From contig CBDEGZ010000003.1 in assembly GCA_965238175.1 (NCBI GenBank), positions 1,472,001 to 1,536,000 on the forward strand: a stretch of 64,000 nt of DNA, in the 5' to 3' direction. The DNA is from Gammaproteobacteria bacterium (lineage in GTDB: Bacteria > Pseudomonadota > Gammaproteobacteria > CAJXQU01). This document shows, in pieces, positions 1 to 64,000 of the stretch. Below the pieces are notes generated by a model, which saw only the letters and a program-made list of their open reading frames with translations, did no database searches and had not been told where the DNA came from. Both the position numbers and the translations under genes were made by a program. The number at the start of each line of letters is the position of its first letter. Within the stretch, counting starts at the first letter, position 1.

Positions 1-63
1 ATTTTGACGTTAAAGTATGTTACATATCCAATTTTTAGTCAGGCATGTTAGAATTTATTGTTC

Positions 64-885
64 ATGATTCAGTTTCCAGATATTGATCCAATCGCACTAC
101 AAATAGGCCCTTTGGCGATTCGCTGGTACGGGATTAGTTACCTTGTGGGCATAGGTTTAGCCTGGTTCTTACTAACCTGGCGAGCCAAACACCGCGATGA
201 TTGGAACAGTGATCAAGTTGCTGATTTGGTTGTTTCTTGTGCATTAGGTGCCGTTCTTGGTGGCCGGATTGGCTATGCCTTTCTATACAAGCTTTCCTCT
301 TATGCTTCTGATCCGTTATCGATCTTTAAGGTTTGGGAAGGAGGGATGTCGTTCCACGGTGGATTGATGGGTGTATTAATCGCTTTTGCTTTATTTTCCA
401 GAAAAAATGATAAATCTTTTTTTCAGATTGCCGATTTTGCAGCTCCTGCTGTTCCTGTGGGTTTATTTTTTGGGCGAATCGCAAATTTCATTAATGGGGA
501 GTTATGGGGAGCACCGACGGATAAACCGTGGGGTGTAATTTTCCCTGGATATGGTGCAGGAGATCAGCCAAGGCACCCGTCACAACTTTATGAAGCAGCA
601 CTAGAAGGGGTGTTATTGTTTTTGATCTTATGGTTATTCTCGCGCTCAGAACGACCTTTGAGAGCGGTTTCTGGCTTGTTTTTACTCGGCTATGGTTTTT
701 TCCGTTTCTTAGTGGAATTTGTGCGTGAGCCAGATCCACATGTAGGTTATGTAGCATTTGATTGGGTAACACTAGGGCAGATCTATTCCCTACCTATGAT
801 TATGGTTGGATTATTTTTATTGTTCCTGGCTTATAGAAACGGGGCCTATAAAAATGAGACAAACAGAAGTAAGGAGAGTTCATAA
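64..885 (+). CDS. lgt: Prolipoprotein diacylglyceryl transferase
   Basis: Motifs IRWYG, GGMSFHGG, GRIANFINGELWG, RHPSQLYE; upstream of thyA. ATG at 64 preferred over TTG at 58. Confidence 0.97.
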   Translation: MIQFPDIDPIALQIGPLAIRWYGISYLVGIGLAWFLLTWRAKHRDDWNSDQVADLVVSCALGAVLGGRIGYAFLYKLSSYASDPLSIFKVWEGGMSFHGGLMGVLIAFALFSRKNDKSFFQIADFAAPAVPVGLFFGRIANFINGELWGAPTDKPWGVIFPGYGAGDQPRHPSQLYEAALEGVLLFLILWLFSRSERPLRAVSGLFLLGYGFFRFLVEFVREPDPHVGYVAFDWVTLGQIYSLPMIMVGLFLLFLAYRNGAYKNETNRSKESS

Positions 886-1680
886 GTGCAGCAATATCTG
901 GATTTATTGAGGCATGTAAGCGATCACGGTGTTGAAAAAGGTGATCGCACAGGAACTGGGACTAAAAGTGTTTTTGGTTATCAAATGCGCTTTGATCTTA
1001 CGCAAGGTTTTCCTGCGGTTACCACAAAAAAAATACACTTTAAATCAATCATTCATGAATTACTTTGGTTTCTCAAAGGTGAAACTAATGTACGTAGTCT
1101 TCAAGAAAATGGTGTAACGATTTGGGACGAATGGGCTGATCAGAATGGTAACTTAGGTCCTGTGTATGGATCGCAGTGGCGATCATGGCCTGCAGCAGAT
1201 AATAATGAAATTGATCAAATTTCTGATCTCATTGATCAAATTAAAAACAATCCTGATTCTCGACGTTTGATTGTTAGTGCCTGGAACGTAGGAGAGCTTA
1301 ACGATATGGCACTTGCTCCTTGTCATGCACTTTTTCAGTTTTATGTAGCGAATGGAAAATTATCTTGTCAGCTCTACCAACGAAGTGCGGATATTTTTCT
1401 CGGTGTACCGTTTAATATTTCGTCTTACGCACTACTGACAATGATGATTGCACAGGTGACAAATCTAAACGTTGGAGAATTTATTCACACGTTGGGTGAT
1501 GCACATATTTATACAAATCACTATGCTCAGGTTGAAAAACAATTGAAGCGTTATCCATTACCCTTACCTGAAATGAAAATCAATCCTGATGTGCGATCAA
1601 TTTTTGATTTTCAATATGATGATTTTGAACTGATTAATTACCAAAGCCATTCTACAATTTCTGCACCTATCGCGGTCTAA
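886..1680 (+). CDS. thyA: Thymidylate synthase
   Basis: [38 protein letters not shown] motifs; 264 aa. Confidence 0.98.
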
Positions 1681-1682
1681 TT

Positions 1683-2483
1683 ATGAAGTTATCACTAGTC
1701 GTTGCTATGGATGAAAATCGAGTGATTGGACTCAATGGAGGTTTACCCTGGCATCTTTCATCAGACTTGAAATATTTTCGTGATATTACGATGGGTAAGC
1801 CAATTATTATGGGGCGAAAGACGCATCAATCGATAGGTAGACCATTGCCTGGCAGACGAAATATTGTTGTCTCACGCAACCTCAACTTCGAAGCGACAGG
1901 TTGCGATGTCGTAAAATCTATAGAAGCAGCACTAACACTTGTTGAGGATGCCCCAGAAGTTATGATGATCGGCGGTGCTTCTCTCTATGGGGATATTTTA
2001 CCGTTTGTGGATCAACTTTATTTGACAGAAGTGCATGCTGAGGTTGAGGGAGATACTTTATTTCCAGAACTCGATCTTACTGAGTGGAAAGAGATTTCCA
2101 GATCTGCTTTTTCTGCGGATGAAAAAAATGATCAGGACTATAGTTTTGTAGTTTATAAAAAACGTAAGAAAAGGTTTGAACGTGTCGTTGGACTCAATGT
2201 TACTGATGAAGAGAGTTATCAACAATATCGTGACTTGATGACACCAATTTTGAATTCAATAGGTGGAAAGTTCAAATACGATATGAGAGTGAGTGAGTTA
2301 TTAAAAAGTGAATCGGAAAATGCTATCAACAGGGTATTTGTTATTTCGTTTCCTGATGAGAAAACACATGACAATTTTTTTGATCTGGCCGAATATAAAG
2401 CTATAAAAGAAAAGTACTTTAAGCCTGCAGTTGAGAGCGTCACTTTAATATCAAAACATAATACTAAACATAAAAGGCGATAG
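1683..2483 (+). CDS. folA: Dihydrofolate reductase with fused C-terminal DUF1330-like domain
   Basis: aa 1-160: VIGLNGGLPW, IMGRKT, RPLPGRRNIV, IGGASLY, EGDTLFP; then ~100 extra in-frame residues. Confidence 0.93.
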   Translation: MKLSLVVAMDENRVIGLNGGLPWHLSSDLKYFRDITMGKPIIMGRKTHQSIGRPLPGRRNIVVSRNLNFEATGCDVVKSIEAALTLVEDAPEVMMIGGASLYGDILPFVDQLYLTEVHAEVEGDTLFPELDLTEWKEISRSAFSADEKNDQDYSFVVYKKRKKRFERVVGLNVTDEESYQQYRDLMTPILNSIGGKFKYDMRVSELLKSESENAINRVFVISFPDEKTHDNFFDLAEYKAIKEKYFKPAVESVTLISKHNTKHKRR

Positions 2484-2507
2484 AATTTATATTGTTAATT
2501 ATAATTC

Positions 2508-3683
2508 ATGCAAAATCCATTAATGTTTGGTGAACTAACTGTCGAGGGTTTTCTCGAACAATATTGGCAAAAAAAACCGTTTTTAATCCGACAGGCTTTT
2601 CCCAACATAACACCCTTAATCCCTGCTGATGAACTTGCTGGTTTAGCCTGTGAAGAAGGTGTTGAATCTCGTTTAATTATCCAGCATGAGAATGGAAAGG
2701 ATTGGGATCTTCAACAGGCTCCTTTTAGTGACGAGAAGTTTTCGGAATTATCCCAATTATCATCTGATTCGAATTGGACATTGCTTGTACAAGCAGTCGA
2801 TCATTGGATCCCGGTAGCAGCAGAATTTCTACAACAATTTAATTTTATCCCTAACTGGCGAATTGATGATCTTATGATCAGTTATGCTAATGACGGTGGT
2901 GGTGTTGGTCCTCATTACGATAACTATGATGTATTTTTACTTCAGGTTGAAGGACAAAGACGTTGGGAAATTGGAGGGAACTTTGATCAAAATTCCTCTC
3001 GTCGTACGGATACAGATGTACTGATTCTTGATCAATTCAACAGTGAGAAAAGTTGGGTTTTAGAGCCTGGTGATATGCTTTATTTACCGCCACAGCTTGG
3101 GCACAACGGTGTTGCTGTTGGGGATGGTTGTATAACATACTCGGTTGGATTTCGAGCACCATCTCACAGTGAGTTGTTGACTGGTTTTGCAGATGCGATG
3201 ACAGATCATTTAAGTAATGAAGATCGTTATACTGATCCTGATCTTAAATTACAGAGTAATGCGGGTGAAATTTCATTACCAACATTACAAAATATTCAAA
3301 AAACATTGAGTGAATACTCACAGAATGATGAGCTTGTAGCAGAGTGGTTTGGTCGATTTGTGACCGAACTAAAATACAAGAATGTTCTTGAGCAGAATGT
3401 GAAATGCACCATAGAAGATTTGATCCAACATCAGAAAGAAGGCGGTTATATATCGCGTAATGAAGGATCTCGATTTGCTTTTGTAAAACAACAACAACAG
3501 ATCAGCTTATTTGTAGACGGTAATCATTTTGAATGTGATCATGAAATGATGTGGCTTATCGAGTTGCTTTGTGAAACAACACAATTTGATTTAATGCTTT
3601 TTGAGGCTGATCAAAAAAGTCTTTTATTGTTAAGAGATCTGATAGAGCAGGGTAGCCTTTATCCCTTTATTCCTGAACAATAA
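2508..3683 (+). CDS. roxA: JmjC/cupin ribosomal protein L16 Arg hydroxylase (RoxA/YcfD family)
   Basis: YWQKKP, WRIDDLMISYA, GGVGPHYDNYDVFLLQ, LEPGDMLYLPP, YSVGFRAP. Confidence 0.9.
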   Translation: MQNPLMFGELTVEGFLEQYWQKKPFLIRQAFPNITPLIPADELAGLACEEGVESRLIIQHENGKDWDLQQAPFSDEKFSELSQLSSDSNWTLLVQAVDHWIPVAAEFLQQFNFIPNWRIDDLMISYANDGGGVGPHYDNYDVFLLQVEGQRRWEIGGNFDQNSSRRTDTDVLILDQFNSEKSWVLEPGDMLYLPPQLGHNGVAVGDGCITYSVGFRAPSHSELLTGFADAMTDHLSNEDRYTDPDLKLQSNAGEISLPTLQNIQKTLSEYSQNDELVAEWFGRFVTELKYKNVLEQNVKCTIEDLIQHQKEGGYISRNEGSRFAFVKQQQQISLFVDGNHFECDHEMMWLIELLCETTQFDLMLFEADQKSLLLLRDLIEQGSLYPFIPEQ

Positions 3684-3817
3684 GACTAAGCATAAATTTA
3701 AGAGCTTGAATTTAAAAATAGTATCCATATGTATAGGGAGACAATTGAAATGACAAAATGTCTCGATCGCATAATTTTTACAGAACAATGTCATGTTACT
3801 AAAACAGGAAGCCATTT

Positions 3818-6163
3818 GTGAGCAAAGTAGACATTACCTATTCCCCAGAATTACTCCCCGCTGTACCAGAAGATGTTTTGATCATCGTACCGGTTAGAAA
3901 TCTGGTTATGTTCCCGGGTGTGATGATGCCAATGCAGGTTGGCCGTGAATTTTCTATTGCGGGTATTGAAGAAGCGTTTGAAAGCAAGCGACGGATTGGA
4001 TTGTTGATGCAACGAGATCCAGAGGTTGAAAAACCGGGGTTAGATGATCTACATACTATTGGTACATCGGCAACCATTCTTCGTTATGCAAGCAACCCTC
4101 AAGGTGATACCTATCATGTAATCTCTCAGGGGGAACAAAGATTCCGGATTTTAGAGCTGATAGAAGGTAATCCTTTCATGTTGGCGCGAGTTGATTATAT
4201 TCGCGAAAACGATGAGATGAATACCGAAATTGAGGCGCGAGTGCACCGCCTTAAAACATTAGCACTAGAAGGACTTGAATTATTGCCGACAGCACCGATG
4301 GAGCTTTCTAATGCCATTCAGAGTATTACATCACCTTCCGATCTGACAGATATTGTAGCCAGTTTTATTGATATAGAAGCGGATGATAAGCAAGATATTC
4401 TAGAGACGCTTGATCTTAAGGTCCGCTTAAACAAAGTGATCAAACATGTGAGTCATCGTGTTGAAGTGTTACGGATCTCAAATAATATCCATGAAAAAAC
4501 TCAAGAGAAGATCACTGATCGTCAGCGCGAATTTATGTTGCGTGAGCAAATGGAAGAGATCAAAAAAGAACTCGGTGAAGATGAAGGATCAGAAATAGAA
4601 GAAATCGAAATTGCGATTGCAAATGCCGAAATGCCAGAGCATGCAGAAGAACAGGCGCTAAAAGAATTACGACGTCTGGAAAGAATGTCCGAGGCTTCAT
4701 CTGAATATTCAATGAGTCGAACTTATCTTGATTGGCTCGTCGAATTACCATGGAGCAAGCTGGACGAAGAACAAATTGATATCGAAAAAGCTGCAAAAAT
4801 ATTAGACGAAGATCATTATGGTTTGAGCAAGATCAAAAAGCGTATTCTTGAGTATCTTGCGGTACGTAAGTTGAATCCTGATGGTCGAAGTCCGATCTTA
4901 TGTTTTGTAGGGCCTCCTGGTGTTGGAAAAACCTCACTCGGGAAAAGTATTGCACGGGCGATTGGTCTGGAATTTATTCGATCCAGTTTAGGTGGGGTGC
5001 ATGACGAGTCTGAAATAAGGGGGCATCGACGAACCTATGTGGGAGCGATGCCGGGGAAAATTATCCAGAACTTGCGTAAAGCTGGAACACGGAACCCGAT
5101 CTTTATGCTGGATGAAATGGATAAGCTTTCTTCAAGTTATCATGGTGATCCATCATCAGCATTATTGGAAGTGTTGGATCCACAACAAAATACAAGCTTT
5201 GAAGATAATTATCTGGGGCTACCTTTTGATCTAAGTAAAGTGTTGTTTATTAGTACCGCAAATGCACTCCATCAAATTCCAGGACCATTACGCGATCGCA
5301 TGGAAGTGATCGAATTAAATGGTTATACCGCTGAAGAGAAATATAACATTGCAAAAAAATATCTGGTGAAACGTCAGATTAAACAAAATGGTTTGAAAAC
5401 CAGCCAGGTTTCTTTAACGGCGAAGGCACTTAAAAAAATTATTGAAGGCTATACACGGGAAGCAGGTTGTCGTGGATTAGAGCGTCAGATCGGTTCTGTT
5501 TTTAGAAGTGCCGCAGTCAAGGTGGCTCAGGGAGAAACTAAAAAGATCAAAATTGATGAGGGTGATCTTCATGAGATCCTTGGTGCTCAAAAGTTTGAAA
5601 GTGAACTTGCAATGCGAACAGGTGTTCCCGGTGTTGCAACAGGGCTTGCATGGACACCCGTTGGTGGCGATATTTTATTTATCGAAGCGACAAAAACACC
5701 TGGGAAGGGCATATTAATTTTGACCGGGCAATTGGGTAATGTAATGAAAGAAAGTGCCCAGGCTGCATTTACATTGGTAAAATCTAGACATGAAGAATTA
5801 GGTATTGATAAAGAAATTTTAGAGAAAAATGATATTCATGTACATGTGCCAGCAGGCGCAATTCCAAAAGATGGTCCAAGTGCCGGTGTCGCAATGTTTT
5901 TAGCGTTAGTGTCTCTACTAAAAGATAAAAAGATCAAAAAAGATGTGGCGATGACAGGGGAAATTAGTTTACGTGGACTTGTGTTGCCTATTGGTGGGTT
6001 GAAAGAAAAATGTATCGCGGCTGCCAGAGCGGGAATTAAAACCGTTATGATCCCTAAGCGTAATGAACGTGATATTGAAGAAATTCCAGAATCAGCAAGA
6101 AAAAGGCTTAAGTTTGTCGTTCTGGAAAATGTTGATGAGGCATTGAGAGTTGCACTAGGTTAA
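3818..6163 (+). CDS. lon: ATP-dependent protease La (Lon)
   Basis: LON N-domain, Walker A GPPGVGKTS, HRRTYVGAMPG, catalytic PKDGPSAG and IGGLKEK. Confidence 0.97.
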   Translation: MSKVDITYSPELLPAVPEDVLIIVPVRNLVMFPGVMMPMQVGREFSIAGIEEAFESKRRIGLLMQRDPEVEKPGLDDLHTIGTSATILRYASNPQGDTYHVISQGEQRFRILELIEGNPFMLARVDYIRENDEMNTEIEARVHRLKTLALEGLELLPTAPMELSNAIQSITSPSDLTDIVASFIDIEADDKQDILETLDLKVRLNKVIKHVSHRVEVLRISNNIHEKTQEKITDRQREFMLREQMEEIKKELGEDEGSEIEEIEIAIANAEMPEHAEEQALKELRRLERMSEASSEYSMSRTYLDWLVELPWSKLDEEQIDIEKAAKILDEDHYGLSKIKKRILEYLAVRKLNPDGRSPILCFVGPPGVGKTSLGKSIARAIGLEFIRSSLGGVHDESEIRGHRRTYVGAMPGKIIQNLRKAGTRNPIFMLDEMDKLSSSYHGDPSSALLEVLDPQQNTSFEDNYLGLPFDLSKVLFISTANALHQIPGPLRDRMEVIELNGYTAEEKYNIAKKYLVKRQIKQNGLKTSQVSLTAKALKKIIEGYTREAGCRGLERQIGSVFRSAAVKVAQGETKKIKIDEGDLHEILGAQKFESELAMRTGVPGVATGLAWTPVGGDILFIEATKTPGKGILILTGQLGNVMKESAQAAFTLVKSRHEELGIDKEILEKNDIHVHVPAGAIPKDGPSAGVAMFLALVSLLKDKKIKKDVAMTGEISLRGLVLPIGGLKEKCIAAARAGIKTVMIPKRNERDIEEIPESARKRLKFVVLENVDEALRVALG

Positions 6164-6201
6164 AATATTTTTATAACGTTTAAAAATGCAAAGCTATCAG
6201 A

Positions 6202-7713
6202 TCAGCCAAGTTCAGTTACTGTTTCTAATTTATCAAAACGTGAGACCTGGTTTCTGCCATTTTCTTTTGAATTATACAATGCAAGATCAGCTTGATTAAC
6301 AAGGAATGATGGATCATCAGCACCTAATAATGAAGAAGAAACACCAAGGCTAGAGGTAACCATCCTACCGGGAATAACATAGACTTCATTTTTGATCGTC
6401 GAAGTAATATTTCTTCTAATTCGCTCGGCAATTTGTGTTGCTTCTCTTAATGTAATACCTGGCATAAGAATACAAAATTCTTCACCACCATAACGGCAAA
6501 CATAATCTTTTTCTCTGACAGAAGCTGCTAGTGTTTGTGCCACTTTCTGTATCACAGTATCACCAGCACTATGGCCAAAGTCGTCATTGATGCTTTTAAA
6601 ATGATCTAGATCGGCCATGATGCAACAGAGTTCTTGTTCCTTTGAATTTTCAAAAACTTCTTCAAAAATTTCGAAAAATGCACGACGGTTCAGACAACCT
6701 GTTAATGGATCTGTCGATGCTAACAATAGTAACTTTTCATTAGTCTTTTCTATTTCTGATTGTGATTTTTTCAATTCGTGCATGGTACGTTTCAGCTGGA
6801 AATTTTTTTCTTCAAGATCGGAGACATCATCAAATGTCGCAAGAGCTCCTTTTTGTTTTCTGTTTGCATCTAGAATGGGAGTGCTGTTGATGGATAGCGT
6901 TCTTAATCCTTCAGGTGTATTTAATTTTAAATGTGTACCGGTTACTTGTGTGGCACCACTCAACGTTTTCTGCCATGGAAATATCAGATTCTTATCTGTT
7001 TTTCGTTTAGTATGCCAGCTAAGTTCTGACACTTTTTTTCCTAGCAAATTATCTGATTTTTCACCCGTTTTTAAAGAGAAAGCCGTATTAGCTAATACGA
7101 TTCTTTCATTTTCATCCATTAAAATCAGACCTTCAGTTAGTGTGTCGAGTACAAGTTTCACTCGATCTGGAATGATGGATGCTGGATCAAGATGTTGCAG
7201 TATTTTCCTCATAAACATCAATAATGTAAAAAATCCTAAGATGGCGACAAATAGAATTATTTTTATAATGGGTGGTATCGTAATCCCATATAACTGATTA
7301 TTTTGAAGCGGCGCAAATGATATTTCGATAGTACCCCACAAAGTATTATCTCTTTGTAGTGGAATTTTGACTTGGGATATCGATAGTTTACTATCCGTTG
7401 GGGGGGACCAGTATTTTTCATGATCCCCGGTATTGACCAACAAGGATCCATCGATTTTTCTAATAGCAATAGATTTTACATCCTCATAAATTTTTTGAAG
7501 GGAATGAGCATAGTTTTTCATTGATTTCAGATCATTATTTTGCTCAGAATAGGAAATCTGAACAGCAAGAGTCTCAATGATTTTTTCTCGGTTTTCTAAT
7601 TCGACTTTTGCAGTATCAGGAATCATTCCTAACAAACCTGCAAGGACAAGAATACTGACGATCATAAATATCAGCCAAATACTCACACGCATTGCTCGAG
7701 TCATAGCTTTCAT
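6202..7713 (-). CDS. Membrane-bound PAS-GGDEF diguanylate cyclase
   Basis: Two TM segments, PAS domain, TDPLTGCLNRR, DLDHFKSIND, RYGGEEF. Confidence 0.92.
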   Translation of the reverse strand: MKAMTRAMRVSIWLIFMIVSILVLAGLLGMIPDTAKVELENREKIIETLAVQISYSEQNNDLKSMKNYAHSLQKIYEDVKSIAIRKIDGSLLVNTGDHEKYWSPPTDSKLSISQVKIPLQRDNTLWGTIEISFAPLQNNQLYGITIPPIIKIILFVAILGFFTLLMFMRKILQHLDPASIIPDRVKLVLDTLTEGLILMDENERIVLANTAFSLKTGEKSDNLLGKKVSELSWHTKRKTDKNLIFPWQKTLSGATQVTGTHLKLNTPEGLRTLSINSTPILDANRKQKGALATFDDVSDLEEKNFQLKRTMHELKKSQSEIEKTNEKLLLLASTDPLTGCLNRRAFFEIFEEVFENSKEQELCCIMADLDHFKSINDDFGHSAGDTVIQKVAQTLAASVREKDYVCRYGGEEFCILMPGITLREATQIAERIRRNITSTIKNEVYVIPGRMVTSSLGVSSSLLGADDPSFLVNQADLALYNSKENGRNQVSRFDKLETVTELG

Positions 7714-8362
7714 TGGCTATTGATATTTTTTTTCATAATTTAAACTATATTTAATATAGGCCTAATAGTAGTTTTCGTCACTTTTAGCTTTTTGTTGACT
7801 CTTTTTTTGTTTTTATCATCAACATCATTCTTTTTTAGAAGTAAGAACGGGCATTGGATCAAACCACTTCCGTGCGGGCAATGCTCCAAGAATACTTGTC
7901 TTTCAGGGGCTTACCTGCAAAAGAAACTTTAAAATTGCTCCGGCTTTCCCATGCTTTCTTAAAGATTAGTGGTTTAACATTTTCGATCCCTTTCAGCGCT
8001 GGGTAGTGGTCTAATCTTGAATTGAAGCATTGACAATACTTATCGCATCATCACTCAGCGCTCAAAAGGCAACACCAGCAGGTTTTAGGCAGGAACGCGA
8101 GCAGTTGATTTGAAAATGAACAATTCCTGATTGGCTATAGAAGGCACATAGAAAAATAATGTCGAGTTTTCTACTTGATAAACCTCTTAAGAGGAGTATT
8201 TCTGTCATAAACACACATTAAAGTTCTGACATGAACTAACCGATAGTAGTACTGGAGGGCTTCTTTTCGTGTAGGCCTCCCTTCTGATATCGAAAAGGAT
8301 GTTCTTCATAGAGCATTTGTGTTGTCAACCATGTGTAACAAATATTATGACTATGTGATGAA

Positions 8363-9532
8363 ATGGACTTCATAAATATAAAAAAAATAGGTTTGCAAGA
8401 ATTTCATTCGCTCAAATCAGAGTGGCAACTATTGCTTTCTGGTTCTAAGGCTGATTGCTACTTTTTCACCTATGATTGGCTGTCGGTATGGGCTAAGCAT
8501 TTTAAGGCTAGTTCAGAACCTTATATTTTGATCGCAAGAGGAGCGGAAAGTGGTGATTTGTTGGGAACAATACCTCTTGCTATCGAAACAACACATAATC
8601 AAATTGGCTTGCCTATTAAAAAACTAAGTCTGATGGGAAATGGCAGTACAGAAGTTGATCACCTTGATTTTATTATCAAAAAAGGTTTTGAAGCCGAGGT
8701 CTCAAAGGCATTTGTAGGCTATCTCCAAAAACAGAAAGGGCATTGGGATATTCTTTTTTTAGATGGTTTAGCAAACTCCTCATTAGCTTTTAAGACTTTA
8801 GTTGAAAATTTTCATACGAAACAAGTTTTGACATATACTGAATCTTGTCCTTATTTATCCTTACCAGAAAGTTGGGAATCATTGAGGCAGACGCTTGGTA
8901 AGAACATGCGTTATAACCTTGGTAGATATAAACGTAAGTTAGAAAAGGCTTATTCTGGAAAGATTGAGTTTAAACTTGTTGAGAGTATCGAAACGCTTAA
9001 CGAGGTCCTCCCTAAATTGTACTCTTATCATCACTTTCTACAGCAAGCCAAAAACGGTGAAAGTGGTATTTTCGAGGATGATCACGTTGCAGATTTTCAT
9101 ACAGAATTGAGTAAGGTAGCAATGCGTTCAGATCAGTTAAGGCTATATTATCTATCTATCGATAGTCAGATCGTTGCAGTACTGTACTGTTTTAAATATA
9201 AGGATTCGGTACTTTTCTACCAAGCTGCTTATGACCTTAATTGGAAGAAATATAGTCCTGGTAGACTGTTGCTGGCCTATGTGATTGAGGCTTCTATTGC
9301 AGAAGGTGCCATGGAGTTTGACTTTCTTCGAGGGGATGAAAGTTATAAATCATCCTGGACATCTGATTCACGAATAGAAACCAGAATTTACGTGGCAGGT
9401 TCCACTAGAGGATATATAACTTTGCTCCCACAGTTAATGAGAGAAAAAATAAAAAGTCTACTTAGCACAGGGGTTGGATTAACCTTTGTAAGGTTTATTA
9501 ATCCTAAACTGGCAGAAAGAATTTCTCTTTGA
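8363..9532 (+). CDS. GNAT family acetyltransferase (CelD/BcsL-like)
   Basis: YQAAYD..YSPGRLL and EFDFLRGDESYKSSW motifs of the Acetyltransf_6 family. Confidence 0.85.
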   Translation: MDFINIKKIGLQEFHSLKSEWQLLLSGSKADCYFFTYDWLSVWAKHFKASSEPYILIARGAESGDLLGTIPLAIETTHNQIGLPIKKLSLMGNGSTEVDHLDFIIKKGFEAEVSKAFVGYLQKQKGHWDILFLDGLANSSLAFKTLVENFHTKQVLTYTESCPYLSLPESWESLRQTLGKNMRYNLGRYKRKLEKAYSGKIEFKLVESIETLNEVLPKLYSYHHFLQQAKNGESGIFEDDHVADFHTELSKVAMRSDQLRLYYLSIDSQIVAVLYCFKYKDSVLFYQAAYDLNWKKYSPGRLLLAYVIEASIAEGAMEFDFLRGDESYKSSWTSDSRIETRIYVAGSTRGYITLLPQLMREKIKSLLSTGVGLTFVRFINPKLAERISL

Positions 9533-9617
9533 ACTAATTGTTTCTTGCGGTAAGTTTGTAGCTCATATGTAGCTATTTAGGGTAGGATCGCATTGAATTA
9601 TTTTTTGGGGCATCAAT

Positions 9618-10451
9618 GTGAAGTTAACCGCACAGGATTTTCGAGACTGGAATAATAAATCCATTACTTTTTTAGGAATGTCTGGTGTTGGTAAGACTCG
9701 TCTGTCAAATATCCTACGCCAGCGTAATTGGTTTCATTACTCTGGAGATTACCGTATAGGTACTCGCTATCTAGATGAACCAATTCTCGATAATATAAAA
9801 AAACAAGTAATGCAGATCCCCTTCCTGAGGGATATGTTGCGTTCGGATTCGATCCAGATTACTAACAATTTGACCGTTGATGATCTGAAACCGGTTTCAA
9901 CCTTTCTTGGTAAATTAGGTAATCCTGAGCTGGATGGGCTTGGACTTAGCGAATTTAAACGTCGACAAGCACTACATCATCAGGCGGAATTGGCCACGAT
10001 GCGCGATGTGCCAGAATTTATCGGTAAAGCACATGATATTTATGGTTATGAACATTTCATTAATGATGCGGGCGGTAGCCTCTGTGAATTGGATGATGAT
10101 GACACGATCGAATTGCTGGCAGAGCATACGCTGATTATCTATATTCAAGCGACTAAAGCTAACGAAAAAGAATTGATCCAGCGAGCAGAGATAGATCCAA
10201 AACCTTTGTACTATCGCGAAGAATTTCTTGATCAAGAATTGTCACTCTATATGGCAGAACGCGATCTTGAATACGTGGCATTAATTGATCCAGATGATTT
10301 TGTACGATGGGTATTCCCACGGCTTTTTTATGCACGGATCCCACGCTATGAAGCTATTGCAGATCAATATGGGTATACCGTCACGTCGGATGAACTATCG
10401 AAAGTCAGTAGCGAAAAAAAATTTTTAAAACTGATCGAAGGAAAGTTATAA
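9618..10451 (+). CDS. Conserved P-loop NTPase upstream of metA
   Basis: Walker A GMSGVGKT, DYRIGTRYL, DAGGS; 2 bp before metA. Confidence 0.8.
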   Translation: MKLTAQDFRDWNNKSITFLGMSGVGKTRLSNILRQRNWFHYSGDYRIGTRYLDEPILDNIKKQVMQIPFLRDMLRSDSIQITNNLTVDDLKPVSTFLGKLGNPELDGLGLSEFKRRQALHHQAELATMRDVPEFIGKAHDIYGYEHFINDAGGSLCELDDDDTIELLAEHTLIIYIQATKANEKELIQRAEIDPKPLYYREEFLDQELSLYMAERDLEYVALIDPDDFVRWVFPRLFYARIPRYEAIADQYGYTVTSDELSKVSSEKKFLKLIEGKL

Positions 10452-10453
10452 CA

Positions 10454-11518
10454 ATGCCACTGGTCGCGAATACAGGCTTACCTGCTTTTGAACGTTTGAA
10501 ACAAGACGGCGAGACTATTTTGTCGGGAGATTTTGCACTCGAACAGGAAATTCGTGAATTACATATTGGCCTATTAAACATAATGCCAGACAAGGCGTTA
10601 CAAGCGACAGAGCGTCAGTTTTTTCGTCTGATTGGTGAAAGTAACCAGATTGCCCAGTTTTACGTACACCCTTTTACCTTGGATGCATTACAGCGAAGCC
10701 CAGAAGCAAAAGCACATATTGATGCCTATTATTCAACTTTTGATCAAGTTAAAGAACAGGGTCTGGACGCTTTGATCATCACCGGTGCAAATGTGGTTAA
10801 AGACAATTTGATCGATGAAGAATTTTGGAAACCATTGGGTGAAGTTGTCGAGTGGGCTTATGAAAATGTCACTTCTACACTTTGTTCTTGTCTGGCAACA
10901 CATGCCGTATTGCAATTCCAATATGATCAGAAACGAACACGTTTACCAGAAGGAAAGCGTTGGGGTGTTTATCCACATTGGGTCACCGATCAAAAACATC
11001 CTCTTGTAGCCGGTGTCAATACTCGTTTTGATGTCCCACATTCTCGGTTTAATCAAATTGAACGGCATCAGTTCCTGGGTGCAGGTTTAAGAGTGTTGGC
11101 AGAAAGTGTTGCTGGCGTCCATTTGGCGGTTAGTCCAGATGGCTTCCGGCAGGTGTTTTTTCAGGGACATCCTGAATACGATGCGGTTAGCTTGATAAAA
11201 GAATATAAGCGAGAAGTGGGATGTTTTGTTCGATCTGAAAGAGATGATTATCCACCTTTTCCAGAACATTATTTTACTTTACGAGATCAAGCAATATTAG
11301 CTGAGCATCAAGAAGCGATTTTGATCGCACATGATTTAGGAACCAAAGCACCTGAATTTCCTGAAGAAATTATCATACCAAATCTAGATAATACTTGGCA
11401 CGATACTGCCGAAGCGGTGATCAATAACTGGATCGGAAAGGTTTACCAAATAACCAATAGTGATCGACGCTTACCTTTTATGGAAGGTGTTGATCCGAAT
11501 AATCCTTTATCAATTTAA
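10454..11518 (+). CDS. metA: Homoserine O-succinyl/acetyltransferase (MetA family)
   Basis: IGLLNIMPD..ATERQF, DALIITGA, catalytic CSCLA, PHSR, FQGHPEY. Confidence 0.92.
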   Translation: MPLVANTGLPAFERLKQDGETILSGDFALEQEIRELHIGLLNIMPDKALQATERQFFRLIGESNQIAQFYVHPFTLDALQRSPEAKAHIDAYYSTFDQVKEQGLDALIITGANVVKDNLIDEEFWKPLGEVVEWAYENVTSTLCSCLATHAVLQFQYDQKRTRLPEGKRWGVYPHWVTDQKHPLVAGVNTRFDVPHSRFNQIERHQFLGAGLRVLAESVAGVHLAVSPDGFRQVFFQGHPEYDAVSLIKEYKREVGCFVRSERDDYPPFPEHYFTLRDQAILAEHQEAILIAHDLGTKAPEFPEEIIIPNLDNTWHDTAEAVINNWIGKVYQITNSDRRLPFMEGVDPNNPLSI

Positions 11519-11621
11519 TTTTTAAGCTCACTTTATCAAAGAGTTTGACAGCGCAGTGCTGCAACGGTAACTTTCCTAGGATTACTCCCACGATAAATAT
11601 AACAGAGACAGTTACAGCGAA

Positions 11622-12800
11622 TTGAAAACAGATTTTGACAGGATAGAACGTTTGCCGCCTTACGTGTTTAATACCGTAGGCGAACTCAAGATGGCAGCGC
11701 GTCATCGTGGCGAAGATATTGTGGATTTCGGGATGGGCAATCCTGATCAGCCTACGCCACAACATATCGTCGATAAGCTGATTGAGGTTTCACAGCGGAA
11801 TGACACACATCGTTATTCGGTTTCAAGGGGAATACCACGTTTACGTCGTGCGATTTGTAATTGGTACAAAACGCGCTACGACGTGGAGCTAGATCCGGAA
11901 TCTGAAGCAATAGTCACTATCGGCTCTAAAGAAGGGCTTGCTCATCTTGCCATGGCGGTGATGGACAAAGGTGATACGGTACTTGTCCCTAACCCGGCTT
12001 ATCCAATACACCCGTTTGGATTTGTGATCGCCGGCGCAGATGTTCGACATGTACCCACTGGGCCAGATGTTTGTTTTTTTGAGGAATTAGAAAAGGCCAT
12101 CGTCAATGCCTGGCCAAAACCTAAAATGTTGCTGCTCAACTTTCCGGGAAACCCAACAACAGAGTGTGTTGAGTTGGAATTTTTCGAGAAAGTGATTGAG
12201 ATCGCGAAAGAGCATCAAATTTGGGTAGTTCAGGATTTGGCCTACGCAGATATTGTTTTTGATGGCTATACTGCACCCTCTATTTTACAAGTGCCTGGGG
12301 CAAAAGATATTGCTGTTGAATTTTTCTCAATGTCTAAGAGCTATAATATGCCCGGTTGGCGTGTGGGTTTTATGGTCGGTAATCCGACATTAGTGAATGC
12401 ATTAGCACGAATGAAATCTTATCTGGATTATGGGATGTTTACACCGATTCAGGTGGCAGCGATTGCAGCATTGGAAGGTTCTCAACAGTGTGTTACTGAT
12501 ATAAGAAATATGTACTGGCGACGTCGTGACGTGCTTTGTAGTGGTCTCAATGAAGCAGGATGGCAAGTTGAGTCACCAAAAGCTACGATGTTTGCTTGGG
12601 CGCCAATACCAGAACAATATAAAAATTTAAAATCACTGGAATTTACTAAGTTATTGATCGAAAAAGCCAAAGTGGCAGTTTCTCCAGGTGTTGGTTTTGG
12701 TGCTTATGGAGATGATCATGTTCGGTTTGCCTTGATAGAGAATGAACAGAGAACAAAACAAGCGATACGTGGCATTAAAGATATGTTGAATAAGGGGTAA
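11622..12800 (+). CDS. alaC: PLP-dependent alanine transaminase (class I)
   Basis: [40 protein letters not shown]; usual alaC-hom-thrC synteny. Confidence 0.9.
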
Positions 12801-12807
12801 GGTTTTA

Positions 12808-14118
12808 ATGGAACCAGTTAAAGTTGGGTTATTGGGTTTGGGTACCGTTGGTGGCGGTGTGGTTAACGTTTTATACCGAAATGTCTCAGAAATTGCACGT
12901 CGTGCCGGTCGAGAAATCAAAGTCACACATGCGGTAGCAAAAGCATATGACAAAAATAGTCTTTCAGGCTTGGATAAAATTGAAATCTCAACCGATCCAG
13001 AAGCGTTAGTCTCAAATCCAGAGGTCGATATTATTGTTGAGCTTTTTGGAGGTACGGACTATTCACGAACCCTGGCTTTGCTGGCGATCGAAAATGGCAA
13101 GCATGTCGTCACCGCAAATAAAGCATTGATTGCAACCCATGGTAATGAAATTTTTGCCGCTGCACAGAAGCAAGGCGTTATGGTTGCATTTGAAGCCGCT
13201 GTTGCCGGTGGTATCCCAATCATAAAAACAATGCGTGAAGGCTTAGCCGCAAATCGTATCGAATGGCTGGCCGGAATTATTAATGGAACCGGTAATTTCA
13301 TCCTTACGGAAATGCGTGATAAAGGGCGTGATTTTGCGGATGTGTTAAAAGAAGCACAGGCACTAGGTTACGCAGAAGCTGATCCAGCCTTTGATATTGA
13401 TGGTACGGATGCTGCTCACAAGTTAACAATACTAGCCTCGATCGCTTTCGGCATTCCTTTGCAATATGATAAGGTTTACAAAGAGGGTATAGATAAAATC
13501 ACCCGTGAAGATGTCTTCTATGCCGAACAATTTGGCTATCGGATCAAACATTTAGGTATTGCTAAAGATACAGAATACGGTATTGAATTACGCGTGCATC
13601 CAACGTTGATCCCTGAGCGACGTTTGATCGCGAATGTCAATGGTGTGATGAATGCAGTTTTAGTCAAAGGGGACGCTATAGGATCAACGTTACAATATGG
13701 TGCCGGAGCCGGATCTGATCCAACGGCATCGGCTGTCGTTGCTGATCTTGTCGATGTTGTTCGCGTTATGTCATCGGATCCTGAAAGTCGTGTTCCACAC
13801 CTTGCTTTCCAAGCCGATGCATTATCAGAAACATCGATTGCAGAGATGGGTGATATTGAAACCGCCTATTATTTGCGTATGAACGCGCTAGAACGGCCAG
13901 GCGTTTTAGCTGAAGTGACGAATATTCTTGGTGAACGAGGTATCAGTATTGAAGCGATCAGGCAACAAGATGCGAAAGAGGGTGCGAGTGGTGTTCCAAT
14001 TGTTTTTCTGACCCATGCTGTTAAAGAACAAGCGATGAATGACGCGATCGAGACTATAGAAGCATTAGACTCAATTGATGGAACTGTTACCAGGATCCGT
14101 GTGGAACATCTTGGATAA
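12808..14118 (+). CDS. hom: Homoserine dehydrogenase
   Basis: GLGTVGGG, VTANKA, EAAVAGGIP, GIINGT, GYAEADP, C-terminal ACT domain. Confidence 0.97.
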   Translation: MEPVKVGLLGLGTVGGGVVNVLYRNVSEIARRAGREIKVTHAVAKAYDKNSLSGLDKIEISTDPEALVSNPEVDIIVELFGGTDYSRTLALLAIENGKHVVTANKALIATHGNEIFAAAQKQGVMVAFEAAVAGGIPIIKTMREGLAANRIEWLAGIINGTGNFILTEMRDKGRDFADVLKEAQALGYAEADPAFDIDGTDAAHKLTILASIAFGIPLQYDKVYKEGIDKITREDVFYAEQFGYRIKHLGIAKDTEYGIELRVHPTLIPERRLIANVNGVMNAVLVKGDAIGSTLQYGAGAGSDPTASAVVADLVDVVRVMSSDPESRVPHLAFQADALSETSIAEMGDIETAYYLRMNALERPGVLAEVTNILGERGISIEAIRQQDAKEGASGVPIVFLTHAVKEQAMNDAIETIEALDSIDGTVTRIRVEHLG

Positions 14119-14135
14119 GGTTTATAAACAAACCC

Positions 14136-15608
14136 ATGAAATTTATTGAATCAAGAGGGAATGATGGAGATCACCCTGAAGAAGTCACATTTTCTGAGGC
14201 AATCCTCTCACCAATGTGCTCTTTTGGGGGCATTTATGTACCAGAATCCTTACCTGAGCTAGGAAGTGTTTTTTTAGCAACACATTTAGATTCCAGCTAT
14301 AAAGATCTGGCCCGGGACATATTAAGTACCTGCAAAATAGATATTGATCAATCAGTGATAGAGGATGCACTTAGTCTTTATGAACAATTTGATAATCCGG
14401 ATGAACCTGCACCATTAGTAAAAGTTGTAGACGATCTTTATGTCAGTGAGCTATATCACGGCCCGACCAGAGCCTTTAAAGATATGGCATTACAGCCTTT
14501 CGGTGCGATTCTGTCTGCCTTAGCAGAACAACGTGATCAAAAGTATTTGATCCTCGCGGCAACCAGTGGCGATACAGGACCGGCTGCTTTAAATACCTTC
14601 AAGAACCGTAAAAATGTTCAAGTGGTTTGTTTGTATCCCGAGGGAGGCACTTCGGATGTACAACGGCTACAAATGGTGACTGAAGATGCTCCAAATCTGA
14701 AAGTTATTGGTATTCACGGCAATTTTGATGATGCACAAACGGCACTAAAATTCTTACTCAGCTCCAAGAATTTTAATAAAAGACTGCGACAAAAAAACAT
14801 CGCCTTGTCGGCGGCAAACTCGGTTAACTTTGGCAGAATCATTTTTCAAATCATTTACCACGTTCATAGCTATCTTGAATTAGTTCGTCAGAAGGCGATT
14901 AGTTTGGGTGAAAAAGTTTACCTAAACATTCCAAGCGGTAATTTTGGTAACGCATTGGGAGGCTACTATGCGATGAAAATGGGATTGCCGATTGAGAAGA
15001 TAGTGATTGCTTCTAACAGCAACAATATTCTGACACGGTTAATCAGCACTGGACAATACGATATGCGCGATGCATCTGTTGTCCCAACGACTTCACCGGC
15101 CATGGATATTCTTAAATCTTCTAATGTTGAACGTGTTTTGCAGGATCTTTATGGTGCCGAGCGTACTAAAGACTTAATGCAGCAATTGGATCAGAAAAAG
15201 TACTATCAGCTTACTGATACTGAATTGTATCAATTACAACAAATTTTTAGTGCGGATTTTTGTTCTGATCAGGAAGGTAAAGAATATATCCAAAAAGCCT
15301 TCAAAAATAACTATCTTATGGATCCACACACTGCAACCTGTTTCAAAGCCTATGAAACACGTAGTGAGAAGCCGCTTAAGACGATTGTTTATTCTACTGC
15401 CGAATGGACTAAGTTTTCACCCACTATTGCTGAAGCCTTGACTGGAGAAAAGGCTAAAGAAGATTTGGAGGCACTTCATTTGATATCTAAAAAGGCGAAA
15501 ATAGATATCCCATTAGTTGTGATCGAATTATTTAACAAGGAAATTACTCAAAACACGGTGATCAATAAGACGGATATAGAATCGGAAATTTTAGATTTTA
15601 TTCAGTAG
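14136..15608 (+). CDS. thrC: Threonine synthase
   Basis: ELYHGPTRAFKDMAL, ATSGDTG, ANSVNFGRI, PSGNFGN, SPAMDI. Confidence 0.95.
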   Translation: MKFIESRGNDGDHPEEVTFSEAILSPMCSFGGIYVPESLPELGSVFLATHLDSSYKDLARDILSTCKIDIDQSVIEDALSLYEQFDNPDEPAPLVKVVDDLYVSELYHGPTRAFKDMALQPFGAILSALAEQRDQKYLILAATSGDTGPAALNTFKNRKNVQVVCLYPEGGTSDVQRLQMVTEDAPNLKVIGIHGNFDDAQTALKFLLSSKNFNKRLRQKNIALSAANSVNFGRIIFQIIYHVHSYLELVRQKAISLGEKVYLNIPSGNFGNALGGYYAMKMGLPIEKIVIASNSNNILTRLISTGQYDMRDASVVPTTSPAMDILKSSNVERVLQDLYGAERTKDLMQQLDQKKYYQLTDTELYQLQQIFSADFCSDQEGKEYIQKAFKNNYLMDPHTATCFKAYETRSEKPLKTIVYSTAEWTKFSPTIAEALTGEKAKEDLEALHLISKKAKIDIPLVVIELFNKEITQNTVINKTDIESEILDFIQ

Positions 15609-15813
15609 CTTATAAAAATATGATTATTAAATTATTAAATAGTCTTTTTCTTCAGGAACACCGTTTAATCAATGTAACGCAAATGTAACTTTCAGTGTCA
15701 ATAGTGTGACAAGGTTGACATTAAGTAAGACGTTCTGTATAAATTGTTGGCGTTGATAACGTATTTTATCCACAGTGGATTACAAGGATTGTAAACACAT
15801 TTTCAAGGAGGAA

Positions 15814-16191
15814 ATGATTGTGATAGACGTATCAGTTAGAGATTGTCCTCATGGCTCAATTCTTGTGTTAGCCGGTGAGTTAAATGCAGTGACTTCGAAT
15901 GACTTATTTAAAGAAGTTATCAAACAAGCACCTAAAACCCCTGCGCATATGTTTTTTGATTTTTCCCAGCTTCGGGTTGTTACGGCTGCAGGTTTACGTA
16001 CCTTATATAAAATTTTCCAAATGACACATACAGATTGTAAGTTAATCTTTTGTGCCACTCATAATACTGCTGGCTTAATGCTCTCTAAAGTCGGCTTTCC
16101 AAATCTGGTTACATTTCACGAAAGTTTATCTATCGCACAATCGGAGATCGAAATTAGTGATTGGAGTCAGAAAGAGTTAGAAATATCATGA
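15814..16191 (+). CDS. STAS-domain (anti-anti-sigma-like) protein
   Basis: LAGELNA..FDFSQLRVVTAAGLR..GF pattern; AAGGAGG SD just before ATG 15814. Confidence 0.75.
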   Translation: MIVIDVSVRDCPHGSILVLAGELNAVTSNDLFKEVIKQAPKTPAHMFFDFSQLRVVTAAGLRTLYKIFQMTHTDCKLIFCATHNTAGLMLSKVGFPNLVTFHESLSIAQSEIEISDWSQKELEIS

Positions 16192-16283
16192 CTTAAGTAA
16201 AATTGGTGTTAAGAGTACGACCTCAAGGAAGAGGAAAACTCATAGCAAATTAATAGTAATTGAAATTTATCACGGATTGATAC

Positions 16284-18353
16284 ATGAATATAAAAAAACT
16301 CACAGGTGTACTGGCGCTTAGAAGCGACTTGCTTTTTGCGCTAGCTTTGATCTCGATTGTCTTTATGATGATCTTGCCGATACCGACGTATATCGTTGAT
16401 ATCGTCATTGGATTAAACTTAGCCACCGCTGTTGTTCTACTAATGGTTGGGGTTTATGTATCAACACCAAGTGCATTTTCAGCTTTTCCCACGATTCTAT
16501 TAATTACTACCTTATTTAGACTTTCACTATCGGTTACAACAACTCGGTTGATCTTAATAGATGCTGATGCCGGAGACATTATTTATGCTTTCGGAGACTT
16601 TGTTGTTGGCGGTAGCATGATAGTGGGTTTAGTTATCTTCCTGATCATTACCATTGTGAGTTTTGTGGTTGTGACAAAAGGTTCAGAACGAATTGCAGAA
16701 GTCAGCGCACGTTTCTCTTTGGATGGAATGCCAGGAAAACAAATGAGTATCGACAGCGATATGCGTGCTGGTTTGATTACTATAGCGAAAGCCAAAGAGC
16801 GCCGCACTGAATTAGAACAAGAAAATCGTTTGTATGGTGCAATGGATGGCGCGATGAAATTTGTCAAAGGTGATGCCATTGCAGGTTTGATCATTATTTT
16901 CGTCAATATTATTGGTGGTCTTTCTGTTGGTATTTTCCAACATGGGCTAGAAGCCTCTGAAGCTTTAGAAATCTATTCTATCTTAACTATTGGAGATGGA
17001 CTTGTTTCACAAATTCCTGCCTTAATAATCGCAGTAACTGCGGGCCTTATTGTAACGCGTGTTACATCAGAGGAAGGTAATAGTCTTGGTGAAGATATTG
17101 GTGGACAAATTAGCGCCTATCCACAAGCTATATTGATAGGCGCAGCATTATTATTTTGTTTTGCCTGGATACCTGGATTTCCAACAATAACGTTTATTTG
17201 CTTATCTGTGCTGTTAGGATTTATGGGGTTAAGAATACAGAATCGATTTACGTCAGAATCTGGAAACACCCTTGATCATGAAGAGCCTATGACACTGCAA
17301 GGAAATGGTGCTGCAACGCCTAAAGAAACTAGTTCAGAAAAAGCTTGGGCAAACACACCAATCATTCTGGAAATATCGTCATCGTTAAAAGGAATGATCA
17401 ATATTCCAAATCTGGATAGTGAAATCGCGCAGGTTAGACAAAACTTACAATCTGAAATTGGGATTGCATATCCAGGCGTTCATTTGCGTTTTAATACTGA
17501 TTTGGATGATGACCATTATTCAATTTCACTTTACGATGTTCCAGTCGTAGTCACTAGTCTTAGAACAGATGCGTTGTTAACAACCACAGATCCTGTGTTG
17601 TTGAAACAAGAAGGAGTTTCTTATTTACCTGAAACTTACGTATTGCCAGGAATGAAGGGGCATTGGGTATTAAAAGAAGATCTTGAGAATCGTACTGAAC
17701 TTAGTATCAATTTGATCTTGATTGAGCAGATTATTTCAAATCAACTTCGTTATGAATTACAGCGTAGCGCTGCCCAATTTATTGGTATCCAAGAAACATA
17801 TCATATGCTTGCACAAGTTGAGCCTGTATATGGTGAGTTAATAAAAGAAGTGTTCAGATACCTGTCAGTTAGTAAAATTGCAGATGTCTTCCGACGTTTG
17901 GTTAATGAAAATGTCTCGATTTCAAATCTCCGAATAATTCTGGAGTCATTGGCTGAGTGGGGACCACAAATTGAAGATATGGAAATTCTGACAGAGAATG
18001 TTCGCATCGATCTTAAAAATCAGATCAGTCATCAATATTCAAAGAATAAGGTGCTTCCCGTTTATCTGTTGGATCCGGAGACTGAAGAAAAATTACGTAA
18101 TAGTATTCGACAGACACCTGAAGGTGTGGGGCTTGCACTTGAGGTTGATGAGTCGAAGACTTTTCTTGGCGCAATTGCGGATTTAATCAATGGTTCAGAT
18201 CGACAGGAAGGTGCCGCTTTAATTACCACTTTAGATTTGCGTTGCCATATTCGAAAATTGACTAAGCTAGAATTTCATGATCTTCCCATTTTGTCATTTC
18301 AGGAACTGACACCACAGGTGAATGTTCAGCCACTCGGAAAAATCAGTTTTTAG
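16284..18353 (+). CDS. sctV: T3SS major export gate SctV (YscV/EscV/HrcV)
   Basis: FHIPEP motifs ERIAEVSARFSLDGMPGKQMSIDSD, GAMDGAMKFVKGDAIAG; differs from the flagellar FlhA at 46089. Confidence 0.95.
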   Translation: MNIKKLTGVLALRSDLLFALALISIVFMMILPIPTYIVDIVIGLNLATAVVLLMVGVYVSTPSAFSAFPTILLITTLFRLSLSVTTTRLILIDADAGDIIYAFGDFVVGGSMIVGLVIFLIITIVSFVVVTKGSERIAEVSARFSLDGMPGKQMSIDSDMRAGLITIAKAKERRTELEQENRLYGAMDGAMKFVKGDAIAGLIIIFVNIIGGLSVGIFQHGLEASEALEIYSILTIGDGLVSQIPALIIAVTAGLIVTRVTSEEGNSLGEDIGGQISAYPQAILIGAALLFCFAWIPGFPTITFICLSVLLGFMGLRIQNRFTSESGNTLDHEEPMTLQGNGAATPKETSSEKAWANTPIILEISSSLKGMINIPNLDSEIAQVRQNLQSEIGIAYPGVHLRFNTDLDDDHYSISLYDVPVVVTSLRTDALLTTTDPVLLKQEGVSYLPETYVLPGMKGHWVLKEDLENRTELSINLILIEQIISNQLRYELQRSAAQFIGIQETYHMLAQVEPVYGELIKEVFRYLSVSKIADVFRRLVNENVSISNLRIILESLAEWGPQIEDMEILTENVRIDLKNQISHQYSKNKVLPVYLLDPETEEKLRNSIRQTPEGVGLALEVDESKTFLGAIADLINGSDRQEGAALITTLDLRCHIRKLTKLEFHDLPILSFQELTPQVNVQPLGKISF

Positions 18354-19688
18354 GTGATGATTATGAATCAGTTTAATTACATTACGAAATCTCTGAATCA
18401 AGCCTCGAACCAGTATCAGCCATACCGGCCGAAGGGGAGAGTGATACAGGTTTCTGGAACAGTGATCAAAGCGATCATTCCACAAACTGGAATGGGTGAC
18501 ATCTGTTTGTTGCGTAATCCAGGTGATCCAAAAGGGCTTCGTGCTGAAGTGGTAGGTTTTGAAAATGAAATTGCTTTGTTGATGCCATTGGATGATGTCA
18601 ATGGGGTTTCATCAAGTACGGAAGTAATAACGAGTGGTCTAAACGATACCATTGGTGTTGGTATGGAACTAAAAGGTCGTATTCTAGATGCATTTGGAAA
18701 GCCAATAGATGAGGAAACCAATGGACCATTGAATACTCGAGAACGTTATCCAATTAATGCATCTCCTCCAAATCCTTTGACACGAGCTTCAATCAATAAG
18801 CCAATTGATTTGGGAGTAAAAGTCATCGATGGTTTTTTAGCTTGTGGTGAAGGACAACGAATGGGGATTTTTGCAGCGGCAGGCGTTGGTAAAAGTGTAC
18901 TCCTTGAAATGATGGTTAGAAATGCCAACGTCGATATGGTTGTGGTAGCACTTATTGGCGAGCGTGGACGTGAGGTTCGAGAATTTATCGAAGAGAACAT
19001 AAAAAATGGAGGTATGGAAAATACAATAATGGTCGTTGCCACTGCTGATCGTCCTCCATTGGAACGTGTTAAGGCCGCCCATTCTGCAACTGCTATCGCC
19101 GAATATTATCGTGATCAGGGTCAGCGTGTTTTGTTATTAATGGATTCGGTAACACGCTATGCAAGAGCACAGCGTGAAATTGGACTGGCTGCAGGCGAAA
19201 CACCGACAAGACGTGGTTATCCATCTTCTGTTTTTGCAAAACTGCCTAAGTTATTCGAACGAGCAGGAAATTCGTCTTCAGGATCTATTACTGCACTTTA
19301 TACAGTACTTGTTGAAGCTGATGATATGAATGAGCCTGTCGCTGATGAGGTTCGTTCTTTACTTGACGGACACATCGTTTTATCTCGAGAACTTGCCGCG
19401 AAAAATCACTACCCAGCCGTTGATGTATTAGCGAGCTTGAGTCGTTGTATGCAAAGAATTGCTGATGAAGATCATCTTTACGCTGCTGGTAAAGTCAGGC
19501 GCCTTTTGTCAAAGTTGGATGAAATAAAATTACTATTGAGAGTCGGTGAATACAAAGAAGGAACTGATCAGGAAGCGGATGAAGCAATAAGAAAGAAAGA
19601 GTTAATAGAAGCGTTTTTACAACAAGGAAGAAATGAAAATTTCACATTTGAATCTATGCTGGAACAATTAATGGAGTTAGCATCATGA
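18354..19688 (+). CDS. sctN: T3SS ATPase SctN
   Basis: [56 protein letters not shown]. Confidence 0.96.
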
Positions 19689-20206
19689 GTAACAATAGCG
19701 ATCTAAATGAATTAAAAAAAATACGAGAATTGAAATCTGAAAATCAGCAACAAGTTGTTAATCAGCTCGAACAGGAATTTCAAGAAAGAGGCACGGCGCT
19801 GAATTTGATTGATAGTACGATTGAAATGTTTAAACAAAAAAAAGTTACACTGGAAGCCGCACTTTTCACTGAAATTGAAGGAGAGGAGGTCGTTGGAGAT
19901 GAATTACATGAATATGCTGAAAAAATGAAAGAAATATCTGCTTACGGTGAAAAATTGGAAGATCAATATAGCGTTTTGCAAGAACAGCAAGTCATATCTG
20001 GGGATATGTTAAAAGAAGCACGAAATCACCTGGTAGAGTGTTGTAATGAAGTCGAGAAAATTAAACTTTTGATCGAAGAAGAACAGAAAAAAGATTCGAT
20101 TGCTAAATCCAGAAAAGAAGAAAATGAATTTGATGAAGAAGCATCTATGAAGTGGAACAGGAATCAAGTGAAACCTAAAGATCCTGAAAAAGGAAGAACA
20201 AAATGA
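19685..20206 (+). CDS. sctO: T3SS stalk SctO (YscO/FliJ-like coiled coil)
   Basis: Charged coiled-coil overlapping the sctN stop; C-terminal EENEFDE motif. Confidence 0.7.
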
Positions 20207-20829
20207 GGGGGGTAGCATTATTAATTCTAATGGGACTGTTTATCCTTCCTTCAATGGTTCAAGGGTTAAATGCAGCGGAACTAAAATGGAAGCAAACGTA
20301 TTATTCTCATTATGCAGATGGTGAAACGTTGGAAACTGTGTTGCAGGATTTAATGTATAGCGAAAAAATTCCAGTAATAGTTAGTAACAAGATAGACGCT
20401 AATGTCAATCTTTATCTGGAAGGAACGTCACCTGTTGAAGTTTTTGATCGTTTATCTAAGACATACCAATTTGTTTGGTATTACGATAATCAGGCATTGT
20501 TTGTTTATGACGTTACAGAATTGATGAGTGCAACCCTCAAGCTTGATCATATTTCTAGTGGAGAGTTCACCGATATTGTAAAAGAAATGGGTATTTATGA
20601 TCAAAAATATGGTTGGGAATACGCCAATGATCGCGATGTAATTTATTTTACTGGGCCACCAAGGCTGGTAAATTTAGTTATGGAAATGTCTGAGGTGTAC
20701 GATATAGAAAAGCCAATGAATAAATCCCAGGTGGTAGTGTACAGATGGAAAGATAAAAGTGGTGTTTCAAACTTCAGTACAAGACCACCTGAGGACCCAT
20801 CACTTTATTACTCGATGCGTGAAGAATGA
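20203..20829 (+). CDS. Truncated secretin SctC (signal peptide + N0-N1 only; RhcC1-like) with DUF4124-like tail
   Basis: YscC N-terminal motifs (IPVIVS, LSKTYQFVWYYDNQALFVY, IYFTGPPRLV); only 208 aa; no beta-barrel domain follows. Confidence 0.8.
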   Translation: MRGVALLILMGLFILPSMVQGLNAAELKWKQTYYSHYADGETLETVLQDLMYSEKIPVIVSNKIDANVNLYLEGTSPVEVFDRLSKTYQFVWYYDNQALFVYDVTELMSATLKLDHISSGEFTDIVKEMGIYDQKYGWEYANDRDVIYFTGPPRLVNLVMEMSEVYDIEKPMNKSQVVVYRWKDKSGVSNFSTRPPEDPSLYYSMREE

Positions 20830-20892
20830 GTAATAAGGAACTAAAGTTTAAGCAATAATGTCTGATTTATACGAATTAAGGTAATAATAGGA

Positions 20893-22332
20893 ATGGAAAA
20901 CAATCAAAAATCAGTGAAAATAAAGATCATCGCTGGACCAAATGAAGGTGCCGAGTCTGTGCTTAAGCCAGGGCGTTATATGTTGGGTAAAGATGATTCA
21001 TGTGATCTTGTTATTCGCGATGATAGCCTTGCAGATCATCACCTTGATCTGGAAATTTCCTTGTCTGATGAAATTGTTCTGTTTCCTCTTGGTGGAGACG
21101 TGTCAATAAATCATCAAGCTTGTGAAGCAGGTTCTCTTGTGCACTTATTTGAAACTGTCAGTCTTGGGAATACACAATTTATTATTGGACCAGGGCATTC
21201 AGGTTGGCCTGAATTGTCTGATGGTGATAGTGAAGAAAACATAAGTGAACTAACTGATAAAAATAGTTCTCCTATAATTGAAGAGCCAGTTACTGATTCT
21301 AAAAATAACAAAAGACCAAGTCTTAAGGGATTTAAGGGATTTAAGGAATTGGGAAGTAAGATAAATGAGGTGGTTACAAATTTATCTACGACCTTAGAAT
21401 CCGCTGGAGAATCAGCTTGGCAAAAATCTAAATGGATAGTAATTATTGTAGCAAGCCTTTCTGTATTGATAATTGTAGGCTCAAGTTTAGGAACGGATAT
21501 GCTTGCAACAAAGGAGGCTGCCATAACAGTTAGTCAACCTGAAGCGGTTGATTCAATTTTCGAAGATTCACAATATTCCGAAGATTTAGTAATAGAAGAC
21601 TCATCATCTGGAATGCCGGTTTTGAAAGGGTATATTGATGATGTAGAGGCGTTTAAATCTTTTAAAATAAAGTTTAATAACCTGTCGACAGATATTATTT
21701 TTGATGTGAAAAATACTACTGAACTTGCAAGCCAGGCGCAGGAAATTCTCCACTCGATGAATTTTGAAAAAGTGACACTAATGCCAATGGAGAAAGGAAA
21801 TCTTGTTGCTAAAGGTAGTATAAATGATTCAACTTCATGGTTAAGAACTAAAACTCTTATTCAAAAGGATGTGAAAGGTATTAGTTCAATTGAAGATAGT
21901 GGTATTAGAAACCAGGAAACATTTGTTCGCTATATACAGATGGTTATTAAAAAGTTATCGCTTGATAGCTTGCTAGACATAAGCGTAAACAGGGATCCAG
22001 ACTCGATCAAAGTCATAGGTAACTTATCCGAAAAGGAATATAAAAATTGGCGTCAGATTAAAAATAGTTTTCAACAGCGTTATGGCAGCCTGATCCAAAT
22101 AGATGATAAGAAGGTAACAATAAAGAAAAGAAGTTTACTTAGACTTGCAATAAAAAGTGTAAGCATTGGCGATGTTTCATATATAAAGCTTAAAGACAAT
22201 AATAAGTACATGATTGGCTCAATCGTTGATGGTGGGTACAAAATTGAAGATATCCAACCGAGTAAATTAATTTTGAGCAGAAACGACAGGAAGTTTAATT
22301 ATCTAATAGGTGAAGGAAAAAGTTATGAATGA
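20893..22332 (+). CDS. sctD: T3SS inner-membrane ring SctD (YscD/HrpQ)
   Basis: FHA-like N-terminus (GPNEGA..LGKDDSCDLVIRD..H), one TM, periplasmic repeats, YscD C-terminus IKSVSIGDVSYI. Confidence 0.88.
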   Translation: MENNQKSVKIKIIAGPNEGAESVLKPGRYMLGKDDSCDLVIRDDSLADHHLDLEISLSDEIVLFPLGGDVSINHQACEAGSLVHLFETVSLGNTQFIIGPGHSGWPELSDGDSEENISELTDKNSSPIIEEPVTDSKNNKRPSLKGFKGFKELGSKINEVVTNLSTTLESAGESAWQKSKWIVIIVASLSVLIIVGSSLGTDMLATKEAAITVSQPEAVDSIFEDSQYSEDLVIEDSSSGMPVLKGYIDDVEAFKSFKIKFNNLSTDIIFDVKNTTELASQAQEILHSMNFEKVTLMPMEKGNLVAKGSINDSTSWLRTKTLIQKDVKGISSIEDSGIRNQETFVRYIQMVIKKLSLDSLLDISVNRDPDSIKVIGNLSEKEYKNWRQIKNSFQQRYGSLIQIDDKKVTIKKRSLLRLAIKSVSIGDVSYIKLKDNNKYMIGSIVDGGYKIEDIQPSKLILSRNDRKFNYLIGEGKSYE

Positions 22333-22564
22333 ACTGATTTCAAGTGCGAATACAGAATTGGAAGTGAGCTTGCTTAATGATGTCTCGGGTGAGTTTAAGC
22401 AATCTTTAATCGAAAAGCTTAATCTTGAGAGCAACAGGATAAATCAATATCTTACGAAAGGTCTTTTGCCTGAGCAATATCAAAAATATAGCGCCTTAGT
22501 AAATGCTATTAATCAATCAATAAAAACAATCGAAAATGTGTGGGTAAGATTTCATGGAGAATAG
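22325..22564 (+). CDS. YscE/SsaE-family needle co-chaperone
   Basis: ~79 aa helical; ELEVSLLND..GLLPEQYQ..L..AI pattern; directly after sctD. Confidence 0.75.
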   Translation: MNELISSANTELEVSLLNDVSGEFKQSLIEKLNLESNRINQYLTKGLLPEQYQKYSALVNAINQSIKTIENVWVRFHGE

Positions 22565-22568
22565 AATT

Positions 22569-22979
22569 ATGGAACCAGTACAAAAAAGTAACGATCAAAA
22601 TTCTCAAATGGCAATCGAAGTTGATAAAATGTTTTTTAAAACACTCTCACAAATTGGTTATATGGCGTGTATGAAGGGTATGCCAACCGAAGGTGAAATG
22701 ATTATGGAAAGCCTGGCTGGTTTGAAATCTGAGAATTCAGCAATTTTATTAGGGTTAGCGTTTTCAAAAATCACAATGATGAAATTTACCGATGCAGAAA
22801 AGGTAATCCGTGGAGTACTTGATAAGGACGCCAAGAATTTAACAGCAAAATGTTTTCTGGGTATTACACTGTTTGGTTTAGGTGATAGAAAACAAGCACA
22901 AGTTTACTTTGCTGATGTTCTGGCATTGGGTAATGATGATGAAAAAGCCATTGCCAAAGCTTATATGTCAGTAGAATAA
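22569..22979 (+). CDS. YscG/SsaH/EscG-like TPR needle chaperone
   Basis: TPR-like helices (LSQIGYMAC, AILLGLAF, AKCFLGITL); adjacent to the YscE-like gene. Confidence 0.65.
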   Translation: MEPVQKSNDQNSQMAIEVDKMFFKTLSQIGYMACMKGMPTEGEMIMESLAGLKSENSAILLGLAFSKITMMKFTDAEKVIRGVLDKDAKNLTAKCFLGITLFGLGDRKQAQVYFADVLALGNDDEKAIAKAYMSVE

Positions 22980-23004
22980 TTAAATTAAAGTAGAGGTATC
23001 TAAA

Positions 23005-23628
23005 ATGATAGAAGCAATTGAAGCAGCAACTGCATATAGTCAGACGCTAGATGTTAGCCAGTTATCACCAGGACAGACAACACAGCTAGACGCATCTCAT
23101 CAAAATATCGCGACGATTATTCAGCAGGCCGAAATGTTAGATCAAAATGGTGGAATAAACCAGCTTCCAAACGCCATCGAAACAAGTTCTTTGAAAAATA
23201 TTGGTGAGGAGCAAAGCTTTGGAGATAAGTTGTTCGGCAGAGTTTCAATGATGGATGGCAAATATACTGATATTATGGATCGCATGAAGAACGATTGGCC
23301 AGGTTATGGCAAAAACTTGGCAGAAAGAGGTGTATCTCTAAAGCAAGGATTAGAGAGTGGTGGAGGGATCACTCATATTTCAAATATCGGCAAAGGTGCC
23401 GAGGTTGGTAAACCTCAAACTCTTGAAGAAACAGTCAGCAATAGAATAGAACAAATGGAGCAATTTCGATCGAAGCAGGCTACATTTCAAGCTGCAGCTA
23501 TTCAAGCCGCACAAGATACAACATTTTGGTCTATGAGTGCAAAGATGTGGATGACAAAAGTGCAGGTTTTGACATCTGCAGTTTCTCAAATCAGTACTGG
23601 TTTCAGAACGTTATTCAACGCGCAGTAA
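23005..23628 (+). CDS. Probable T3SS inner rod SctI (long variant)
   Basis: C-terminus LTSAVSQISTGFRTLFNAQ resembles YscI/HrpB2/EscI; N-terminus MIEAIEAA. Confidence 0.6.
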   Translation: MIEAIEAATAYSQTLDVSQLSPGQTTQLDASHQNIATIIQQAEMLDQNGGINQLPNAIETSSLKNIGEEQSFGDKLFGRVSMMDGKYTDIMDRMKNDWPGYGKNLAERGVSLKQGLESGGGITHISNIGKGAEVGKPQTLEETVSNRIEQMEQFRSKQATFQAAAIQAAQDTTFWSMSAKMWMTKVQVLTSAVSQISTGFRTLFNAQ

Positions 23629-23652
23629 ATAAAGATATCTAATTAACTAAGT

Positions 23653-23785
23653 TGTAGAAGTTTAGACCCAATCTGACACATCACTAAATCAAGCTGAGCG
23701 TAGCAATGCTTGATTTAGTGAGAGTTACCCGCTTTGATGTAACTGCACGTAGACATCAAAACATAAAGAGGTAACTCTCATGATT
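23653..23785 (+). mobile_element. Degenerate left end of an older IS481-family copy
   Basis: Near-identical to 23786-23919 (IRL through the transposase start ATGATT), with a few substitutions. Confidence 0.85.
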
Positions 23786-25011
23786 TGTAGAAGTTTAGAC
23801 CCAATCTGACACATCACTAAATCAAGCGGAGCGTAGCGACGCTTGATTTAGTGAGAGTTACCCGCTTTGATGTAACTGCAACGTAAACATCAAAACACAA
23901 AGAGGTAACTCTCATGATTCATACTAATGACAAAGTTATAAAACATAAAGTTGGTCTACTCAATCTCGCTGAAGAACTCGGCAATGTCTCAAAAGCCTGC
24001 AAGATGATGGGTTTGTCCAGAGATACATTTTATCGCTACAAAGAAGCGGCTGATGAAGGCGGTGTAGAAGCCTTGTTTGATCGTAATCGGCGTACCCCAA
24101 ATCTTAAAAACAGAATCGACCCGGCTATTGAAACCGTTGTGCTCGAGTATGCACTGGAAGAGCCCGCACATGGTCAAACGCGCACCAGTAACGAGCTGCG
24201 CAAACGGGGAACATTTGTCTCACCCAGTGGCGTTCGTTGTATCTGGCTTCGTCATGGTCTTGCTTGCTTTAAAGATCGCCTGAAGGCATTGTCTGATAAG
24301 GTAGCTGGTGAAGGCTTGATCCTCACTGAGTCTCAAGTCGCGGCGATGGAACGCAAGAAAGACGACGATGAGGCTTGTGGCGAGATAGAGACGGCACACC
24401 CTGGTTATCTTGGCTCGCAAGATACTTACTATGTCGGTACTTTCAAAGGCATTGGTCGGGTTTATCAACAAACGTTTGTTGATACTTACAGCAAGGTCGC
24501 TCACGCGAAACTGTACCCGACTAAAACACCGATTACGGCAGCTGACATGCTCAATGACCGCGTCCTCCCATTCTACGAAGAACAACGTTTGCCTATGTTG
24601 CGCATTTTGACAGATAGAGGGACGGAGTATTGTGGGCGAGCTGACCAGCATGATTATCAGCTTTATATGGCGTTGAACAATATCGAACACACCAAAACCA
24701 AGGTCAAATCACCTCAGACGAATGGTATTTGTGAGCGATTCCATAAGACGATCCTCAATGAGTTTTATCAAGTCGCTTTGCGTAAGAAAATTTACCAATC
24801 GATTGATGAACTGCAACTCGACCTTGACGAATGGTTGCTCAAATACAATACTCAACGAACTCACCAAGGCAAAATGTGCTGCGGGAGGACGCCGATGGAA
24901 ACACTCATCGACGGACAAGCTATCTGGAAGGAAAAGTTTGTGAATTAAACTTAACCTGACAGTCGGTTACTGATAATTGGGTAACTGTCAGATCAAATCT
25001 GAATTTCTACA
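23786..25011 (+). mobile_element. Complete IS481-family insertion sequence (1226 bp)
   Basis: 26-bp imperfect TIRs TGTAGAAGTTTAGACCCAATCTGACA / TGTCAGATCAAATCTGAATTTCTACA; 7-bp direct repeat CATGATT at 23779-85 and 25012-18. Confidence 0.93.
23914..24948 (+). CDS. IS481-family DDE transposase
   Basis: HTH (GNVSKACKMMGLSRDTFYRY) plus rve core (GSQDT, LTDRGTEY, PQTNGICERFH). Confidence 0.95.
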   Translation: MIHTNDKVIKHKVGLLNLAEELGNVSKACKMMGLSRDTFYRYKEAADEGGVEALFDRNRRTPNLKNRIDPAIETVVLEYALEEPAHGQTRTSNELRKRGTFVSPSGVRCIWLRHGLACFKDRLKALSDKVAGEGLILTESQVAAMERKKDDDEACGEIETAHPGYLGSQDTYYVGTFKGIGRVYQQTFVDTYSKVAHAKLYPTKTPITAADMLNDRVLPFYEEQRLPMLRILTDRGTEYCGRADQHDYQLYMALNNIEHTKTKVKSPQTNGICERFHKTILNEFYQVALRKKIYQSIDELQLDLDEWLLKYNTQRTHQGKMCCGRTPMETLIDGQAIWKEKFVN

Positions 25012-25117
25012 CATGATTCATAATTTGCGAGGCTGGCGGGTTTATAGCCCCCTCCAGAGGATTTTCATCATACCACCCGCTTTGCGGGTGGTTGCTGATT
25101 ACTGTATGTTTAAAATA

Positions 25118-25628
25118 TTAACCGCCAAACACTGCAGCCCAGCCAGCTGCTCGTCTATGCTCTGGTGTTTCTCTTCGGTCATGCGCAATCCTCCAAGGGT
25201 TTCCACTACTATAACTAGAACCGCTTCCTCCCTCAGTGCTTAAATATTGTGCCCAATAAACAGATAATTCTGCCTGTTCTCTTTGCTGGCCCTCGCCTAC
25301 ATAAAAACTATTTATTTTTTCAGCTTTTTTCTGTCTGAAGTTGAACAAGGCACCATCTAAAACTTCCTGTGAAACGTCCTGTTCCAAAATTCTTGCTGCA
25401 GATGTAATGATATCTACCGCACCATCCCTCTCTGTTAGAGTGAGCCGCCTCTCTTTGTCCGCCTAATGTATTCCTGCCAAACAAAGCATTACGCCAAGGG
25501 TTCGCTACTTCTCTAATTCTAATGTTTAAAGCATTATCATCTCCACTTCGTCCATGTGCAGCTAAGAACGCATTGGTATCTCTTGTGAACTGCGCATCTG
25601 TATTGGTCGGGTTGAACCCGCCAATTCA
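25118..25628 (-). pseudogene. Frameshifted remnant of a hypothetical gene (candidate T3SS substrate)
   Basis: Two overlapping open frames (IGGFNPTNTDAQF... and ...ILEQDVSQEVLDG...) directly downstream of a copy of the island promoter. Confidence 0.4.
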
Positions 25629-25630
25629 TA

Positions 25631-25740
25631 AACCACTGAACGTAATTATGCTGGCAAGAAAATATTAATAATATTATTCTTATGGACTAATACTTTATTC
25701 TTACTAGATTAATATCTTTGTATTACTAGTACGTTAAACA
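25631..25740 (-). promoter_or_regulatory. Island promoter block, copy 3
   Basis: Reverse complement TGTTTAACGTACTAGTAATACAAA...AAGTATTAGTCCATAAGAATAAT..TTAATATTTTCTT..CATAATTACGTTCAGTGGTTT aligns with 35714-35812. Confidence 0.7.
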
Positions 25741-25831
25741 GAAGTGTTGCACCAATTTTAGGACAGGTCAAATAAAAGGCAGATAAGCTCTCAGAAACAT
25801 TGATACGCTGATACCCTCTGTACAATATTTT

Positions 25832-26569
25832 TTAACCCGAATGCAGGTTAGTTGAGCAGGATGCTATTTTCTGGTGATCCTGCTTATTCAATGCGGGTAA
25901 TTTTTTTGCAAGAATACGTAGAAGTTTAACAGGCGTATGCCTGAAATAGCCTAACAAGACTTCTGAGCTAGAATTACCTATTTTGTGTCCATCAACTCGT
26001 AGTTGTTGCAATTGAGAGTTGAGTTGCGGCTCATAATGTCTAAGACAGCCGATCAAATAATAGGCTGATGAGTAATTTTTAGAACCAATATAACTTGGCG
26101 ATATCTTAATATTTAAATTTTTGACGAAATTAATAGAAAACTCAGTTGCCAACCCTTCTTCTAGTGCATTCCCATTTCCAACAATCGGTGACAGTGTGTG
26201 AAAAACCTCGTGTCCCAGTTGAAACAAAGCGCGTTTTTTCTCCAGCATAGCCTCCCTTGTTAGTTGTATGACAACATGTTCTTGGTTTCCGGGAAACCAG
26301 ATCTGTGGTGCAGGATTATCGCTAAACTCATAACCTAAAATTGTGTAGTCTTTATCACGTGGGCCGATAATAGCTTCGGCTTGTACAATAGCTCTTCCGA
26401 TAAAAGTTGCTAATGTGTAGGTATACAGACACTCTACTTGATCCTCGCAAGTGGTCGTTTTCACTAGTGACGATAGAATTGGTTGTTGACTTTCGGCAAC
26501 GCTAGATAAAGAAGTAAGAGTAAATAATAAAGCTGTTAATCTTAAGAAAAAGAGTCGCATTCTGATCAC
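25832..26569 (-). CDS. Exported hypothetical protein with HEXXH zinc-peptidase motif
   Basis: Sec-type signal peptide; FQLGHEVFH and downstream LEEGLA. Confidence 0.7.
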   Translation of the reverse strand: MIRMRLFFLRLTALLFTLTSLSSVAESQQPILSSLVKTTTCEDQVECLYTYTLATFIGRAIVQAEAIIGPRDKDYTILGYEFSDNPAPQIWFPGNQEHVVIQLTREAMLEKKRALFQLGHEVFHTLSPIVGNGNALEEGLATEFSINFVKNLNIKISPSYIGSKNYSSAYYLIGCLRHYEPQLNSQLQQLRVDGHKIGNSSSEVLLGYFRHTPVKLLRILAKKLPALNKQDHQKIASCSTNLHSG

Positions 26570-26575
26570 CTGAAT

Positions 26576-27214
26576 TTAAAAAAGTTTAGCCGCCTCTATT
26601 GCAGCTTGCGTTCGATTATTGACACCTAATATTCGAAAAATTGCCGTACAGTGTATTTTTACCGTAGGCAAAGCCATATCAAGTTCACGGGCAATTTGTT
26701 TATTTGAATGGCCTTGGTGAATCAGATGTAAAACTTCGATTTGGCGTTTTGTTAATCCGCTCTCATCAATTTCGTTATTATTTAACTGGACAGGTAGTTC
26801 ATTAATTTTTGTATCAACTTCTATTTCAAAGTTGATTGCAGGACAGACTATTTCTCCCTTAAGAATTCTACCAATAACATGGCTAACAGTTCGCCATGTA
26901 AAATTAGTCGAGACGCAACCATTAGCACCGCGTGAAACGGTTGTACGAATTTGATCACTTGTTTCAAAATCACCAACAACTAAAATAGGTATATTTGGGA
27001 GACCAGCATGAAGTTGTTCAAGAATAGCCCAGCCATCCTTCGTTAAATCCATGTAAAGAACGATCAAATCATAGGCTTCAGATGTTTTTTGCTCAGAGAG
27101 AGCAGATTGAAATTTAGTTGCTTCATATACATATGCGTTTTCATCATATTCTTTGATCAAATTACAAAGACTATTACTGAAAAGTGCATACTGACAGATA
27201 ACAATTGCTTTCAT
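26576..27214 (-). CDS. NarL/LuxR-family transcription factor with atypical receiver domain
   Basis: LuxR HTH LTKRQIEVL..GHSNKQIARELDMALPTVKIH..LGVNNRTQA; overlaps the sctU stop. Confidence 0.9.
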   Translation of the reverse strand: MKAIVICQYALFSNSLCNLIKEYDENAYVYEATKFQSALSEQKTSEAYDLIVLYMDLTKDGWAILEQLHAGLPNIPILVVGDFETSDQIRTTVSRGANGCVSTNFTWRTVSHVIGRILKGEIVCPAINFEIEVDTKINELPVQLNNNEIDESGLTKRQIEVLHLIHQGHSNKQIARELDMALPTVKIHCTAIFRILGVNNRTQAAIEAAKLF

Positions 27215-28260
27215 ATTTCAGGGTTAAGTTGATTCAAATAGTTTGCTGTTTTCGTAACAGCATGACCTGGGATTGATCCATCAATAAAACCTTCTTCATC
27301 GAAAATCTGTGTCAGTTCATTATCATGAATTATCGGAATATGATCTGTTTCTGCGACATCGATCATTCGTTTCAGCATTGCCCCATTTCCTTTACTCAAG
27401 ATGATTGGTAATTCCATATCAGGTTCGTAACATATCGCTATAGCAACATTCGCATAGTCTGTCACAATCATACGAGTTTGTCTCATCCGTTCATCAAAAT
27501 CATCGTTCACAACTTCTAAGAACATTGAACGTCTGGCACCTTTGAGCATTGGATCGCCTTCGGAATTTTTATAATCGCGTTTTGCTTCTTCTTTAGTCAT
27601 TTTTTGACCTTCAAGAAAATAATGTTTTTGTAGTAGAAAATCAAATATGGATAAAAATATTAAAAGGGGTAAGAGTGCCAGAAACATTCTGGTAATCATT
27701 ATTTCTAACAGCGATAAATAACATTCAAGATCACAGTACTCTGTTTTAGCAGGCAAACTCTTAATGGTCTCGATAATAAGGAAAGATGTGATAATGCCAA
27801 TGAAAATGATTTTTGCACATGCCAGCAACGTTTCGCCGACACTTTTCAGAGAAAAAATCTGCCCGGCATTACTTACTGGATTTATTCGTTGAATTTCTGG
27901 TTTTATAGCAAAAAAAGCAAAGATTACTCCAAATTGGCTAACACTTGAGAGTATTATGGCAATAGTAATGATCACTAACAACGGTAAAATAATAAATTTC
28001 AATACGATGGAAAACATATGGATAAGTGCTAATGGAACAGCTTTTTCGAAATCCATTGTATAAAACTGTGAGGGAGATTGGATAATATCAATCAGGTATC
28101 CAAGGATATTGTCCCAATGAACATAAAAGTAAAGTGCCGCTATTAGCATTGACGCAGCAGTAACAATTTCTTTACTTTGGGGGACTTGTCCCTTATCACG
28201 GGATTCCTCCAGCTTACGTTTGGTCGCTTTTTCGGTTTTCTTACTTTTATCTTCAGCCAT
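27211..28260 (-). CDS. sctU: T3SS export switch SctU (NPTH motif absent)
   Basis: KTEKATKRKLEESRDKGQV, INPVSN..IFS, KMTKEEAKRDYKNSEGDP; follows sctRST. Confidence 0.9.
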   Translation of the reverse strand: MAEDKSKKTEKATKRKLEESRDKGQVPQSKEIVTAASMLIAALYFYVHWDNILGYLIDIIQSPSQFYTMDFEKAVPLALIHMFSIVLKFIILPLLVIITIAIILSSVSQFGVIFAFFAIKPEIQRINPVSNAGQIFSLKSVGETLLACAKIIFIGIITSFLIIETIKSLPAKTEYCDLECYLSLLEIMITRMFLALLPLLIFLSIFDFLLQKHYFLEGQKMTKEEAKRDYKNSEGDPMLKGARRSMFLEVVNDDFDERMRQTRMIVTDYANVAIAICYEPDMELPIILSKGNGAMLKRMIDVAETDHIPIIHDNELTQIFDEEGFIDGSIPGHAVTKTANYLNQLNPEI

Positions 28261-28277
28261 TTATGAAGACTCCTTTT

Positions 28278-29063
28278 CTATTGCAAGATCTTCATCAAGA
28301 GATCAGGTAAAAATTCTATCGATAGGATTTTATTTCTAATAAAGACCAAAATAGTACCGAGGTATAAAGCCAATACAAAAAGTACCACAGTACTTTTAAT
28401 CGGTATAGCGAGCAGGAATACGTTGACCGTTGGGACGAAGCGACCCATTAAACCCATTGAAAGTTCGGTTAGAAACATGATCAAAACAAAGGGAGCTGCC
28501 ATTAATAGTGCAAGGGCTAGAATGTTATCAAAATGTTGTAGAAGAATAGTAGCAGTCTCTATATTTAATTGAGGGTAATAGGAAGTTACTGGCCAGATGA
28601 CATAGGTTTGATAGATGACTGTCAACAGGGCGAGGAAGCCACCCACTGAAAAAAATAATACAGCTATGACTTGGGCAAAAAATGATCCTAAAAGTGAAGT
28701 TTGCCCACCAATAACAGGAGAAAACAATTGGGCAGTCAGAGCACCACGTTGCAAATCAATTATTTCACCCATTGATGCAACAGCCCAAAAAATGATGGCT
28801 GCTACATATCCGATGAGCAATCCCAGAACAGCTTCTTTAACAATCACGAGGATAAACAAAAGTCCATTAACTTCCACGACAGATAATTGTTTTGAAACTA
28901 CCGGTAAAATTATAACTGATAATATGATCGCAACACCGTTTCTGGCCGTTGTAGAAATGAGTTGACGACGAAAAAAAGGTAGTACCATAAAAATTATCAA
29001 AAATCGGGGAAGCGTTACTGTTAAAACTAATAACCAATGCTGTCCTGCAGAAATTATGTCCAT
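28278..29063 (-). CDS. sctT: T3SS export apparatus SctT
   Basis: KEAVLGLLIG, GEIIDLQRG, GRFVPTVNVF..PIKS. Confidence 0.93.
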   Translation of the reverse strand: MDIISAGQHWLLVLTVTLPRFLIIFMVLPFFRRQLISTTARNGVAIILSVIILPVVSKQLSVVEVNGLLFILVIVKEAVLGLLIGYVAAIIFWAVASMGEIIDLQRGALTAQLFSPVIGGQTSLLGSFFAQVIAVLFFSVGGFLALLTVIYQTYVIWPVTSYYPQLNIETATILLQHFDNILALALLMAAPFVLIMFLTELSMGLMGRFVPTVNVFLLAIPIKSTVVLFVLALYLGTILVFIRNKILSIEFLPDLLMKILQ

Positions 29064-29087
29064 GATGTTTAGGTCGTAACGATATGG

Positions 29088-29363
29088 TTAATGAGTCACT
29101 GTTGAGATCATTACGTACATTTGATCTGTAAACAGCATTAACTCGCGGCCCATCCAGTGAGCCGTAAATAGTATTACGATGATAGCCCCGACTAATTTTA
29201 GACCGAATGCCAGGGTTTGATCTTGTATCTGCGTCAAAGCCTGAAATAAACCAACTAAAAGTCCAATAACAGTCGCAGCTATTGTAACCGGTAGCGAAAG
29301 ATATAAAACCAATAGCAGGCTTTGAGAAGCAAAATGAATAATCTGTTCTTCATTCATATCCAA
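29088..29363 (-). CDS. sctS: T3SS export apparatus SctS
   Basis: GLLVGLFQALTQIQDQTLAFGLKL. Confidence 0.94.
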   Translation of the reverse strand: MDMNEEQIIHFASQSLLLVLYLSLPVTIAATVIGLLVGLFQALTQIQDQTLAFGLKLVGAIIVILFTAHWMGRELMLFTDQMYVMISTVTH

Positions 29364-29372
29364 TTACCGTGA

Positions 29373-30029
29373 CTAGACATAACTTAAAACCAGGCCATGA
29401 ATTAAACGTGTCCAACCATCAGCCATAACGAATAATAAAATTTTAAAGGGTAAAGAGATTAATATCGGTGACATCATGATCATCCCCATTGCGAGCAGGA
29501 TGTTTGCTATTACTATGTCAATAACGATAAAAGGCAGATAGACGAGAAAACCAATCTGAAACGCAGATTTCAATTCGCTTAGGACGAAAGAAGGCATTAA
29601 TACGAGAATATGTCGGTCATCCATATTGACTGCCTGGTCGTCAGGCCAGAGACGGCTTGTTGTGGAGACAAAAAATTCGCGTTCATCCTTGTCAGAATGG
29701 CGAGCAAGAAAATTTTTGATCGGTTCAAGACCACCGCCAATAGCATCATGGAGTTTAGGGTTTTGTAAATCGTTTATTTCTACATTGTGAGATTTGAACG
29801 CATCTATAGATGCAACTCCGACGGGAGCCATGATAAACAATGACAAGATTATGGCTAACCCATTAATGGCCATTGTGGGTGGAGCTTGTTGTAAGCCGAT
29901 AGCGTTACGCAGGATAAACATAACGACAACGATTTTGAGATATGAACTGACCATGATTGCAAGAAACGGTGCAAGAGCCAGGATAGATAATCCGCCTAAT
30001 AGTAGAAGGGGATTTGGTAATGCATCCAT
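29373..30029 (-). CDS. sctR: T3SS export apparatus SctR
   Basis: LRNAIGLQQAPP, SELKSAFQIGF, ISLPFKILLFV..DGW; no signal peptide (unlike FliP). Confidence 0.95.
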   Translation of the reverse strand: MDALPNPLLLLGGLSILALAPFLAIMVSSYLKIVVVMFILRNAIGLQQAPPTMAINGLAIILSLFIMAPVGVASIDAFKSHNVEINDLQNPKLHDAIGGGLEPIKNFLARHSDKDEREFFVSTTSRLWPDDQAVNMDDRHILVLMPSFVLSELKSAFQIGFLVYLPFIVIDIVIANILLAMGMIMMSPILISLPFKILLFVMADGWTRLIHGLVLSYV

Positions 30030-30032
30030 ACT

Positions 30033-31142
30033 TTATTTACCTAAAAATGATTTTAAACGAACTCCTGTTGTGCCTTCGATGTTAACTATTTCACCAATAC
30101 CTAATAATTGACCATTACTAAAAATATGAACTGACTTATCTATCGGTTTATCTAACGAAAATATATAGCCAGGACTAAGTGCTTTCACTTGAGAAATTGG
30201 TAATGAAACACTTCCAAGTTCGAATTCTAACTTAACGTTAATTTCGTCAATAAAATTCAATTCTTGATCTAGACCCTCTTGATAGCGGCGGTTAGGCTTG
30301 TTTTCTTTATGTTTGTCTTTTCCAGAGCTCTCTTCTGACATTTCAATATCCTTTTTAAATTGATTTGGTATTTTATCAACAATCAAAATATCCTCTTTCT
30401 CGGACGATTCCGAATCTGATTTTTTCAGCTTCAATGTTAAATGGAGACGATCAGAAATCGTCGCCATCACTCTGTTCTCATCTCCAAAAATATCTTGATC
30501 GAAAAGAACCACATCACCAGTTTCCAGGCTGTACAACTCTGAAGATGTCAGTATTGATGAACCAATAAGAAGCTGGGTGTTAAGACTAAGTTGTTCAAAA
30601 TCATTTGTTGATGTGGCCTGATGTTGAAGTAACTGTACTAATTCAGCGGAACTATCGCTATTAACTTTAATTGTTCCTGTCGCAATTTGCCCCGATTCTG
30701 ATGTCAAATGATAGTATAAAACGTAGGGATCAGAGAAAATATAAGGTTTAGCCAATTGTATTTCCTTTTCGACGGCATCAAACAAGATGGGTTTCTCATC
30801 AATAATATTCTCTATCCAGTGAAGAACTGGTGAAAGTAAGACCTTACTCGTAAGTTTTCTTACCACACGAGATCGTGAGCGTAACAAAGGAATGACATCA
30901 AGATTATTTTTCTTAATAAATTCGGGCCATTGATTTATCGTGATGATAAAAGTCGAATTACCAGATTTAAGAATAGTGGCGTACTCAGGTTGAGCGGCAT
31001 TTTCCTCATTTTCTAACGATAAATGTAGTTTATAGTTTTGACCATCAATTTTAATATCCACAGGTGAAGCATAGGCAGAGATTAAATTATTCACCGTCAA
31101 TACAGACTTATTTATACATGGAAACTCGGCTAAAGTATTCAT
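30033..31142 (-). CDS. sctQ: T3SS cytoplasmic ring SctQ
   Basis: Two SPOA domains (LETGDVVL; LEFELG..GEIVNIEGTTGVRL). Confidence 0.85.
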   Translation of the reverse strand: MNTLAEFPCINKSVLTVNNLISAYASPVDIKIDGQNYKLHLSLENEENAAQPEYATILKSGNSTFIITINQWPEFIKKNNLDVIPLLRSRSRVVRKLTSKVLLSPVLHWIENIIDEKPILFDAVEKEIQLAKPYIFSDPYVLYYHLTSESGQIATGTIKVNSDSSAELVQLLQHQATSTNDFEQLSLNTQLLIGSSILTSSELYSLETGDVVLFDQDIFGDENRVMATISDRLHLTLKLKKSDSESSEKEDILIVDKIPNQFKKDIEMSEESSGKDKHKENKPNRRYQEGLDQELNFIDEINVKLEFELGSVSLPISQVKALSPGYIFSLDKPIDKSVHIFSNGQLLGIGEIVNIEGTTGVRLKSFLGK

Positions 31143-31144
31143 CT

Positions 31145-31735
31145 TTAAAATGGACCTCCATCAGAACTCGTGTGATCAAGATCGATGTTAGTACGGAAAA
31201 TATCTTCCAGCTGAGCTATTTTTTGATCAGCATTGACATGCACCACACCCATTTCAGATTCGATTATGCAATCATCTTTCTCAATACGATGATCAGCTAC
31301 CACATTAACTTTTCCAGACAAGGATTCTATATCTCTTAATCTAAGTAAGGTTTTATGAGGAATGCTTGGCGAAATTCTAAGTGTGATTTCTCGTGCGTTA
31401 GATAATTCAGATAAACTTTGCTGCACTGATTGAACTAAAAATTCATCAGGCTCGTAGTTTGCAACAATTTTCCTAATATTATTCAAGACAACATCAACAA
31501 TGTCATTCTCTAATTGTTGAACGTAATCAATAGAGTCAGAAACAAGTGATAAAGATTCTGCAAGCGCTTGAGATTTTGCATCCTCTTGTCCTTGAATCAA
31601 TCCTTTTTTATAGGCAATTTTGCAGATTGTTTCTGCGTAGGCCAGGATATCTTCTGCTTTTTGCTGATTCGAATCATTAGTTTGAACAGACTCAAGTATC
31701 TCGTCTACATCATTAGATTTAATTATATTCTTCAT
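31145..31735 (-). CDS. sctL: T3SS stator SctL (YscL/FliH family)
   Basis: AYKKGLIQGQEDA GxxxG repeat, C-terminal DCIIESEMGVV. Confidence 0.85.
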   Translation of the reverse strand: MKNIIKSNDVDEILESVQTNDSNQQKAEDILAYAETICKIAYKKGLIQGQEDAKSQALAESLSLVSDSIDYVQQLENDIVDVVLNNIRKIVANYEPDEFLVQSVQQSLSELSNAREITLRISPSIPHKTLLRLRDIESLSGKVNVVADHRIEKDDCIIESEMGVVHVNADQKIAQLEDIFRTNIDLDHTSSDGGPF

Positions 31736-32447
31736 GGATCACTCCTTGATCAAGGGTCGAGGTATTTTCAGTTTTTACATGGATTGAATTATGCTCAAAA
31801 TGATCCGTTAATAACCTTATTAATTCCACACAATTTGATTTCTTATAAGCAGTCATTTGATTTCGATTAGACAAATAAGAAAGACTATTTTTTCCAAGCT
31901 TTAATATAAGGCGAGTTACCAGTGCCTTGCTTTCATTGTTGAGCGCTCGACCTAAAACAATTAGTCCATTAGCAAAAACTTGTGTCTTTAATGGCTTTTT
32001 CATATCGAATCTAACCTGAGTTAAATTTGGAATTTGGCGACACATAGTCGTTGCTTCATGAATAGCGAAGATATACATATCGGTACCGAGTTGATTTTTA
32101 AACTCTATAACATCGCTCTTCATAATCGTTTGTTTTATTTGATCACAAACGGATACTACACCGAGTAACATAACAAACTTTGATAACTCAAGAGGAGATA
32201 ACAAACTTATTTTTTGTGTAGGAGTCTTAAATTTCAGAAGAGGAGTATCTTTCAATTTAAAATGTTCCAGAACTATTTTTGAGACAGCAACTTCAGCTTC
32301 AGTTTTATGGCTAAGGATCCTGAGTTCTTTTCCATCCTTTATGTTTTCCCACCAGCTGTCGTGTAGATACCGGGTGGGTAAAAAGTTCAGAACATAAGAC
32401 TTATCAAATATTTTCTCAGTCATTACACCCACCTTAGATAGATCCAT
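31719..32447 (-). CDS. Probable sorting-platform protein SctK
   Basis: Lies between sctJ and sctL; FLPTRYLHDSW and RLILKL motifs resemble YscK/OrgA. Confidence 0.65.
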   Translation of the reverse strand: MDLSKVGVMTEKIFDKSYVLNFLPTRYLHDSWWENIKDGKELRILSHKTEAEVAVSKIVLEHFKLKDTPLLKFKTPTQKISLLSPLELSKFVMLLGVVSVCDQIKQTIMKSDVIEFKNQLGTDMYIFAIHEATTMCRQIPNLTQVRFDMKKPLKTQVFANGLIVLGRALNNESKALVTRLILKLGKNSLSYLSNRNQMTAYKKSNCVELIRLLTDHFEHNSIHVKTENTSTLDQGVIHEEYN

Positions 32448-33318
32448 TAACAGTTTGTCGTACTGACGCCTTTTTCCTTGAGCTTACGGGTGCTTGATTT
32501 TTATCATTTACCTTCTTAACAAGTAGGCCAATAATAACCAGCATTACAAGAAAAAATATTACAAACAGGCTAATAATAAAACGAATTGTAGTTGCAGATT
32601 CTGTTGGAACACGAACACCTGAAACACTGGTCCAGCGAGACGAGGTTTCATCAGATTCTATTGAGTTAGTTGCAGGCAGAATGACGACAGATATCTTGTC
32701 GTACGTTAAACCCTCGATACTTTTCTCAACAATAAATTTGATCTCGGATTTGAAATCTTCAAGATTGCTATTTGCTAAGGATTTAATAAAAACAGAAGCT
32801 GAAGATGGCTTTATATCTTCATTAAAAGGATTATTCTCAGGTAAAACGATATGAACTCGTGCGGTGACAACACCATCAATACGTGACAAGGTCTCTTGAA
32901 CTTCTTGCTTTAAGGCATAGATATATCTAACGCGTTCTTCAATAGGTGAGGAAATCAGCCCTTTTTTGTCAAAAAGATCAGTCACCTTCACAAAAGTTTC
33001 TCTTGGAAAGCCCTTTTGTTTCAATAAAGACAACGCAGAAGGGACTTGTGATTTTTCGATATGTATTGAAAGTGTTTTATCTTTCTTATCGACAACCTTG
33101 TCTGTACTTACCCCATTACTTAACAGGATTGCCATCATCTGATTTGCATCTTCTTCACTTAAATTAGTGAATAAAGGCTCTTTACACGAACTAAGAACCA
33201 ACAACAACATGAAAGCAGAAAAAAGCTTGACCAAACACACACGATCTAATTTTGGGGAAGATAGTGATATATAACGACTGTAACATTCCATATTCATAAC
33301 CGGACTCCTTTCCGACAA
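32434..33318 (-). CDS. sctJ: T3SS inner-ring lipoprotein SctJ
   Basis: Lipobox LSSC, LSEEDANQM, GLISSPIEE, IDGVVTARVHIVLP, SASVFIK, C-terminal TM. Start codon uncertain. Confidence 0.95.
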   Translation of the reverse strand: MSERSPVMNMECYSRYISLSSPKLDRVCLVKLFSAFMLLLVLSSCKEPLFTNLSEEDANQMMAILLSNGVSTDKVVDKKDKTLSIHIEKSQVPSALSLLKQKGFPRETFVKVTDLFDKKGLISSPIEERVRYIYALKQEVQETLSRIDGVVTARVHIVLPENNPFNEDIKPSSASVFIKSLANSNLEDFKSEIKFIVEKSIEGLTYDKISVVILPATNSIESDETSSRWTSVSGVRVPTESATTIRFIISLFVIFFLVMLVIIGLLVKKVNDKNQAPVSSRKKASVRQTVNGSI

Positions 33319-33620
33319 GAAGCGCTACATTAACAGAAAAACTGTGAGTGATAACTAGCTACTATAAGAAAATAATGAAAACAAATGTTTCCAGATATTC
33401 AGCTTGCAAGTCAAAATTTTGTTGAGGTTTATGTCAATATCTAGTTATATTAATTTAATATCAATAGGTTAACTACCACTTTAATATTTGCGGATCGACT
33501 CAGGAGGTAAGCATTTTATAAAATAAACATCAGTCCAAAATACGAATTAATATTGTTAAAAATATATTCTTCTGTGAAAATAGCCACTCAGAACTTACCT
33601 AATCCAATAAGAGTGATAAT

Positions 33621-33866
33621 ATGGTCGGCAGCGTAGACATTAGTGATTTAACATTAAAGCAGTTACTGCACTTCTATCAAGATGCTGTTACTGCGGGTAA
33701 TAACCAGCCTTTTAAACAGAGAAGTCAATCAGAAACTAAAATGACTGACCAACAGGATATAAAGAAATTTTCTGAGGCCATGGATAATCCATCTGATACC
33801 CAACCCAAGGTTGATCAAAGTCTTGCTAATATTGTGGATGATCTAATTAAAATAATCGGTGAATAA
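33621..33866 (+). CDS. Small hypothetical protein OrfA1 (paralog of 39628-39873)
   Basis: Shares DLTLKQLL..Y, QQDI.KFS and DQ.L..IVD.LIK.IG with 39628-39873. Confidence 0.75.
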   Translation: MVGSVDISDLTLKQLLHFYQDAVTAGNNQPFKQRSQSETKMTDQQDIKKFSEAMDNPSDTQPKVDQSLANIVDDLIKIIGE

Positions 33867-33897
33867 CCCTAACTTCAATTTAAATAATAATACAAAT

Positions 33898-34090
33898 GAG
33901 AACCTGACAAATTCTCAGGAAGCTTCTAAAACAAGTATAGACTTTGTTTAAAGCGCTGTAATACCAAGGAACTAATCCACAAGAACAATGTCTTTAGCAT
34001 TTTCTTTCTCCTATAATGACGCCCAGCGGTTTTGTGATAGGAATCTATAACCGTTACGTTAAGGGTAAAACAAAATAAACATTAAGGAGA
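33898..34090 (+). promoter_or_regulatory. Island promoter/leader block, copy 1
   Basis: GAGAACCTGACAAATTCTCAGGAAGCTTC...CCACAAGAACAATG..ATTTTCTTTCTCCTATAAT (-10 at 34012-17); homologous to 35602-35860. Confidence 0.75.
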
Positions 34091-34096
34091 AATAAT

Positions 34097-34318
34097 ATGG
34101 GAATTGGAATTGGAGTAGCTATAGCAATGGATTTTATTCAAGGCATAGGAAAGCTTATTCAGAATGCCCAAAATCAAAAAACAGAACAGATGGAAGCGGA
34201 GCAGGGGATGCGAAATACGGCTTCTAAGGCGATGGATTCTGTAATGGCAAAGATTGCTGAAGTTAGTGAGGCAATTGGAGGTGTTACAGATCGACAATCA
34301 GAACGAGCTGGTAGCTAA
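34097..34318 (+). CDS. Small helical protein, candidate T3SS pilin/needle subunit 1
   Basis: 73 aa, strong SD AAGGAGA, no Cys/Trp, helical C-half similar to 35902-36126. Confidence 0.6.
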   Translation: MGIGIGVAIAMDFIQGIGKLIQNAQNQKTEQMEAEQGMRNTASKAMDSVMAKIAEVSEAIGGVTDRQSERAGS

Positions 34319-34335
34319 TTGGGTAACTATTAATA

Positions 34336-34523
34336 AATCTGAGCTTGAGGCAATCATTCGCTTAAAGATCTGTTAAATCATAAGGTTAATATATTACATT
34401 TAGGAATACATAATCAACAAACTAGCAGAAGGCGGACGCCCACGAAGTGATACTCCCCAGCGTATGTTGATACGCTGGGGGTTTGCGTAGCCTGCGCAGT
34501 ATTTCTTATCCTGAGTTCAGGTT
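34336..34523. repeat. MITE-like element, copy 1, with internal GC hairpin
   Basis: Right end CTTATCCTGAGTTCAGGTT is the exact inverse of 35015-35033; left end degenerate; hairpin CCCCAGCGTAT-GTTG-ATACGCTGGGG at 34455-34480. Confidence 0.5.
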
Positions 34524-34562
34524 AATTATGAAAACGTTTTGTGGATATTGTGTTTCAAAAAA

Positions 34563-34790
34563 ACTAACAAGCGTACGCAGTTACTGTACTTTTATCAAAA
34601 TACTGCTCTGTAGGTAACAATCAGCTTTCTTAAACAGGGCCGTCAATCTAGTTAAAGACTAAAACGACTGACCAACAGGATGTAAAGAAATTTCTGAGAT
34701 CATGGATAGACCCTCTAATATTCAACCCAGGGTTGATCAGGATCTTGCTAATATTGTGGATGATCTAATTAACAATGATCGGTGAACAAG
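34563..34790 (+). pseudogene. Degenerate copy of OrfA1
   Basis: Nucleotide similarity to 33645-33866 (GCAGTTACTG, GACTGACCAACAGGAT, CTTGCTAATATTGTGGATGATCTAATTAA) with indels. Confidence 0.85.
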
Positions 34791-34814
34791 CCTGGTTTCA
34801 GTTTAAATATTTAA

Positions 34815-35450
34815 GGGGCTGACCCAGATAATATAATTTTTTGTATTATCTGAGTATGAGAAAAGTCGATTAAATCAGTATAAACAGAATCGTTGGTTGA
34901 ACTATTTAATTGCTTGAACAGCGGCCTCATTGGTCAATGAAAATACAAAAGCGGCGGTCTATTATTTTTAGCCGTTACAAGAAGTGATTTATAAGCACCA
35001 TGACAGGGTCGAACAACCTGAACTCAGGATAAGGAAAAACAGTTTGTCCTATTAATTGAATTGGTTAGTTTTTAGATGTAAGGCTTCGATACGGAGATCC
35101 TTCGCAAAAGCTCAGGATGACAGAGTAAAACGGTCATTCTGACGACTTTAGGAGGAAGAATCTCAGGAACGAAGCCTTTAAACTGCTTGTTTTCCATGGA
35201 CAACAATAGCCAAATTCTTATCCCGGGTTCAGATTACTTAAACGCAATGGGCAAGGTGTTGCAGGCATGACACCTGACGCGAAGGCAAAGATGTTGATGC
35301 CGAATATTCGCCGAAAAATCAAGCCAGATAGCTTCGTGTATACGGATTGTTGGAAAAGCTATAATAGACTTTGATGTTTCAAAATTTAAGCACTATCGTA
35401 TTAATTATAATGAGTTGATTGCTGATAAACAAAATCACATAAAATGAACT
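34815..35450 (+). mobile_element. IS1595-family (IS1016-like) transposase remnant, interrupted
   Basis: GGGGCTGA end; fragments RLNQYKQNR, LLKRNG, IRRKIKPDSFVYTDCWKSY, FKHYRIN..QNHI with frameshifts. Confidence 0.8.
35015..35235. mobile_element. MITE-like element, copy 2, inserted in the IS1016 remnant
   Basis: TIRs AACCTGAACTCAGGATAAG / CTTATCCCGGGTTCAGATT; internal inverted pair GAGATCCTTCG..CTCAGGATGAC / GTCATTCTGA..GAAGAATCTC at 35094-35164. Confidence 0.65.
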
Positions 35451-35601
35451 TTCATGATGTTAGTTGATCTGAATAAATCAGCAAACAGCACAAATCGATA
35501 AATATTCATGAAAGCGCAAACACTATTGAAGGAACTTTTAAGGAATATCACCCCTAATATGTATAAAGCTCGACGCCAAAGTCTTCATGACATAATCAAG
35601 T

Positions 35602-35860
35602 GAGAATCTGACAAATTCTCAGGAAGCTTCGGCTTTAAACCATACAAACAAGCAATACCCACCTAGTGACTATCAGGCTGCTAAGTTAGTTTCTAAACAC
35701 AAATATAGATCTTTGTTTAACGTACTAATAATACAAAAGTATTAGTCCACAAGAACAATGTTTTTAATATTTTCTTTCTCCTATAATTACGTCCAGAGGT
35801 TTGAGAAAGGAATCTAAAACCAATCCTCTTAGAGGTAAAACAACTAAGTAAACATTAAGT
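35602..35860 (+). promoter_or_regulatory. Island promoter/leader block, copy 2
   Basis: Homologous to 33898-34090; -10 TATAAT at 35782-87; inverted repeat ACTAATA-N9-TATTAGT. Confidence 0.75.
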
Positions 35861-35901
35861 GTAGTTAAACATTAGAAAGTTAATATAAAAGGAGAAATAG
35901 T

Positions 35902-36126
35902 ATGTTTGGTATTTTTGAAGGTTTAATTCAAGGGCAAGAGCAACGACAGGCACAATCTCTTGCGGCTCAATCTAGAATACAACAGTCGAGTCAAGATCAT
36001 GAAGCAATGTCATCTATGATGAAATTGGAATTTGATGTGGTAATGGCGACGATTGAAAGATTAGCTTCTGTCGGCGAGAAAGTTGCAAATCTTACAGAAA
36101 CACAATCACAGCAACTTGCTAACTAA
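35902..36126 (+). CDS. Small helical protein, candidate T3SS pilin/needle subunit 2
   Basis: 74 aa, SD AAGGAGA, Q/S/A-rich helix; DVVMATI..TETQSQQ resembles DSVMAKI..TDRQSER of 34097. Confidence 0.6.
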   Translation: MFGIFEGLIQGQEQRQAQSLAAQSRIQQSSQDHEAMSSMMKLEFDVVMATIERLASVGEKVANLTETQSQQLAN

Positions 36127-36221
36127 TTAAGCAGTTATCGATAGAAATAATTTATAAATTATATATTTAAAAGAAATAGCTAATAAATTAAATTATAAAA
36201 ATAACTAAATGAATTAAATTA

Positions 36222-36254
36222 AGGTGCTAACGAAAAAGTTAGCACCTATTTTTT
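36222..36254 (+). terminator. Intrinsic terminator/attenuator between the pilin-like ORF and the collagen gene
   Basis: AGGTGCTAAC-GAAAAA-GTTAGCACCT followed by ATTTTTT. Confidence 0.8.
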
Positions 36255-36273
36255 AAATTCAATAAATAATTTC

Positions 36274-36312
36274 AAGAATTAATCAGGTTAAATAAGAATT
36301 AATCAGGTTAAA
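36274..36312 (+). repeat. Tandem 19-bp direct repeat before the collagen gene RBS
   Basis: AAGAATTAATCAGGTTAAA at 36274 and 36294. Confidence 0.85.
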
Positions 36313-36325
36313 AAGGAGAAAAAAA

Positions 36326-39289
36326 ATGAACGGAGTAACCGGAGCAGGGCCAGGACCAAGCGTATACAATCTACCCAAAGATGGACAAGGAGGCTTTGCA
36401 ACCAAACAAGGAGGCTTTGCAACCAAAGAGGGTCGCAACGGACCAGGAATAGGGCCAAATGGGCAAGCTGGATCATTTTACTCAGGCTTTATCCCAGCAG
36501 GACAACCAGGAACACCAGGATCACCAGGATCACCAGGACGACCAGGAGTCGGATCACCAGGATCACCAGGACGACCAGGAGTCGGATCACCAGGATTACC
36601 AGGACGACCAGGAACACCAGGAACACCAGGAACACCAGGACAACAAGGGGTCGGACCAACAGGAGCACCAGGAGCACCAGGAAACCCAGGATTTGGAAAC
36701 CCAGGAACCCCTGGTCAGAATGGAAACCCTGGACAGCCAGGTCAGCGAGGACCAACAGGATATGGAAACCCAGGAACCCCTGGACAGAATGGAAACCCTG
36801 GAAACCCAGGTCAGCTTGGACCCCAAGGATTCCGAGGAAACCCAGGTCAGCTTGGACCCCAAGGATTCCGAGGAAACCCTGGTCAGAATGGAAACCCTGG
36901 ACAGCCAGGTCAGCGAGGACCAACAGGATATGGAAACCCAGGAACCCCTGGACAGAATGGAAACCCTGGAAACCCAGGTCAGCTTGGACCCCAAGGATTC
37001 CGAGGAAACCCTGGTCAGAATGGAAACCCTGGACAGCCAGGTCAGCTTGGACCCCAAGGATTCCGAGGAACCCCTGGTCAGAATGGAAACCCTGGACAGC
37101 CAGGTCAGCGAGGACCAACAGGATATGGAAACCCAGGAACCCCTGGTCAGAATGGAAACCCTGGACAGCCAGGTCAGCGAGGACCAACAGGATATGGAAA
37201 CCCAGGAACCCCTGGACAGAATGGAAACCCTGGAAACCCAGGTCAGCTTGGACCCCAAGGATTCCGAGGAACCCCTGGTCAGAATGGAAGCCCTGGACAG
37301 CCAGGTCAGCGAGGACCAACAGGATATGGAAACCCAGGAACCCCTGGACAGAATGGAAACCCTGGACAGCCAGGTCAGCGAGGAGCAACAGGATACCCTG
37401 GTGCTCCTGGTATAGGAACCCCTGGTCGGAATGGAACCCCTGGTCAGCTTGGACCCCAAGGATTCCGAGGAAACCCTGGTCCGCAAGGACGAACAGGATA
37501 CCCTGGTGCTCCTGGTATAGGAACTCCTGGTCGGGATGGTCAGCCAGGAGCCCAAGGAGCCTCTGGTCGGGATGGTCAGCCAGGAGCCCAAGGAGCCTCT
37601 GGTCGGAATGGTCAGCCAGGAGCCCAAGGAGCCTCTGGTCGGGATGGTCAGCCAGGAGCCCAAGGAGCCTCTGGTCGGAATGGTCAGCCAGGAGCCCAAG
37701 GAGCCTCTGGTCGGGATGGTCAGCCAGGAGCCCAAGGAGCCTCTGGTCGGGATGGTCAGCCAGGAGCCCAAGGAGCTACAGGTGCTACAGGTGTAGGACA
37801 AATAGGTGCTTCAGGCGAAGGTTTCATCGAATGGTTCACTAGAGTGGAGGGTGATCAAAATGGAGATGACGTAATAACTAGAGAAGACGTCAGAATCTGG
37901 TTAAGAGGTGATAAAGGTGACACTGGAGCACCTGGAGCAACTGGAGCAACTGGAGCAACTGGAGCAACTGGAGCAACTGGAACACCTGGAGCAACTGGAC
38001 AAGCCGGAGCGAAAGGTGACAGAGGTGATAGAGGTTACAATGGAGCACCTGGAGCAACTGGACAAGCCGGAGCGAAAGGTGACAGAGGTGATAGAGGTTA
38101 CAATGGAGCACCTGGAGCAACTGGACAAGCCGGAGCGAAAGGTGACAGAGGTGATAGAGGTTACAATGGAGCACCTGGAGCAACTGGACAAGCCGGAGCG
38201 AAAGGTGACAGAGGTGATAGAGGTTACAATGGAGCACCTGGAGCAACTGGACAAGCCGGAGCGAAAGGTGACAGAGGTGATAGAGGTTACAATGGAGCAC
38301 CTGGAGCAACTGGACAAGCCGGAGCGAAAGGTGACAGAGGTGATAGAGGTTACAATGGAGCAACTGGAGCAACTGGAGCACCTGGAGCACCTGGAGCAAC
38401 TGGACAAGCCGGAGCGAAAGGTGACAGAGGTGATAGAGGTTACAATGGAGCACCTGGACGAGATGGTGAGCGAGGTGAGCGAGGTGAGCGAGGTAGGAAT
38501 GGCTACAATGGTCGAGATGGTCAGCCTGGTAGGAATGGCGGACATGGCGGATATGGCCCAGTAGGTCGTCCGGGACCAAGTGGTCCGAGTCCAAGTGGTC
38601 CGTATCCAAGTGGTCCGAACCCAAGTGGTCCGAGACCAAGTGGTCCGAACCCAAGTGGTCCAGGTACAAGCCCAACACGCCCGACAAGCCCGAGCCCAGC
38701 ATGTGCAAATGATAATGGTAGGTTTAGTCAGCAGCTGGAACAGCTTACACAACTTCTTAGCCGACTCACTGAATTACTCAGTAGTTTCTCAGGTGGCGGG
38801 AATGGCGGGAAAGGTGGTGGTTACCCAAGCACAGGTGGTGGTTACCCAGGATCAGCAGGACCAGCAGGATCGCCAGGTGAAAGAGGTTACCCAGGATCAG
38901 CAGGACCAGTAGGACCAGTAGGACCGCGAGGTTACAATGGTATGGACGGTAGGGACGGCATGATAGGACCACCGGGACCAGCAGGACCACCGGGACCAGC
39001 AGGACCAGCAGGACCAGCAGGACCAGCAGGATCGCAAGGTGAAAGGGGTTACCCAGGACCAGCAGGACCAGCAGGATCGCAAGGTGAAAGGGGTTACCCA
39101 GGACCAGCAGGACCAGCAGGATCGAAAGGTGGCGGTGGTGGCTACTCTCATAGCACGGGGAGATCATCAACATTTGATACAATAAATAATGTACTGAGAA
39201 CCTTGGCGCCTATTTCGAATGTGATCGAAGGTTTGATCAATGCGTTCAGCGGCGGTGGCTCGCGGTCTCATAGTGGGGGTGGTTATTAA
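36326..39289 (+). CDS. Collagen-like (Gly-X-Y repeat) protein with harpin-like helices; no Sec signal
   Basis: 987 aa, mostly G-X-Y triplets in several repeat blocks; SD AAGGAGA; non-collagen islands near aa 495-530, 770-830 and 935-987. Confidence 0.92.
36500..39125 (+). repeat. Coding tandem-repeat arrays (9-, 36-, 63-bp and longer units)
   Basis: 36-bp units at 37528-37775; 63-bp [21 protein letters not shown] units x7 at ~37990-38455; 15-bp GPxPS units at 38573-38660. Confidence 0.95.
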
Positions 39290-39332
39290 GCTCAATGTTC
39301 CAACAGCTTAAACTTATGTTTAGGTCAATAAA

Positions 39333-39361
39333 TGAGGAGGAAAGGTTTCCTTTCCTCCTCA
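39333..39361 (+). terminator. Perfect 13-bp hairpin after the collagen gene
   Basis: TGAGGAGGAAAGG-TTT-CCTTTCCTCCTCA; no strong U-tract. Confidence 0.65.
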
Positions 39362-39627
39362 AGCATTGAAAAAGTAGAGCTGATAGTAAAAGTAACAAAA
39401 GGATTTTTTGCGTCGCATACGTAGTCGTTATTTTGATTACGAGGGAAACTTGATATCCTGATAAAAAGAAAGCGGCTTCGGTACAGACAAAGATTTTTTG
39501 ATTTGTACTGAAGCCACATTCTCAAGTAGTAGGTGCAGTATTTAATTTTTAATGAGTGGAACAGTGAGTATTGTAAACTGTTAATGAAAGGGACTTAGAA
39601 GTAGTAAACGACTTAGGAGTATAAACA

Positions 39628-39873
39628 ATGACTGAAAACTCTAATCTTGGTGATTTAACTCTGAAACAGCTTTTACAGCTGTATAAGGTGCCTGCACCTG
39701 CAAGAGGTGAAGGGGAGTTAGAAGGAAACGTTCCTGCAAGTCAGCAGCAGGAAGATATTGATAAGTTTTCTTCTATAACATCTGATAGATCGGTTGGTTC
39801 TTCTCTAGACGATAAAATTGATCAAAATCTTGTGCGCATTGTTGATAACTTGATCAAAAGTATTGGTTCATAA
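39628..39873 (+). CDS. Small hypothetical protein OrfA2 (paralog of 33621-33866)
   Basis: SD AGGAG; same length (81 aa) and shared terminal motifs with OrfA1. Confidence 0.75.
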   Translation: MTENSNLGDLTLKQLLQLYKVPAPARGEGELEGNVPASQQQEDIDKFSSITSDRSVGSSLDDKIDQNLVRIVDNLIKSIGS

Positions 39874-39982
39874 CTCTCTGTAGTTATACAGCCACTTTCC
39901 GGTTTCTTTTTAGATCTTCGTTTTTGCTAACAAAATCTATCCTGGTTTTCATCAGCCAATCATAACCACAAACCACAGATAA

Positions 39983-40387
39983 CTAACTCTTTCTTGTAAA
40001 TCTTATAATATTTCGTCGGTCACGTTTACTTGGTCGTCCTGATGTCGACGGTCTAAGTACAGATTCAGCTTTCAGTTGTTCCACCAGTTTTTCTCTGCAA
40101 GAAATACTTTGATCGGATTCTTTATAAAGTTGTGCTGCCTGACTCGCAGGGCCGCGATGCTTTGACAGTGCTTTGACGGAAACTTCGTAAATGAAAGCTC
40201 CTTTTCGGATTTTAAGCTGATCATCTATGTTGATGTTTTTTGAAGGTTTAGCACGTAATCCGTTAATGTCAATTTTCCCACCTTTAATAGCATCTGAGGC
40301 AAGATTGCGTGTTTTGAAAAAACGTGCAGCCCACAACCATTTGTCTATTCGTAACTCATTGATTTTAATGTTTTTATTGTTTTTCAT
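39983..40387 (-). CDS. hslR: Ribosome-associated heat shock protein Hsp15 (S4 domain)
   Basis: RIDKWLWAARFFKTR, RGPASQAAQLY, GRPSKRDRR. Confidence 0.93.
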   Translation of the reverse strand: MKNNKNIKINELRIDKWLWAARFFKTRNLASDAIKGGKIDINGLRAKPSKNINIDDQLKIRKGAFIYEVSVKALSKHRGPASQAAQLYKESDQSISCREKLVEQLKAESVLRPSTSGRPSKRDRRNIIRFTRKS

Positions 40388-40542
40388 GGAATGATCTTTA
40401 TATTGGTTTATTAGCCGCATTTTAGTCATCTGATTTTATGGATCAAATTATGCCTGCTTTTATAAGTACTTTCAGAGTCAATTGCTTGTCATTGCGATGG
40501 CAAAACTTGACTAAGTTCATGTTCTGTATAGACAAGGTCATA

Positions 40543-40558
40543 TGGCATGGTGATTGCT
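40543..40558 (+). promoter_or_regulatory. Sigma-54 (-24/-12) promoter of the fliL operon
   Basis: TGGCATGGTGATTGCT with exact GG-N10-GC spacing, 35 bp upstream of the fliL ATG. Confidence 0.8.
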
Positions 40559-40593
40559 ACCCATGTGTAACTATAACTAATGAGGACAACAAG

Positions 40594-41106
40594 ATGGCTG
40601 ACGAAGATAAGGATGAAGGATCTGAAGAGGGGAATGGCGGTAGCAAGAAAAAGCTAATCATTTTAATTGTTGCTGCATTGGTTTTAATTGGCGGCGGCGT
40701 AGGCGGTGTGATGATGTTCATGGGTGGTGGTGAAGAAGTCGCAGATGGTGAAGAAGGCGCTGTTGAAGAGACAGAAGAACCAAAGAATATTGTGTATTTA
40801 CCCTTTGCAAAGCCATTGGTTGTTAATTTTCAAGCTGCTGATGGCAAGACCCGGTTTTTAAAAACAGAAGTTACTTTAATGGCTGAAGACGAAGCGCGGA
40901 TTGACGACATCAAGAAGCATCTTCCAAAGATCCAACATGTTGTTAACCTGGTTTTTAGCAGGCAAGTGTTTGAAGAGCTTGGAACACCTGAAGGTAAAGA
41001 AAAAATGCGTATGGAAGCACTTCAAGAAATCAAAAGCATACTTAAAAAGCCGATGGGTGACGATAACGTTGACGATATTTTATATACCAATTTTGTTACT
41101 CAATAA
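40594..41106 (+). CDS. fliL: Flagellar basal body protein FliL
   Basis: KKKLII TM, LVVNF, EGKEKMR, ILYTNFVTQ; ATG 40594 after GAGG. Confidence 0.93.
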   Translation: MADEDKDEGSEEGNGGSKKKLIILIVAALVLIGGGVGGVMMFMGGGEEVADGEEGAVEETEEPKNIVYLPFAKPLVVNFQAADGKTRFLKTEVTLMAEDEARIDDIKKHLPKIQHVVNLVFSRQVFEELGTPEGKEKMRMEALQEIKSILKKPMGDDNVDDILYTNFVTQ

Positions 41107-41147
41107 TTAATTATTAAGGACTAAAAGGACGTTGTAAGGAAAGTCAT

Positions 41148-42128
41148 ATGGCCGGTGCAGATATTCTTTCGCAAGATGAGATCGATGCTCTTTTAAATGG
41201 GGTCGATGGTGGTGATGTTGAAACTCAGGTAGAAGAAGAGGTTGATGATGGATCGGCTAAGGGTTATGACTTCAATTCGCAGGATCGAATTGTTCGTGGC
41301 CGTTTACCCACGCTGGAAATGATCAATGAACGTTTTGCTAGAAATTTCAGGGTCAGTCTATTCAATATTTTGAGACGTTCGCCAGAAATTGTTGTTGAAG
41401 GAATCGAAATGATGAAGTTTGGTGAATATATTCATACGTTGTTTATGCCTTCGAATATGAATATGGTGAAAATGAATCCGTTACGCGGAACGACACTTTT
41501 TGTCCTTAATCCAAAGTTGGTTTATTCCTTAGTAGATAATTTTTTTGGTGGGGCTGGACGGTTTCATACAAAGATAGAAGGACGAGAGTTTAGTGCAACG
41601 GAAATGCGAATTGTTATGAATGTTTTGGATCAAATATTTATAGATATGGGGGAAGCATGGAAGCCTGTAATGGAAATAGATTATCAATATATCAATTCTG
41701 AGGTGAATCCACAGTTTGCAAATGTGGTGAGTCCAAGCGAAGTGATGATCATTTCTAATTTCCATGTCGATCTTGATGGTGATGGTGGTTCGTTACAAAT
41801 AGCCATGCCTTACTCAACAATTGAACCAATTAGAGAAATGCTTGATGCGGGTATTCAAAGTGATGCATCGGATACCGATGAACGCTGGATGATCTCCTTG
41901 CGTGAAGAACTATATACCGCACCTCTCGAACTAAGCAGTACTCTAACGAGCAGACATATTAGCTTAAGGGATGTTCTGGCAATGCAAGAAGGCGATATTG
42001 TACCAGTAGATATTCCTGATCACGTTATAGCCACTGTTGAAGGAGTCCCTGTTTTAAAAGCACGGTTTGGAGAATCTCGTGGTAATTGCGCATTGAAAGT
42101 TGATGAAGTATTTCATGCTGCGCTCTAG
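41148..42128 (+). CDS. fliM: Flagellar motor switch FliM
   Basis: LSQDEIDALL, RIVRGRLPTLEMINERFAR, SEVNPQFA. Confidence 0.97.
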   Translation: MAGADILSQDEIDALLNGVDGGDVETQVEEEVDDGSAKGYDFNSQDRIVRGRLPTLEMINERFARNFRVSLFNILRRSPEIVVEGIEMMKFGEYIHTLFMPSNMNMVKMNPLRGTTLFVLNPKLVYSLVDNFFGGAGRFHTKIEGREFSATEMRIVMNVLDQIFIDMGEAWKPVMEIDYQYINSEVNPQFANVVSPSEVMIISNFHVDLDGDGGSLQIAMPYSTIEPIREMLDAGIQSDASDTDERWMISLREELYTAPLELSSTLTSRHISLRDVLAMQEGDIVPVDIPDHVIATVEGVPVLKARFGESRGNCALKVDEVFHAAL

Positions 42129-42166
42129 CTGTATGTGAGATTGATAAACGTTTAACGGAGCAACAT

Positions 42167-42679
42167 ATGACCGATGATGTAGTAGATGAAGAACAGGATG
42201 TATCCGCCGATTGGGGTGATGCGCTTGCTGAGCAAGCCGAGGGCGAGGCAGGTGGGGATGCCGATTGGGGTGATGCACTTGCTGAACAAGCTGAAGGTGA
42301 GGCTGTGGGTGGAGATGCTGATTGGGGTGATGCGCTAGCAGAACAGGCAGAGTCAGAAGCTGCTGAGGCGAGTCCCGCAGGTTTACAACAACTGACATCT
42401 GATGCTGGTGAGGTTGCAGAGGGGAACTTAGAACAAATTCTTGATATTCCAGTTACGCTCGGAGTAGAGATCGGGAGTACCAAAATTGCGATACGAAATT
42501 TACTCCAGCTAAATCAAGGTTCGGTTGTTGAACTTGATCGGCTTGCGGGCGAACCATTGGATGTGGTGGTTAATGGGACATTGGTAGCGCATGGAGAAGT
42601 TGTGGTTGTAAATGAAAAATTTGGTATTCGATTAACGGATGTTATTAGTGCACAAGAACGGGTTAAAAAACTTAGATAA
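42167..42679 (+). CDS. fliN: Flagellar motor switch FliN
   Basis: ILDIPV, LLQLNQGSVVELDRLAGEPLD, GEVVVVNEKFGIR. Confidence 0.96.
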   Translation: MTDDVVDEEQDVSADWGDALAEQAEGEAGGDADWGDALAEQAEGEAVGGDADWGDALAEQAESEAAEASPAGLQQLTSDAGEVAEGNLEQILDIPVTLGVEIGSTKIAIRNLLQLNQGSVVELDRLAGEPLDVVVNGTLVAHGEVVVVNEKFGIRLTDVISAQERVKKLR

Positions 42680-43152
42680 TGAACTATTTAATCAAAACTG
42701 TTTACATTGTTGTTAGTTTGTTTATTTCTACAGCCCTTTATGCGGAAGAAGAAAAGGCGATGGTAGAGCCACTTTCTTTTGAAAGCATGATCCAGGTTCT
42801 TGCTGGTTTAACGGCAGTTTTAGTTCTGTTTTATGGACTTGTTTTTGTCCTCAAACGTATGGGTAGCTTTCGGACAGGCCAAGGTGGAAAGATGCGTGTT
42901 ATCGATGGTGTTTCTGTTGGAACACGGGAACGTTTATTACTCGTACAAGTGGGTGAAAAGCAAGCTCTGGTCGGTGTCTCTGCAAACGGTATTTCACCGA
43001 TTACTGTTTTTGATCAAGAAGTGATCACAGCTGAAGAGATAGCTGAAAACAGTTTTGCTAATCAATTGCAGCAACAAGTGAAAAGTCGTCTGAATCCGCG
43101 GGCAACACAAGCACAAAAGCCAGATCAGAATCATTCCCAAAAATCGTCATGA
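42679..43152 (+). CDS. fliO: Flagellar protein FliO
   Basis: TM followed by [14 protein letters not shown]; between fliN and fliP. Confidence 0.9.
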
Positions 43153-43886
43153 AAAGAATATTTTTGTTCTTATTCGTTGTCTTTTTTTCAACGTCAGCGT
43201 TTTCTGCTGGAGGGCTTGAGGCGCTAACCATCACGACTAATGAAAATGGTAGTCAAAGTTATAGCTTAACTTTGCAAGTGTTAATACTGATGACGGTGAT
43301 GACACTGTTACCAGCGATATTTTTGATGATGACTTCTTTTACTCGCATTATCATCGTACTGGCTATTCTTCGTCAGGCACTGGGTACTGCACAAACACCT
43401 TCCAGTCAGGTATTGATTGGCATTGCGCTTTTTCTTACTTTTTTCATCATGTCACCTGTTCTTGATAAAATTTACGAAAGTGCAGTAACACCCTATCTCA
43501 ATGAAGAAATGGTGTTGCAAGATGCGTTGCTTGAAGCGAGTATGCCTTTACGTGAGTTTATGATGGCGCAGACACGAGAAGCCGATCTGAATATGTTTTC
43601 CGGTATTGCAGGCGCTAATGAATTTGCACAACCAGGCGATGTTCCTTTATCGATATTAGTCCCTTCATTTTTAACCAGCGAATTAAAGACAGCATTTCAA
43701 ATTGGTTTTTTGATTTTTATCCCCTTTGTGATCATCGATATGGTTGTCGCCAGTGTTTTGATGTCAATGGGGATGGTGATGTTATCACCATTGATCATTT
43801 CTTTGCCATTTAAGATTATGTTGTTCGTTGTTGTTGACGGATGGGTCATGATCGTCGGATCTTTAGCATCGAGTTTCTATGTATGA
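43149..43886 (+). CDS. fliP: Flagellar export FliP
   Basis: Signal peptide, [32 protein letters not shown]. Confidence 0.97.
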
Positions 43887-44155
43887 CGCCTGAGTTTGTA
43901 TTAACCATTGGTCACAATGCGTTAGAAGTAACAACGACTGTAATGTTGATTATGTTACTCCCCGCACTCGCAGTTGGTTTACTGGTGAGTATTTTCCAAG
44001 CTGCAACTCAAATTAATGAGCAAACCTTAAGCTTTATCCCTAAGTTATTGGTAACGATGGTTGTATTATCAATTGCAGGACCAACAATACTCAGGTTGTT
44101 TATGGATTTTTTCAAATATATTTTTGAACTTGTTCCAATGATTGTTGGAGGTTAA
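43883..44155 (+). CDS. fliQ: Flagellar export FliQ
   Basis: MTPE start, [17 protein letters not shown]. Confidence 0.96.
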
Positions 44156-44166
44156 TCGATTTTTTC

Positions 44167-44946
44167 ATGACGGTCACTGACACGGAACTTTTGTTAATGA
44201 TCGAATCTTGGTTATGGCCTTTTTTCCGCATTGCCGGATTATTAATGACCGCACCAATAATCGGTACTCGGATGGTGCCGGTCACTTTAAGACTCATCCT
44301 TGCCGTGGGTATTTCCATTATCGCTGCACCGTCTATTCCGGCGATTGAGTACGTAGCGCTTTCTTCTCCTGAAGGATTTATGACCACCATCCAACAAATT
44401 TTTATTGGTGTAGGGTTAGGCTTGGTTATCAGACTTATTTTTGTGGTATTGGAAGTTGGTGGGCAAATAATTGCACAACAAATGGGGTTGGGTTTTGCCG
44501 CTCTGATTGATCCAACAAGTGGTCGACAAGTGCCTGTTGTTAGTCAGTTTTATGTCATTCTCGCAACATTAATGTTCTTTAGTCTGAATGGACATTTGAT
44601 CATGATCCAGATTGTTGTTGACAGTTTTCATACGCTACCGGTTGGTGTTGATGGTTATACACGTGAGGATACCTGGGGGGTAGCGGTCTGGGGTGGATGG
44701 TTAATATCCAGTGCAGTTTTGGTTGCATTACCAGCGATTACAGCAATGATGATCGTTAACCTTTCTTTTGGTGTTATGACGCGTGCTTCACCGCAACTTA
44801 ACATTTTTGCCGTTGGTTTTCCGATGATGATGATAATGGGGGTGTTTATTATTTCTATCACACTCTCCAATATGCAACATCATATTGTTGAACTTTTTGA
44901 GCAAGCTTTTCTTCACGCAAAAACACTTGCACGAATTGAACCCTAA
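44167..44946 (+). CDS. fliR: Flagellar export FliR
   Basis: WPFFRI, QMGLGFA, NGHL, RASPQLNIFAVGFP. Confidence 0.96.
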   Translation: MTVTDTELLLMIESWLWPFFRIAGLLMTAPIIGTRMVPVTLRLILAVGISIIAAPSIPAIEYVALSSPEGFMTTIQQIFIGVGLGLVIRLIFVVLEVGGQIIAQQMGLGFAALIDPTSGRQVPVVSQFYVILATLMFFSLNGHLIMIQIVVDSFHTLPVGVDGYTREDTWGVAVWGGWLISSAVLVALPAITAMMIVNLSFGVMTRASPQLNIFAVGFPMMMIMGVFIISITLSNMQHHIVELFEQAFLHAKTLARIEP

Positions 44947-44951
44947 CGAAT

Positions 44952-46076
44952 ATGGCGGAAGATAGCGGGCAGGACAAAACCGAAGAGGCCACTCCCAAAC
45001 GCAAGGAGGAGGCGCGAAAAGAAGGCGATATTCCTCGCTCAGCAGATTTGACAACAATGTTGATGTTGATGGCTGCCTCTATTTCGTTAATCACGTTGGG
45101 TACAGGGGTATTGGAAGGTGTCTCTGGCGTTATGAAATCGTTCTTTATGCGTGCGGCTGATGTGAACATCGCAGTTCATGAACTACCGGGTATTTTTTTG
45201 GATGCAGTACATCAGATGATCCGCATAATGATTCCTTTCGTGTCTGTCATGGTTTTAGTCGCCATCGTAGCGCCTTTACTGATGAGCGGTTGGAACTTTA
45301 GCGGCAAAGCACTGAAATTCAAATTTAGCAAAATGGATCCCATAAAAGGTCTTGGACGTGTTTTTGGGCCAAATAGCTTGATCGAAATGTTCAAAACCAT
45401 TTTAAAGTTCTTAGTTCTTGGTGGTGTGGCTTTTTATTTGATCTATAGCCAGATGATGGAAATTATAGCGGTCGGGATGGCGGATCTTAAGAGTAGTTTA
45501 GGGCAGGTTGCCGATCTCGTTGTTTGGACATTTCTGCTAGTCAGTTCAGCAACCTTGTTAATCGTATTCGTTGATGTTCCACAACAACTCTGGCGGCACA
45601 GCAAAAAGTTGAAGATGTCACTTGAGGACATCAAAAAAGAACATAAAGATACCGAAGGGATGCCAGAGGTTAAAGCAAGGATCCGCCAAAAACAACAAGA
45701 GCTAGCGCAACGGCGAATGATGGAAGAAGTGCCCAAAGCGGATGTGATTGTGACCAACCCGACTCATTATTCTGTTGCACTCAAATACGATACAGAAAAA
45801 ATGGGTGCACCAACCGTTGTTGCAAAAGGTGCGGATGAAATAGCCTTTAAAATTCGTGAAATTGGCCGTGGAAATCAAATTCCTATCCTTGAAACACCAC
45901 CGTTGGCACGGGCTTTGTATTATAGCACTAAGATAAATCAGGAAATTCCAGCTGGATTGTATAAAGCGGTAGCACAAGTACTGGCCTATGTCTTCCAACT
46001 TAAAGCAAATCCAAATACCGATCAGAGTAAACCGGTATCAGAGGATCTCCCGATACCCGATGAATTAAAAAGGTAG
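44952..46076 (+). CDS. flhB: Flagellar export switch FlhB
   Basis: KTEEATPKR, intact TNPTHY at 45753-45770, LARALY. Confidence 0.97.
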   Translation: MAEDSGQDKTEEATPKRKEEARKEGDIPRSADLTTMLMLMAASISLITLGTGVLEGVSGVMKSFFMRAADVNIAVHELPGIFLDAVHQMIRIMIPFVSVMVLVAIVAPLLMSGWNFSGKALKFKFSKMDPIKGLGRVFGPNSLIEMFKTILKFLVLGGVAFYLIYSQMMEIIAVGMADLKSSLGQVADLVVWTFLLVSSATLLIVFVDVPQQLWRHSKKLKMSLEDIKKEHKDTEGMPEVKARIRQKQQELAQRRMMEEVPKADVIVTNPTHYSVALKYDTEKMGAPTVVAKGADEIAFKIREIGRGNQIPILETPPLARALYYSTKINQEIPAGLYKAVAQVLAYVFQLKANPNTDQSKPVSEDLPIPDELKR

Positions 46077-46088
46077 AAACAGGTAAAC

Positions 46089-48173
46089 ATGGCAGAATCA
46101 TTAGGTTTAAGTGGATTTAAGGACGTCAACCGATTAGGCCTGGGTGTTCCGATATTGTTGTTGTCGATGTTGGCAATGATGATATTGCCGTTACCAACGT
46201 TTTTTCTTGATCTACTTTTCACCTTTAATATATCGCTTTCCTTGGTTATCTTGTTGGCCGTTATTTACAGCAAACGGCCACTGGATTTTGGTGTTTTTCC
46301 AACTATATTGTTGGTTTCAACCCTATTACGGCTCAGTTTAAACATTGCATCTACTCGTGTTGTGCTCCTTCATGGTAAAGAAGGATCTGGCGCAGCGGGT
46401 AAGGTCATCGAAGCTTTTGGTGATTTTGTTGTTGGTGGAAACTACACGGTTGGTTTTGTTGTATTCGCAATTTTAGTCATTATTAATTTTGTTGTGGTGA
46501 CAAAAGGGGCGGGCAGAATATCGGAAGTAACGGCTCGATTTACATTAGATGCAATGCCAGGTAAGCAGATGGCAATTGATGCTGATCTGAATGCTGGTGT
46601 TATTGAACAGGAAGAAGCGCGTTTACGACGACAAGAAGTTACCCAGGAAGCAGATTTTTATGGTTCGATGGATGGTGCCAGCAAATTTGTGAAGGGCGAT
46701 GCAATTGCCGGTATTATTATTCTGGTGATTAACCTGCTTGGAGGGTTAGTTATCGGAACGTTGCAATACGACATGAGTATCGCGGATGCGGCTCGTGTTT
46801 TTACCCTGCTGACAATTGGTGATGGATTGGTGGCTCAAATTCCATCACTGCTCCTTTCCTCAGCAACAGCCATCATGGTCACTCGTGTTTCCACCGAACA
46901 GGATATGGGTGACGAAATTGTTGGACAACTTTTTGCTGAGCCTAAAACACTTGCAGTATCAGGTGGTGTGATTGGCTTGATGGGTCTTATCCCAGGTATG
47001 CCGAATCTTGTTTTCCTGGTACTCGCTGGCGCTGCTGGCGCTGGTGCCTGGTATCTGAACGAAAACAACAAAAAGCAGCAGGCACTCGCGGTCGTAAAAC
47101 CGCCACCGCCACCGCCACCGCCAGAGAATACAGAACTGAGTTGGGATGATGTTATCCCAATTGATGCTATTGGTCTGGAAGTAGGTTATCGCTTGATTCC
47201 GCTTGTCGATAAGGTTCAAGGTGGTGAATTGTTAGGGCGTTTGAAAGGCGTACGTAAAAAGCTTTCTCAGGAATTGGGATTTTTGATCCCACCTGTCCAT
47301 ATTCGTGACAATCTGGATCTGGGCCCTTCGTCTTATCGGATTAGTTTAATGGGAGCGACTTTGAATGAATCTGATATTCATGTTGATAAAGAGCTCGCGA
47401 TCAATCCAGGTCAGGTCTATGGCGAAATAGAGGGTCTTCCCGGACATGATCCTGTTTTTAATCTTGAAGCTTACTGGATCGATTCACCACAGCGTGATCA
47501 GGCACAGTCTTTAGGTTATACGGTGGTTGATTCAAGCACCGTTGTTGCTACCCATCTTAGTCAAACCTTGCAAGATCATGCACATGAATTATTAGGTCAC
47601 GATGAAGTGCAGCAATTACTCGATCGCTTAGCTGAAACATCACCAAAACTGGTTGAAGATTTAGTACCGAAAGTGTTGTCACTAGGTGTCATTGTCAAGG
47701 TATTACAAAACCTGTTAAGGGAACAGATCCCTATTCGGGATATGCGTTCGGTCATAGAAGTGCTTTCTGAATTTGCACCACAAAGTCAGGATCCCGTCGC
47801 ACTGACAGTCGCTGTTCGGATTGCTCTGGGTCGAATGATCGTCCAGCAGATCAACGGTATGAATGATGATCTTCCTGTCATCACACTTGATGGAACGCTG
47901 GAACAGATATTGCAACAGTCAGTAAAAGCGATGAGCGAAGGTGGAATTGCACTTGAACCTGGGTTAGCTAGTCAGATGTTGCAGTCACTTAAAGATCTAA
48001 GTGATCAGCAAGAACAGGCAGGCCAGCCTGCCGTGTTATTGGTACCAGACAATCTCAGAGAGTTTCTTGCGAGATTTATCAAACACAGTGTACCCGGCAT
48101 GAATGTACTTGCATTCAGTGAGATACCAGAAAGCAAGCAGATCACGATTATTGCCAGTGTGGGTGGGCAATAA
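46089..48173 (+). CDS. flhA: Flagellar export gate FlhA
   Basis: EVTARFTLDAMPGKQMAIDADL, EVGYRLIPLVD, HIRDNL. Confidence 0.97.
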   Translation: MAESLGLSGFKDVNRLGLGVPILLLSMLAMMILPLPTFFLDLLFTFNISLSLVILLAVIYSKRPLDFGVFPTILLVSTLLRLSLNIASTRVVLLHGKEGSGAAGKVIEAFGDFVVGGNYTVGFVVFAILVIINFVVVTKGAGRISEVTARFTLDAMPGKQMAIDADLNAGVIEQEEARLRRQEVTQEADFYGSMDGASKFVKGDAIAGIIILVINLLGGLVIGTLQYDMSIADAARVFTLLTIGDGLVAQIPSLLLSSATAIMVTRVSTEQDMGDEIVGQLFAEPKTLAVSGGVIGLMGLIPGMPNLVFLVLAGAAGAGAWYLNENNKKQQALAVVKPPPPPPPPENTELSWDDVIPIDAIGLEVGYRLIPLVDKVQGGELLGRLKGVRKKLSQELGFLIPPVHIRDNLDLGPSSYRISLMGATLNESDIHVDKELAINPGQVYGEIEGLPGHDPVFNLEAYWIDSPQRDQAQSLGYTVVDSSTVVATHLSQTLQDHAHELLGHDEVQQLLDRLAETSPKLVEDLVPKVLSLGVIVKVLQNLLREQIPIRDMRSVIEVLSEFAPQSQDPVALTVAVRIALGRMIVQQINGMNDDLPVITLDGTLEQILQQSVKAMSEGGIALEPGLASQMLQSLKDLSDQQEQAGQPAVLLVPDNLREFLARFIKHSVPGMNVLAFSEIPESKQITIIASVGGQ

Positions 48174-48267
48174 AACAGATTGAAAGTAAAGGATAAGGAA
48201 TCGAAATTAAAAGGATTAGTAAATAGATGATGATTAATATGATAAACAGTAAAAGGAGGCGCAGTAC

Positions 48268-49785
48268 ATGAATGTTAGCCGCCATGTGGCCAAGGATATG
48301 CGATCAGCGCTGGCAATGGTTCGAGAACTGCACGGACCAGATGCTGTTATTTTGTCAAATAAAAAAGTCCCTGAGGGTATCGAAATTACCGCAGCGATAG
48401 ATTATGAAGAGTCTTTGCTGGAAACGTCTGGCCAAGAACCTGAGAAATATACTTTCCCAGATATTGATTCAAGCTTACCGCAACAAGTTGATAGAAAGGC
48501 AGATCTTGTTCAGTCTCAGGCACCTTCATTGACCAGAAAGCCGAAGTTTGAATATACCCCAGCACCTAGAGAACAGCGCCAGAATGTTGAGTTCCAAAAG
48601 AACAAACCTGAACAAACTCGGTTTGAAGAATCAGATGAAGAACTGGATTTTACTGTAGAGCTTTCTGGTGCAGTCGAAAGTAAACAATCTTCTGGTAAGC
48701 AATTGGGCGCACCGCCTCATACTCATGAAGACACCCATGAAAAAGAACAATCTCAAAAAAGTGATCTGCAAGAGCATGATCAAAATGATTCTGATAAACA
48801 AAGTTCAAATAACGATAATGTGGACAAGGTGGCGGAAGTCGTCTGGACGCAAGATTCTTTACTAAATGATATGCGTCAGGAACTTCACTCTCTGAAGTCA
48901 TTAGTAGAAACACAGATATCTGGTTTTGCCTGGGGTGAAATGAGTCGTCAGGCTCCTGTCCGTGCAGGCGTACTTCGAAAATTAGTTGCCCTAGGTCTAA
49001 CGCCAACGGTTGCAAGAGACCTGTCTAATCGCATTCGAGAAGATTTGGGACATCGTAAAGCATGGTATATGGCTTTAGCTATGTTTGCTCGTCAGTTACC
49101 CATTGATGGCGACACTATTTTGACAGATGGTGGCATTATTGCATTGGTTGGGCCGGCAGGCGTCGGTAAAACGACATTGATTGCAAAATTAGCCGTTCAA
49201 TATGCAGCACGTCACGGTAGAAAGAATGTTGCCTTAATAACGACAGATTCGCAGCGTTTCGGTGCTTTTGATCAACTCCGAAATCTAGGGAGTGTTTTAC
49301 AAATCCCTGTTCGTGCTGTCGATTCTGGTGAAGAACTAGGTGCCGCCTTAGATGGGTTTATGGAAAAACCACTAATATTGATCGATACCGCAGGATTGAG
49401 TTATAGAGATCAAAAACTCGCAGAAGAACTTCAGTCTATTAAAGCGAGCACTTCTATGTTGAAGGCGTACATGGTGTTGTCAGCCACGACACAAGCTGAT
49501 GCTATAGAACAAATGATTACGGCCTTTAGTCCAGTGAATCTCAGTGGTTGCATGATTACTAAGGTTGATGAATCAACCTCATTAGGTTCAGTTTTATCTT
49601 CTATTGTAGAACATAAATTACCTGTGGCTTATTACAGTGAAGGACAGAAAATACCCGATGACCTAATAATTGCACGTGTTCAGGATCTGGTTGGCAAGGC
49701 AGTTTCTATATCAAAAAGCATGAATGCTTTTGACCGGAATGAAGACGTAATGATGGAACAAATATTGAAAGGAGAAATGCTATGA
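48268..49785 (+). CDS. flhF: SRP-type GTPase FlhF
   Basis: HGPDAVILS, GPAGVGKTT, DTAG, TKVDE, GQKIPDD. Confidence 0.93.
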   Translation: MNVSRHVAKDMRSALAMVRELHGPDAVILSNKKVPEGIEITAAIDYEESLLETSGQEPEKYTFPDIDSSLPQQVDRKADLVQSQAPSLTRKPKFEYTPAPREQRQNVEFQKNKPEQTRFEESDEELDFTVELSGAVESKQSSGKQLGAPPHTHEDTHEKEQSQKSDLQEHDQNDSDKQSSNNDNVDKVAEVVWTQDSLLNDMRQELHSLKSLVETQISGFAWGEMSRQAPVRAGVLRKLVALGLTPTVARDLSNRIREDLGHRKAWYMALAMFARQLPIDGDTILTDGGIIALVGPAGVGKTTLIAKLAVQYAARHGRKNVALITTDSQRFGAFDQLRNLGSVLQIPVRAVDSGEELGAALDGFMEKPLILIDTAGLSYRDQKLAEELQSIKASTSMLKAYMVLSATTQADAIEQMITAFSPVNLSGCMITKVDESTSLGSVLSSIVEHKLPVAYYSEGQKIPDDLIIARVQDLVGKAVSISKSMNAFDRNEDVMMEQILKGEML

Positions 49786-50672
49786 ACATAGTTGATATTT
49801 CTCCAAGAACAACGACAAATTCAGTGAGTCGGTATGACAGTAACGAGACGACACGTGTCATTGCTGTAACAAGTGGTAAAGGGGGTGTTGGTAAAACAAC
49901 TGTTTCTATTAATATGGCGCTTGCGCTGGCTGAGAAAGGAAAACGTGTCATGTTAATGGATGCCGATCTTGGACTTGCTAATATTGATGTGATGTTGGGA
50001 TTACGTCCAACAATAAACATGTCACATGTATTAAAAGGGGAATGTGATCTTGAGGACATTATCCTTTCAGGCCCACGGGGAATAAAAGTTTTGCCTGCAT
50101 CGTCAGGTATCAAGCAGATGGTAGATCTGTCAGAACGAGAGCAAGCTGGAATTATCAATGCATTTAGTTCTTTGTCAAAACAAGCCGATGTTTTAATCAT
50201 TGATACCGCAGCCGGGATCAATTCCAGTACGGTAAAATTTTGTACTGCTGCACAAGAAGTTTTATTGGTGGTTTGTAATGAACCTGCATCGATCACTGAT
50301 GCTTATGCAACTATCAAAGTTTTGAATCAGGAACACAATATAAATAGATTCAGAATCCTCGCCAATATGGCACAAAACACCGTCGAAGGCGCACGTATTT
50401 TTCAGAAATTGGTCGAGGTTACTGAGCAATTCCTGAACGTATCACTCGATCTGGTTGGTACGATTCCATACGACATTAATTCACGGAAAGTGGTTCAACA
50501 ACGAAAAGCAATCTTTGATGTTCTACCAGGATCCGGTGCAGCACGCGCTTTTAAGAAACTGGCAGATAGAACTGATAAGTGGTCTATACCGAAGAAAGCT
50601 AATGGTAATTTACAATTTTTTGTTGAGCAATTAGTTCACGTGGAATCTAAACAAAAACAGGTGCAATTATGA
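49782..50672 (+). CDS. flhG: MinD-like ATPase FlhG/FleN
   Basis: SGKGGVGKT, DADLGLAN, EPASITDAYA. Confidence 0.94.
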   Translation: MNIVDISPRTTTNSVSRYDSNETTRVIAVTSGKGGVGKTTVSINMALALAEKGKRVMLMDADLGLANIDVMLGLRPTINMSHVLKGECDLEDIILSGPRGIKVLPASSGIKQMVDLSEREQAGIINAFSSLSKQADVLIIDTAAGINSSTVKFCTAAQEVLLVVCNEPASITDAYATIKVLNQEHNINRFRILANMAQNTVEGARIFQKLVEVTEQFLNVSLDLVGTIPYDINSRKVVQQRKAIFDVLPGSGAARAFKKLADRTDKWSIPKKANGNLQFFVEQLVHVESKQKQVQL

Positions 50673-51412
50673 GTCAAGTGGTGGCCTACAAGAAGACAGC
50701 CGAAAGGGAGGACGTCCCTGCCAGTAATAACCTGATAGAAGAGCATGGTTTATTAGTAAAGCGCATAGCCTATCATTTGATGACGCGTTTACCGGCAAGT
50801 GTTCAAGTTGATGATTTGATTCAATCTGGAATGATTGGGTTATTAGAAGCATCAAGAAATTATGATGCGTCCCAAGGCGCCAGTTTTGAAACCTATGCCG
50901 GGATCCGAATCCGAGGTTCGATGTTAGACGAGATTCGAAAAGGCGATTGGGCACCAAGATCATTACACCGAAAAGTGCGGGAATTAACTAAAGCTATCAA
51001 CGAGGTTGAAGCAAAAACTGGAGAAGATGCGAAAGATGCAGATGTGGCTGAGCATATGCAAATAACGCTGGATGAGTATTACCAGATTTTACAGCATGCA
51101 AGTGGTCACCGGATGTTTAGTTTTGAGGATTTAGTCAGTGGTGAAGAAGGTTTTTCTGAAAGTCTTGTTGACAATATAGAAACGCCATCAGAACAGGTTG
51201 AGAAGGGGAAATTTAAAGAAGCTTTAACAAAAGCTATTTCGACTTTACCTGACAGGGAACGATTGGTGATGTCGCTTTATTACGAAGAAGAATTGAATTT
51301 ACGAGAAACAGGGGAAGTACTCGGTGTCAGTGAATCAAGGGTCTGTCAAATTCATTCACGAGCCTTGGTGAGACTAAAAGCAAGAATGCAAGATTGGGTC
51401 AACTTAATATGA
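50669..51412 (+). CDS. fliA: Flagellar sigma factor sigma-28
   Basis: LVKRIAYHL, DDLIQSGMIGL, YAGIRIRG, VSESRVCQIH. Confidence 0.97.
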   Translation: MSQVVAYKKTAEREDVPASNNLIEEHGLLVKRIAYHLMTRLPASVQVDDLIQSGMIGLLEASRNYDASQGASFETYAGIRIRGSMLDEIRKGDWAPRSLHRKVRELTKAINEVEAKTGEDAKDADVAEHMQITLDEYYQILQHASGHRMFSFEDLVSGEEGFSESLVDNIETPSEQVEKGKFKEALTKAISTLPDRERLVMSLYYEEELNLRETGEVLGVSESRVCQIHSRALVRLKARMQDWVNLI

Positions 51413-51430
51413 AAAGTGTGGAGATATATT

Positions 51431-51823
51431 GTGGATAAAAACATGAAAATTCTGATCGTGGATGATTTCTCCACCATGAGAAGAATCATAAAAAACTTAC
51501 TACGAGATCTAGGTTTCACCAATACTGATGAAGCAGATGATGGTCAAACAGCGTTACCAAAATTGGAAGCGGGAGGGTTTGATTTTCTAGTAACGGATTG
51601 GAACATGCCTGGAATGCAGGGAATTGATTTGCTTAAAGCGTGTAGGGCAAATCCTGATCTAAAAGATCTTCCTGTCTTGATGGTAACAGCCGAGTCGAAG
51701 CGTGAACAAATCGTGGAAGCAGCGCAAGCGGGTGTTAATGGTTACGTTGTAAAACCATTTACTGCAGGAACCTTGAAAGAGAAAATCGATAAGATTTTTG
51801 AACGAATTGATGCGCCAGCATAA
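51431..51823 (+). CDS. cheY: Chemotaxis response regulator CheY
   Basis: [26 protein letters not shown]. Confidence 0.97.
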
Positions 51824-51882
51824 GTAGCTCAATACCGAAAAAAAGATCTAATTATTTTAGATTTAGATAACAGGAGACGATT

Positions 51883-52599
51883 GTGACTGAAGCAACACGA
51901 CTAGATTTAGCAAATGATTTTATTGATGCAATTCAAGATGGAAATGAAGAGCAAGCAGACGAAATACTAACGATGATCGCTGCTGAGCGTGAGTCACGTT
52001 TATTTGCAGAAGTCGGGAAACTGACACGTGAGTTGCATGACTCACTTACAAACGTTCGATCCGAATCTGATCTCGCGAGTATTGCTGAAAATGAAATTCC
52101 TGATGCCACTGAGCGGTTAAATTTTGTTATCGAAAAAACAGAAGATGCTGCCAATAGAACCATGGATGCTGTTGAGGAAGTATTACCCGTCTCAGAGACG
52201 ATCCGTACTCGATCTGCACAGTTAAAAGAAGATTGGTCGCGATTTCAACGCCGCGAAATGGATGTTGAAGAATTTAAAAATATGGGCGATGAGTTGGTTG
52301 ATTTCCTTGAGGAATTAACAGATAACTCAGACATCATCCACACAGGGCTCAATAACATACTTGTTGCACAAGATTATCAAGATATAACCGGTCAGGTAAT
52401 TCGAAAAGTAATCGAAGTCGTACAAACGGTAGAAACCTCATTAGTCGGTTTGATTAGAGCAACGGGTGTACATGCAGGACCGAAAAAAGAGGTTAGTGCT
52501 ATTGAGGCGGAAGGCCCGCAAATGAATGCCGATAAGAAAGCGAATGTAGTAAATGGACAAGACGAAGTAGACGATCTGCTTTCCAGTCTTGGATTTTAA
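51883..52599 (+). CDS. cheZ: Phosphatase CheZ
   Basis: AQDYQDITGQVI, QDEVDDLLSSLGF. Confidence 0.96.
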   Translation: MTEATRLDLANDFIDAIQDGNEEQADEILTMIAAERESRLFAEVGKLTRELHDSLTNVRSESDLASIAENEIPDATERLNFVIEKTEDAANRTMDAVEEVLPVSETIRTRSAQLKEDWSRFQRREMDVEEFKNMGDELVDFLEELTDNSDIIHTGLNNILVAQDYQDITGQVIRKVIEVVQTVETSLVGLIRATGVHAGPKKEVSAIEAEGPQMNADKKANVVNGQDEVDDLLSSLGF

Positions 52600-52668
52600 A
52601 GTCTGAAACGAATAGAAAAACTAATGACTGTTTTCCATTGAGAAGATGAAAACAAATCGAGAAATATT

Positions 52669-54726
52669 ATGGCTATCGATCTAGAAGATGAAATTGTACA
52701 AGACTTTCTTGTAGAAGCAGGTGAAATCCTGGAGACCTTAAATGAGCAGGCAGTTGATCTGGAAACGTCACCAGATGATTCAGATCTACTCAATGCGGTT
52801 TTTAGAGGATTCCACACTATCAAAGGTGGTGGGGGCTTCCTGGCGCTAGATAATCTAGTGCACGTAGCTCATAAATGTGAAGATATTTTTGATTTGCTTC
52901 GACAAGGCGAGAGAAAGATCGATGCCGATTTGATGGATGTTGTACTGAATGTGCTTGATGTCTTGAACGATATGTTTGATGAGATACGTAGTGGTGAAGA
53001 TCCTACTGCGGCCCCAGGTGAATTAATGGGCAAGCTTAATATATTGGCCGATAAAGACGGTGTTCTCAATGCTGAGAGTGCTGCACCAGCGGTTGAAGCA
53101 TCTGCTGCACAAACGACACCTTCAGAAGATATTTCCGAGGAAGAGTTTGATGAACTAGTAGACGCTTTGTCTGGAAAAGAAGATAAACCAATAACAAAAA
53201 CCGAGGCCAAAGAAGGTGATATTACGGAAGAAGAATTTGATCAACTTTTGGATGAACTTCATGGCCCTAGTGGTGCACCGACGCCATCAGCAGATGGAAC
53301 GCCAAAAGATAAACCAATCACTAAAGCAGAAGTTAAAGAGGGTGACATTACGGAAGAAGAATTTGATCAACTATTGGATGAATTGCATGGTAAGGGAAAA
53401 CCTGATTTATCTGCTGCTAAACCAGAAGAAGAAAAGCCTCAGATAGAATCTGAATCTCCTAAGGAACCAGAAGTAAAAAAAGCATCATCTCCTGAATCGG
53501 TTAAAAAAGAAGCTGAAACAAAACCTAAAGCAAAAAAAACACCGCCCACAGGGGAAACTACAGTACGAGTAGAAACCAGTACATTAGACAGTATTATGAA
53601 TCTGGTGGGTGAGTTGGTGTTGATCAGAAATCGGATGTCAAATCTTGAGGAAACAATCGGCGACGAAGAGATGACGAAGACTGCCGCATCGTTGGATGTC
53701 ATTACGTCAGATCTACAAACTGTTGTTCTCAAAACAAGAATGCAGCCGATCAAAAAAATCTTCGGCAAATTCCCACGTGTAGTTCGAGATTTGGCGAGAA
53801 GCTTAGGACGAGAAATTAATCTCGAAATGTTTGGTGAAGATACCGATCTGGATAAGAACCTTGTCGAGGCCTTAGCTGATCCACTTGTGCATCTTGTGCG
53901 AAATGCAGTTGATCATGGTATCGAGATGCCAGATGTGCGTGAGTCGAATGGTAAGAATAGACAAGGCACATTGAAGCTGGGAGCAAAGCAGGAAGGCGAT
54001 CATGTCTTGATCACAATTTCTGACGATGGCGCAGGTATGGATCCTGAAGTGTTACGAGCTAAAGCAGTAGAGAAAGGCATGATGGATGCTGATGCAGCTG
54101 CTCGTCTGGATGACCGAGAATGTTATGAATTAATTTTCTCCGCTGGATTTTCCACTAAAGTTGAGATTTCTGATGTTTCTGGCCGTGGTGTTGGAATGGA
54201 TGTGGTGAAAACTCGTATTAGTCAACTGAACGGGATTGTCGAGATAGATTCCAAGTTTGGTGAAGGAACAATGCTGTCGATTAAATTGCCTCTGACATTA
54301 GCCATTATGCCAACATTAATGGTCATGCTTGGAGAACAGATATTTGCCCTTCCACTGGTCAGTGTTAAAGAAATCATGGACTTTAACATGAGTGAAACGA
54401 ATGTCGTTGATGGTCAAAATGTACTTGTGGTGCGAGGTAGAGCGCTGCCAATATTTAATTTGAGTCATTGGTTAGTTAATAGCGCTGTTTTTGGGGAAAC
54501 AAGCAAAGAACCAGGACATGTTGTTATCGTTAATGTAGGTACGCAACAGGTTGGGCTACTGGTGGATGATCTGATTGGACAAGAAGAGGTTGTTATTAAA
54601 CCGCTTGGATCAAATCTGCAAGGTACACATGGATTAGCCGGTGCCACCATCACGGGTGATGGTCGTATCGCATTGATTCTTGATCTTCCTAGCTTGATTG
54701 GACATTACGCAAGTCGATATAACTAA
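52669..54726 (+). CDS. cheA: Histidine kinase CheA
   Basis: Hpt FRGFHTIKGG, HLVRNAVDHG, SGRGVGMDVV, CheW-like P5. Confidence 0.97.
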   Translation: MAIDLEDEIVQDFLVEAGEILETLNEQAVDLETSPDDSDLLNAVFRGFHTIKGGGGFLALDNLVHVAHKCEDIFDLLRQGERKIDADLMDVVLNVLDVLNDMFDEIRSGEDPTAAPGELMGKLNILADKDGVLNAESAAPAVEASAAQTTPSEDISEEEFDELVDALSGKEDKPITKTEAKEGDITEEEFDQLLDELHGPSGAPTPSADGTPKDKPITKAEVKEGDITEEEFDQLLDELHGKGKPDLSAAKPEEEKPQIESESPKEPEVKKASSPESVKKEAETKPKAKKTPPTGETTVRVETSTLDSIMNLVGELVLIRNRMSNLEETIGDEEMTKTAASLDVITSDLQTVVLKTRMQPIKKIFGKFPRVVRDLARSLGREINLEMFGEDTDLDKNLVEALADPLVHLVRNAVDHGIEMPDVRESNGKNRQGTLKLGAKQEGDHVLITISDDGAGMDPEVLRAKAVEKGMMDADAAARLDDRECYELIFSAGFSTKVEISDVSGRGVGMDVVKTRISQLNGIVEIDSKFGEGTMLSIKLPLTLAIMPTLMVMLGEQIFALPLVSVKEIMDFNMSETNVVDGQNVLVVRGRALPIFNLSHWLVNSAVFGETSKEPGHVVIVNVGTQQVGLLVDDLIGQEEVVIKPLGSNLQGTHGLAGATITGDGRIALILDLPSLIGHYASRYN

Positions 54727-54747
54727 AATAGACAGTAATAAAACAAA

Positions 54748-55803
54748 ATGAGTATTCGTGTTCTCGTCGTTGACGACTCCATATTTTACCAGCACCGATT
54801 AAGGGAAGTGCTGGACGCTCATCCTTCATTGGAAGTCGTGGGTGTTGCTAAAGATGGACAACAGGCAGTAGAAAAGACAAAGTCGTTAAAGCCGGACGTA
54901 ATCACGATGGATATTGAAATGCCCGTTATGGATGGTATTTCAGCCGTGAAAGAAATTATGCGCGATCGTCCGACGCCAGTGTTAATGATCTCGGCGGCGA
55001 CTAAGCAAGGCGCCAATGCAACATTTGAGGCTATGGACGCGGGTGCTCTGGATTACTTGACCAAAGACTTTTACGAGATTACAGGAGATCGTGAGGCCGC
55101 TGGTAATAAAATATGTAATAAAGTTATTCAAATTGCGAAGAATAAACTAACACCAGTGAAGGTAAGTGAATTTGATCGCCAGCAACTAAATAAAACCCAC
55201 TTTGATGATTATGAAATTCTTGTTATTGGTGCATCAACAGGTGGACCCGTAGCGGTTCAAAAAGTACTCAAAGGTATTCCCAAAAATTTTCCATTACCTA
55301 TTCTGGTCGCTCAGCATATGCCAGAGACTTTTACACCGATGTTTTCTGAGCGCTTAGACCAAATCTGTGATGTTTCAGTTAAAGAAGCAGAGGATGGGGA
55401 TGTTTTGTTTCCTGGTTGTGTTTACATCGCACCCGGCGGTAAACAGACGACAGTGAAAACAAAATGCCAACAGAATTTATTGCAGATCGAAGAAGGCGAT
55501 CTCTCGTTAGTTTACAAACCTTCTATTGATAAAACGTTTGAATCTCTTGCTGACATTTATCGAGGAAAAGTATTGGCACTCGTTTTAACAGGAATGGGTT
55601 CTGATGGTTGTGAAGGTGCCCGAAAATTAAAGCAAGCTGGTTCAAAAATTTGGGCGCAAGATGAAGAAAGCTCGGTCGTCTATGGTATGCCAATGGCGGT
55701 CGCAAAGGCCGGATTAACAGATCAAATTATGTCGATAGCTGCTTTTGAGAAATTTTTTTCAGATGAGAAACTTCTCAGCAAACGCGTAGTTGAGGGAATA
55801 TAA
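54748..55803 (+). CDS. cheB: Chemotaxis methylesterase CheB
   Basis: Receiver plus GASTGGP, QHMP, LTGMGSDG, VVYGMP. Confidence 0.96.
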   Translation: MSIRVLVVDDSIFYQHRLREVLDAHPSLEVVGVAKDGQQAVEKTKSLKPDVITMDIEMPVMDGISAVKEIMRDRPTPVLMISAATKQGANATFEAMDAGALDYLTKDFYEITGDREAAGNKICNKVIQIAKNKLTPVKVSEFDRQQLNKTHFDDYEILVIGASTGGPVAVQKVLKGIPKNFPLPILVAQHMPETFTPMFSERLDQICDVSVKEAEDGDVLFPGCVYIAPGGKQTTVKTKCQQNLLQIEEGDLSLVYKPSIDKTFESLADIYRGKVLALVLTGMGSDGCEGARKLKQAGSKIWAQDEESSVVYGMPMAVAKAGLTDQIMSIAAFEKFFSDEKLLSKRVVEGI

Positions 55804-55805
55804 GC

Positions 55806-56546
55806 ATGGATTTTTTAACACTGATCGGAATATTCATTGCCTTTGGAGCCATTCTACTTGGACAATTTCTTGAAGGTGGCCATCTTAGTACCTTAATTAA
55901 TGGACCAGCTTTTCTGATTGTCTCAGGCGGTACGCTAGGTGCCATCATGATTCAGTCACCTTTACATATATTTATACGTTCAATGAAGATGTTGCCCTGG
56001 CTATTTAAAACACCAGAAAATCCGATGCAAGAATCTTTAAATAAATTGCTGCGTTGGAGTAACGTTGCGCGCCGGGAAGGTTTGTTAGGGTTAGAAAAAC
56101 TTGCTCAAAATGAACAGGATCTTTTTTCTCGAAAAGGATTACAACTATTAGTTGATGGTAACGAACCAGAGGCTGTCCGTAAGACCATGGAATTAGAAAT
56201 AATCGCAATGGAAGATCGTGATCTTCAGGCCGCAAAAGTATTTGAAGGTATGGGAGGTTATGCTCCCACAATTGGAATAATCGGTGCGGTTATGGGTTTG
56301 ATCCATGTGATGGGAAACCTTTCTGACCCAAGTAAATTAGGTGGTGGTATTGCGGTTGCATTTGTAGCGACGATCTATGGCGTTGGAATTGCCAATCTTT
56401 TTTTGTTACCTACAGCAAGTAAACTCAAAAGTATTGTACGTGATCGCTCACGACATCAGGATATGTTAACTGAAGGATTAATTGCGATTGCAGAAGGTGA
56501 AAACCCACAAGTAATTGCATTGCGACTTGAGGCCTTTCTGAATTAA
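55806..56546 (+). CDS. motC: Flagellar stator A subunit (MotC/MotA family)
   Basis: ARREGLLGLE, GYAPTIGIIGAVMGL, AFVATIYG. Confidence 0.88.
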   Translation: MDFLTLIGIFIAFGAILLGQFLEGGHLSTLINGPAFLIVSGGTLGAIMIQSPLHIFIRSMKMLPWLFKTPENPMQESLNKLLRWSNVARREGLLGLEKLAQNEQDLFSRKGLQLLVDGNEPEAVRKTMELEIIAMEDRDLQAAKVFEGMGGYAPTIGIIGAVMGLIHVMGNLSDPSKLGGGIAVAFVATIYGVGIANLFLLPTASKLKSIVRDRSRHQDMLTEGLIAIAEGENPQVIALRLEAFLN

Positions 56547-56561
56547 TTCAGAATTGATCAG

Positions 56562-57449
56562 ATGCCCAGTCGTCGTTACGAAGAAGAGCATGAAAACCAC
56601 GAACGTTGGTTGGTTTCTTATGCAGATTTTATTACCTTGCTGTTTGCATTCTTTGTCGTTATGTATTCGGTTTCTTCTGTGAACGAAGGTAAATTCCGGG
56701 TTTTATCCTCATCAATGGAAGACGCTTTTAATGAACAACCTCTACGCGGTTTCGAACCGATTCAAATAGGCGAGATCCTTCGCACGCTTGATCCTGAAAA
56801 ACAGCTCCGTACCGGCGAGGGTATTTTGCCGGATTACGAACCCAAAACAGATTATGAATCTCCTAACGAAGGTCAAGATGAAATCCCGGAAGGTTACGAG
56901 GCGGCTGAAAAAATTGTCGAAGATCTAAAAGGTGCTGTAGAGAAACTGGAAGATGCTGGGTTTAAAGTTGATCTAAATGAAAAATGGGTTGAGGTCAGTA
57001 TGAGTAGTGAAGTGTTATTCACTAGTGGCCGCGCCAAACTTTCTAAAGAGGCTGTACCTGTACTCAATGAATTGGTAGATGTGCTTAATGAGTTTAAAAA
57101 CCCATTGCGAGTAGAAGGTTTCACTGATGATCGTCCGATCAGAACATCGGTATTTCCATCAAACTGGGAGTTGTCTGCAGCGCGTGCAGCAAGTGTTGTT
57201 AGCCATTTCACACAACAAAATGTTGATCCAAAACGTATGGCTGCTGTTGGTTATGGCGAACATAGACCTGTTGCTGAAAATTCAACGACTGAGGGACGAA
57301 GTGCAAATCGACGCATCGTAATTAAGATCTCAACAGACGCTTCTGAACTTCAGGCGGATGCAGAAATAAATAGTGTTGAGAAGAATGAACTAGGAAGCAA
57401 ATTTCTACATACGATTGAGTTCCCAGGGCCAGAAGGTTTTGAACTATGA
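56562..57449 (+). CDS. motD: Flagellar stator B subunit (MotD/MotB family)
   Basis: WLVSYADFITLLFAFFVVMY, OmpA-like domain SNWELSAARA..NRR. Confidence 0.88.
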   Translation: MPSRRYEEEHENHERWLVSYADFITLLFAFFVVMYSVSSVNEGKFRVLSSSMEDAFNEQPLRGFEPIQIGEILRTLDPEKQLRTGEGILPDYEPKTDYESPNEGQDEIPEGYEAAEKIVEDLKGAVEKLEDAGFKVDLNEKWVEVSMSSEVLFTSGRAKLSKEAVPVLNELVDVLNEFKNPLRVEGFTDDRPIRTSVFPSNWELSAARAASVVSHFTQQNVDPKRMAAVGYGEHRPVAENSTTEGRSANRRIVIKISTDASELQADAEINSVEKNELGSKFLHTIEFPGPEGFEL

Positions 57450-58240
57450 AGGTCTGGACAGTTGCGAATCAAAAAGGTGGAGTAGGTAAAACCACAACAG
57501 CCGTTTCAATGGCGGGCTTACTTGCCACCAAAGGATATGAAACGTTAATGATCGATCTCGATCCTCATGGTTCTATGAGCAGTTATTTTGGTCAAGATCC
57601 CGATACATTGGAAGACAGTGTTTATTCTCTATTTCAAGCAGCGGCGAATAAGACCCGCATTTCCCCTGCATCAGTTCTGCTAAGGACAAAAGTACCTAAA
57701 CTTAGTTTATTACCGGCTTCTACATCGCTTGTATCACTTGATCGACAGTTTGGATCGCACGGTGGAATGGGTATGGTGATTAAAAATGCGCTTGCTCGTT
57801 GGGGGAATCATTTCGATCATGTGATTATTGATTGTCCACCGATGTTAGGTGTTTTATTGATCAATGCACTCGCTGTCTGTGATCGTGTTTTAGTGCCGGT
57901 ACAAACGGAGTTCTTGGCGATCAAAGGGCTGGAAAGAATAAATCATACATTTGATATGGTTAGGCAAGCACATAAATTACCTTTTGAGGAATTAGTTATT
58001 CCAACAATGTTTGATCGAAGAACCCGTGCCTCACATGACAGTTTGAAATTTCTTCAAGAAAACCATGCAGAAACTCTTTGGGAAATGGTGATCCCAGTCG
58101 ATACAAATTTCAGGGAAGCGAGTAGGGCTGGTTTGCCATTACCGATAATGAAACCAAAATCTCGCGGTTCCCTGGCTTACCAAGCATTATTGGATGATTT
58201 ACTGGAAAGAGAACTAGACACGGTGGAAAGTACACTATGA
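57446..58240 (+). CDS. Chemotaxis-associated ParA-family ATPase (ParC-like)
   Basis: NQKGGVGKTT, DLDPHGS, IDCPP, PVQTEFLA. Confidence 0.9.
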   Translation: MKVWTVANQKGGVGKTTTAVSMAGLLATKGYETLMIDLDPHGSMSSYFGQDPDTLEDSVYSLFQAAANKTRISPASVLLRTKVPKLSLLPASTSLVSLDRQFGSHGGMGMVIKNALARWGNHFDHVIIDCPPMLGVLLINALAVCDRVLVPVQTEFLAIKGLERINHTFDMVRQAHKLPFEELVIPTMFDRRTRASHDSLKFLQENHAETLWEMVIPVDTNFREASRAGLPLPIMKPKSRGSLAYQALLDDLLERELDTVESTL

Positions 58241-58911
58241 GTGAAGTAGTAAAGCAAGAAGTAAAAGTACTCGATCAAACTGAAGTACTTGGTTTGTATC
58301 TTGATGCGCTATTCAGAGAACATCCAGAGCACACTGTTGAAGAAAAGAAAATTGAAGTAGACGTTTCTGTAAAAGAGGACGAACAAGCACTAGTTGATGA
58401 ACTAAAACCTGAACCAATCATTCTCTCTGATGGACAACCAGAATGGGCACAGAAGGCTTTCCAAACCTTATTTATTGACATAGACGGAATGAATATCGCG
58501 CTACCAATGGAAGCGATGAGTGGTATCAGAGTGTATCCAGATCAATTAAATCAAATACCTAATTCAGCTCCTTGGATTGAAGGAACCTTCAATCTTCGTG
58601 GCACAAATATTCAAGTGGTTAATGCACGTCGCCTTTTTTTATTAACAAACAATCGTGCGCTAGATCCTGAAGAAGATCTCAAGAAGCCCGAATTTATCGT
58701 GCAAATTGGTGATGGTCGATGGGGGCTTGCTTGTCATAGTGCCGATCGTGCTTTGATGATTGAGCCTGATCAAGTTCGTTGGAGTGGCGCAGTAAGACGC
58801 CGCCCGTGGTTACTAGGCATGATTAAAGAACATCTCTGCGCTTTGCTGGATGGTGACGAATTTATTAAATACTTGGATGAGGGTGCTAAACCACTCGAAG
58901 AATTGGCATAA
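58237..58911 (+). CDS. CheW-like domain protein (ParP-like)
   Basis: YLDALF N-terminus, PEWAQKAFQ, RRPWLLG; between the ParA gene and cheW. Confidence 0.8.
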   Translation: MSEVVKQEVKVLDQTEVLGLYLDALFREHPEHTVEEKKIEVDVSVKEDEQALVDELKPEPIILSDGQPEWAQKAFQTLFIDIDGMNIALPMEAMSGIRVYPDQLNQIPNSAPWIEGTFNLRGTNIQVVNARRLFLLTNNRALDPEEDLKKPEFIVQIGDGRWGLACHSADRALMIEPDQVRWSGAVRRRPWLLGMIKEHLCALLDGDEFIKYLDEGAKPLEELA

Positions 58912-58984
58912 ACAATGCTTGAGATTTGTATATGAGCTTAAAAAAATCGCGAGTTGCAATAATAAAGAACAGGATAAAATAATT

Positions 58985-59461
58985 ATGAACGCATTATCTG
59001 AAGTAGTAGAAGATCCAGTCATCCAGTGGGTAACCTTTCGTCTGGACGGTGAGACATACGGTATTAATGTTATGCAAGTACAAGAAGTTCTTCGTATGAC
59101 AGAAGTTGCTCCTGTTCCTGGTGCACCAGATTATGTTGTCGGGATTATTAATTTACGCGGTAATGTTGTTACCGTCATCGATACACGGAAACGTTTTGGT
59201 TTAATGCCAAAAGATCCAGATGATGCTACGCGTATTGTGATTATTGAGTCTGATAGTAATATTGTTGGAATTTTAGTTGATAGCGTTGCCGAGGTCGTTA
59301 ATTTACGCGGTTCGCAAATTGAAACGGCACCTAATGTAGGTAATGAAGAAAGCTCGAAGTACATTCAAGGTGTGTTTAGTCGTGAAGAAGATATTCTGAT
59401 CCTTGTAGATTTGAATAAGTTTCTTAGCGATGAGGAATGGAGCGATGTAGCTTCTTTCTAG
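58985..59461 (+). CDS. cheW: Chemotaxis coupling protein CheW
   Basis: QWVTFRL..YGINVMQVQEVLR, GIINLRG, GILVDSV. Confidence 0.96.
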   Translation: MNALSEVVEDPVIQWVTFRLDGETYGINVMQVQEVLRMTEVAPVPGAPDYVVGIINLRGNVVTVIDTRKRFGLMPKDPDDATRIVIIESDSNIVGILVDSVAEVVNLRGSQIETAPNVGNEESSKYIQGVFSREEDILILVDLNKFLSDEEWSDVASF

Positions 59462-59483
59462 GTTCCTGTTAAGGGAGGTTGAG

Positions 59484-59660
59484 ATGGTGATTAGCACAAT
59501 TAAGCCTTTTCCTGTATTACCTGTGATCCCTGTTCGTCATAAAGAGAATAGGGAAGAGCGGCAGCAGCAGAAAAAAGATCCAAAAGATGACAAAAATAAT
59601 CGTCAAGAACAATATGACCAGTCAAATAGTAACAACGGTCATATTGACACGTCTGCTTAA
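59484..59660 (+). CDS. 58-aa small protein (below the ORF-track cutoff)
   Basis: SD GGAGG before ATG; MVISTIKPFPVLPVIPV...GHIDTSA*. Confidence 0.65.
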   Translation: MVISTIKPFPVLPVIPVRHKENREERQQQKKDPKDDKNNRQEQYDQSNSNNGHIDTSA

Positions 59661-59687
59661 TCAGCACTTATGTGTGAAAGCTAACAT

Positions 59688-60092
59688 ATGATGAACACTT
59701 TTCTTTTTATAGGTTTGATTATATGTATGGTAATTTGCGCCTACTTAGGATGGCAAATATTTCAACTAAAGAGGACCATAAGTCAAAGAGAAAAGTCCTA
59801 TCACTTCATGCATCAAGATTTACATGGTTTGATCTTATGCATGCGTGGCATAACTCAACGTTTTGAGAAACAACAAAAACAGCTAAGAAGTGTCACTATC
59901 CGTCAGAACGATATCCAAGCAATGAATACTAATGACTCAAATTACGAACAAGCAATTCTTCTGATGGATAAAGGTGCCACTATTGAAGAGTTGATTGAGA
60001 CTTGCGGGTTGTCAAAAGGCGAAGCTGAATTGATGAATCGTATCAACAATATTACATTTGAAGAGCCTGTCGGTGAGATAGGATTGCGCTAG
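59688..60092 (+). CDS. DUF2802-like membrane protein
   Basis: N-terminal TM; YEQAILL..GATIEELIETCGLSKGEAELM; typical position after cheW. Confidence 0.85.
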   Translation: MMNTFLFIGLIICMVICAYLGWQIFQLKRTISQREKSYHFMHQDLHGLILCMRGITQRFEKQQKQLRSVTIRQNDIQAMNTNDSNYEQAILLMDKGATIEELIETCGLSKGEAELMNRINNITFEEPVGEIGLR

Positions 60093-60158
60093 CTTAAAAA
60101 CTGGTTTACCCTTCACGGCCTTGTCGATGTCAGGCAAGATTTACAGAAATAATCAGCG

Positions 60159-60250
60159 GGAGAGGTGGCCGAGTGGCTGAAGGCGCGCGCTTGGAAAGTG
60201 TGTATACGGTTAATCCCGTATCGAGGGTTCGAATCCCTCTCTCTCCGCCA
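60159..60250 (+). tRNA. tRNA-Ser(GGA)
   Basis: GGAGAGG acceptor stem, anticodon loop TTGGAAA, long variable arm, GGTTCGAATCC, CCA end. Confidence 0.96.
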
Positions 60251-60341
60251 TACATTACTGTCAAAACAATTATGAGATGATGTTTGACGTTCAAAGTACC
60301 CGAAGTAAGGTGAGCTATTCTAAGTTGATCACAGTTTAACT

Positions 60342-60608
60342 TTAGGTTTCTAGAGAATTCTTGATCAAAAATTCCTTTTGTAATTTTGAAAGTTTTTTGA
60401 TCGCAGATTCTCTTTTGAGAGCGAATGAGCGTGATTCAACCATCTCCGAATAGACGAGTTTCACCGGTTGTCTGCTACGTGTGTATTTAGCAGCTCCTTT
60501 GCCATTATGTTCACCAACGCGACGTTCAACGTCGGTCGCAATGCCTGTGTATAGACTTTGATCACAACAACAGACGATGTAAACGTACCAGTTTTGATTC
60601 TGGCTCAT
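60342..60608 (-). CDS. GIY-YIG nuclease family protein (YhbQ-like)
   Basis: WYVYIV..SLYTGI..RR..H..GAAKYTR..P..LVY..E..IKKL. Confidence 0.92.
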   Translation of the reverse strand: MSQNQNWYVYIVCCCDQSLYTGIATDVERRVGEHNGKGAAKYTRSRQPVKLVYSEMVESRSFALKRESAIKKLSKLQKEFLIKNSLET

Positions 60609-60620
60609 TTTGTTCTCGGC

Positions 60621-61832
60621 TCAATTTCTAGTAATTACGCGATCAATTACCGCCGCACCAACACTGTCACCCCACACATTGATCGACGTTCTGAAGCGAT
60701 CTAAAAACCAGTCCACCGCCAATAATAAACCGATCCCTTCTAATGGTAGATTGACTGCAGATAAAACGATCACCATTGTCACAAGTCCCGCTTCAGGGAT
60801 TCCAGCAGCACCGATCGCAGCCAGCGTTGCGGTAACAAAAATGATCGCCTGCTGACTAATACTCATATCAATACCATAAGCCTGTGCAATAAACATAACC
60901 GCGGCAGATTCATATAAAGCCGTACCATCCATATTAATCGTCGCACCGAGTGGGATTACAAATCGGGTGGCGCGAGGGTCAATCCCATTTTCACGCGTAC
61001 ATTCCATCGTCAGCGGAATCGTTGCTGATGAACTGGCCGTACCAAAAGCAGTCAATAGTGCACGACCCATACCTGTTAAATAAGCAAGGCCGCGCCCAGC
61101 GAAAAGCCATAATATTGTTAACAACACAATGAAGTGTAAGGTCAAACCCGTTAATACCGTAACCAGATGCCAACCGACTGCTTGAATCTCTTGCAAGAAG
61201 GCTTCACCGCCGCCAGCCATACCTAAACGTGCGGCGATTAAAGCGAAAATACCGAAAGGCGCGAAATACATGATCCAGATAACGACCTTCATCATCGCTT
61301 CGTTAAGACCATCAAAAAATGCGATCACAGGTTTACCTTTCTCACCGACAGTCGTTAATGCCGCAGCGAACAATAAACAGAAGAAGATGATCGGTAATAA
61401 TTGATTTGATCGACCGGCTTCGATCAGGTTTGGCTTAACCAGGGAAGTAATAATGTGAGAAAACCCCATATCCTCTTTACTAGAGACTTTTTCAGGGATA
61501 GTCTGACTCAGTTCAGTCATCCCGACACCGGGTTGGATCAAATTCACTACTAACAACCCGATCAAAACAGCGATGGCGGTAGTGGAAGCGTAATAAAGTA
61601 CCGTAATGCCACCAATACGCCCCAGCTTTCGCACATCACCCAGAGAACAAACACCGCTGATTACCGCCGCGACAATCAAAGGCACAATCACCAGTTTCAA
61701 CGCATGTAAAAACAGATCGCCCATCCACTTTATTTGGACCATAGACTCACCCCAGATCCAACCAGAAGTGACGCCTGCGATCACACCGATGACAATAGCG
61801 ATTAGAAGAATGATGGCGTGTTTATGTGGCAT
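60621..61832 (-). CDS. Dicarboxylate/amino acid:cation symporter (DAACS)
   Basis: AFGTASSSATIP, PLGATINMDGTAL, DRFRTSINVWGD. Confidence 0.95.
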   Translation of the reverse strand: MPHKHAIILLIAIVIGVIAGVTSGWIWGESMVQIKWMGDLFLHALKLVIVPLIVAAVISGVCSLGDVRKLGRIGGITVLYYASTTAIAVLIGLLVVNLIQPGVGMTELSQTIPEKVSSKEDMGFSHIITSLVKPNLIEAGRSNQLLPIIFFCLLFAAALTTVGEKGKPVIAFFDGLNEAMMKVVIWIMYFAPFGIFALIAARLGMAGGGEAFLQEIQAVGWHLVTVLTGLTLHFIVLLTILWLFAGRGLAYLTGMGRALLTAFGTASSSATIPLTMECTRENGIDPRATRFVIPLGATINMDGTALYESAAVMFIAQAYGIDMSISQQAIIFVTATLAAIGAAGIPEAGLVTMVIVLSAVNLPLEGIGLLLAVDWFLDRFRTSINVWGDSVGAAVIDRVITRN

Positions 61833-61852
61833 GTTTTGTACCCGAGGGCTTT

Positions 61853-61923
61853 GTAGGTTGGATTAGACTAGCGTATTCCGACATAGATTGGAATTTATTG
61901 GGTTACGTTAGCTTATCTAATCA
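61853..61923. repeat. Decayed GTAG-type REP pair
   Basis: GTAGGTTGGATTAGACTAGCGTATTCCGAC..., similar to 63773-63847. Confidence 0.65.
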
Positions 61924-61940
61924 GAAGCTTTACCTTAGCG

Positions 61941-62296
61941 TCAAACCGCTTGTTTAATAAAATAGTCACTTTTCTTTTGAGCAACATCTTTTGGAGAGTA
62001 TATTTTTAAGTGTCGTCTTTTTTTACCTTTACCTTCTAAAACAGAATTTGTATCGGTAAAATTAGCACCATTACTGAACTCGATTGAAATATGTTCTTTA
62101 ATAAATATAGACTCCACCGATCAAGTCTTTAAGACAAACTAAAAACTAAGCCTCCATATTTAATATCTTCAATTACCGCTTCATTTTCTTTAAGGAATAG
62201 TTCACGTATCGAAATGACTATTTCATATTGATTTTTAGACATAGATTCAATGTCTAAAAGAAAATCATTTATCTTTTTGTTGCTTGATATATTCAT
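61941..62296 (-). pseudogene. Frameshifted DUF1801-like gene
   Basis: MNISSN...EDIKYGGLVF, frameshift near 62135, then IGGVYIYKEHISIEFSNGA..LEGKGKKRRHLK; span of 356 nt is not a multiple of 3. Confidence 0.75.
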
Positions 62297-62374
62297 AGGG
62301 TCGAGTGATCAGGTTTTAGGGATTAGTAGTTTGGTGATTTATTGAATTATTCTAGACTAAGCCAGACTACGAAA

Positions 62375-63010
62375 CTATTTATTGCGATATTTTCCTATAA
62401 ATGAATTCTTTGAGATATGCTCAGAGGTGTATTCTGTTGGTAACTGAGAATAACCTACTAAGTTAAACTCATTTTCTAAGATATTGAGAATATTTTTACC
62501 ATCATTAACCCAGCCAATATTGGATGGAATTGCAGAAGAAATATTGTTCAAAATATAAAAATAACCGCCTGGTTTCAGAATCTTCTTAATTAGCCGGATT
62601 TCTTCTTCCACATTTGGACAATGCTGTAAAACCCAAATCGACACACAGGCATCAACTTTCAATCCACTATCAGCAAATCGATTAATGATCAGCGGAGCAA
62701 CCGAACTAAACTTCTCGCTGGAAACATACTTAACCGACAATTCCCGCATAGATTGGCTTATATCAAGGCCTAAAACATTGCAGTGGCTCTCTGTTATAAG
62801 CGCCTCAGAAATTCGACCTATTCCACAACCAAAATCAAGGACAAGAGAATTTTCATCAGGATGGATAAACGAACAAATATCTTTTGCTAAAAAAGGTGTT
62901 TCCGTCTCCCACCTTTCTTTTGTCGTACTGCCTTCCGGCGTCAATATAATACTTTTTGCTTCAGATTCGTTCTGAATATCAAATACTTGCGGGTTGTATA
63001 TAGCTTCCAT
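62375..63010 (-). CDS. Class I SAM-dependent methyltransferase
   Basis: VLDFGCGIGR, GLDIS..M, WVLQH, LKPGG. Confidence 0.9.
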   Translation of the reverse strand: MEAIYNPQVFDIQNESEAKSIILTPEGSTTKERWETETPFLAKDICSFIHPDENSLVLDFGCGIGRISEALITESHCNVLGLDISQSMRELSVKYVSSEKFSSVAPLIINRFADSGLKVDACVSIWVLQHCPNVEEEIRLIKKILKPGGYFYILNNISSAIPSNIGWVNDGKNILNILENEFNLVGYSQLPTEYTSEHISKNSFIGKYRNK

Positions 63011-63135
63011 AGTGGATCTCGATATTAAACCTATCTAAAAATACGTTTGGTTGGTGGTATATCAAGAACAGGCAAAAGGCTTGCCAGGAATACGATGTAT
63101 AAGTGTGCGGAAATTTGTTGGGTTAAGCTACGGAA

Positions 63136-63741
63136 CTAATCTACTCTGATTAGCTTATTAATTTCGTCTGAAAGATCACTGATTACTTTTTTTACAGTAA
63201 AACCAATGTTTACGTCTAACGCATTTTCATCAACTCTTGTCGTATGTGTGATGAGTATAGGGGTTCCCAGAGTTTCTACATATAGAGTACATGTGATGTC
63301 CGACTGTTTAAGATATTTAGTTGTTCCAACATCCATATCCTCAAAAATAGATGAAACAATCATTGCCGGGAAAGTACCAAGATACATATTTAAAATCGTT
63401 TCGTGCATTTCATTGCTTTTGACTTTTTGTGCTCTTTTTAGGTCAGTTTTATTTGATGTAACGATGAATTTATTTAGTTGAACATTAATGTGTTCATGCT
63501 CGTTATTCAGCTTTGCCGCAAGTTGCTCTTTTAGAATCATCGGCAATGGTTTGTTGAAGTTTGAGTCTGAATAAAGCTTGTGTGACTCAGGAGGTTTTAG
63601 CTCAGTATATTCTGAGCGCTTATCAATTACAGAAATTGTGTCATTTATATTTGGAAGAGCTTTAACGACTATGAGACTGTTTCCAGCATTACATGCTGTG
63701 AGCAAAACTAGAATTGTTAAAGAGAGAAGTGTTTTCCCCAT
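63136..63741 (-). CDS. Hypothetical lipoprotein
   Basis: Signal peptide with lipobox LLTAC. Confidence 0.7.
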   Translation of the reverse strand: MGKTLLSLTILVLLTACNAGNSLIVVKALPNINDTISVIDKRSEYTELKPPESHKLYSDSNFNKPLPMILKEQLAAKLNNEHEHINVQLNKFIVTSNKTDLKRAQKVKSNEMHETILNMYLGTFPAMIVSSIFEDMDVGTTKYLKQSDITCTLYVETLGTPILITHTTRVDENALDVNIGFTVKKVISDLSDEINKLIRVD

Positions 63742-63772
63742 TTTTATTTTTGAAGTCCTTAGTGAAGATATA

Positions 63773-63847
63773 GTAGGTCGGATTAGCGTAGCGTAATCCG
63801 ACGTAGAACGGTAATTTGTTGGATTACGCTACGCTAATCCAACCTAC
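63773..63847. repeat. Inverted pair of GTAG-type REP elements
   Basis: GTAGGTCGGATTAGCGTAGCGTAATCCGAC ... GTTGGATTACGCTACGCTAATCCAACCTAC. Confidence 0.9.
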
Positions 63848-63868
63848 CGAACTAACCTACGAAACTTA

Positions 63869-64000
63869 TTATTTAGGAGACCAAGTATCAGTTTCTTTTT
63901 GTGCATTATTTAATTCAAGATTTGAGAGTTTTAGAGCTGATTCAGCTAGACAATCTGCAGCTGATGCTTCAATGTTTCTTGAGCTATTTTCAATATATTT
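63869..64000 (-). CDS. 3' end of a gene entering from the right (Sel1-repeat-like C-terminus)
   Basis: Open frame ...LSNLELNNAQKETDTWSPK*; truncated by the window edge. Confidence 0.45.
   Translation of the reverse strand, partial: KYIENSSRNIEASAADCLAESALKLSNLELNNAQKETDTWSPK

Follow-up and report, generated by a model that had tools for sequence, protein, structure and literature searches.

Three described type III secretion systems (T3SSs) invite comparison with the one reported here. In those of Rhizobiales (Rhc), especially subgroup III of Rhizobium etli, SctC is likewise an N-terminal protein only (RhcC1/NolW, 197–256 aa), and an SctU without NPTH and the Pfam Y4YQ_C match of SctD are further features in common with our island. 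The available portions of PMC3574062 describe Rhc systems without SctP, and those of PMC3574062 and PMC3973906 describe rhcC1 without rhcC2 in subgroup III, both as in the island; the same portions regard the T3SSs of rhizobia as working systems for effector delivery. Unlike Rhc, the island has no Tad-derived RhcC2, no NopA/B/X-type gene was noticed, it possesses E/G co-chaperones and SctK, arranged in the Ysc-like order C-D-E-(F)-G-I-J-K-L, and the Thiotrichales cluster contains or adjoins a collagen-like or transglutaminase (TGL) gene.

The Ysc system (Yersinia pYV, locus L105) shows the highest plasmid-borne SctV similarity to the island (47–48%), with core identities of 58% (N), 53% (R) and 51% (S). 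The orders yscC-D-E-F-G-(H)-I-J-K-L and N-O-(P)-Q-R-S-T-U are common to both, and homologues of E, G and K are present in the island. Ysc has a 607-aa full secretin, NPTH, YscF, YscP, YopN/TyeA, LcrV and YopB/D; the last six of these (YscF, YscP, YopN/TyeA, LcrV and YopB/D among them) were not found here with family models or BLAST. The Myxococcus T3SS* is described, in the accessible parts of PMC10849154 and PMC3459982, as lacking a dedicated secretin pore as well as any recognisable needle or translocon, absences that it has in common with the island. Unlike it, the island has an N0-N1 SctC and E/G co-chaperones, and Thiothrix has an F-slot subunit.

Judged from its sequence, the island is a member of a distinct, conserved and little-noticed T3SS lineage centred on Thiotrichales. 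We favour, with a probability of roughly one half, the reading that it encodes a working exporter of this lineage, whose cargo includes a collagen-like protein and which builds a surface fibre or matrix.

Layout of the island

The window is the whole 64,000-nucleotide stretch that was analysed; its own assembly is 97.7% complete, and the genome comprises 3.35 Mb. A non-flagellar T3SS block occupies window positions 15775–39873 and carries sctV, N, O, D, E, G, J, K, L, Q, R, S, T and U, every core ORF being open (Table 1). The export apparatus of the inner membrane, the ATPase complex and the sorting platform are all complete in the island. An earlier note had placed the block between thrC and hslR and called sctV, N, O, D and sctJ, K, L, Q, R, S, T, U intact; flanking genes, Pfam/NCBIfam matches and open frames bear it out on both points. 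Its sctI stands in part: the 207-aa ORF has the expected gene position and a conserved C-terminus, and Thiothrix loci have homologues of it between G and J, but it has no Pfam, NCBIfam or PDB-profile match.

The position of the STAS gene upstream of sctV is conserved in Thiothrix-type clusters (L031, L042, L046, L051), and the LuxR-type regulator is in the same place in L030 and L032 (41–43% identity). The 245-aa HEVFH protein is a putative zinc metallopeptidase, apparently confined to this genus (83% identity to the sister species, dN/dS 0.10); it has no Pfam or PDB match, and protein-atlas leads to MA-clan peptidases are weak only.

Table 1. Features of the T3SS island and its flanks, in window coordinates.
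Feature	Position	Strand	Evidence and remarks
hom/thrC flank	12808-15608
STAS-domain protein	15775-16191	+	just 5' of sctV; Pfam STAS E 1.4e-8; dN/dS 0.24
sctV, export gate	16284-18353	+	FHIPEP E 1.2e-211; TIGR01399 834 bits (cut-off 692); dN/dS 0.11
sctN, ATPase	18354-19688	+	TIGR02546 605.7 bits (cut-off 604.75); dN/dS 0.07
sctO, stalk	19685-20206	+	Pfam YscO E 5.4e-8
short SctC, 208 aa	20203-20829	+	TIGR02516 positions 2-143 of 463; Pfam T3S_SPI-1_N0, Secretin_N; dN/dS 0.11
sctD, inner-membrane ring, Y4YQ_C-type C-terminus	20893-22332	+	Pfam Yop-YscD_cpl, ppl_2nd, ppl_3rd, Y4YQ_C E 1.9e-12; TIGR02500 109.9 bits (cut-off 86)
sctE-like co-chaperone	22310-22564	+	TIGR02501 43.7 bits (cut-off 38.25); alignment
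sctG-like TPR co-chaperone	22554-22979	+	below-cut-off matches CdsG (E 7.6e-10), TPR_19
207-aa ORF, sctI position	23005-23628	+	C-terminus ...VSQ(I/V)S.GF.TLF.A; dN/dS 0.32
IS481-like insertion sequence	23786-25011	+	transposase 23914-24948; Pfam HTH_29/rve_3/rve; between convergent operons
exported protein with HEVFH (HExxH) motif, 245 aa	25832-26569	-	sequence reading
LuxR-type response regulator	26576-27214	-	downstream of sctU; Pfam GerE E 2.9e-18
sctU	27211-28260	-	Pfam Bac_export_2 E 3e-72; dN/dS 0.15
sctT, sctS, sctR, sctQ, sctL, sctK, sctJ	28278-33318	-	Pfam and NCBIfam matches; dN/dS 0.065-0.17
o81a, 81 aa, paralogue of o81b	33621-33866	+	57% identity in sister species; no family match
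o73, 73 aa	34097-34318	+	uncertain as real gene; no homologue in sister contig; no similarity to o74
o74, 74 aa, Gln-rich, beside sctJ	35902-36126	+	dN/dS 0.44
collagen-like protein, 987 aa	36326-39289	+	Pfam Collagen E 8.5e-96, 9 stretches
o81b, closes block	39628-39873	+	36% identity to o81a
S4-domain (hslR-like) gene, other flank	39983-40429		flagellar cluster next

SctC and the outer-membrane pore

The SctC of the island is an RhcC1-like connector in which a signal peptide, N0 and N1 are followed by a Y-R/K-W-x-D-x-x-G tail, without a secretin pore domain; the limited TIGR02516 match agrees with the earlier description of a secretin cut to N0-N1. Its AlphaFold model (pLDDT 77) matches N0-N1 of InvG (4g08; E 3.8e-11, TMt 0.80) and of MxiD (6rwk; TMt 0.86), and also the EscC N0-N1 domains. 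In solved injectisomes the N0-N1 connector docks on SctD. SctC is 210–232 aa long in 19/19 Thiotrichales loci whose stretch reaches sctC, and short SctC occurs in 67 of the 107 genomes of the Thiothrix order (open frames of 183–371 aa). In a tree these proteins form their own clade, apart from RhcC1.

A full-length sctC elsewhere in the genome would, according to the earlier note, have spoken against its view; nothing over the TIGR02516 cut-off was found in the window's own assembly, nor in five Thiothrix/Thiolinea genomes. Our locus set comprised 80 loci, 29 Thiotrichales-type and 51 others, besides eight reference loci. The secretin pore domain is present in 0/29 Thiotrichales loci, as against 19/80 overall, all 19 in the rhizobial-type group. 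PF00263 matches number six in this genome, seven in the T3SS-bearing sister, six in each of three T3SS-less kin and eight in a fourth (two of these within one 595-aa frame). This genome has no dedicated secretin pore for the T3SS, and it has five other full secretins. Outer-membrane passage could use a borrowed secretin or a non-secretin channel; Rhc systems borrowed a Tad secretin.

The missing pore domain and the five other secretins would also suit an exporter with neither secretin nor needle, which delivers to the periplasm or cooperates with another envelope machine. A precedent is the Myxococcus T3SS*, which, as described in the accessible part of PMC10849154, has no dedicated secretin, needle or translocon and acts with a Tad-like apparatus. 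We nevertheless think this unlikely. The N0-N1 connector and its conserved tail are strongly constrained (dN/dS 0.11), which suggests outer-membrane docking, while the E/G co-chaperones and F-slot subunit imply an extracellular polymer. Myxococcota loci, compared by SctU only, keep NPTH or a near-variant (NPTE, NPVH), unlike the island, which points to a different lineage.

SctU, the needle slot and the Thiotrichales lineage

At the NPTH position of relatives, SctU reads ...IVTDYANVAIAICY..., DYAN replacing the NPTH self-cleavage motif in alignments, so that the usual self-cleavage is not expected. NPTH is missing in 29/29 related Thiotrichales loci, and likewise in Rhc-I (L107), Rhc-II (L110) and all 17 Rhc-clade rows.

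Because sctE and sctG overlap, no gene fits between them and the F slot is empty. The slot is occupied by a 67–83-aa gene in all 17 Thiothrix-type loci that hold both E and G, and its emptiness is the only departure special to this genus. The sctG-like protein is 28–37% identical to the Thiothrix G genes. Where two pilin-sized ORFs had been reported we count four small ORFs (o81a, o73, o74 and o81b), of which o74, with a terminator-like hairpin on its 3' side (36222–36247), is the best candidate for a displaced needle or pilus subunit. It is the top match genome-wide to an HMM of the 17 Thiothrix F-slot ORFs, at an E value of only 0.21 that is not significant alone, and it is 46% identical to its sister-species counterpart in a two-sequence alignment (BLASTP gives 57% for the last 37 residues at the C-terminus).

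In the whole genome, needle (PF09392), gatekeeper (PF07201) and translocator (PF04888) models gave no match at E ≤ 1 and CesT none over cut-off. Searches of the genome with Pfam/NCBIfam models and BLAST recognised no gene for a ruler, gatekeeper, tip or translocon that is tied to the T3SS; such methods overlook needle, tip and translocon proteins, which evolve fast (BLAST missed even the E and G genes). Both Flg_hook (FliK/SctP-type) proteins that the genome encodes are shared with the five T3SS-less kin.

The four departures named in the earlier note (the cut secretin, the SctU without NPTH, the absence of a needle gene between the E- and G-like chaperones, and that of ruler, gatekeeper, tip, translocator and chaperone genes) are real. 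What does not hold is that the island was rebuilt here. Short SctC, NPTH-less SctU and absent SctP, SctW and translocon genes are traits of the lineage, not made in this island, as they are found across the 29 Thiotrichales loci and 67/107 Thiothrix-order genomes. The step from no NPTH, no ruler and a split secretin to no injection fails as well: Rhc-I and Rhc-II share the short SctC and NPTH-less SctU and are reported without SctP, and because these systems deliver effectors, 'switch-less' does not mean non-injectisome.

It is conceivable, if on balance rather doubtful, that the island serves conventional contact-dependent effector delivery in the manner of Rhc-I. The needle or pilus, translocon, effectors and pore would then be too divergent to be recognised or encoded elsewhere, and the collagen-like protein would serve as adhesin or effector or just happen to be encoded nearby. 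L107 and L110 have the same RhcC1-type SctC and NPTH-less SctU, and Rhc systems are reported, in the portions available of PMC3574062, PMC3973906 and PMC3459982, without SctP and with a split secretin. The free tree places the Thiotrichales clade outside Rhc, next to Ysc/SPI-1/SPI-2 (SH-aLRT 93), yet a sister position with the Thiotrichales and Rhc clades joined is not rejected by the AU test (p 0.563). The E/G needle co-chaperones and F-slot gene are retained in 17/17 Thiothrix-type loci, needle and translocon proteins readily escape detection because of their fast evolution, and a lifestyle restricted to a host is hinted at by the ~57 IS copies. However, there is no RhcC2-type or other extra secretin in the loci or genome, no SseC, HrpJ or needle family match at E ≤ 1 in the genome, and no large hydrophobic ORF within the island. 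The family is moreover widespread (67/107 genomes) in Thiothrix and Thiolinea, which are free-living filamentous sulfur bacteria; we know of neither as an intracellular or host-injecting organism.

Collagen-like neighbours and selection on the island

In the fibre- or matrix-building exporter that we prefer, the T3SS would export the adjacent signal-less collagen-like protein together with small helical proteins encoded beside sctJ (o74, perhaps o81a and o81b). Export would be essentially single-mode, given no cleavable switch, ruler or gatekeeper, and the substrates would make up a surface fibre or matrix, or decorate one, in place of a host-piercing needle with translocon.

The 987-aa protein answers to the signal-less collagen-repeat protein of the earlier note: besides its Pfam Collagen matches, it has by eye no hydrophobic N-terminal signal. 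No other ORF of the genome has eight or more consecutive GXY triplets, and the protein further contains a GF(I/F)EWF...D.DG.(V/I)T..DVR.WL module as well as LxxLLxxLxxLL helices. Bacterial collagen-like proteins (Scl, Bcl, Lcl, Bucl) likewise have long Gly-X-Y tracts flanked by non-collagen modules; in contrast to them, the protein by eye lacks a Sec signal and a cell-wall or outer-membrane anchor, and in seven loci or more the collagen-like gene has a T3SS as its neighbour. The sole printed T3SS–collagen link that we found, the collagen tract contained in Bucl4, an SctT-like protein of Burkholderia T3SS-2 (in the available part of PMC4565658), is a different thing.

The earlier note had proposed looking for the T3SS–collagen association in relatives, and it does recur, which is new. 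The sister species has a collagen-like ORF in the same position, and such ORFs adjoin T3SS genes in six further loci of the 29 Thiotrichales-type set (L025, L026, L028, L029, L032, L047; five of the six are cut by a contig end, so that they are mostly partial) but in 0/51 other and 0/8 reference loci. The non-collagen module is 50% identical to the L026 protein over 30 aa (E 5e-8). A transglutaminase (Pfam TGL, E 4.9e-25) is embedded in the cluster in 11 others of the 29, and these proteins share an LTQLLP..LL motif, near their N-terminus, with the collagen-like ones. Neither gene lies in the covered stretch of 12/29 related loci, and a collagen gene within 10 kb is lacking on several long Thiothrix contigs. 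The recurrence of collagen-like or protein-cross-linking genes beside the T3SS hints at surface material, not host-cell injection. It is gene adjacency that suggests the T3SS as the export route of the collagen-like protein, and we regard the building of a fibre or matrix as reasonable to infer.

A further reading takes the island for the decaying relic of an injectisome from which secretin pore, needle, ruler, gatekeeper and translocon have disappeared. An IS element inside the block, IS copies expanding in the genome and the presence of the island in only 2/7 species of the genus fit such a history. We consider it very improbable, and the comparative data have largely refuted it already: every ORF is open, the same 'defects' are conserved over 29 loci and 67 genomes, and the IS interrupts no gene. 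All 21 island genes have dN/dS of 0.065–0.44 against the sister species (flanking hom 0.025, thrC 0.084), at dS of about 0.6–1.26, which is near saturation for a simple NG86 estimate. Because low dN/dS holds for every gene, the island is under purifying selection and not decaying, in line with the earlier argument against simple decay.

The IS481-like transposase between the two operons was omitted from the earlier note. The window segment 23639–25846 is missing from the sister species, whose two operons join directly, and the element is a recent insert that removed nothing and left every gene uninterrupted. The genome carries it in 57 copies that are 1200 bp or longer and match at 99.7% identity or more.

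Layout and conservation of the island

The window's genome (3.35 Mb) carries two convergent non-flagellar T3SS operons between hom/thrC and an hslR-like gene. Pfam and NCBIfam models found sctJ, N, Q, R, S, T, U and V, all of the non-flagellar type, and SctV, SctN, SctJ, SctQ and SctD exceeded the NCBIfam equivalog cut-offs. The flagellar cluster, with its own FlhA, starts directly after the hslR-like gene, so that the two T3SS-type machines are chromosomal neighbours. Beside thrC, synteny is broken in three T3SS-negative relatives: across the adjoining 13 kb, none of the window ORFs in the range 8000-46500 that reach 100 aa has a homologue except thrC itself. An Rfam scan of 15000-41000 gave a single, sub-threshold psRNA2 match inside the IS end. 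In Thiothrix/Thiolinea clusters two genes lie ahead of sctV, one for an NfeD-like membrane protein and one for a protein with a STAS domain, and the window retains only the STAS gene; in one such cluster, L045, a cNMP-binding protein follows sctK.

Features of the T3SS island, its surroundings and related loci (positions without a prefix are those of the window; G000 is the window's own genome, in which the window spans C3:1472001-1536000)
Feature	Position	Strand	Remarks
hom/thrC	12808-15608		island flank
Plus-strand operon		+	STAS protein, sctV, sctN, sctO, 208-aa sctC, sctD, sctE, sctG, 207-aa ORF
IS481-like element	23786-25011		~1226 bp
Segment between IS and 245-aa gene	25012-25846		~830 bp
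245-aa gene	25832-26569		
Minus-strand operon		-	sctJ, K, L, Q, R, S, T, U, LuxR-type response regulator, 245-aa exported HExxH protein
Small ORFs beyond sctJ		+	81, 73, 74 and 81 aa
o74	35902-36126	+	the 74-aa small ORF
Collagen-like ORF	36326-39289	+	987 aa, beyond sctJ
S4-domain hslR-like gene	39983-40429		other island flank
fliL	40438		flagellar cluster
flhA	~46167-48137		flagellar cluster
289-aa exported protein	G000:C3:1800061-1800945; L006:1432-2301		near purB
Flg_hook proteins	G000:C3:2717486-2718433, 2725944-2727293 (L116)		316 and 450 aa
NfeD-like/STAS pair	L031:11136-12007, L045:11151-11678		before sctV
TGL transglutaminase protein	L045:5872-7098		example of 11 loci

The earlier note had argued against decay, and comparison with G002, a sister species that also carries the island, bears this out. 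Contig C29 of G002 is collinear with window positions 8357-23638 and 25847-33862, and G002 lacks the intervening 2.2-kb segment that carries an IS481-like transposase; the insertion thus cost no gene. Across all 21 island genes compared, dN/dS (NG86) ranged from 0.065 to 0.44, not near 1 (short SctC 0.11, SctU 0.15, o74 0.44; flanking hom 0.025 and thrC 0.084), at dS values of 0.6-1.26 that are near saturation for simple NG86. By these comparisons the island is not in decay and the IS is incidental. Among 61 genomes in a search of relatives, only these two contained the short SctC; the other five genus genomes gave only FlhA-level matches to SctV (32-37% identity) and one 51% fragment.

The IS element has 57 genome copies that reach 1200 bp or more and are at least 99.7% identical (~71 kb in total), and a partial repeat of its end, 135 bp long, lies immediately upstream of the element in the island; such proliferation could point to a small population or to a lifestyle that changed recently. 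The stretch that follows it, up to the 245-aa gene, occurs once in the genome, is missing from G002 and holds no convincing ORF. Besides a signal peptide, the 245-aa protein contains HEVFH and, downstream, NALEEG, and may be a zinc peptidase. Conservation in the sister species is strong, but Thiothrix loci lack the protein. Its predicted fold (pLDDT 34) was unusable, a PDB sequence search returned nothing under E 0.1, and leads from the protein atlas all stayed under 0.9. That it might process the collagen-like protein is pure speculation.

A short SctC and an SctU without NPTH

The 208-aa SctC covers only positions 2-143 of 463 in the SctC model TIGR02516 and lacks the C-terminal pore domain. 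Its AlphaFold model (pLDDT 77) can be overlaid on the periplasmic N0 and N1 domains of InvG, MxiD and EscC (E 3.8e-11 and TMt 0.80 against 4g08; TMt 0.86 against 6rwk), and the protein ends in a short conserved tail, Y-(R/K)-W-x-D-x-x-G. RhcC1 homologues share 17-27% identity with it. [quoted passage not shown] Where relatives carry NPTH the window's SctU reads DYAN in the alignment, and it lacks the cleavage motif.

Both traits extend well beyond the window. A protein search yielded NPTH-less SctU relatives, and scanning their alignment over species-representative genomes gave 80 loci, 29 of them (L025-L053) from Thiotrichales records that include Thiothrix, Thiolinea and uncultured forms. 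NPTH is missing in the SctU alignment from all 29. The SctC ORF measures 210-232 aa in 19 of the 19 whose contig stretch reaches sctC (the other 10 stop short), and tblastn detected a secretin pore domain in 0 of the 29; overall it did so in 19 of the 80 loci, every one in the rhizobial-type group. None of five Thiothrix/Thiolinea genomes had an SctC match above cut-off, each giving an N-terminal match only, in open frames of 220-244 aa. The short-SctC profile was found in 67 of 107 genomes of the Thiothrix order (open frames of 183-371 aa), and the carriers include cultivable strains not known to be harmful, such as Thiolinea disciformis DSM 14473, Thiothrix eikelboomii ATCC 49788 and Thiothrix caldifontis DSM 21228.

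Secretin-domain matches numbered six in the window's genome, seven in G002, and six, six, six and eight in T3SS-negative congeners (two of the eight within one 595-aa frame). The count is thus no higher than in these congeners and gives no hint of a dedicated extra pore. One candidate RhcC2 analogue was an exported protein of 289 aa that matches the secretin domain weakly and in part, encoded between a TonB-like gene and a fragment resembling an adenylosuccinate-lyase gene. We rejected it because every one of the five other genus genomes examined gave a match, T3SS-bearing or not.

The SctU proteins of Rhc-I (L107, a Bradyrhizobium plasmid) and Rhc-II (L110, NGR234 pNGR234b) likewise lack NPTH, with GPAM and EEGA in its place, and our comparison thereby points out functional Rhc systems without the motif. 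The main text of neither PMC3574062 nor PMC3973906 contains the term "NPTH", and a literature search on lack of NPTH autocleavage retrieved no paper on NPTH-less systems. The window thus shares with Rhc both the split-secretin half and the altered SctU. Unlike in Rhc, no Tad-derived RhcC2 was found in or near the window's cluster, although PMC3574062 and PMC3973906 describe Rhc subgroup III of R. etli with rhcC1 only, and SctP as missing in all Rhc subgroups. Myxococcus T3SS* has in turn been described in PMC10849154 as having no dedicated secretin, needle or translocon. By these comparisons each single departure has precedent, and three of them occur in effector-delivering systems.

With Ysc the window shares the YscE/YscG co-chaperones (TIGR02501 above cut-off), YscK (Pfam E 3.2e-16) and, across its lineage, a Ysc-like gene order: C-D-E-F-G-I-J, K-L, N-O and Q-R-S-T-U. 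In contrast, YscF, YscP, YopN/TyeA, LcrV and YopB/D were not found in the window system. The Thiotrichales-type lineage is close to Rhc subgroup III in design and to Ysc in gene order. The window's SctV is nearest, among plasmid records, to Ysc-family proteins (47-48% identity).

We built a tree from concatenated SctV, N, J, R, S, T and U (42 rows, none from Hrp1, Chlamydiales or Myxococcales; quick LG+G4 search). The window groups with L025 and then with two uncultured Thiotrichales loci (support 99), and the 14 Thiotrichales-type rows form a single clade (SH-aLRT 100); the window's system is monophyletic with those of Thiothrix and Thiolinea. At SH-aLRT 93 this clade groups with Ysc, the representatives of SPI-1 and SPI-2 and a plasmid system of Rhizobium gallicum, and a 17-row rhizobial-type clade stands apart in the free tree. 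In an AU test, however, a union of Thiotrichales and Rhc was not rejected, the constrained tree scoring 2.54 lnL units higher (p-AU 0.563). In the SctC N-domain tree the two short-SctC groups fell into separate clades, the window falling in one of 20 rows (support 99). The R. gallicum plasmid T3SS (L106), which has NPTH, SctW and a needle gene, falls with Ysc and not with Rhc.

Needle, ruler, gatekeeper and translocon

The earlier note had listed four departures in the window: an SctC reduced to N0-N1, an SctU without NPTH, an empty F slot (the gene position between sctE and sctG, occupied by the needle gene in Ysc) and no recognisable ruler, gatekeeper, tip, translocator or class I/II chaperone. 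The analysis confirmed all four. The missing parts were also sought elsewhere in the genome, which is 97.7% complete: TIGR02516 and CesT gave no match above cut-off, and the needle (PF09392), gatekeeper (PF07201) and translocator (PF04888) models gave none at E<=1. BLAST with Yersinia pYV proteins, a low-sensitivity test, returned no match in the island or the 29 loci. The export apparatus is complete and constrained, with no linked ruler, gatekeeper or translocon visible to current models.

In the window sctE and sctG overlap, which makes a gene between them impossible, and both the F and H slots are empty. An ORF of 67-83 aa lies between E and G in 17 of the 17 Thiothrix-type loci holding both genes; the empty slot is special to the window's genus. 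Searched against a six-frame translation of the whole genome, the F-slot HMM matched best the 74-aa ORF o74, at an E of only 0.21. This ORF is conserved in G002 and followed by a terminator-like hairpin; we take it to be the likely displaced filament subunit. A predicted complex of SctE, SctG and o74 scored 0.38, one control 0.45, which speaks neither way on binding. Among 15 small-ORF proteins scanned with Pfam, one gave a weak HrpA_pilin match (E 0.018); a protein-atlas search with o81a, one of the 81-aa ORFs, was empty, and the 73-aa ORF did not align with o74. For the 207-aa ORF as a candidate SctI, a PDB profile search and a Pfam scan of nine homologues (E<=5) returned nothing relevant.

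Two Flg_hook (FliK-type) proteins lie 1.2 Mb away among metabolic genes, outside flagellar or T3SS clusters; the window has no fliK upstream of fliL. We rejected them as island-linked rulers because both occur in all seven genus genomes, including the five without a T3SS, though they could conceivably moonlight as a ruler.

Collagen-like proteins, transglutaminases and the nature of the system

The collagen-like ORF (Pfam Collagen, E 8.5e-96) contains 205 Gly-X-Y triplets in runs of at least eight and is the genome's only ORF with such a run. It stands in the same place in G002, running off the contig. Collagen-like ORFs adjoin T3SS genes in six of the 29 Thiotrichales-type loci (L025, L026, L028, L029, L032 and L047; five are cut by the contig end and the L026 gene is complete) and in none of 51 other loci or eight reference loci; Pfam Collagen was confirmed for L026 and L029. 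What the proteins have in common goes beyond composition: in a module, GF(I/F)EWF...D.DG.(V/I)T..DVR.WL, those of the window and L026 share 50% identity across 30 residues (E 5e-8). The module presumably resembles an EF-hand or dockerin-type loop. LxxLLxxLxxLL helices also recur among the collagen-like proteins. In 11 loci, none of them collagen-bearing (L033, L036, L038, L040, L042, L043, L045, L046, L049, L050 and L053), a ~410-aa Pfam TGL transglutaminase protein (E 4.9e-25) is encoded between the short sctC and sctQ; that of L045 has an LTQLLP..LL motif near its N-terminus, and the window's genome contains no homologue. Because the 29 loci are mutually related, neither count is one of independent occurrences; at least three branches contain collagen-bearing loci, namely the window's subclade, L047 and L029.

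Co-occurrence of the departures with a collagen gene in relatives, raised in the earlier note, held throughout for SctU and wherever sctC is reached, held in a minority of loci for collagen, and failed for the F slot in the 17 loci with both E and G. To our knowledge, the association of this T3SS lineage with collagen-like and transglutaminase genes has not been described. Searches of the T3SS survey literature returned nothing on the Thiotrichales-type lineage, and those combining Thiothrix with type III secretion only incidental mentions; such systems may already figure in the supplementary trees of PMC3459982.

T3SS biology has been built on two models, flagella and host-injecting needles, and variants lacking the secretin or the switch are usually dismissed as relics. 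We propose that the system described here exports small helical proteins and the collagen-like protein, and TGL proteins in many Thiothrix, without an early/late switch. These would cross the outer membrane via a partner docking on the conserved tail of the short SctC and form a surface fibre or matrix. In its broadest form, this reading would make the lineage an order-wide third class of T3SS (in Thiotrichales and a few neighbouring gammaproteobacteria), neither flagellum nor injectisome: a one-mode exporter lacking a cleaving switch, a ruler and its own pore, whose cargo would be extracellular-matrix blocks, either collagen-like fibres or cross-linking transglutaminase depending on lineage, for sheath, holdfast, aggregate or host-surface attachment. 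We hold this possible, with a probability of about 0.3. The rival reading, an Rhc-like injectisome with unrecognised parts, carries substantial weight. The interpretation in the earlier note is partly supported: the recurrence of the collagen association speaks for the exporter suggested there, but three of the departures are found in systems that deliver effectors.

Here such a variant, its SctC a connector only and its SctU devoid of the cleavage motif, is conserved under selection, and it occurs in most genomes of one order. Three old questions become testable: how a T3SS crosses the outer membrane without its own secretin, what the NPTH switch is actually needed for, and whether structural matrix proteins, collagen-like chains and transglutaminases among them, can be T3SS cargo.

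GC content rises to 0.49-0.52 over the collagen gene (window 36000-40000), against 0.35-0.40 around it; the increase is due to its GGN/CCN codon content and is no sign of separate transfer. The gene also contains several near-perfect tandem arrays, with periods of 36, 63 and 69 bp.

Follow-up and report, generated by a model that had tools for sequence, protein, structure and literature searches.

A SctU export-gate protein without the NPTH autocleavage motif in a non-flagellar type III secretion gene cluster of a gammaproteobacterium

In FlhB, YscU and EscU, the NPTH turn cuts itself through cyclisation of its Asn residue, and the canonical substrate-specificity switch involves the action of a ruler protein (T3S4) on the PTH loop once this has been cleaved. 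A 64,000-nucleotide stretch of DNA from a gammaproteobacterium (hereafter, the window) carries a flagellar homolog with NPTH, flhB (44952-46076, plus strand), together with sctU (27211-28260, minus strand), which encodes a 349-aa FlhB/SctU-family export-gate protein lacking the autocleavage motif. The literature presents NPTH autocleavage as a common property of all FlhB/SctU proteins that is required for substrate switching (PMC7064499, PMC3189125), and its exact role, as a signal or as a conformational requirement, is described as disputed (PMC4620466). No description of a natural NPTH-less SctU was found in open-access papers or in bioRxiv. This raises the question of whether such a protein is damaged, is cut in another way, or belongs to a T3SS (type III secretion system) working without the cut.

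The family assignment of SctU is clear. The Pfam model PF01312 (Bac_export_2) is matched over nearly its full length (residues 7-341, profile positions 2-331 of 335; 244.1 bits for a cut-off of 24.4 bits, E 3e-72). The top NCBIfam model is that of SctU, TIGR01404, with 256.2 bits, below its equivalog cut-off of 358 bits; the flagellar FlhB model TIGR00328 scores 199.3 bits. At the position of the cleavage site, SctU reads DYAN (residues 268-271, window 27448-27459, minus strand, codons GACTATGCGAAT), a loop lying between strands 264-267 and 272-277. It stands opposite the NPTH of the window's FlhB (residues 269-272, window 45756-45767, codons AACCCGACTCAT) with the flanks in frame (MIVT...VAIAICY versus VIVT...YSVALKY), exactly as described, with both pairs of coordinates, in the original prediction. 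The pairing was obtained in three independent alignments, using phmmer to solved FlhB chains, BLASTP to the window's FlhB (24% identity, E 2e-25) and MAFFT with homologs. NPTH is present in every named SctU retrieved, as in the window's FlhB. The downstream LARAL helix, also pointed out at the outset as diverged, reads ELTQIFD in SctU and PLARALY in FlhB in the BLASTP and MAFFT alignments. One Asn-Pro pair of SctU (residues 346-347) is located four residues before the C-terminus and is absent from the closest ortholog, which is 72% identical and belongs to a locus designated L004. A sequencing error or frameshift was considered and rejected. The reading frame runs through the site without frameshift or stop, and at least five base changes would be required, in line with the initial view that a difference of four residues goes beyond a single-base error. 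DYAN is not a sequencing error because the 72%-identical ortholog has DYTN.

The motif had been regarded as near-invariant, and this does not hold in this part of the family. Among the 155 nearest representatives of 50% clusters that have residues at the site, 57 are without Asn-Pro, the best 150 of 14,423 matches having been used. Asn-Pro is also missing from 34 of 45 loci examined, taken from 80 returned, including all 30 loci of the Thiothrix/Thiolinea/Thiotrichales type (L005-L034). Thus, the proposed search for other NPTH-less orthologs was productive: rather than keeping NPTH, as strain-specific decay would have implied, the closest ortholog and the 30 next-closest genomic homologs all lack it. 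In a FastTree phylogeny, most representatives without Asn-Pro fall into two well-supported clades (32 of 32 rows and 19 of 20 rows), and the presence or absence of Asn-Pro changes 8 times on the tree, versus about 46 times when labels are shuffled. When named references are included, the window's SctU is found inside a clade of 36 rows, all without Asn-Pro (support 97). In an IQ-TREE subset, the corresponding clade contains 23 rows (support 85), with an inner group of 11 rows (support 97). The Ysc, SPI-1-like, SPI-2-like, Rhc and Hrp1 references fall into a clade of 20 rows, all with Asn-Pro (support 97), and the window's protein falls outside it, in the sister clade devoid of the motif. Provisionally, the window's SctU would therefore group with none of these named families' references, a placement drawn from single-protein trees with one representative per named family, in which deep branches are weak. 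Its identity to any plasmid-borne SctU is below 30%.

The pattern of conservation argues for a gene under constraint. Compared with its L004 ortholog, SctU has a dN/dS of about 0.15 (dN 0.165, dS 1.10), and the value for the C-domain is about 0.14. All three residues that do not vary in the family, D207, G235 and P285, are kept. Strain-specific decay was rejected on these grounds, the state without Asn-Pro being common to the ortholog, the 30 loci and the whole clade, and the gene being under purifying selection. The loop behaves differently. Its four columns carry 1.0-2.1 bits of information in the group without Asn-Pro versus 3.2-4.3 bits in the group having it; in the former, Asp takes up the first position in 40% of cases and Gly in 24%, with Ser, Ala, His and Arg also found, and the loop of many members is shortened by one residue. 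No residue at the cleavage site is conserved across these relatives. Loss of conservation is limited to the loop, A296, A317/R318 of the LARxL motif, L334 and E340. Judging from sequence, the sctU gene looks functional, and the loss of NPTH is best read as an old, selected trait of whole environmental groups, not as damage in one strain.

Structural prediction points in the same direction. The AlphaFold model of SctU (pLDDT 93.8) shows long helices at residues 30-66, 71-110, 138-168 and 178-218, followed by the C-domain; an N-terminal transmembrane region of four helices is described for the FlhB/SctU family (PMC7064499). SctU thus shares with YscU, EscU, SpaS, HrcU and FlhB both the PF01312 family and the predicted arrangement of N-terminal helices and cytoplasmic C-domain, but these proteins carry NPTH, whereas SctU lacks it and has Gln and Asp where the LARxLY helix has Arg and Tyr. 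Foldseek matches the C-domain with probability 1.00 to those of YscU, EscU, CT091, PscU and FlhB. The best matches are single, uncut chains of non-cleaving engineered variants: YscU N263A and N263D, EscU N262A, N262D and P263A, and a mutant of CT091 (Chlamydia). For 7 of the top 11 matches, aligned over 91-98 columns, the rmsd is 1.0-1.8 A; it rises to 7.8-10.5 for four YscU mutant chains with alignments of 113-117 columns. The model therefore predicts, with high confidence, that the C-domain fold is retained and matches that of the solved uncleaved mutants. These mutants show that an uncut loop is compatible with the fold. Correct folding is reported for EscU in the uncleaved state, and effector secretion with EscU N262A is no more than very low (PMC3189125). 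However, the engineered proteins represent a loss of function in systems that need the switch; the state found here is natural, old and selected, and is accompanied by changes in the neighbouring helix.

The genomic context is that of a T3SS. As for injectisome SctU proteins, sctU ends an sctRSTU operon. The minus strand carries the genes in the order sctJ-K-L-Q-R-S-T-U, with sctT (28278-29063), sctS (29088-29363) and sctR (29373-30029) next to sctU, followed by sctQ (30033-31142), sctL (31145-31735), sctK (31719-32447) and sctJ (32434-33318), all recognised by Pfam and NCBIfam models. A gene for a LuxR-type response regulator (26576-27214, minus strand), kept in the L004 locus, has a start that overlaps the sctU stop. 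The plus strand carries sctV-N-O-C(N-terminal)-D-E, namely sctV (16284-18353), sctN (18354-19688), sctO (19685-20206), a short SctC gene (20203-20829), sctD (20893-22332) and sctE, which encodes a needle co-chaperone (22310-22564). A gene for a STAS-domain protein (15775-16191, plus strand), identified like sctV, sctN and sctO with Pfam and NCBIfam, stands beside sctV. SctV, SctR, SctS, SctT, SctJ, SctQ, SctD and SctE score above NCBIfam cut-offs. Downstream of sctE on the same strand are genes for an SctG/CdsG-like TPR protein (22554-22979) and for a 207-aa protein (23005-23628) that occupies the SctI position. The latter is tentatively assigned as SctI from its position and from the weak T3SS_basalb_I match of an ORF at the same position in a related locus, L037; this ORF is absent among the phmmer matches to the 207-aa protein. 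A second flagellar system was rejected, as non-flagellar scores were obtained for the ATPase and for SctV, SctJ, SctD, SctK and SctE, and the flagellar genes form a separate set (about 40.4-59.5 kb).

The secretin and the needle are the unusual parts. The product of the short SctC gene (208 aa) contains no domains other than N0 and N1 and covers positions 2-143 of the SctC model, which has 463 positions; homologs were found in 23 of the 34 related loci searched and in five of five related genomes. Profile searches found no single full-length SctC-type secretin gene. An unclassified 535-aa secretin encoded elsewhere in the genome, below all model cut-offs, is a candidate for the C-terminal partner. 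In the genome of a Bugula symbiont, a 471-aa C-terminal-type secretin adjoins the short SctC gene. Concerning the needle, the Pfam needle model matched nothing in the genome. A 74-aa helical protein (35902-36126, plus strand) is a tentative counterpart of a small ORF that Thiothrix loci carry at the position of SctF (needle), with weak matches only (phmmer E 1.2e-4 to the L019 locus, profile E 0.0047). The SctE/SctG-type chaperones and the small ORF in Thiothrix suggest that an early needle-like substrate is probably built by the system, and some ordering of export is perhaps still required.

A split secretin is known in the Rhizobiales (Rhc) T3SS, as RhcC1/RhcC2. According to Abby & Rocha, two secretin genes of complementary function occur in Rhizobiales (PMC3459982). 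The window resembles this system in having the N-terminal part of SctC as a separate short gene, the C-terminal partner being the candidate mentioned above, and in the Y4YQ_C domain of its SctD; moreover, the L037 locus lacks a gene between sctO and sctQ. By contrast, NPTH is present in Bradyrhizobium RhcU, which falls among the named families and apart from the window's SctU. The 'needleless' T3SS* of Myxococcus, which like the window system is atypical, of the non-virulence kind and found in an environmental bacterium, is reported to be devoid of secretin, needle and translocon genes (PMC12075869, PMC3459982). The window cluster differs from it in having the SctC N-terminal gene and needle-type chaperones. 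A complete absence of secretin was likewise not adopted for the window, in view of the conserved SctC N-terminal gene and of the C-terminal-type secretins carried by related genomes. The three Myxococcales SctU homologs in the sample have NPTH or NPVH. The analysis flags an NPTH-less T3SS type with a separate short SctC gene, so far uncharacterised and apparently widespread in Thiothrix and other non-pathogens.

If the loop is uncut, what would act on it? Profile searches of the source genome gave no match for the HrpJ/SctW gatekeeper, and the only two matches to the T3S4 ruler model (PF02120) are located about 1.2 Mb outside the window, one of them directly upstream of an ORF for an FlhB tail. 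T3S4 had no match in four Thiothrix/Thiolinea genomes, nor had HrpJ in any of the five related genomes; since ruler and gatekeeper proteins diverge fast and PF02120 may overlook some injectisome T3S4 proteins, the lack of a Pfam match says little about whether such genes are absent. Within the LARxLY helix, where Arg is replaced by Gln and Tyr by Asp, the codon of Asp321 (27298-27300, minus strand, computed from the ORF start at 28260) aligns with YscU Tyr317 and HrcU Tyr318. Tyr-to-Asp changes at these positions are suppressor alleles that bypass the ruler, and in HrcU Y318D (Xanthomonas) cleavage is reported to be reduced, T3S4 binding abolished and late substrates active without the T3S4 protein (PMC3040844). 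Asp321 is thus consistent, by analogy, with a constitutively permissive conformation in SctU and its closest ortholog, with the difference that the suppressors retain NPTH. It does not explain the whole clade lacking Asn-Pro, because Asp occupies this position in only 2 of 62 such rows, those of the window's SctU and its ortholog.

Taken together, SctU is probably a working export gate of a divergent non-flagellar T3SS, acting as a single uncut chain in a system without a cleavage- or ruler-dependent substrate switch. In this lineage, the NPTH turn would have been replaced by an ordinary, unconserved beta-turn. SctU would not cut itself and would stay one chain, its role being limited to that of a gate and docking subunit, and the T3SS would operate without the canonical action of a ruler on the PTH loop. 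The original prediction described SctU as uncleavable by nature and locked in one export state. Its first half stands as far as can be judged from Asn-Pro being gone, the site unconserved, the fold kept and selection purifying. The second half extrapolates from engineered mutants of systems endowed with a ruler and a hierarchy. A system with no cleavage-dependent switch at all appears to fit better than one stuck in an early state, because no ruler or gatekeeper was detected and Asp replaces the Tyr of the helix. The needle-type chaperones, with the early substrate to which they point, and the patchy occurrence of the cluster in the genus speak against the preferred reading.

Other readings have to be weighed against this one. 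That the cluster is a decaying relic, the missing motif being one sign that selection has relaxed in an island gained by horizontal transfer, would agree with an ortholog in just one of the six other species genomes of the genus searched, a cluster G+C below that of the window (36.7-38.8% versus 40.3%), an IS element inside the cluster, the lack of a full-length secretin gene and an SctU score under the NCBIfam cut-off. However, the core T3SS genes are all open and full length, and nine of the cluster genes have dN/dS values of 0.07-0.25 versus the L004 locus, which has the same gene order and is 66-89% identical. Moreover, the IS element sits between the ends of convergent genes and leaves every ORF unbroken, and Thiothrix and Thiolinea species retain this architecture, down to the short SctC gene and an SctU lacking NPTH. 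A relic is thus very unlikely. It is just as hard to believe that SctU still cuts itself by another chemistry, for instance at Asp268, and thus is a cleaving switch built on another motif. Formation of a cyclic anhydride by Asp is possible in principle, and SctU has Asp as first loop residue, like 40% of its relatives without Asn-Pro. Nevertheless, Tyr and not Pro follows Asp268, neither loop position is conserved in the clade, many of its loops are one residue shorter, and the conserved Arg of LARxL is gone as well. In addition, the Asn-to-Asp mutants of YscU (2w0r) and EscU (3bzr, 3bzs) are single PDB chains across the site, with mutant chain lengths of 94-122 residues versus 80-83 for the cleaved C-terminal chains of native EscU.

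A more serious rival, though still an unlikely one, is that a substrate switch is kept and triggered without cleavage, another partner (the STAS protein, or an undetected ruler) acting on the remodelled loop and helix surface. SctE and the SctG-like protein imply an early substrate, the window, L004 and Thiothrix all have a conserved STAS gene adjoining sctV, and cleavage is described as setting a conformation without being itself the switch signal (PMC4620466). On the other hand, the loop and LARxLY surface is unconserved in the clades lacking Asn-Pro, which is unexpected for the binding site of a conserved partner. The absence of a cleavage-dependent switch remains our preferred explanation.

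Extending this explanation, it may be, though this is rather doubtful, that self-cleavage was lost repeatedly, at least three times on the present trees, in large environmental lineages comprising free-living sulfur oxidisers (such as Thiothrix), invertebrate symbionts and the source gammaproteobacterium, giving rise to switch-less injectisomes without ruler, gatekeeper or cleaved PTH loop, in which secretion does not follow the hierarchy that textbooks describe. If so, the relaxed loop and LARxLY helix would mark a surface that serves solely the ruler-driven switch in canonical systems. Natural lineages that have long lived without cleavage under selection offer a ready comparison set. They would indicate that the gate function of SctU is independent of cleavage, they highlight the residues that co-vary with it (those of the loop, Arg and Tyr in LARxLY, and another three positions), and with them one can test directly whether cleavage goes together with having a ruler protein.

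The 349-aa product of sctU (27211-28260, minus strand) matches Pfam PF01312 (FlhB/YscU/SpaS family) over nearly its whole length (244.1 bits) and scores 256.2 bits, below the cut-off of 358, with the NCBIfam model for non-flagellar SctU. PF01312 has three matches in the genome: FlhB, this SctU and, elsewhere, a 94-aa ORF corresponding to an FlhB tail. As the original prediction held, the NPTH self-cutting motif is lost. DYAN (residues 268-271; 27448-27459, minus strand) stands opposite NPTH in three alignments, its flanks being conserved and in frame. The pairing is obtained with phmmer against the solved FlhB and YscU chains, with BLASTP against the window's flagellar FlhB (44952-46076; 24% identity, E 2e-25), whose NPTH lies at 45756-45767, and also in multiple alignments; the positions first proposed for the two motifs are exact. 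The downstream helix is diverged as well, ELTQIFD in SctU aligning with PLARALY in FlhB.

A strain-specific defect, envisaged at the outset, can be set aside, since a word-indexed protein search shows that the 72% identical ortholog reads DYTN and that Asn-Pro is also missing from the relatives that come next (38-40% and 30-31% identity). A scan of one genome per species gave 80 loci, and the motif was read in 45 of them. Asn-Pro is absent from the ortholog locus L004, a gammaproteobacterial MAG with the gene order of the window, from all 30 loci L005-L034 (Thiothrix, Thiolinea, other Thiotrichales and two MAGs labelled only Pseudomonadota), where most readings are D-IG, D-MG or G-SQ, shorter by one residue, and from L036, L037 (Granulosicoccaceae MAG, Bugula neritina symbiont) and L039. 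The other 11 of the 45 loci keep it as NPTH, NPTE, NPVH or NPLR. A HMMER profile of eight sequences lacking Asn-Pro retrieved 14,423 proteins at E <= 0.001; the best 150 of these and the word-search relatives made up 156 proteins, one of which was truncated and had no residues at the site. Asn-Pro is present in 98 and absent in 57 of the remaining 155, a sample weighted towards the query's neighbours, from which no family-wide proportion can be read. The absence of NPTH from the window SctU is real and biologically meaningful. No description of a natural NPTH-less SctU was found in open-access papers or bioRxiv. Among plasmid-borne SctU, 469 records matched the window SctU, all below 60% identity and at most about 29% among the 40 listed. 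On plasmid pRspN741c of Rhizobium sp. N741 (L102:8935-9732), the annotated SctU of a rhizobial T3SS cluster has only 265 aa and ends before the first C-domain strand, so that the whole autocleaving domain is missing; on three other Rhizobium plasmids, matches are confined to query residues 21-250/252.

Motif columns were removed before building every tree. With FastTree, sequences lacking Asn-Pro gather mainly in two starred clades, making up all 32 rows of one (support 96) and 19 of the 20 rows of the other (support 99), and the label changes 8 times, 5 of these being forced by the starred branches, as against about 46 times when labels are shuffled. One SctU each was then added as reference from Yersinia (Ysc), Providencia (SPI-1-like), Burkholderia (SPI-2-like), Bradyrhizobium (Rhc), Pantoea (Hrp1) and Ralstonia (Hrp2). 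All six carry NPTH, and the window SctU falls inside a 36-row clade uniformly lacking Asn-Pro (support 97). In a quick IQ-TREE tree of a 68-row subset, it belongs to a 23-row clade of the same kind (support 85; inner 11 rows, 97), sister (support 96) to a 20-row clade in which every row has Asn-Pro and which includes five of the six named families; the label changes 3 times. Because the flagellar outgroup and basal Myxococcales-type rows carry Asn-Pro, several independent losses are more plausible than a single loss later reversed to the exact motif; deep nodes in such single-protein trees are uncertain.

The protein is under selection, with dN/dS of about 0.15 against L004 (dN 0.165, dS 1.10), about 0.14 for the C-domain alone and 0.07-0.25 for nine cluster genes. 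D207, G235 and P285, the three invariant columns of a 150-sequence alignment, are kept. From the same alignment, AlphaFold2 predicts (mean pLDDT 93.8, pTM 0.75) long N-terminal helices and a C-domain with strands 264-267 and 272-277 on either side of the DYAN turn. Foldseek against the PDB retrieves the C-domains of YscU, EscU, Chlamydia CT091, PscU, Spa40, SpaS and FlhB, the best matches being engineered non-cleaving mutants that are single chains across the site; for 7 of the top 11 the rmsd is 1.0-1.8 Å (91-98 columns), and for four YscU mutant chains, with 113-117 aligned columns, it is 7.8-10.5. Between sequences with and without Asn-Pro, conservation is lost only at T-N-P-T-H (from 4.3 to 1.0-2.1 bits), A296, A317, R318, L334 and E340; A317 and R318 belong to the LARxL helix, where Arg falls from 71% to 19%. 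M221, E225, K227, K231, G235, P237, R243, Y278, P285, A303 and L316 are conserved in both groups. Since conservation drops in few places and the rest of the domain is kept, the alignments point to constraint having been relaxed specifically at the cleavage loop and neighbouring helix, not to general decay. It could be argued that the protein cuts itself by an alternative route. This is unlikely, as sequences lacking Asn-Pro have no conserved residue at the site: at the first position, 40% have Asp and 24% Gly, and Ser, Ala, His and Arg occur too; the second is frequently Gly or a gap. In the PDB, moreover, YscU and EscU mutants with Asp in place of Asn appear as one chain across the site.

In the window, sctU is the last gene of the minus-strand operon sctJ-K-L-Q-R-S-T-U. 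Facing it on the plus strand are genes for a STAS-domain protein, sctV, sctN, sctO, a short SctC, sctD, an SctE-type needle co-chaperone, a CdsG/YscG-like TPR protein and a 207-aa protein. SctV, SctR, SctS, SctT, SctJ, SctQ, SctD and SctE exceed the NCBIfam non-flagellar cut-offs, and the flagellar export genes form a separate set at about 40.4-59.5 kb. The STAS-domain (anti-sigma-antagonist-like) gene (15775-16191, plus strand), directly upstream of sctV, may serve this T3SS type as a conserved regulator, because the same pairing recurs in L004 and Thiothrix loci. The short SctC gene (20203-20829, plus strand; 208 aa) covers no more than model positions 2-143 of 463, the N0/N1 part. It has homologs in 5 out of 5 related genomes and in 23 of the 34 related loci that were searched. 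Of the six secretin-domain genes in the genome, none exceeds the SctC-type cut-off. An unclassified 535-aa secretin (G000:C3, ~1157462-1159069) may be the C-terminal partner of the short SctC, in which case the two would form a split secretin like that reported in Rhizobiales. Likeness to Rhizobiales/Hrp2-type systems with a split secretin lies in the separate SctC N-terminal gene, and also in a Y4YQ_C domain on SctD and in HrpB1- and HrpB4-like genes in L037; however, the SctU tree does not group the window SctU with RhcU.

Several other genes accompany the cluster. Downstream of sctU and a LuxR-type regulator, an ORF (25832-26569, minus strand) encodes a 245-aa protein that has an HExxH motif (GHEVFH) and begins with a hydrophobic N-terminus; the protein has no Pfam or NCBIfam family, and of the 34 related loci searched (L004-L037) only L004 has a homolog. 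Adjoining the cluster, just downstream of a small SctF-candidate ORF, a 987-aa protein (36326-39289, plus strand) consists almost entirely of collagen-like Gly-X-Y repeats (Pfam Collagen, E 8.5e-96); 81-aa paralogous ORFs lie on either side of this region (33621-33866, 39628-39873). In Thiothrix eikelboomii, the T3SS cluster has a protein-glutamine gamma-glutamyltransferase (TGL) gene between the short SctC and sctQ (L023:5824-7053), and an NfeD-like gene after sctU. An IS element (rve integrase with HTH domains; 23914-24948, plus strand) separates the convergent ends of the two cluster halves, which are 10 bp apart in L004, and breaks no ORF. Given this insertion, the patchy distribution within the genus (an ortholog in 1 of 6 other species genomes, the rest matching only at FlhB level, 23-25% identity) and the lower G+C (36.7-38.8%, against 40.3% for the window), the cluster is an accessory island, probably horizontally acquired. 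Its nearest relatives are in Thiotrichales.

Substrate switching is described in one account as requiring cleavage (PMC7064499). EscU N262A is reported to support only very low effector secretion, and uncleaved EscU to fold (PMC3189125). For SpaS, the cleavage event is presented not as the signal itself but as conferring a competent conformation (PMC4620466). HrcU Y318D, the equivalent of YscU Y317D, is described as lowering cleavage, abolishing T3S4 binding and, in the absence of HpaC, activating late substrates (PMC3040844). Asp occupies the YscU Tyr317 column in the window SctU and its ortholog, the only 2 of 62 rows lacking Asn-Pro to show it. No partner acting on a cleaved loop was detected in the window's system, the ruler and gatekeeper being hard to detect by profile. 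HrpJ/SctW has no match in this genome, nor HrpJ in any of the five related genomes. The ruler domain T3S4 (PF02120) has no match in four Thiothrix/Thiolinea genomes and two in the window's genome, both about 1.2 Mb outside the window and read as flagellar; one (G000:C3:2727000-2727517; loci L003, L091) has a FliK-type C-terminal domain and lies directly upstream of the free FlhB-tail ORF. In L037, sctQ directly follows sctO.

A needle-like early substrate is suggested by the SctE- and SctG-type chaperones and by the small ORF that Thiothrix has at the SctF position; its export may be ordered by some other mechanism. The proposal that SctU is locked in one export state is more specific than this evidence warrants. 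The best reading is that SctU would stay naturally uncut, as the gate subunit of a T3SS working without a ruler-driven, cleavage-dependent switch. Profile, fold and context place the window SctU in the FlhB/SctU family, yet it lacks the family's best-known feature; it is a variant, at the level of a lineage, of a protein kind already known.

Follow-up and report, generated by a model that had tools for sequence, protein, structure and literature searches.

[quoted passage not shown] The window we analysed, 64,000 nucleotides of a gammaproteobacterial genome referred to here as G000, carries such a gene between the T3SS genes and the fliL operon, and an earlier note on this DNA took it for a collagen-harpin chimera exported by the T3SS. 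We infer that the product of this gene is a harpin-like accessory substrate of the adjoining Rhc-like T3SS, a reading whose chances we judge to be evenly balanced. The observations on which it is built, and the readings that compete with it, are set out below; all positions are those of the window.

Architecture of the collagen-like protein

The 987-aa ORF occupies positions 36326..39289 of the + strand, its coordinates and frame being verified exactly, with an AAGGAG ribosome-binding site (RBS) 7 nt 5' of the ATG and an in-frame stop 11 codons upstream. It matches Pfam Collagen in 9 stretches (E 8.5e-96), and 774 of the 987 residues (258 triplets) lie in Gly-X-Y runs of at least four triplets each; about 78 % of the chain is thus true Gly-X-Y array, with 31.4 % Gly and 14.3 % Pro. 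The segments of the protein are the following:

36326..36499, + strand: N-terminal 58 aa, Gly/Pro-rich, non-hydrophobic, starting M-N-G-V-T-G
36500..37798, + strand: COL1, aa 59-491, Gly-X-Y runs with breaks; 69/132/168/201-nt and 36-nt tandem DNA repeats
37799..37906, + strand: non-collagen insert, aa 492-527, EF-hand-like loop flanked by short hydrophobic stretches
37907..38590, + strand: COL2, aa 528-755, 76 unbroken Gly-X-Y triplets, the longest such run of the ORF; 63-nt unit repeated 6.3 times, 99 % identity
38591..38839, + strand: PSGP-repeat linker, Cys793, amphipathic helix 1 and Gly-rich linker
38840..39145, + strand: COL3, aa 839-940, 34 Gly-X-Y triplets
39146..39286, + strand: C-terminal tail with amphipathic helix 2 and a Gly/Ser-rich end

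COL1 is discontinuous, a one-residue G-X-G break occurring about every 23 residues, and the EF-hand loop pattern is matched once in the protein, at aa 510-521 (Pfam EF-hand_6 E 0.056, 13.7 bits against a cut-off of 25). The two amphipathic helices in Gly-rich linkers that the earlier note had pointed out were found where it placed them, at aa ~799-822 (nt ~38720-38791) for helix 1 and aa ~949-975 (nt ~39170-39250) for helix 2; their hydrophobic moments (0.61 and 0.57) are the top values of the whole protein, hydrophobic residues occupy 7/7 and 7/8 of their heptad a/d positions, and a Gly-rich linker follows each. The sole Cys is residue 793 and the net charge is +30, which makes the protein basic; its first acidic residue stands at position 19, and Ser makes up just 4 % of residues 1-50.

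At the DNA level, the repeats have periods of 36, 63 and 168 nt with 98-99 % identity, and the alternative reading frames across the gene are also long and open. Codon usage is host-like, with a GC3 of 0.26 against 0.27-0.31 in the T3SS genes.

Neither a Sec-type hydrophobic N-terminus (maximum 19-residue Kyte-Doolittle mean of 0.08 over the first 40 windows) nor a transmembrane segment (maximum of 1.12 over the whole protein) is present, and a motif scan of the protein returned no LPXTG and no RTX GGxGxD motif. Recomputation thus bore out the earlier description of the ORF as a set of Gly-X-Y arrays with one Cys and without hydrophobic signal, transmembrane segment or anchor. Scans with all Pfam models (E<=0.01 for the whole protein, E<=5 for the C-terminal 218 aa) and with NCBIfam (E<=1) matched only the Collagen, Scl and Lcl families, the NCBIfam scores lying below the curated cut-offs (SclB 286.7 against 325, SclA 204.3 against 400 and Lcl 98.9 against 500 bits); no harpin, needle, translocator or effector model of either collection matched, and the C-terminal 218 aa contain no T3S4/Flg_hook-type domain even at a Pfam E<=5.

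The T3SS island and its small genes

The genes and DNA elements around the collagen-like gene are:

16284..23628, + strand: sctV, sctN, sctO, N-terminal-only secretin gene (208 aa), sctD (Y4YQ_C domain), sctG/CdsG-like TPR gene and 207-aa gene
25832..33318, - strand: 245-aa unknown, LuxR-type response regulator, sctU, sctT, (sctS), sctR, sctQ, sctL, sctK and sctJ
33621..33866, + strand: 81-aa ORF copy 1, of a small acidic family
33976-34017: promoter-like element, second copy, upstream of the 73-aa gene
34097..34318, + strand: 73-aa ORF, a diverged paralogue of the 74-aa one, preceded by the same promoter-like element
34662..34800, + strand: third copy of the 81-aa gene, a frameshifted remnant
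35746..35787, + strand: promoter-like element TCCACAAGAACAATGT-N10-TTTCTTTCTCCTATAAT, upstream of the 74-aa gene
35902..36126, + strand: 74-aa ORF, directly upstream of the collagen-like gene
36222..36247, + strand: terminator-like hairpin (10-bp stem and T-run) between the 74-aa and collagen-like genes
36274..36312, + strand: perfect 20-bp direct repeat, two copies, immediately 5' of the RBS
39628..39873, + strand: 81-aa ORF copy 2, immediately 3' of the collagen-like gene, with 38 % identity to copy 1

The island fits a Rhc-like T3SS, with which both the N-terminal-only secretin and the Y4YQ_C domain of SctD agree; in PMC3574062 the split secretin is given as a distinguishing feature of Rhc clusters. 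The 208-aa secretin ORF aligns to positions 2-143 of the 463 of SctC, and secretin C-domain genes do not track the T3SS across seven genomes of the genus (counts of 6, 7, 6, 6, 6, 8 and 4). In G002, the gene that corresponds to the 207-aa gene codes for a protein with an SctI-like C-terminus. Genome-wide scans found neither a Pfam HrpJ gatekeeper nor a NolX translocon, the NolX search being positive in 0 of 14 control genomes as well, and no sctP/ruler gene was recognised among the island ORFs scanned. An IS lies inside the island, IS fragments stand 0.5-2 kb upstream of the collagen-like gene and pseudogene debris just upstream of it, and the third 81-aa remnant sits beside a transposase-like fragment in a 1.5-kb stretch without long ORFs; the T3SS machine of G000 may therefore be atypical or decaying.

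The pilin-sized ORF that the earlier note saw before the collagen-like gene is the 74-aa gene, whose family occupies the sctF slot in genome G358. The gene order there is sctC(N), sctD, yscE-like, 74-aa family member, TPR (sctG-like), sctI-like, 81-aa family, sctJ and sctK. Apart from G358, three T3SS clusters have a member between sctD and the sctG-like gene; in genome G200 it is flanked by sctD and the sctI-like gene, and in the metagenome contig L075 by sctD and the TPR gene. YscE was identified through Pfam T3SS_needle_E matches to the corresponding proteins of G002 (E 2.5e-8) and G106 (E 1.1e-6), both of which exceed the cut-off, the 79-aa yscE-like ORF of G358 being assigned by position and eye only; the TPR gene was identified through NCBIfam CdsG (E 7.6e-10, 39.1 bits against a curated cut-off of 170). 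The 74-aa family has nine members at E<=0.001 among 1.84 billion representatives, three of the nine being query rows; its members measure 66-85 aa among the representatives and 87 aa in G200 (our own ORF call), and carry a C-terminal LTDQQSQQI-type motif. AlphaFold2 predicts for the 74-aa protein a single helix over residues 3-73 (mean pLDDT 81.6). By its slot, size and helicity, the 74-aa ORF is most likely a needle/pilus-subunit (sctF-position) gene. Pfam T3SS_needle_F matched neither the 74-aa protein nor, at E<=0.1, anything genome-wide, and an hhalign comparison of its family with the 67-aa gene that fills the sctF position in G106/G288 gave no significant match (probability 1.35 %).

Members of the 81-aa family separate the sctI-like gene from sctJ in G358 and G200, and copy 2 is kept at the same place in G002 with 81 % identity. 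AlphaFold2 gives a poor model of this protein (mean pLDDT 64.5), and a profile scan of genome contigs with the 81-aa alignment returned two G002 contigs only. Neither small family has a Pfam or NCBIfam match; a profile search of the PDB gave for the 74-aa family a best E of 0.025, to a 43-residue chain named needle co-chaperone, and nothing for the 81-aa family, and a first metagenome scan found no further members of the small families. As separate comparisons, kinship of helix 1 of the collagen-like protein with the 74-aa family (hhalign probability 0.6 %) and of helix 2 with the C-terminus of the 81-aa family (1.4 %) were both rejected.

The promoter-like element has just two copies in the 3.35-Mb genome, and a near-identical one precedes the 78-aa gene of G002; being absent elsewhere in the window and the genome, it ties no further operon to these genes. 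Between the 74-aa and collagen-like genes of G000, no sigma-70-like site turned up on the + strand, and the same interval of G002 has neither hairpin nor promoter-like site. The sole match of the Rfam and tRNA scans was a tRNA-Ser at 60159. Among sequencing runs, a search listed a single one that contains the stretch, of unrecorded kind, and none recorded as RNA.

Distribution of the gene and search for relatives

Membership of the gene in the T3SS island, as the earlier note had it, is borne out by its neighbours, which are T3SS genes, and by its occurrence in the genus. Two of the seven genomes have SctD and the 74-aa family, and the collagen-like gene was matched in the same two, whereas the other five have no T3SS, no small ORFs and no collagen-like gene, which is a co-occurrence of 2/2 with the T3SS and 0/5 without it. 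The hslR-fliL pair is found in all the genus genomes, and its far flank differs in the three T3SS-less genomes examined.

The second genome, G002, has the same layout, split over two contig ends. One end carries sctJ, an 83-aa gene, a 78-aa gene and then a Gly-rich/Gly-X-Y ORF running off the contig; the other starts in a Gly-X-Y tail that bears GGQ linkers and two heptad helices rich in Q/L/M, followed by an 80-aa gene, hslR and fliL. Both fragments match Pfam Collagen (E 2.1e-10 and 3.5e-9), the start reads M-S-G-I-S-G, the a/d positions of the helices are hydrophobic in 7/7 and 8/11 cases, and aa 793-839 are matched at 49 % identity (E 2.1e-4). This syntenic orthologue has no IS. The two collagen-like genes have diverged almost beyond alignment, and in both species the intact start, the Gly-X-Y frame, the two heptad helices with Gly linkers and the single Cys are present, with T3SS-family small genes flanking the gene on either side; this design, shared despite sequence divergence, argues for selection on the design.

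Beyond the genus, none of the eight other T3SS loci examined holds a collagen-array ORF, so the link to the T3SS rests on one genus. Related T3SS loci do have harpin-like ORFs of the same small-scale design: locus L057 has a 271-aa harpin-like ORF (helix, Gly/Pro linker, helix, Gly linker) in a stretch running from a NolX-family gene to HrpB1/HrpB2/sctJ, and L055 a harpin-like 408-aa ORF with a Q/L/M-rich helix. A protein homology search with residues 756-987 (8000 candidates scored) gave no full-length relative among the best 120 of 1794 matches, which cover 19-57 % of the query, bear Collagen or collagen-associated domains and, judged by these coverage figures, are taken to be COL3-only. The ESM Atlas yielded nothing usable for the same residues (best score 0.79), and scanning viral contigs for the helix-1 segment produced 184 pattern matches and 0 confirmed relatives. 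Many of the collagen-repeat database matches carry phage-fibre-type domains, e.g. Peptidase S74. In the searches made, no relative of the non-collagen parts was found outside the genus; the earlier note would have been undone by homologues mainly in phage or non-T3SS contexts, and the sole relative of the non-collagen parts is in the same T3SS locus.

Discussion

In the model that we favour, harpin-type Gly-rich linkers would have expanded into true collagen-type Gly-X-Y arrays, giving a chain without Sec signal that would be largely unable to fold as a monomer. The non-acidic Gly/Ser/Thr-rich N-terminus of this chain would be recognised, and the chain would be exported unfolded via the T3SS, at the same time as the 74-aa needle/pilus subunit or shortly after it. 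Outside the cell, the heptad helices flanking the last collagen domain would pair as coiled coils and register three chains, and the Gly-X-Y domains would then zip into a long segmented rod that would serve as a fibre or adhesin outside the cell, at the needle or close to it. Secretion, trimerisation and the extracellular role are what we infer from the architecture and the setting of the gene. A bolder form of the model, which we regard as possible although rather doubtful, would have a true collagen pass through the T3SS needle one unfolded chain at a time and be registered by its C-terminal coiled coils, the resulting segmented triple-helical fibre, with a putative Ca-binding hinge between its collagen domains, extending or decorating the needle as an adhesin. 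The charge of +30, the one Cys, the Ser content of 4 %, the hairpin and the possibly atypical island all count against a T3SS substrate. The analysis gave no support to the membrane insertion by the helices that the earlier note offered as an alternative to trimerisation.

Harpins are acidic, Cys-free, heat-stable elicitors of plant cell death, and hrpZ stands in the gene order hrpA-hrpZ-hrpB-hrcJ. Like HrpZ, HrpN, Hpa1/HpaG and PopA, the protein is Gly-rich and Cys-poor, has no Sec signal and bears Q/L-rich helices in Gly-rich linkers, and like the harpin genes its gene lies inside a T3SS cluster beside the needle-position gene; the hrpZ operon contains hrpA (PMC3927595). Unlike harpins, it is for about 78 % a Gly-X-Y array, has one Cys and a charge of +30, with which their acidic feature is not shared, and is three to seven times longer. 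The likeness proposed in the earlier note holds for the layout, kept in G002 with its Gly-rich arrays and two Q/L-rich helices, but does not extend to a harpin family match or to the charge.

With Scl1/Scl2, Lcl, BclA and Bucl the protein has in common long Gly-X-Y arrays, plasticity of repeat number and candidate trimerising non-collagen domains; it differs from them in its scores below the SclB, SclA and Lcl cut-offs, in having no signal peptide or anchor, and in its T3SS context. The EspA filament is T3SS-exported, built of coiled coils and extends the needle. The likeness to it and to the Bsp22 tip filament (PMC12607632) would lie in export via the T3SS and in self-assembly outside the cell through amphipathic or coiled-coil helices, both of which are proposed here for the collagen-like protein; unlike it, EspA and Bsp22 are helical subunits of ~20 kDa, and we have no sequence or fold evidence of kinship. 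The island resembles the Rhc-type T3SS of rhizobia and the T3SS-2 of Pseudomonas syringae in its N-terminal secretin, in the Y4YQ_C domain of SctD and in having no recognised gatekeeper (whole-genome scan) or ruler (island ORFs scanned) (PMC3574062); it differs from the Rhc type by its YscE- and YscG/CdsG-like needle co-chaperones, its own needle-position family and the NolX that was not found. In the open-access papers searched (main texts), no collagen-like T3SS substrate was found described. The only T3SS-collagen link that we found in print is Bucl4, which PMC4565658 presents as an SctT export-gate protein with a short collagen stretch, and not as a secreted substrate.

Bacterial collagen-like proteins are usually adhesins or fibres, and ours could be a surface or extracellular adhesin that takes a non-T3SS route (C-terminal-signal type I-like or unknown) and merely lies in a variable region beside the island. 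The sub-threshold SclB, SclA and Lcl matches would suit such a protein, as would the hairpin that parts its gene from the T3SS subunit gene and the C-terminal amphipathic helix with its Gly-rich tail, a combination that loosely resembles uncleaved C-terminal signals. We nevertheless hold this to be unlikely: there is no Sec signal, anchor or RTX repeat, no T1SS, ABC/MFP or other exporter gene was found among the window ORFs scanned (those outside 46-59 kb, where the ORFs are read as flagellar/chemotaxis genes from size and order only), and the gene occurs only where the T3SS is, in 2/7 congeners, with T3SS-family small genes on both sides. Nor does a phage or mobile-element tail-fibre gene inserted by chance, which we take for very improbable, agree with the host-like GC3, the IS-free syntenic orthologue of G002, the 0 confirmed relatives of the viral scan or the same ORF scan, where no phage gene was found, even though many collagen-repeat matches carry Peptidase S74-type domains and IS fragments lie 0.5-2 kb upstream.

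The very recent DNA repeats (98-99 % identical), the long open alternative frames, the IS and pseudogene debris nearby and the non-collagen parts without relatives found outside the genus would rather speak for a non-secreted or functionless product, that is, a fast-expanding repeat ORF kept open by its repeats in a decaying island, or a cytoplasmic protein. Such a product would hardly account for the design kept in two species despite their divergence, nor for the strong RBS and the host-like codon use, and we find it distinctly unlikely. Rulers are long, repetitive, early secreted substrates, and the length-variable repeats, in an island where no sctP was recognised, would be consistent with a machine-internal component, for instance a needle-length ruler (SctP/FliK-like) in which the number of repeats would determine a length. 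This appears quite improbable in view of the missing T3S4/Flg_hook-type C-terminal domain, the location outside the sctO-sctP-sctQ position and the G358, G200 and L075 clusters, which have no such gene in the stretches seen; a table in PMC3574062, in a column taken to be SctP, shows '-' where the Hrc-Hrp2 rows give HpaP/HpaC. The harpin-like accessory substrate of the adjoining T3SS is the reading that we retain.

If the collagen-like protein were not secreted, the gene would be only a rapidly evolving repeat gene of a single, uncultured-looking genus of Gammaproteobacteria. The island itself, also of interest, represents a Rhc-like T3SS subfamily about which little is known; it combines YscE/YscG-type chaperones with a needle-position family of its own, and a secretin pore domain is not recognisable in it. 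Could a collagen pass through a T3SS, whose export channel measures roughly 2 nm? If so, no collagen would have been known as a T3SS substrate before it, and the needle would have an appendage of a new kind, a triple-helix former that crosses the export channel unfolded and assembles only outside the cell. It would add to the T3SS repertoire a helper that forms fibres and is distinct from needle, tip, translocon and classical harpins, it would mean that harpins can evolve by the growth of their Gly-rich linkers into structured repeat arrays, and it would join the collagen and T3SS fields, so far separate.

Gene content of the T3SS island

The collagen-like gene lies in an island which is a T3SS of Rhc-like type and whose genes are arranged as follows.

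Features of the island and its flanks (window positions)
Upstream, + strand: sctV, sctN, sctO, secretin N-part (20203-20829), sctD (Y4YQ_C domain), TPR gene, 207-aa ORF
23914-24948, + strand: IS (HTH and rve integrase, 344 aa), separating the 207-aa gene from the minus-strand operon
Minus strand: 245-aa unknown, LuxR-type response regulator, then sctU, sctT, sctR, sctQ, sctL, sctK, sctJ
33621..33866: 81-aa ORF copy 1, on one side of the collagen-like gene
34097..34318: 73-aa diverged paralogue of the 74-aa ORF
35902..36126: 74-aa ORF, directly upstream of the collagen-like gene
36326..39289, + strand: collagen-like ORF, 987 aa
39628..39873: 81-aa ORF copy 2, on the other side
Downstream: hslR and the flagellar fliL-flhB operon

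The secretin gene codes for 208 aa that match the N-terminal part of SctC alone. PMC3574062 names a split secretin gene as a distinguishing feature of Rhc clusters. Across the genus, no gene for the pore-forming secretin C-domain co-varies with the T3SS (per-genome counts 6, 7, 6, 6, 6, 8 and 4). A 289-aa secretin-like ORF elsewhere is located among unrelated genes. N-terminal-only secretins (216-269 aa) also occur in five related clusters (L055, L056, L058, L060 and L075). The table of PMC3574062 has '-' in the Rhc rows where other families have a protein in the gatekeeper column and HpaP/HpaC; its gatekeeper entry agrees with the absence of a match to Pfam HrpJ in the source genome (G000; 3.35 Mb, 3 contigs). 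Neither Pfam needle_F nor NolX was found there, the NolX result being a weak blank, as the search matched none of the control genomes either. The TPR protein matches CdsG, an NCBIfam family of needle co-chaperones, with E 7.6e-10 and 39.1 bits, the curated cut-off being 170.

In the flagellar region, an ORF that is FliN-like by position (42167-42679, +), between fliM-like and fliO-like ORFs, has an N-terminus of acidic tandem repeats of DADWGDALAEQAEGEA type, which are also present in congeners (L064, L070-L072).

Architecture of the collagen-like protein

The start ATG of the ORF is preceded by AAGGAG at 7 nt and by an in-frame stop at 11 codons. Gly-X-Y runs make up 774 of the 987 residues, and Collagen is the only Pfam family matched (E 8.5e-96, 9 stretches); among the NCBIfam models, streptococcal and Legionella collagen-like adhesins all score below their curated cut-offs.

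Domains of the 987-aa protein, delimited by script
N-terminal 58 aa: Gly/Pro-rich
aa 59-491: COL1, Gly-X-Y runs interrupted every ~23 residues by a G-X-G break of one residue
aa 492-527 (window 37799-37906): non-collagen insert of 36 aa between COL1 and COL2
aa 528-755: COL2, 76 triplets without interruption
Between COL2 and COL3: PSGP-repeat linker, sole Cys (793), helix 1 (aa ~799-822), Gly linker
aa 839-940: COL3
C-terminal end: helix 2 (aa ~949-975) and Gly/Ser tail

The earlier note, which had proposed a T3SS-exported collagen of harpin-like plan without a Sec signal, described this sequence correctly in every point: the Gly-X-Y arrays, the single Cys, the two amphipathic helices in Gly-rich linkers, the place after a pilin-sized ORF and the absence of a hydrophobic signal, TM segment or anchor. 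The 19-residue hydropathy scan reveals no hydrophobic N-terminus and no TM segment (maximum 1.12 overall, 0.08 at the N-terminus), and neither LPXTG nor an RTX motif is present. The hydrophobic moments of helices 1 and 2 (0.61 and 0.57) are the highest in the protein, and hydrophobic residues fill 7/7 and 7/8 of their a/d heptad slots. The insert contains a 12-residue EF-hand-like loop, with a weak match to Pfam EF-hand_6 (E 0.056).

Glycine accounts for 31.4 % of the residues and proline, mainly at the Y position, for 14.3 %. The raised overall GC of the gene is due to the codons of these two residues and not to a foreign origin. Its third-position GC (0.26) is that of the T3SS genes (0.27-0.31). 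The DNA repeats under the arrays are 98-99 % identical, so their expansion is recent.

Small genes around the collagen-like gene

A profile of the 74-aa and 73-aa proteins and the 78-aa orthologue from the T3SS-bearing congener G002, searched against 1.84 billion representative proteins, retrieved only 9 proteins at E<=0.001, 3 of them the queries; all have 66-85 aa and a common C-terminal motif of LTDQQSQQI type. Wherever the context is readable, family members occupy or adjoin the needle-subunit slot. In G358, another genome with a related T3SS, the order is secretin-N, sctD, YscE-like (79 aa), family member (78 aa), TPR, 239-aa SctI-like, 76-aa, sctJ and sctK; in G200 the member lies between sctD and a 204-aa SctI-like gene, after which come a 79-aa ORF and sctJ; in the metagenome contig L075 its neighbours are sctD and a TPR gene, with a 208-aa SctI-like gene next. 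The YscE-like ORF of G358 was assigned from position and by eye, an identity that rests on Pfam T3SS_needle_E matches exceeding the cut-off in G002 and G106. The Yersinia virC operon has the same order, E-F-G-(H)-I-J. The family has no match to Pfam needle_F, is devoid of Pro and is modelled by AlphaFold2 as a single long helix (pLDDT 81.6); it is therefore a family in SctF position, and its style recalls Hrp pilins more than canonical needles.

The two 81-aa copies share 38 % identity (two alignments), and their family, which has no match in Pfam, NCBIfam or PDB, has its place in both G358 and G200 between the sctI-like gene and sctJ. The small ORFs around the collagen-like gene are probable T3SS parts. 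Members of the 81-aa family (76-83 aa, acidic, N-terminal DLTLKQLL..Y, C-terminal helix) lie at L060 1487-1717 (-) and L058 12964-13203, and two copies flank the collagen-like gene in both G000 and G002. The stretch 33621-36126 is a segmental duplication of the module formed by the 81-aa and needle-position genes, in which the 81-aa gene of the second module is a frameshifted remnant (about 34662-34800) and transposase-like fragments, such as a 35-aa ORF at 35267-35374, separate the copies. In L075 (11618-18398), the sctI-like gene is followed by three large paralogous ORFs (717, 737 and 552 aa) whose N-termini, judged by eye, are hydrophobic, Cys-containing and lipoprotein-signal-like.

Transcription signals

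Both the 73-aa and 74-aa genes are preceded by a promoter-like element, TCCACAAGAACAATGT, 10 nt, TTTCTTTCTCCTATAAT, of which the source genome holds no further copy; a near-identical element precedes the 78-aa gene of G002. The spacer between the 74-aa and collagen-like genes contains a terminator-like hairpin at 36222-36247 and, just 5' of the ribosome-binding site, a perfect 20-bp direct repeat; the same strand of the G002 spacer has neither hairpin nor promoter-like site. Read-through co-transcription of the two genes is plausible. This AT-rich spacer (36143-36312) also carries a 29-nt tandem repeat in 2.7 copies, and by eye the corresponding G002 spacer has another direct repeat, of 12 bp.

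Conservation in the genus and in other T3SS loci

Of the seven species of the genus, two (G000 and G002) have SctD and the 74-aa family, and the collagen-like protein is matched in these same two; the 81-aa family is present in both as well, with one further weak, probably spurious match in the T3SS-less G003 (E 0.0086). The hslR gene is present in 7/7 genomes, with another far flank in the three T3SS-less genomes read. G002 has the whole island in identical order, without the IS. There, sctJ is followed by genes of 83 and 78 aa, then by a Gly/Ser-rich ORF beginning M-S-G-I-S-G that becomes a Gly-X-Y array (Pfam Collagen E 2.1e-10), cut off by the contig end. A second contig end carries a Gly-X-Y array (E 3.5e-9), after which come a single Cys and two heptad helices rich in Q/L/M, both of them with a linker of GGQ type; an 80-aa gene (81 % identity to copy 2), hslR and fliL lie downstream. 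We infer that the two fragments belong to one gene. The only non-repeat match between the two species covers aa 793-839 (49 % identity, E 2.1e-4), and the preservation of the design although the sequences are almost unalignable argues for a functional gene.

Eight other T3SS loci, picked by SctJ similarity from a class sample (nine genomes besides G000 had injectisome-level matches; G278 was left out of the reading), contain no collagen-array ORF (0/8). An 83-aa antisense ORF in a high-GC locus, with a single run of at least 5 G-x-x triplets, was regarded as chance. In L057, a 271-aa ORF between a NolX-family gene and HrpB1/HrpB2/sctJ has two helices rich in Q/L, with Gly/Pro-rich linkers between them. 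In L055 (G106; 6934-8163, -), a 408-aa ORF adjoining the T3SS, a candidate effector, has a Q/L/M-rich, harpin-like helix at its N-terminus and also a protein-glutamine gamma-glutamyltransferase (TGL) domain (E 1.6e-19). Beside these harpin-style ORFs, the collagen-like protein thus resembles a harpin layout whose linkers have expanded into collagen. In G320, the NolX-family translocon candidate (L057 9303-10826) has EF-hand matches (E 4.8e-4).

Discussion

The model we propose, to which we give about even weight, is that of a harpin-like accessory protein: the T3SS would export it, its collagen domains would assemble outside the cell, and the two coiled-coil helices would act as registration or trimerisation modules. 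Several points count against it: there is no harpin-family match; export is inferred from sequence and gene context; the protein is basic (+30); a hairpin lies between the 74-aa and collagen-like genes; the machine is atypical and possibly incomplete, with IS damage in the source genome; and the gene is confined to one genus.

These points have to be set beside the rival explanations. Export by a route other than the T3SS, weighed against a distribution that coincides with the T3SS and a protein with no hydrophobic N-terminus, is rather unlikely. That the ORF is non-secreted or a decaying repeat, with the IS on one side and the preserved design on the other, we hold to be improbable. A ruler-like part of the machine is quite improbable, and a fibre of mobile or phage origin is very improbable indeed.

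In conclusion, the harpin-like accessory protein we propose would be a variant of kinds already known, the bacterial collagen-like proteins and the harpin-like T3SS helpers. The open-access literature searched describes no collagen-like T3SS substrate; the nearest case is the SctT export-gate protein Bucl4 from Burkholderia, which contains a short stretch of collagen (PMC4565658). Secretion and triple-helix assembly, if shown, would raise the weight of the finding. An EF-hand-like loop lies between collagen domains and, separately, EF-hand matches occur in the NolX-family protein of G320; whether extracellular T3SS proteins sense calcium may merit a look.
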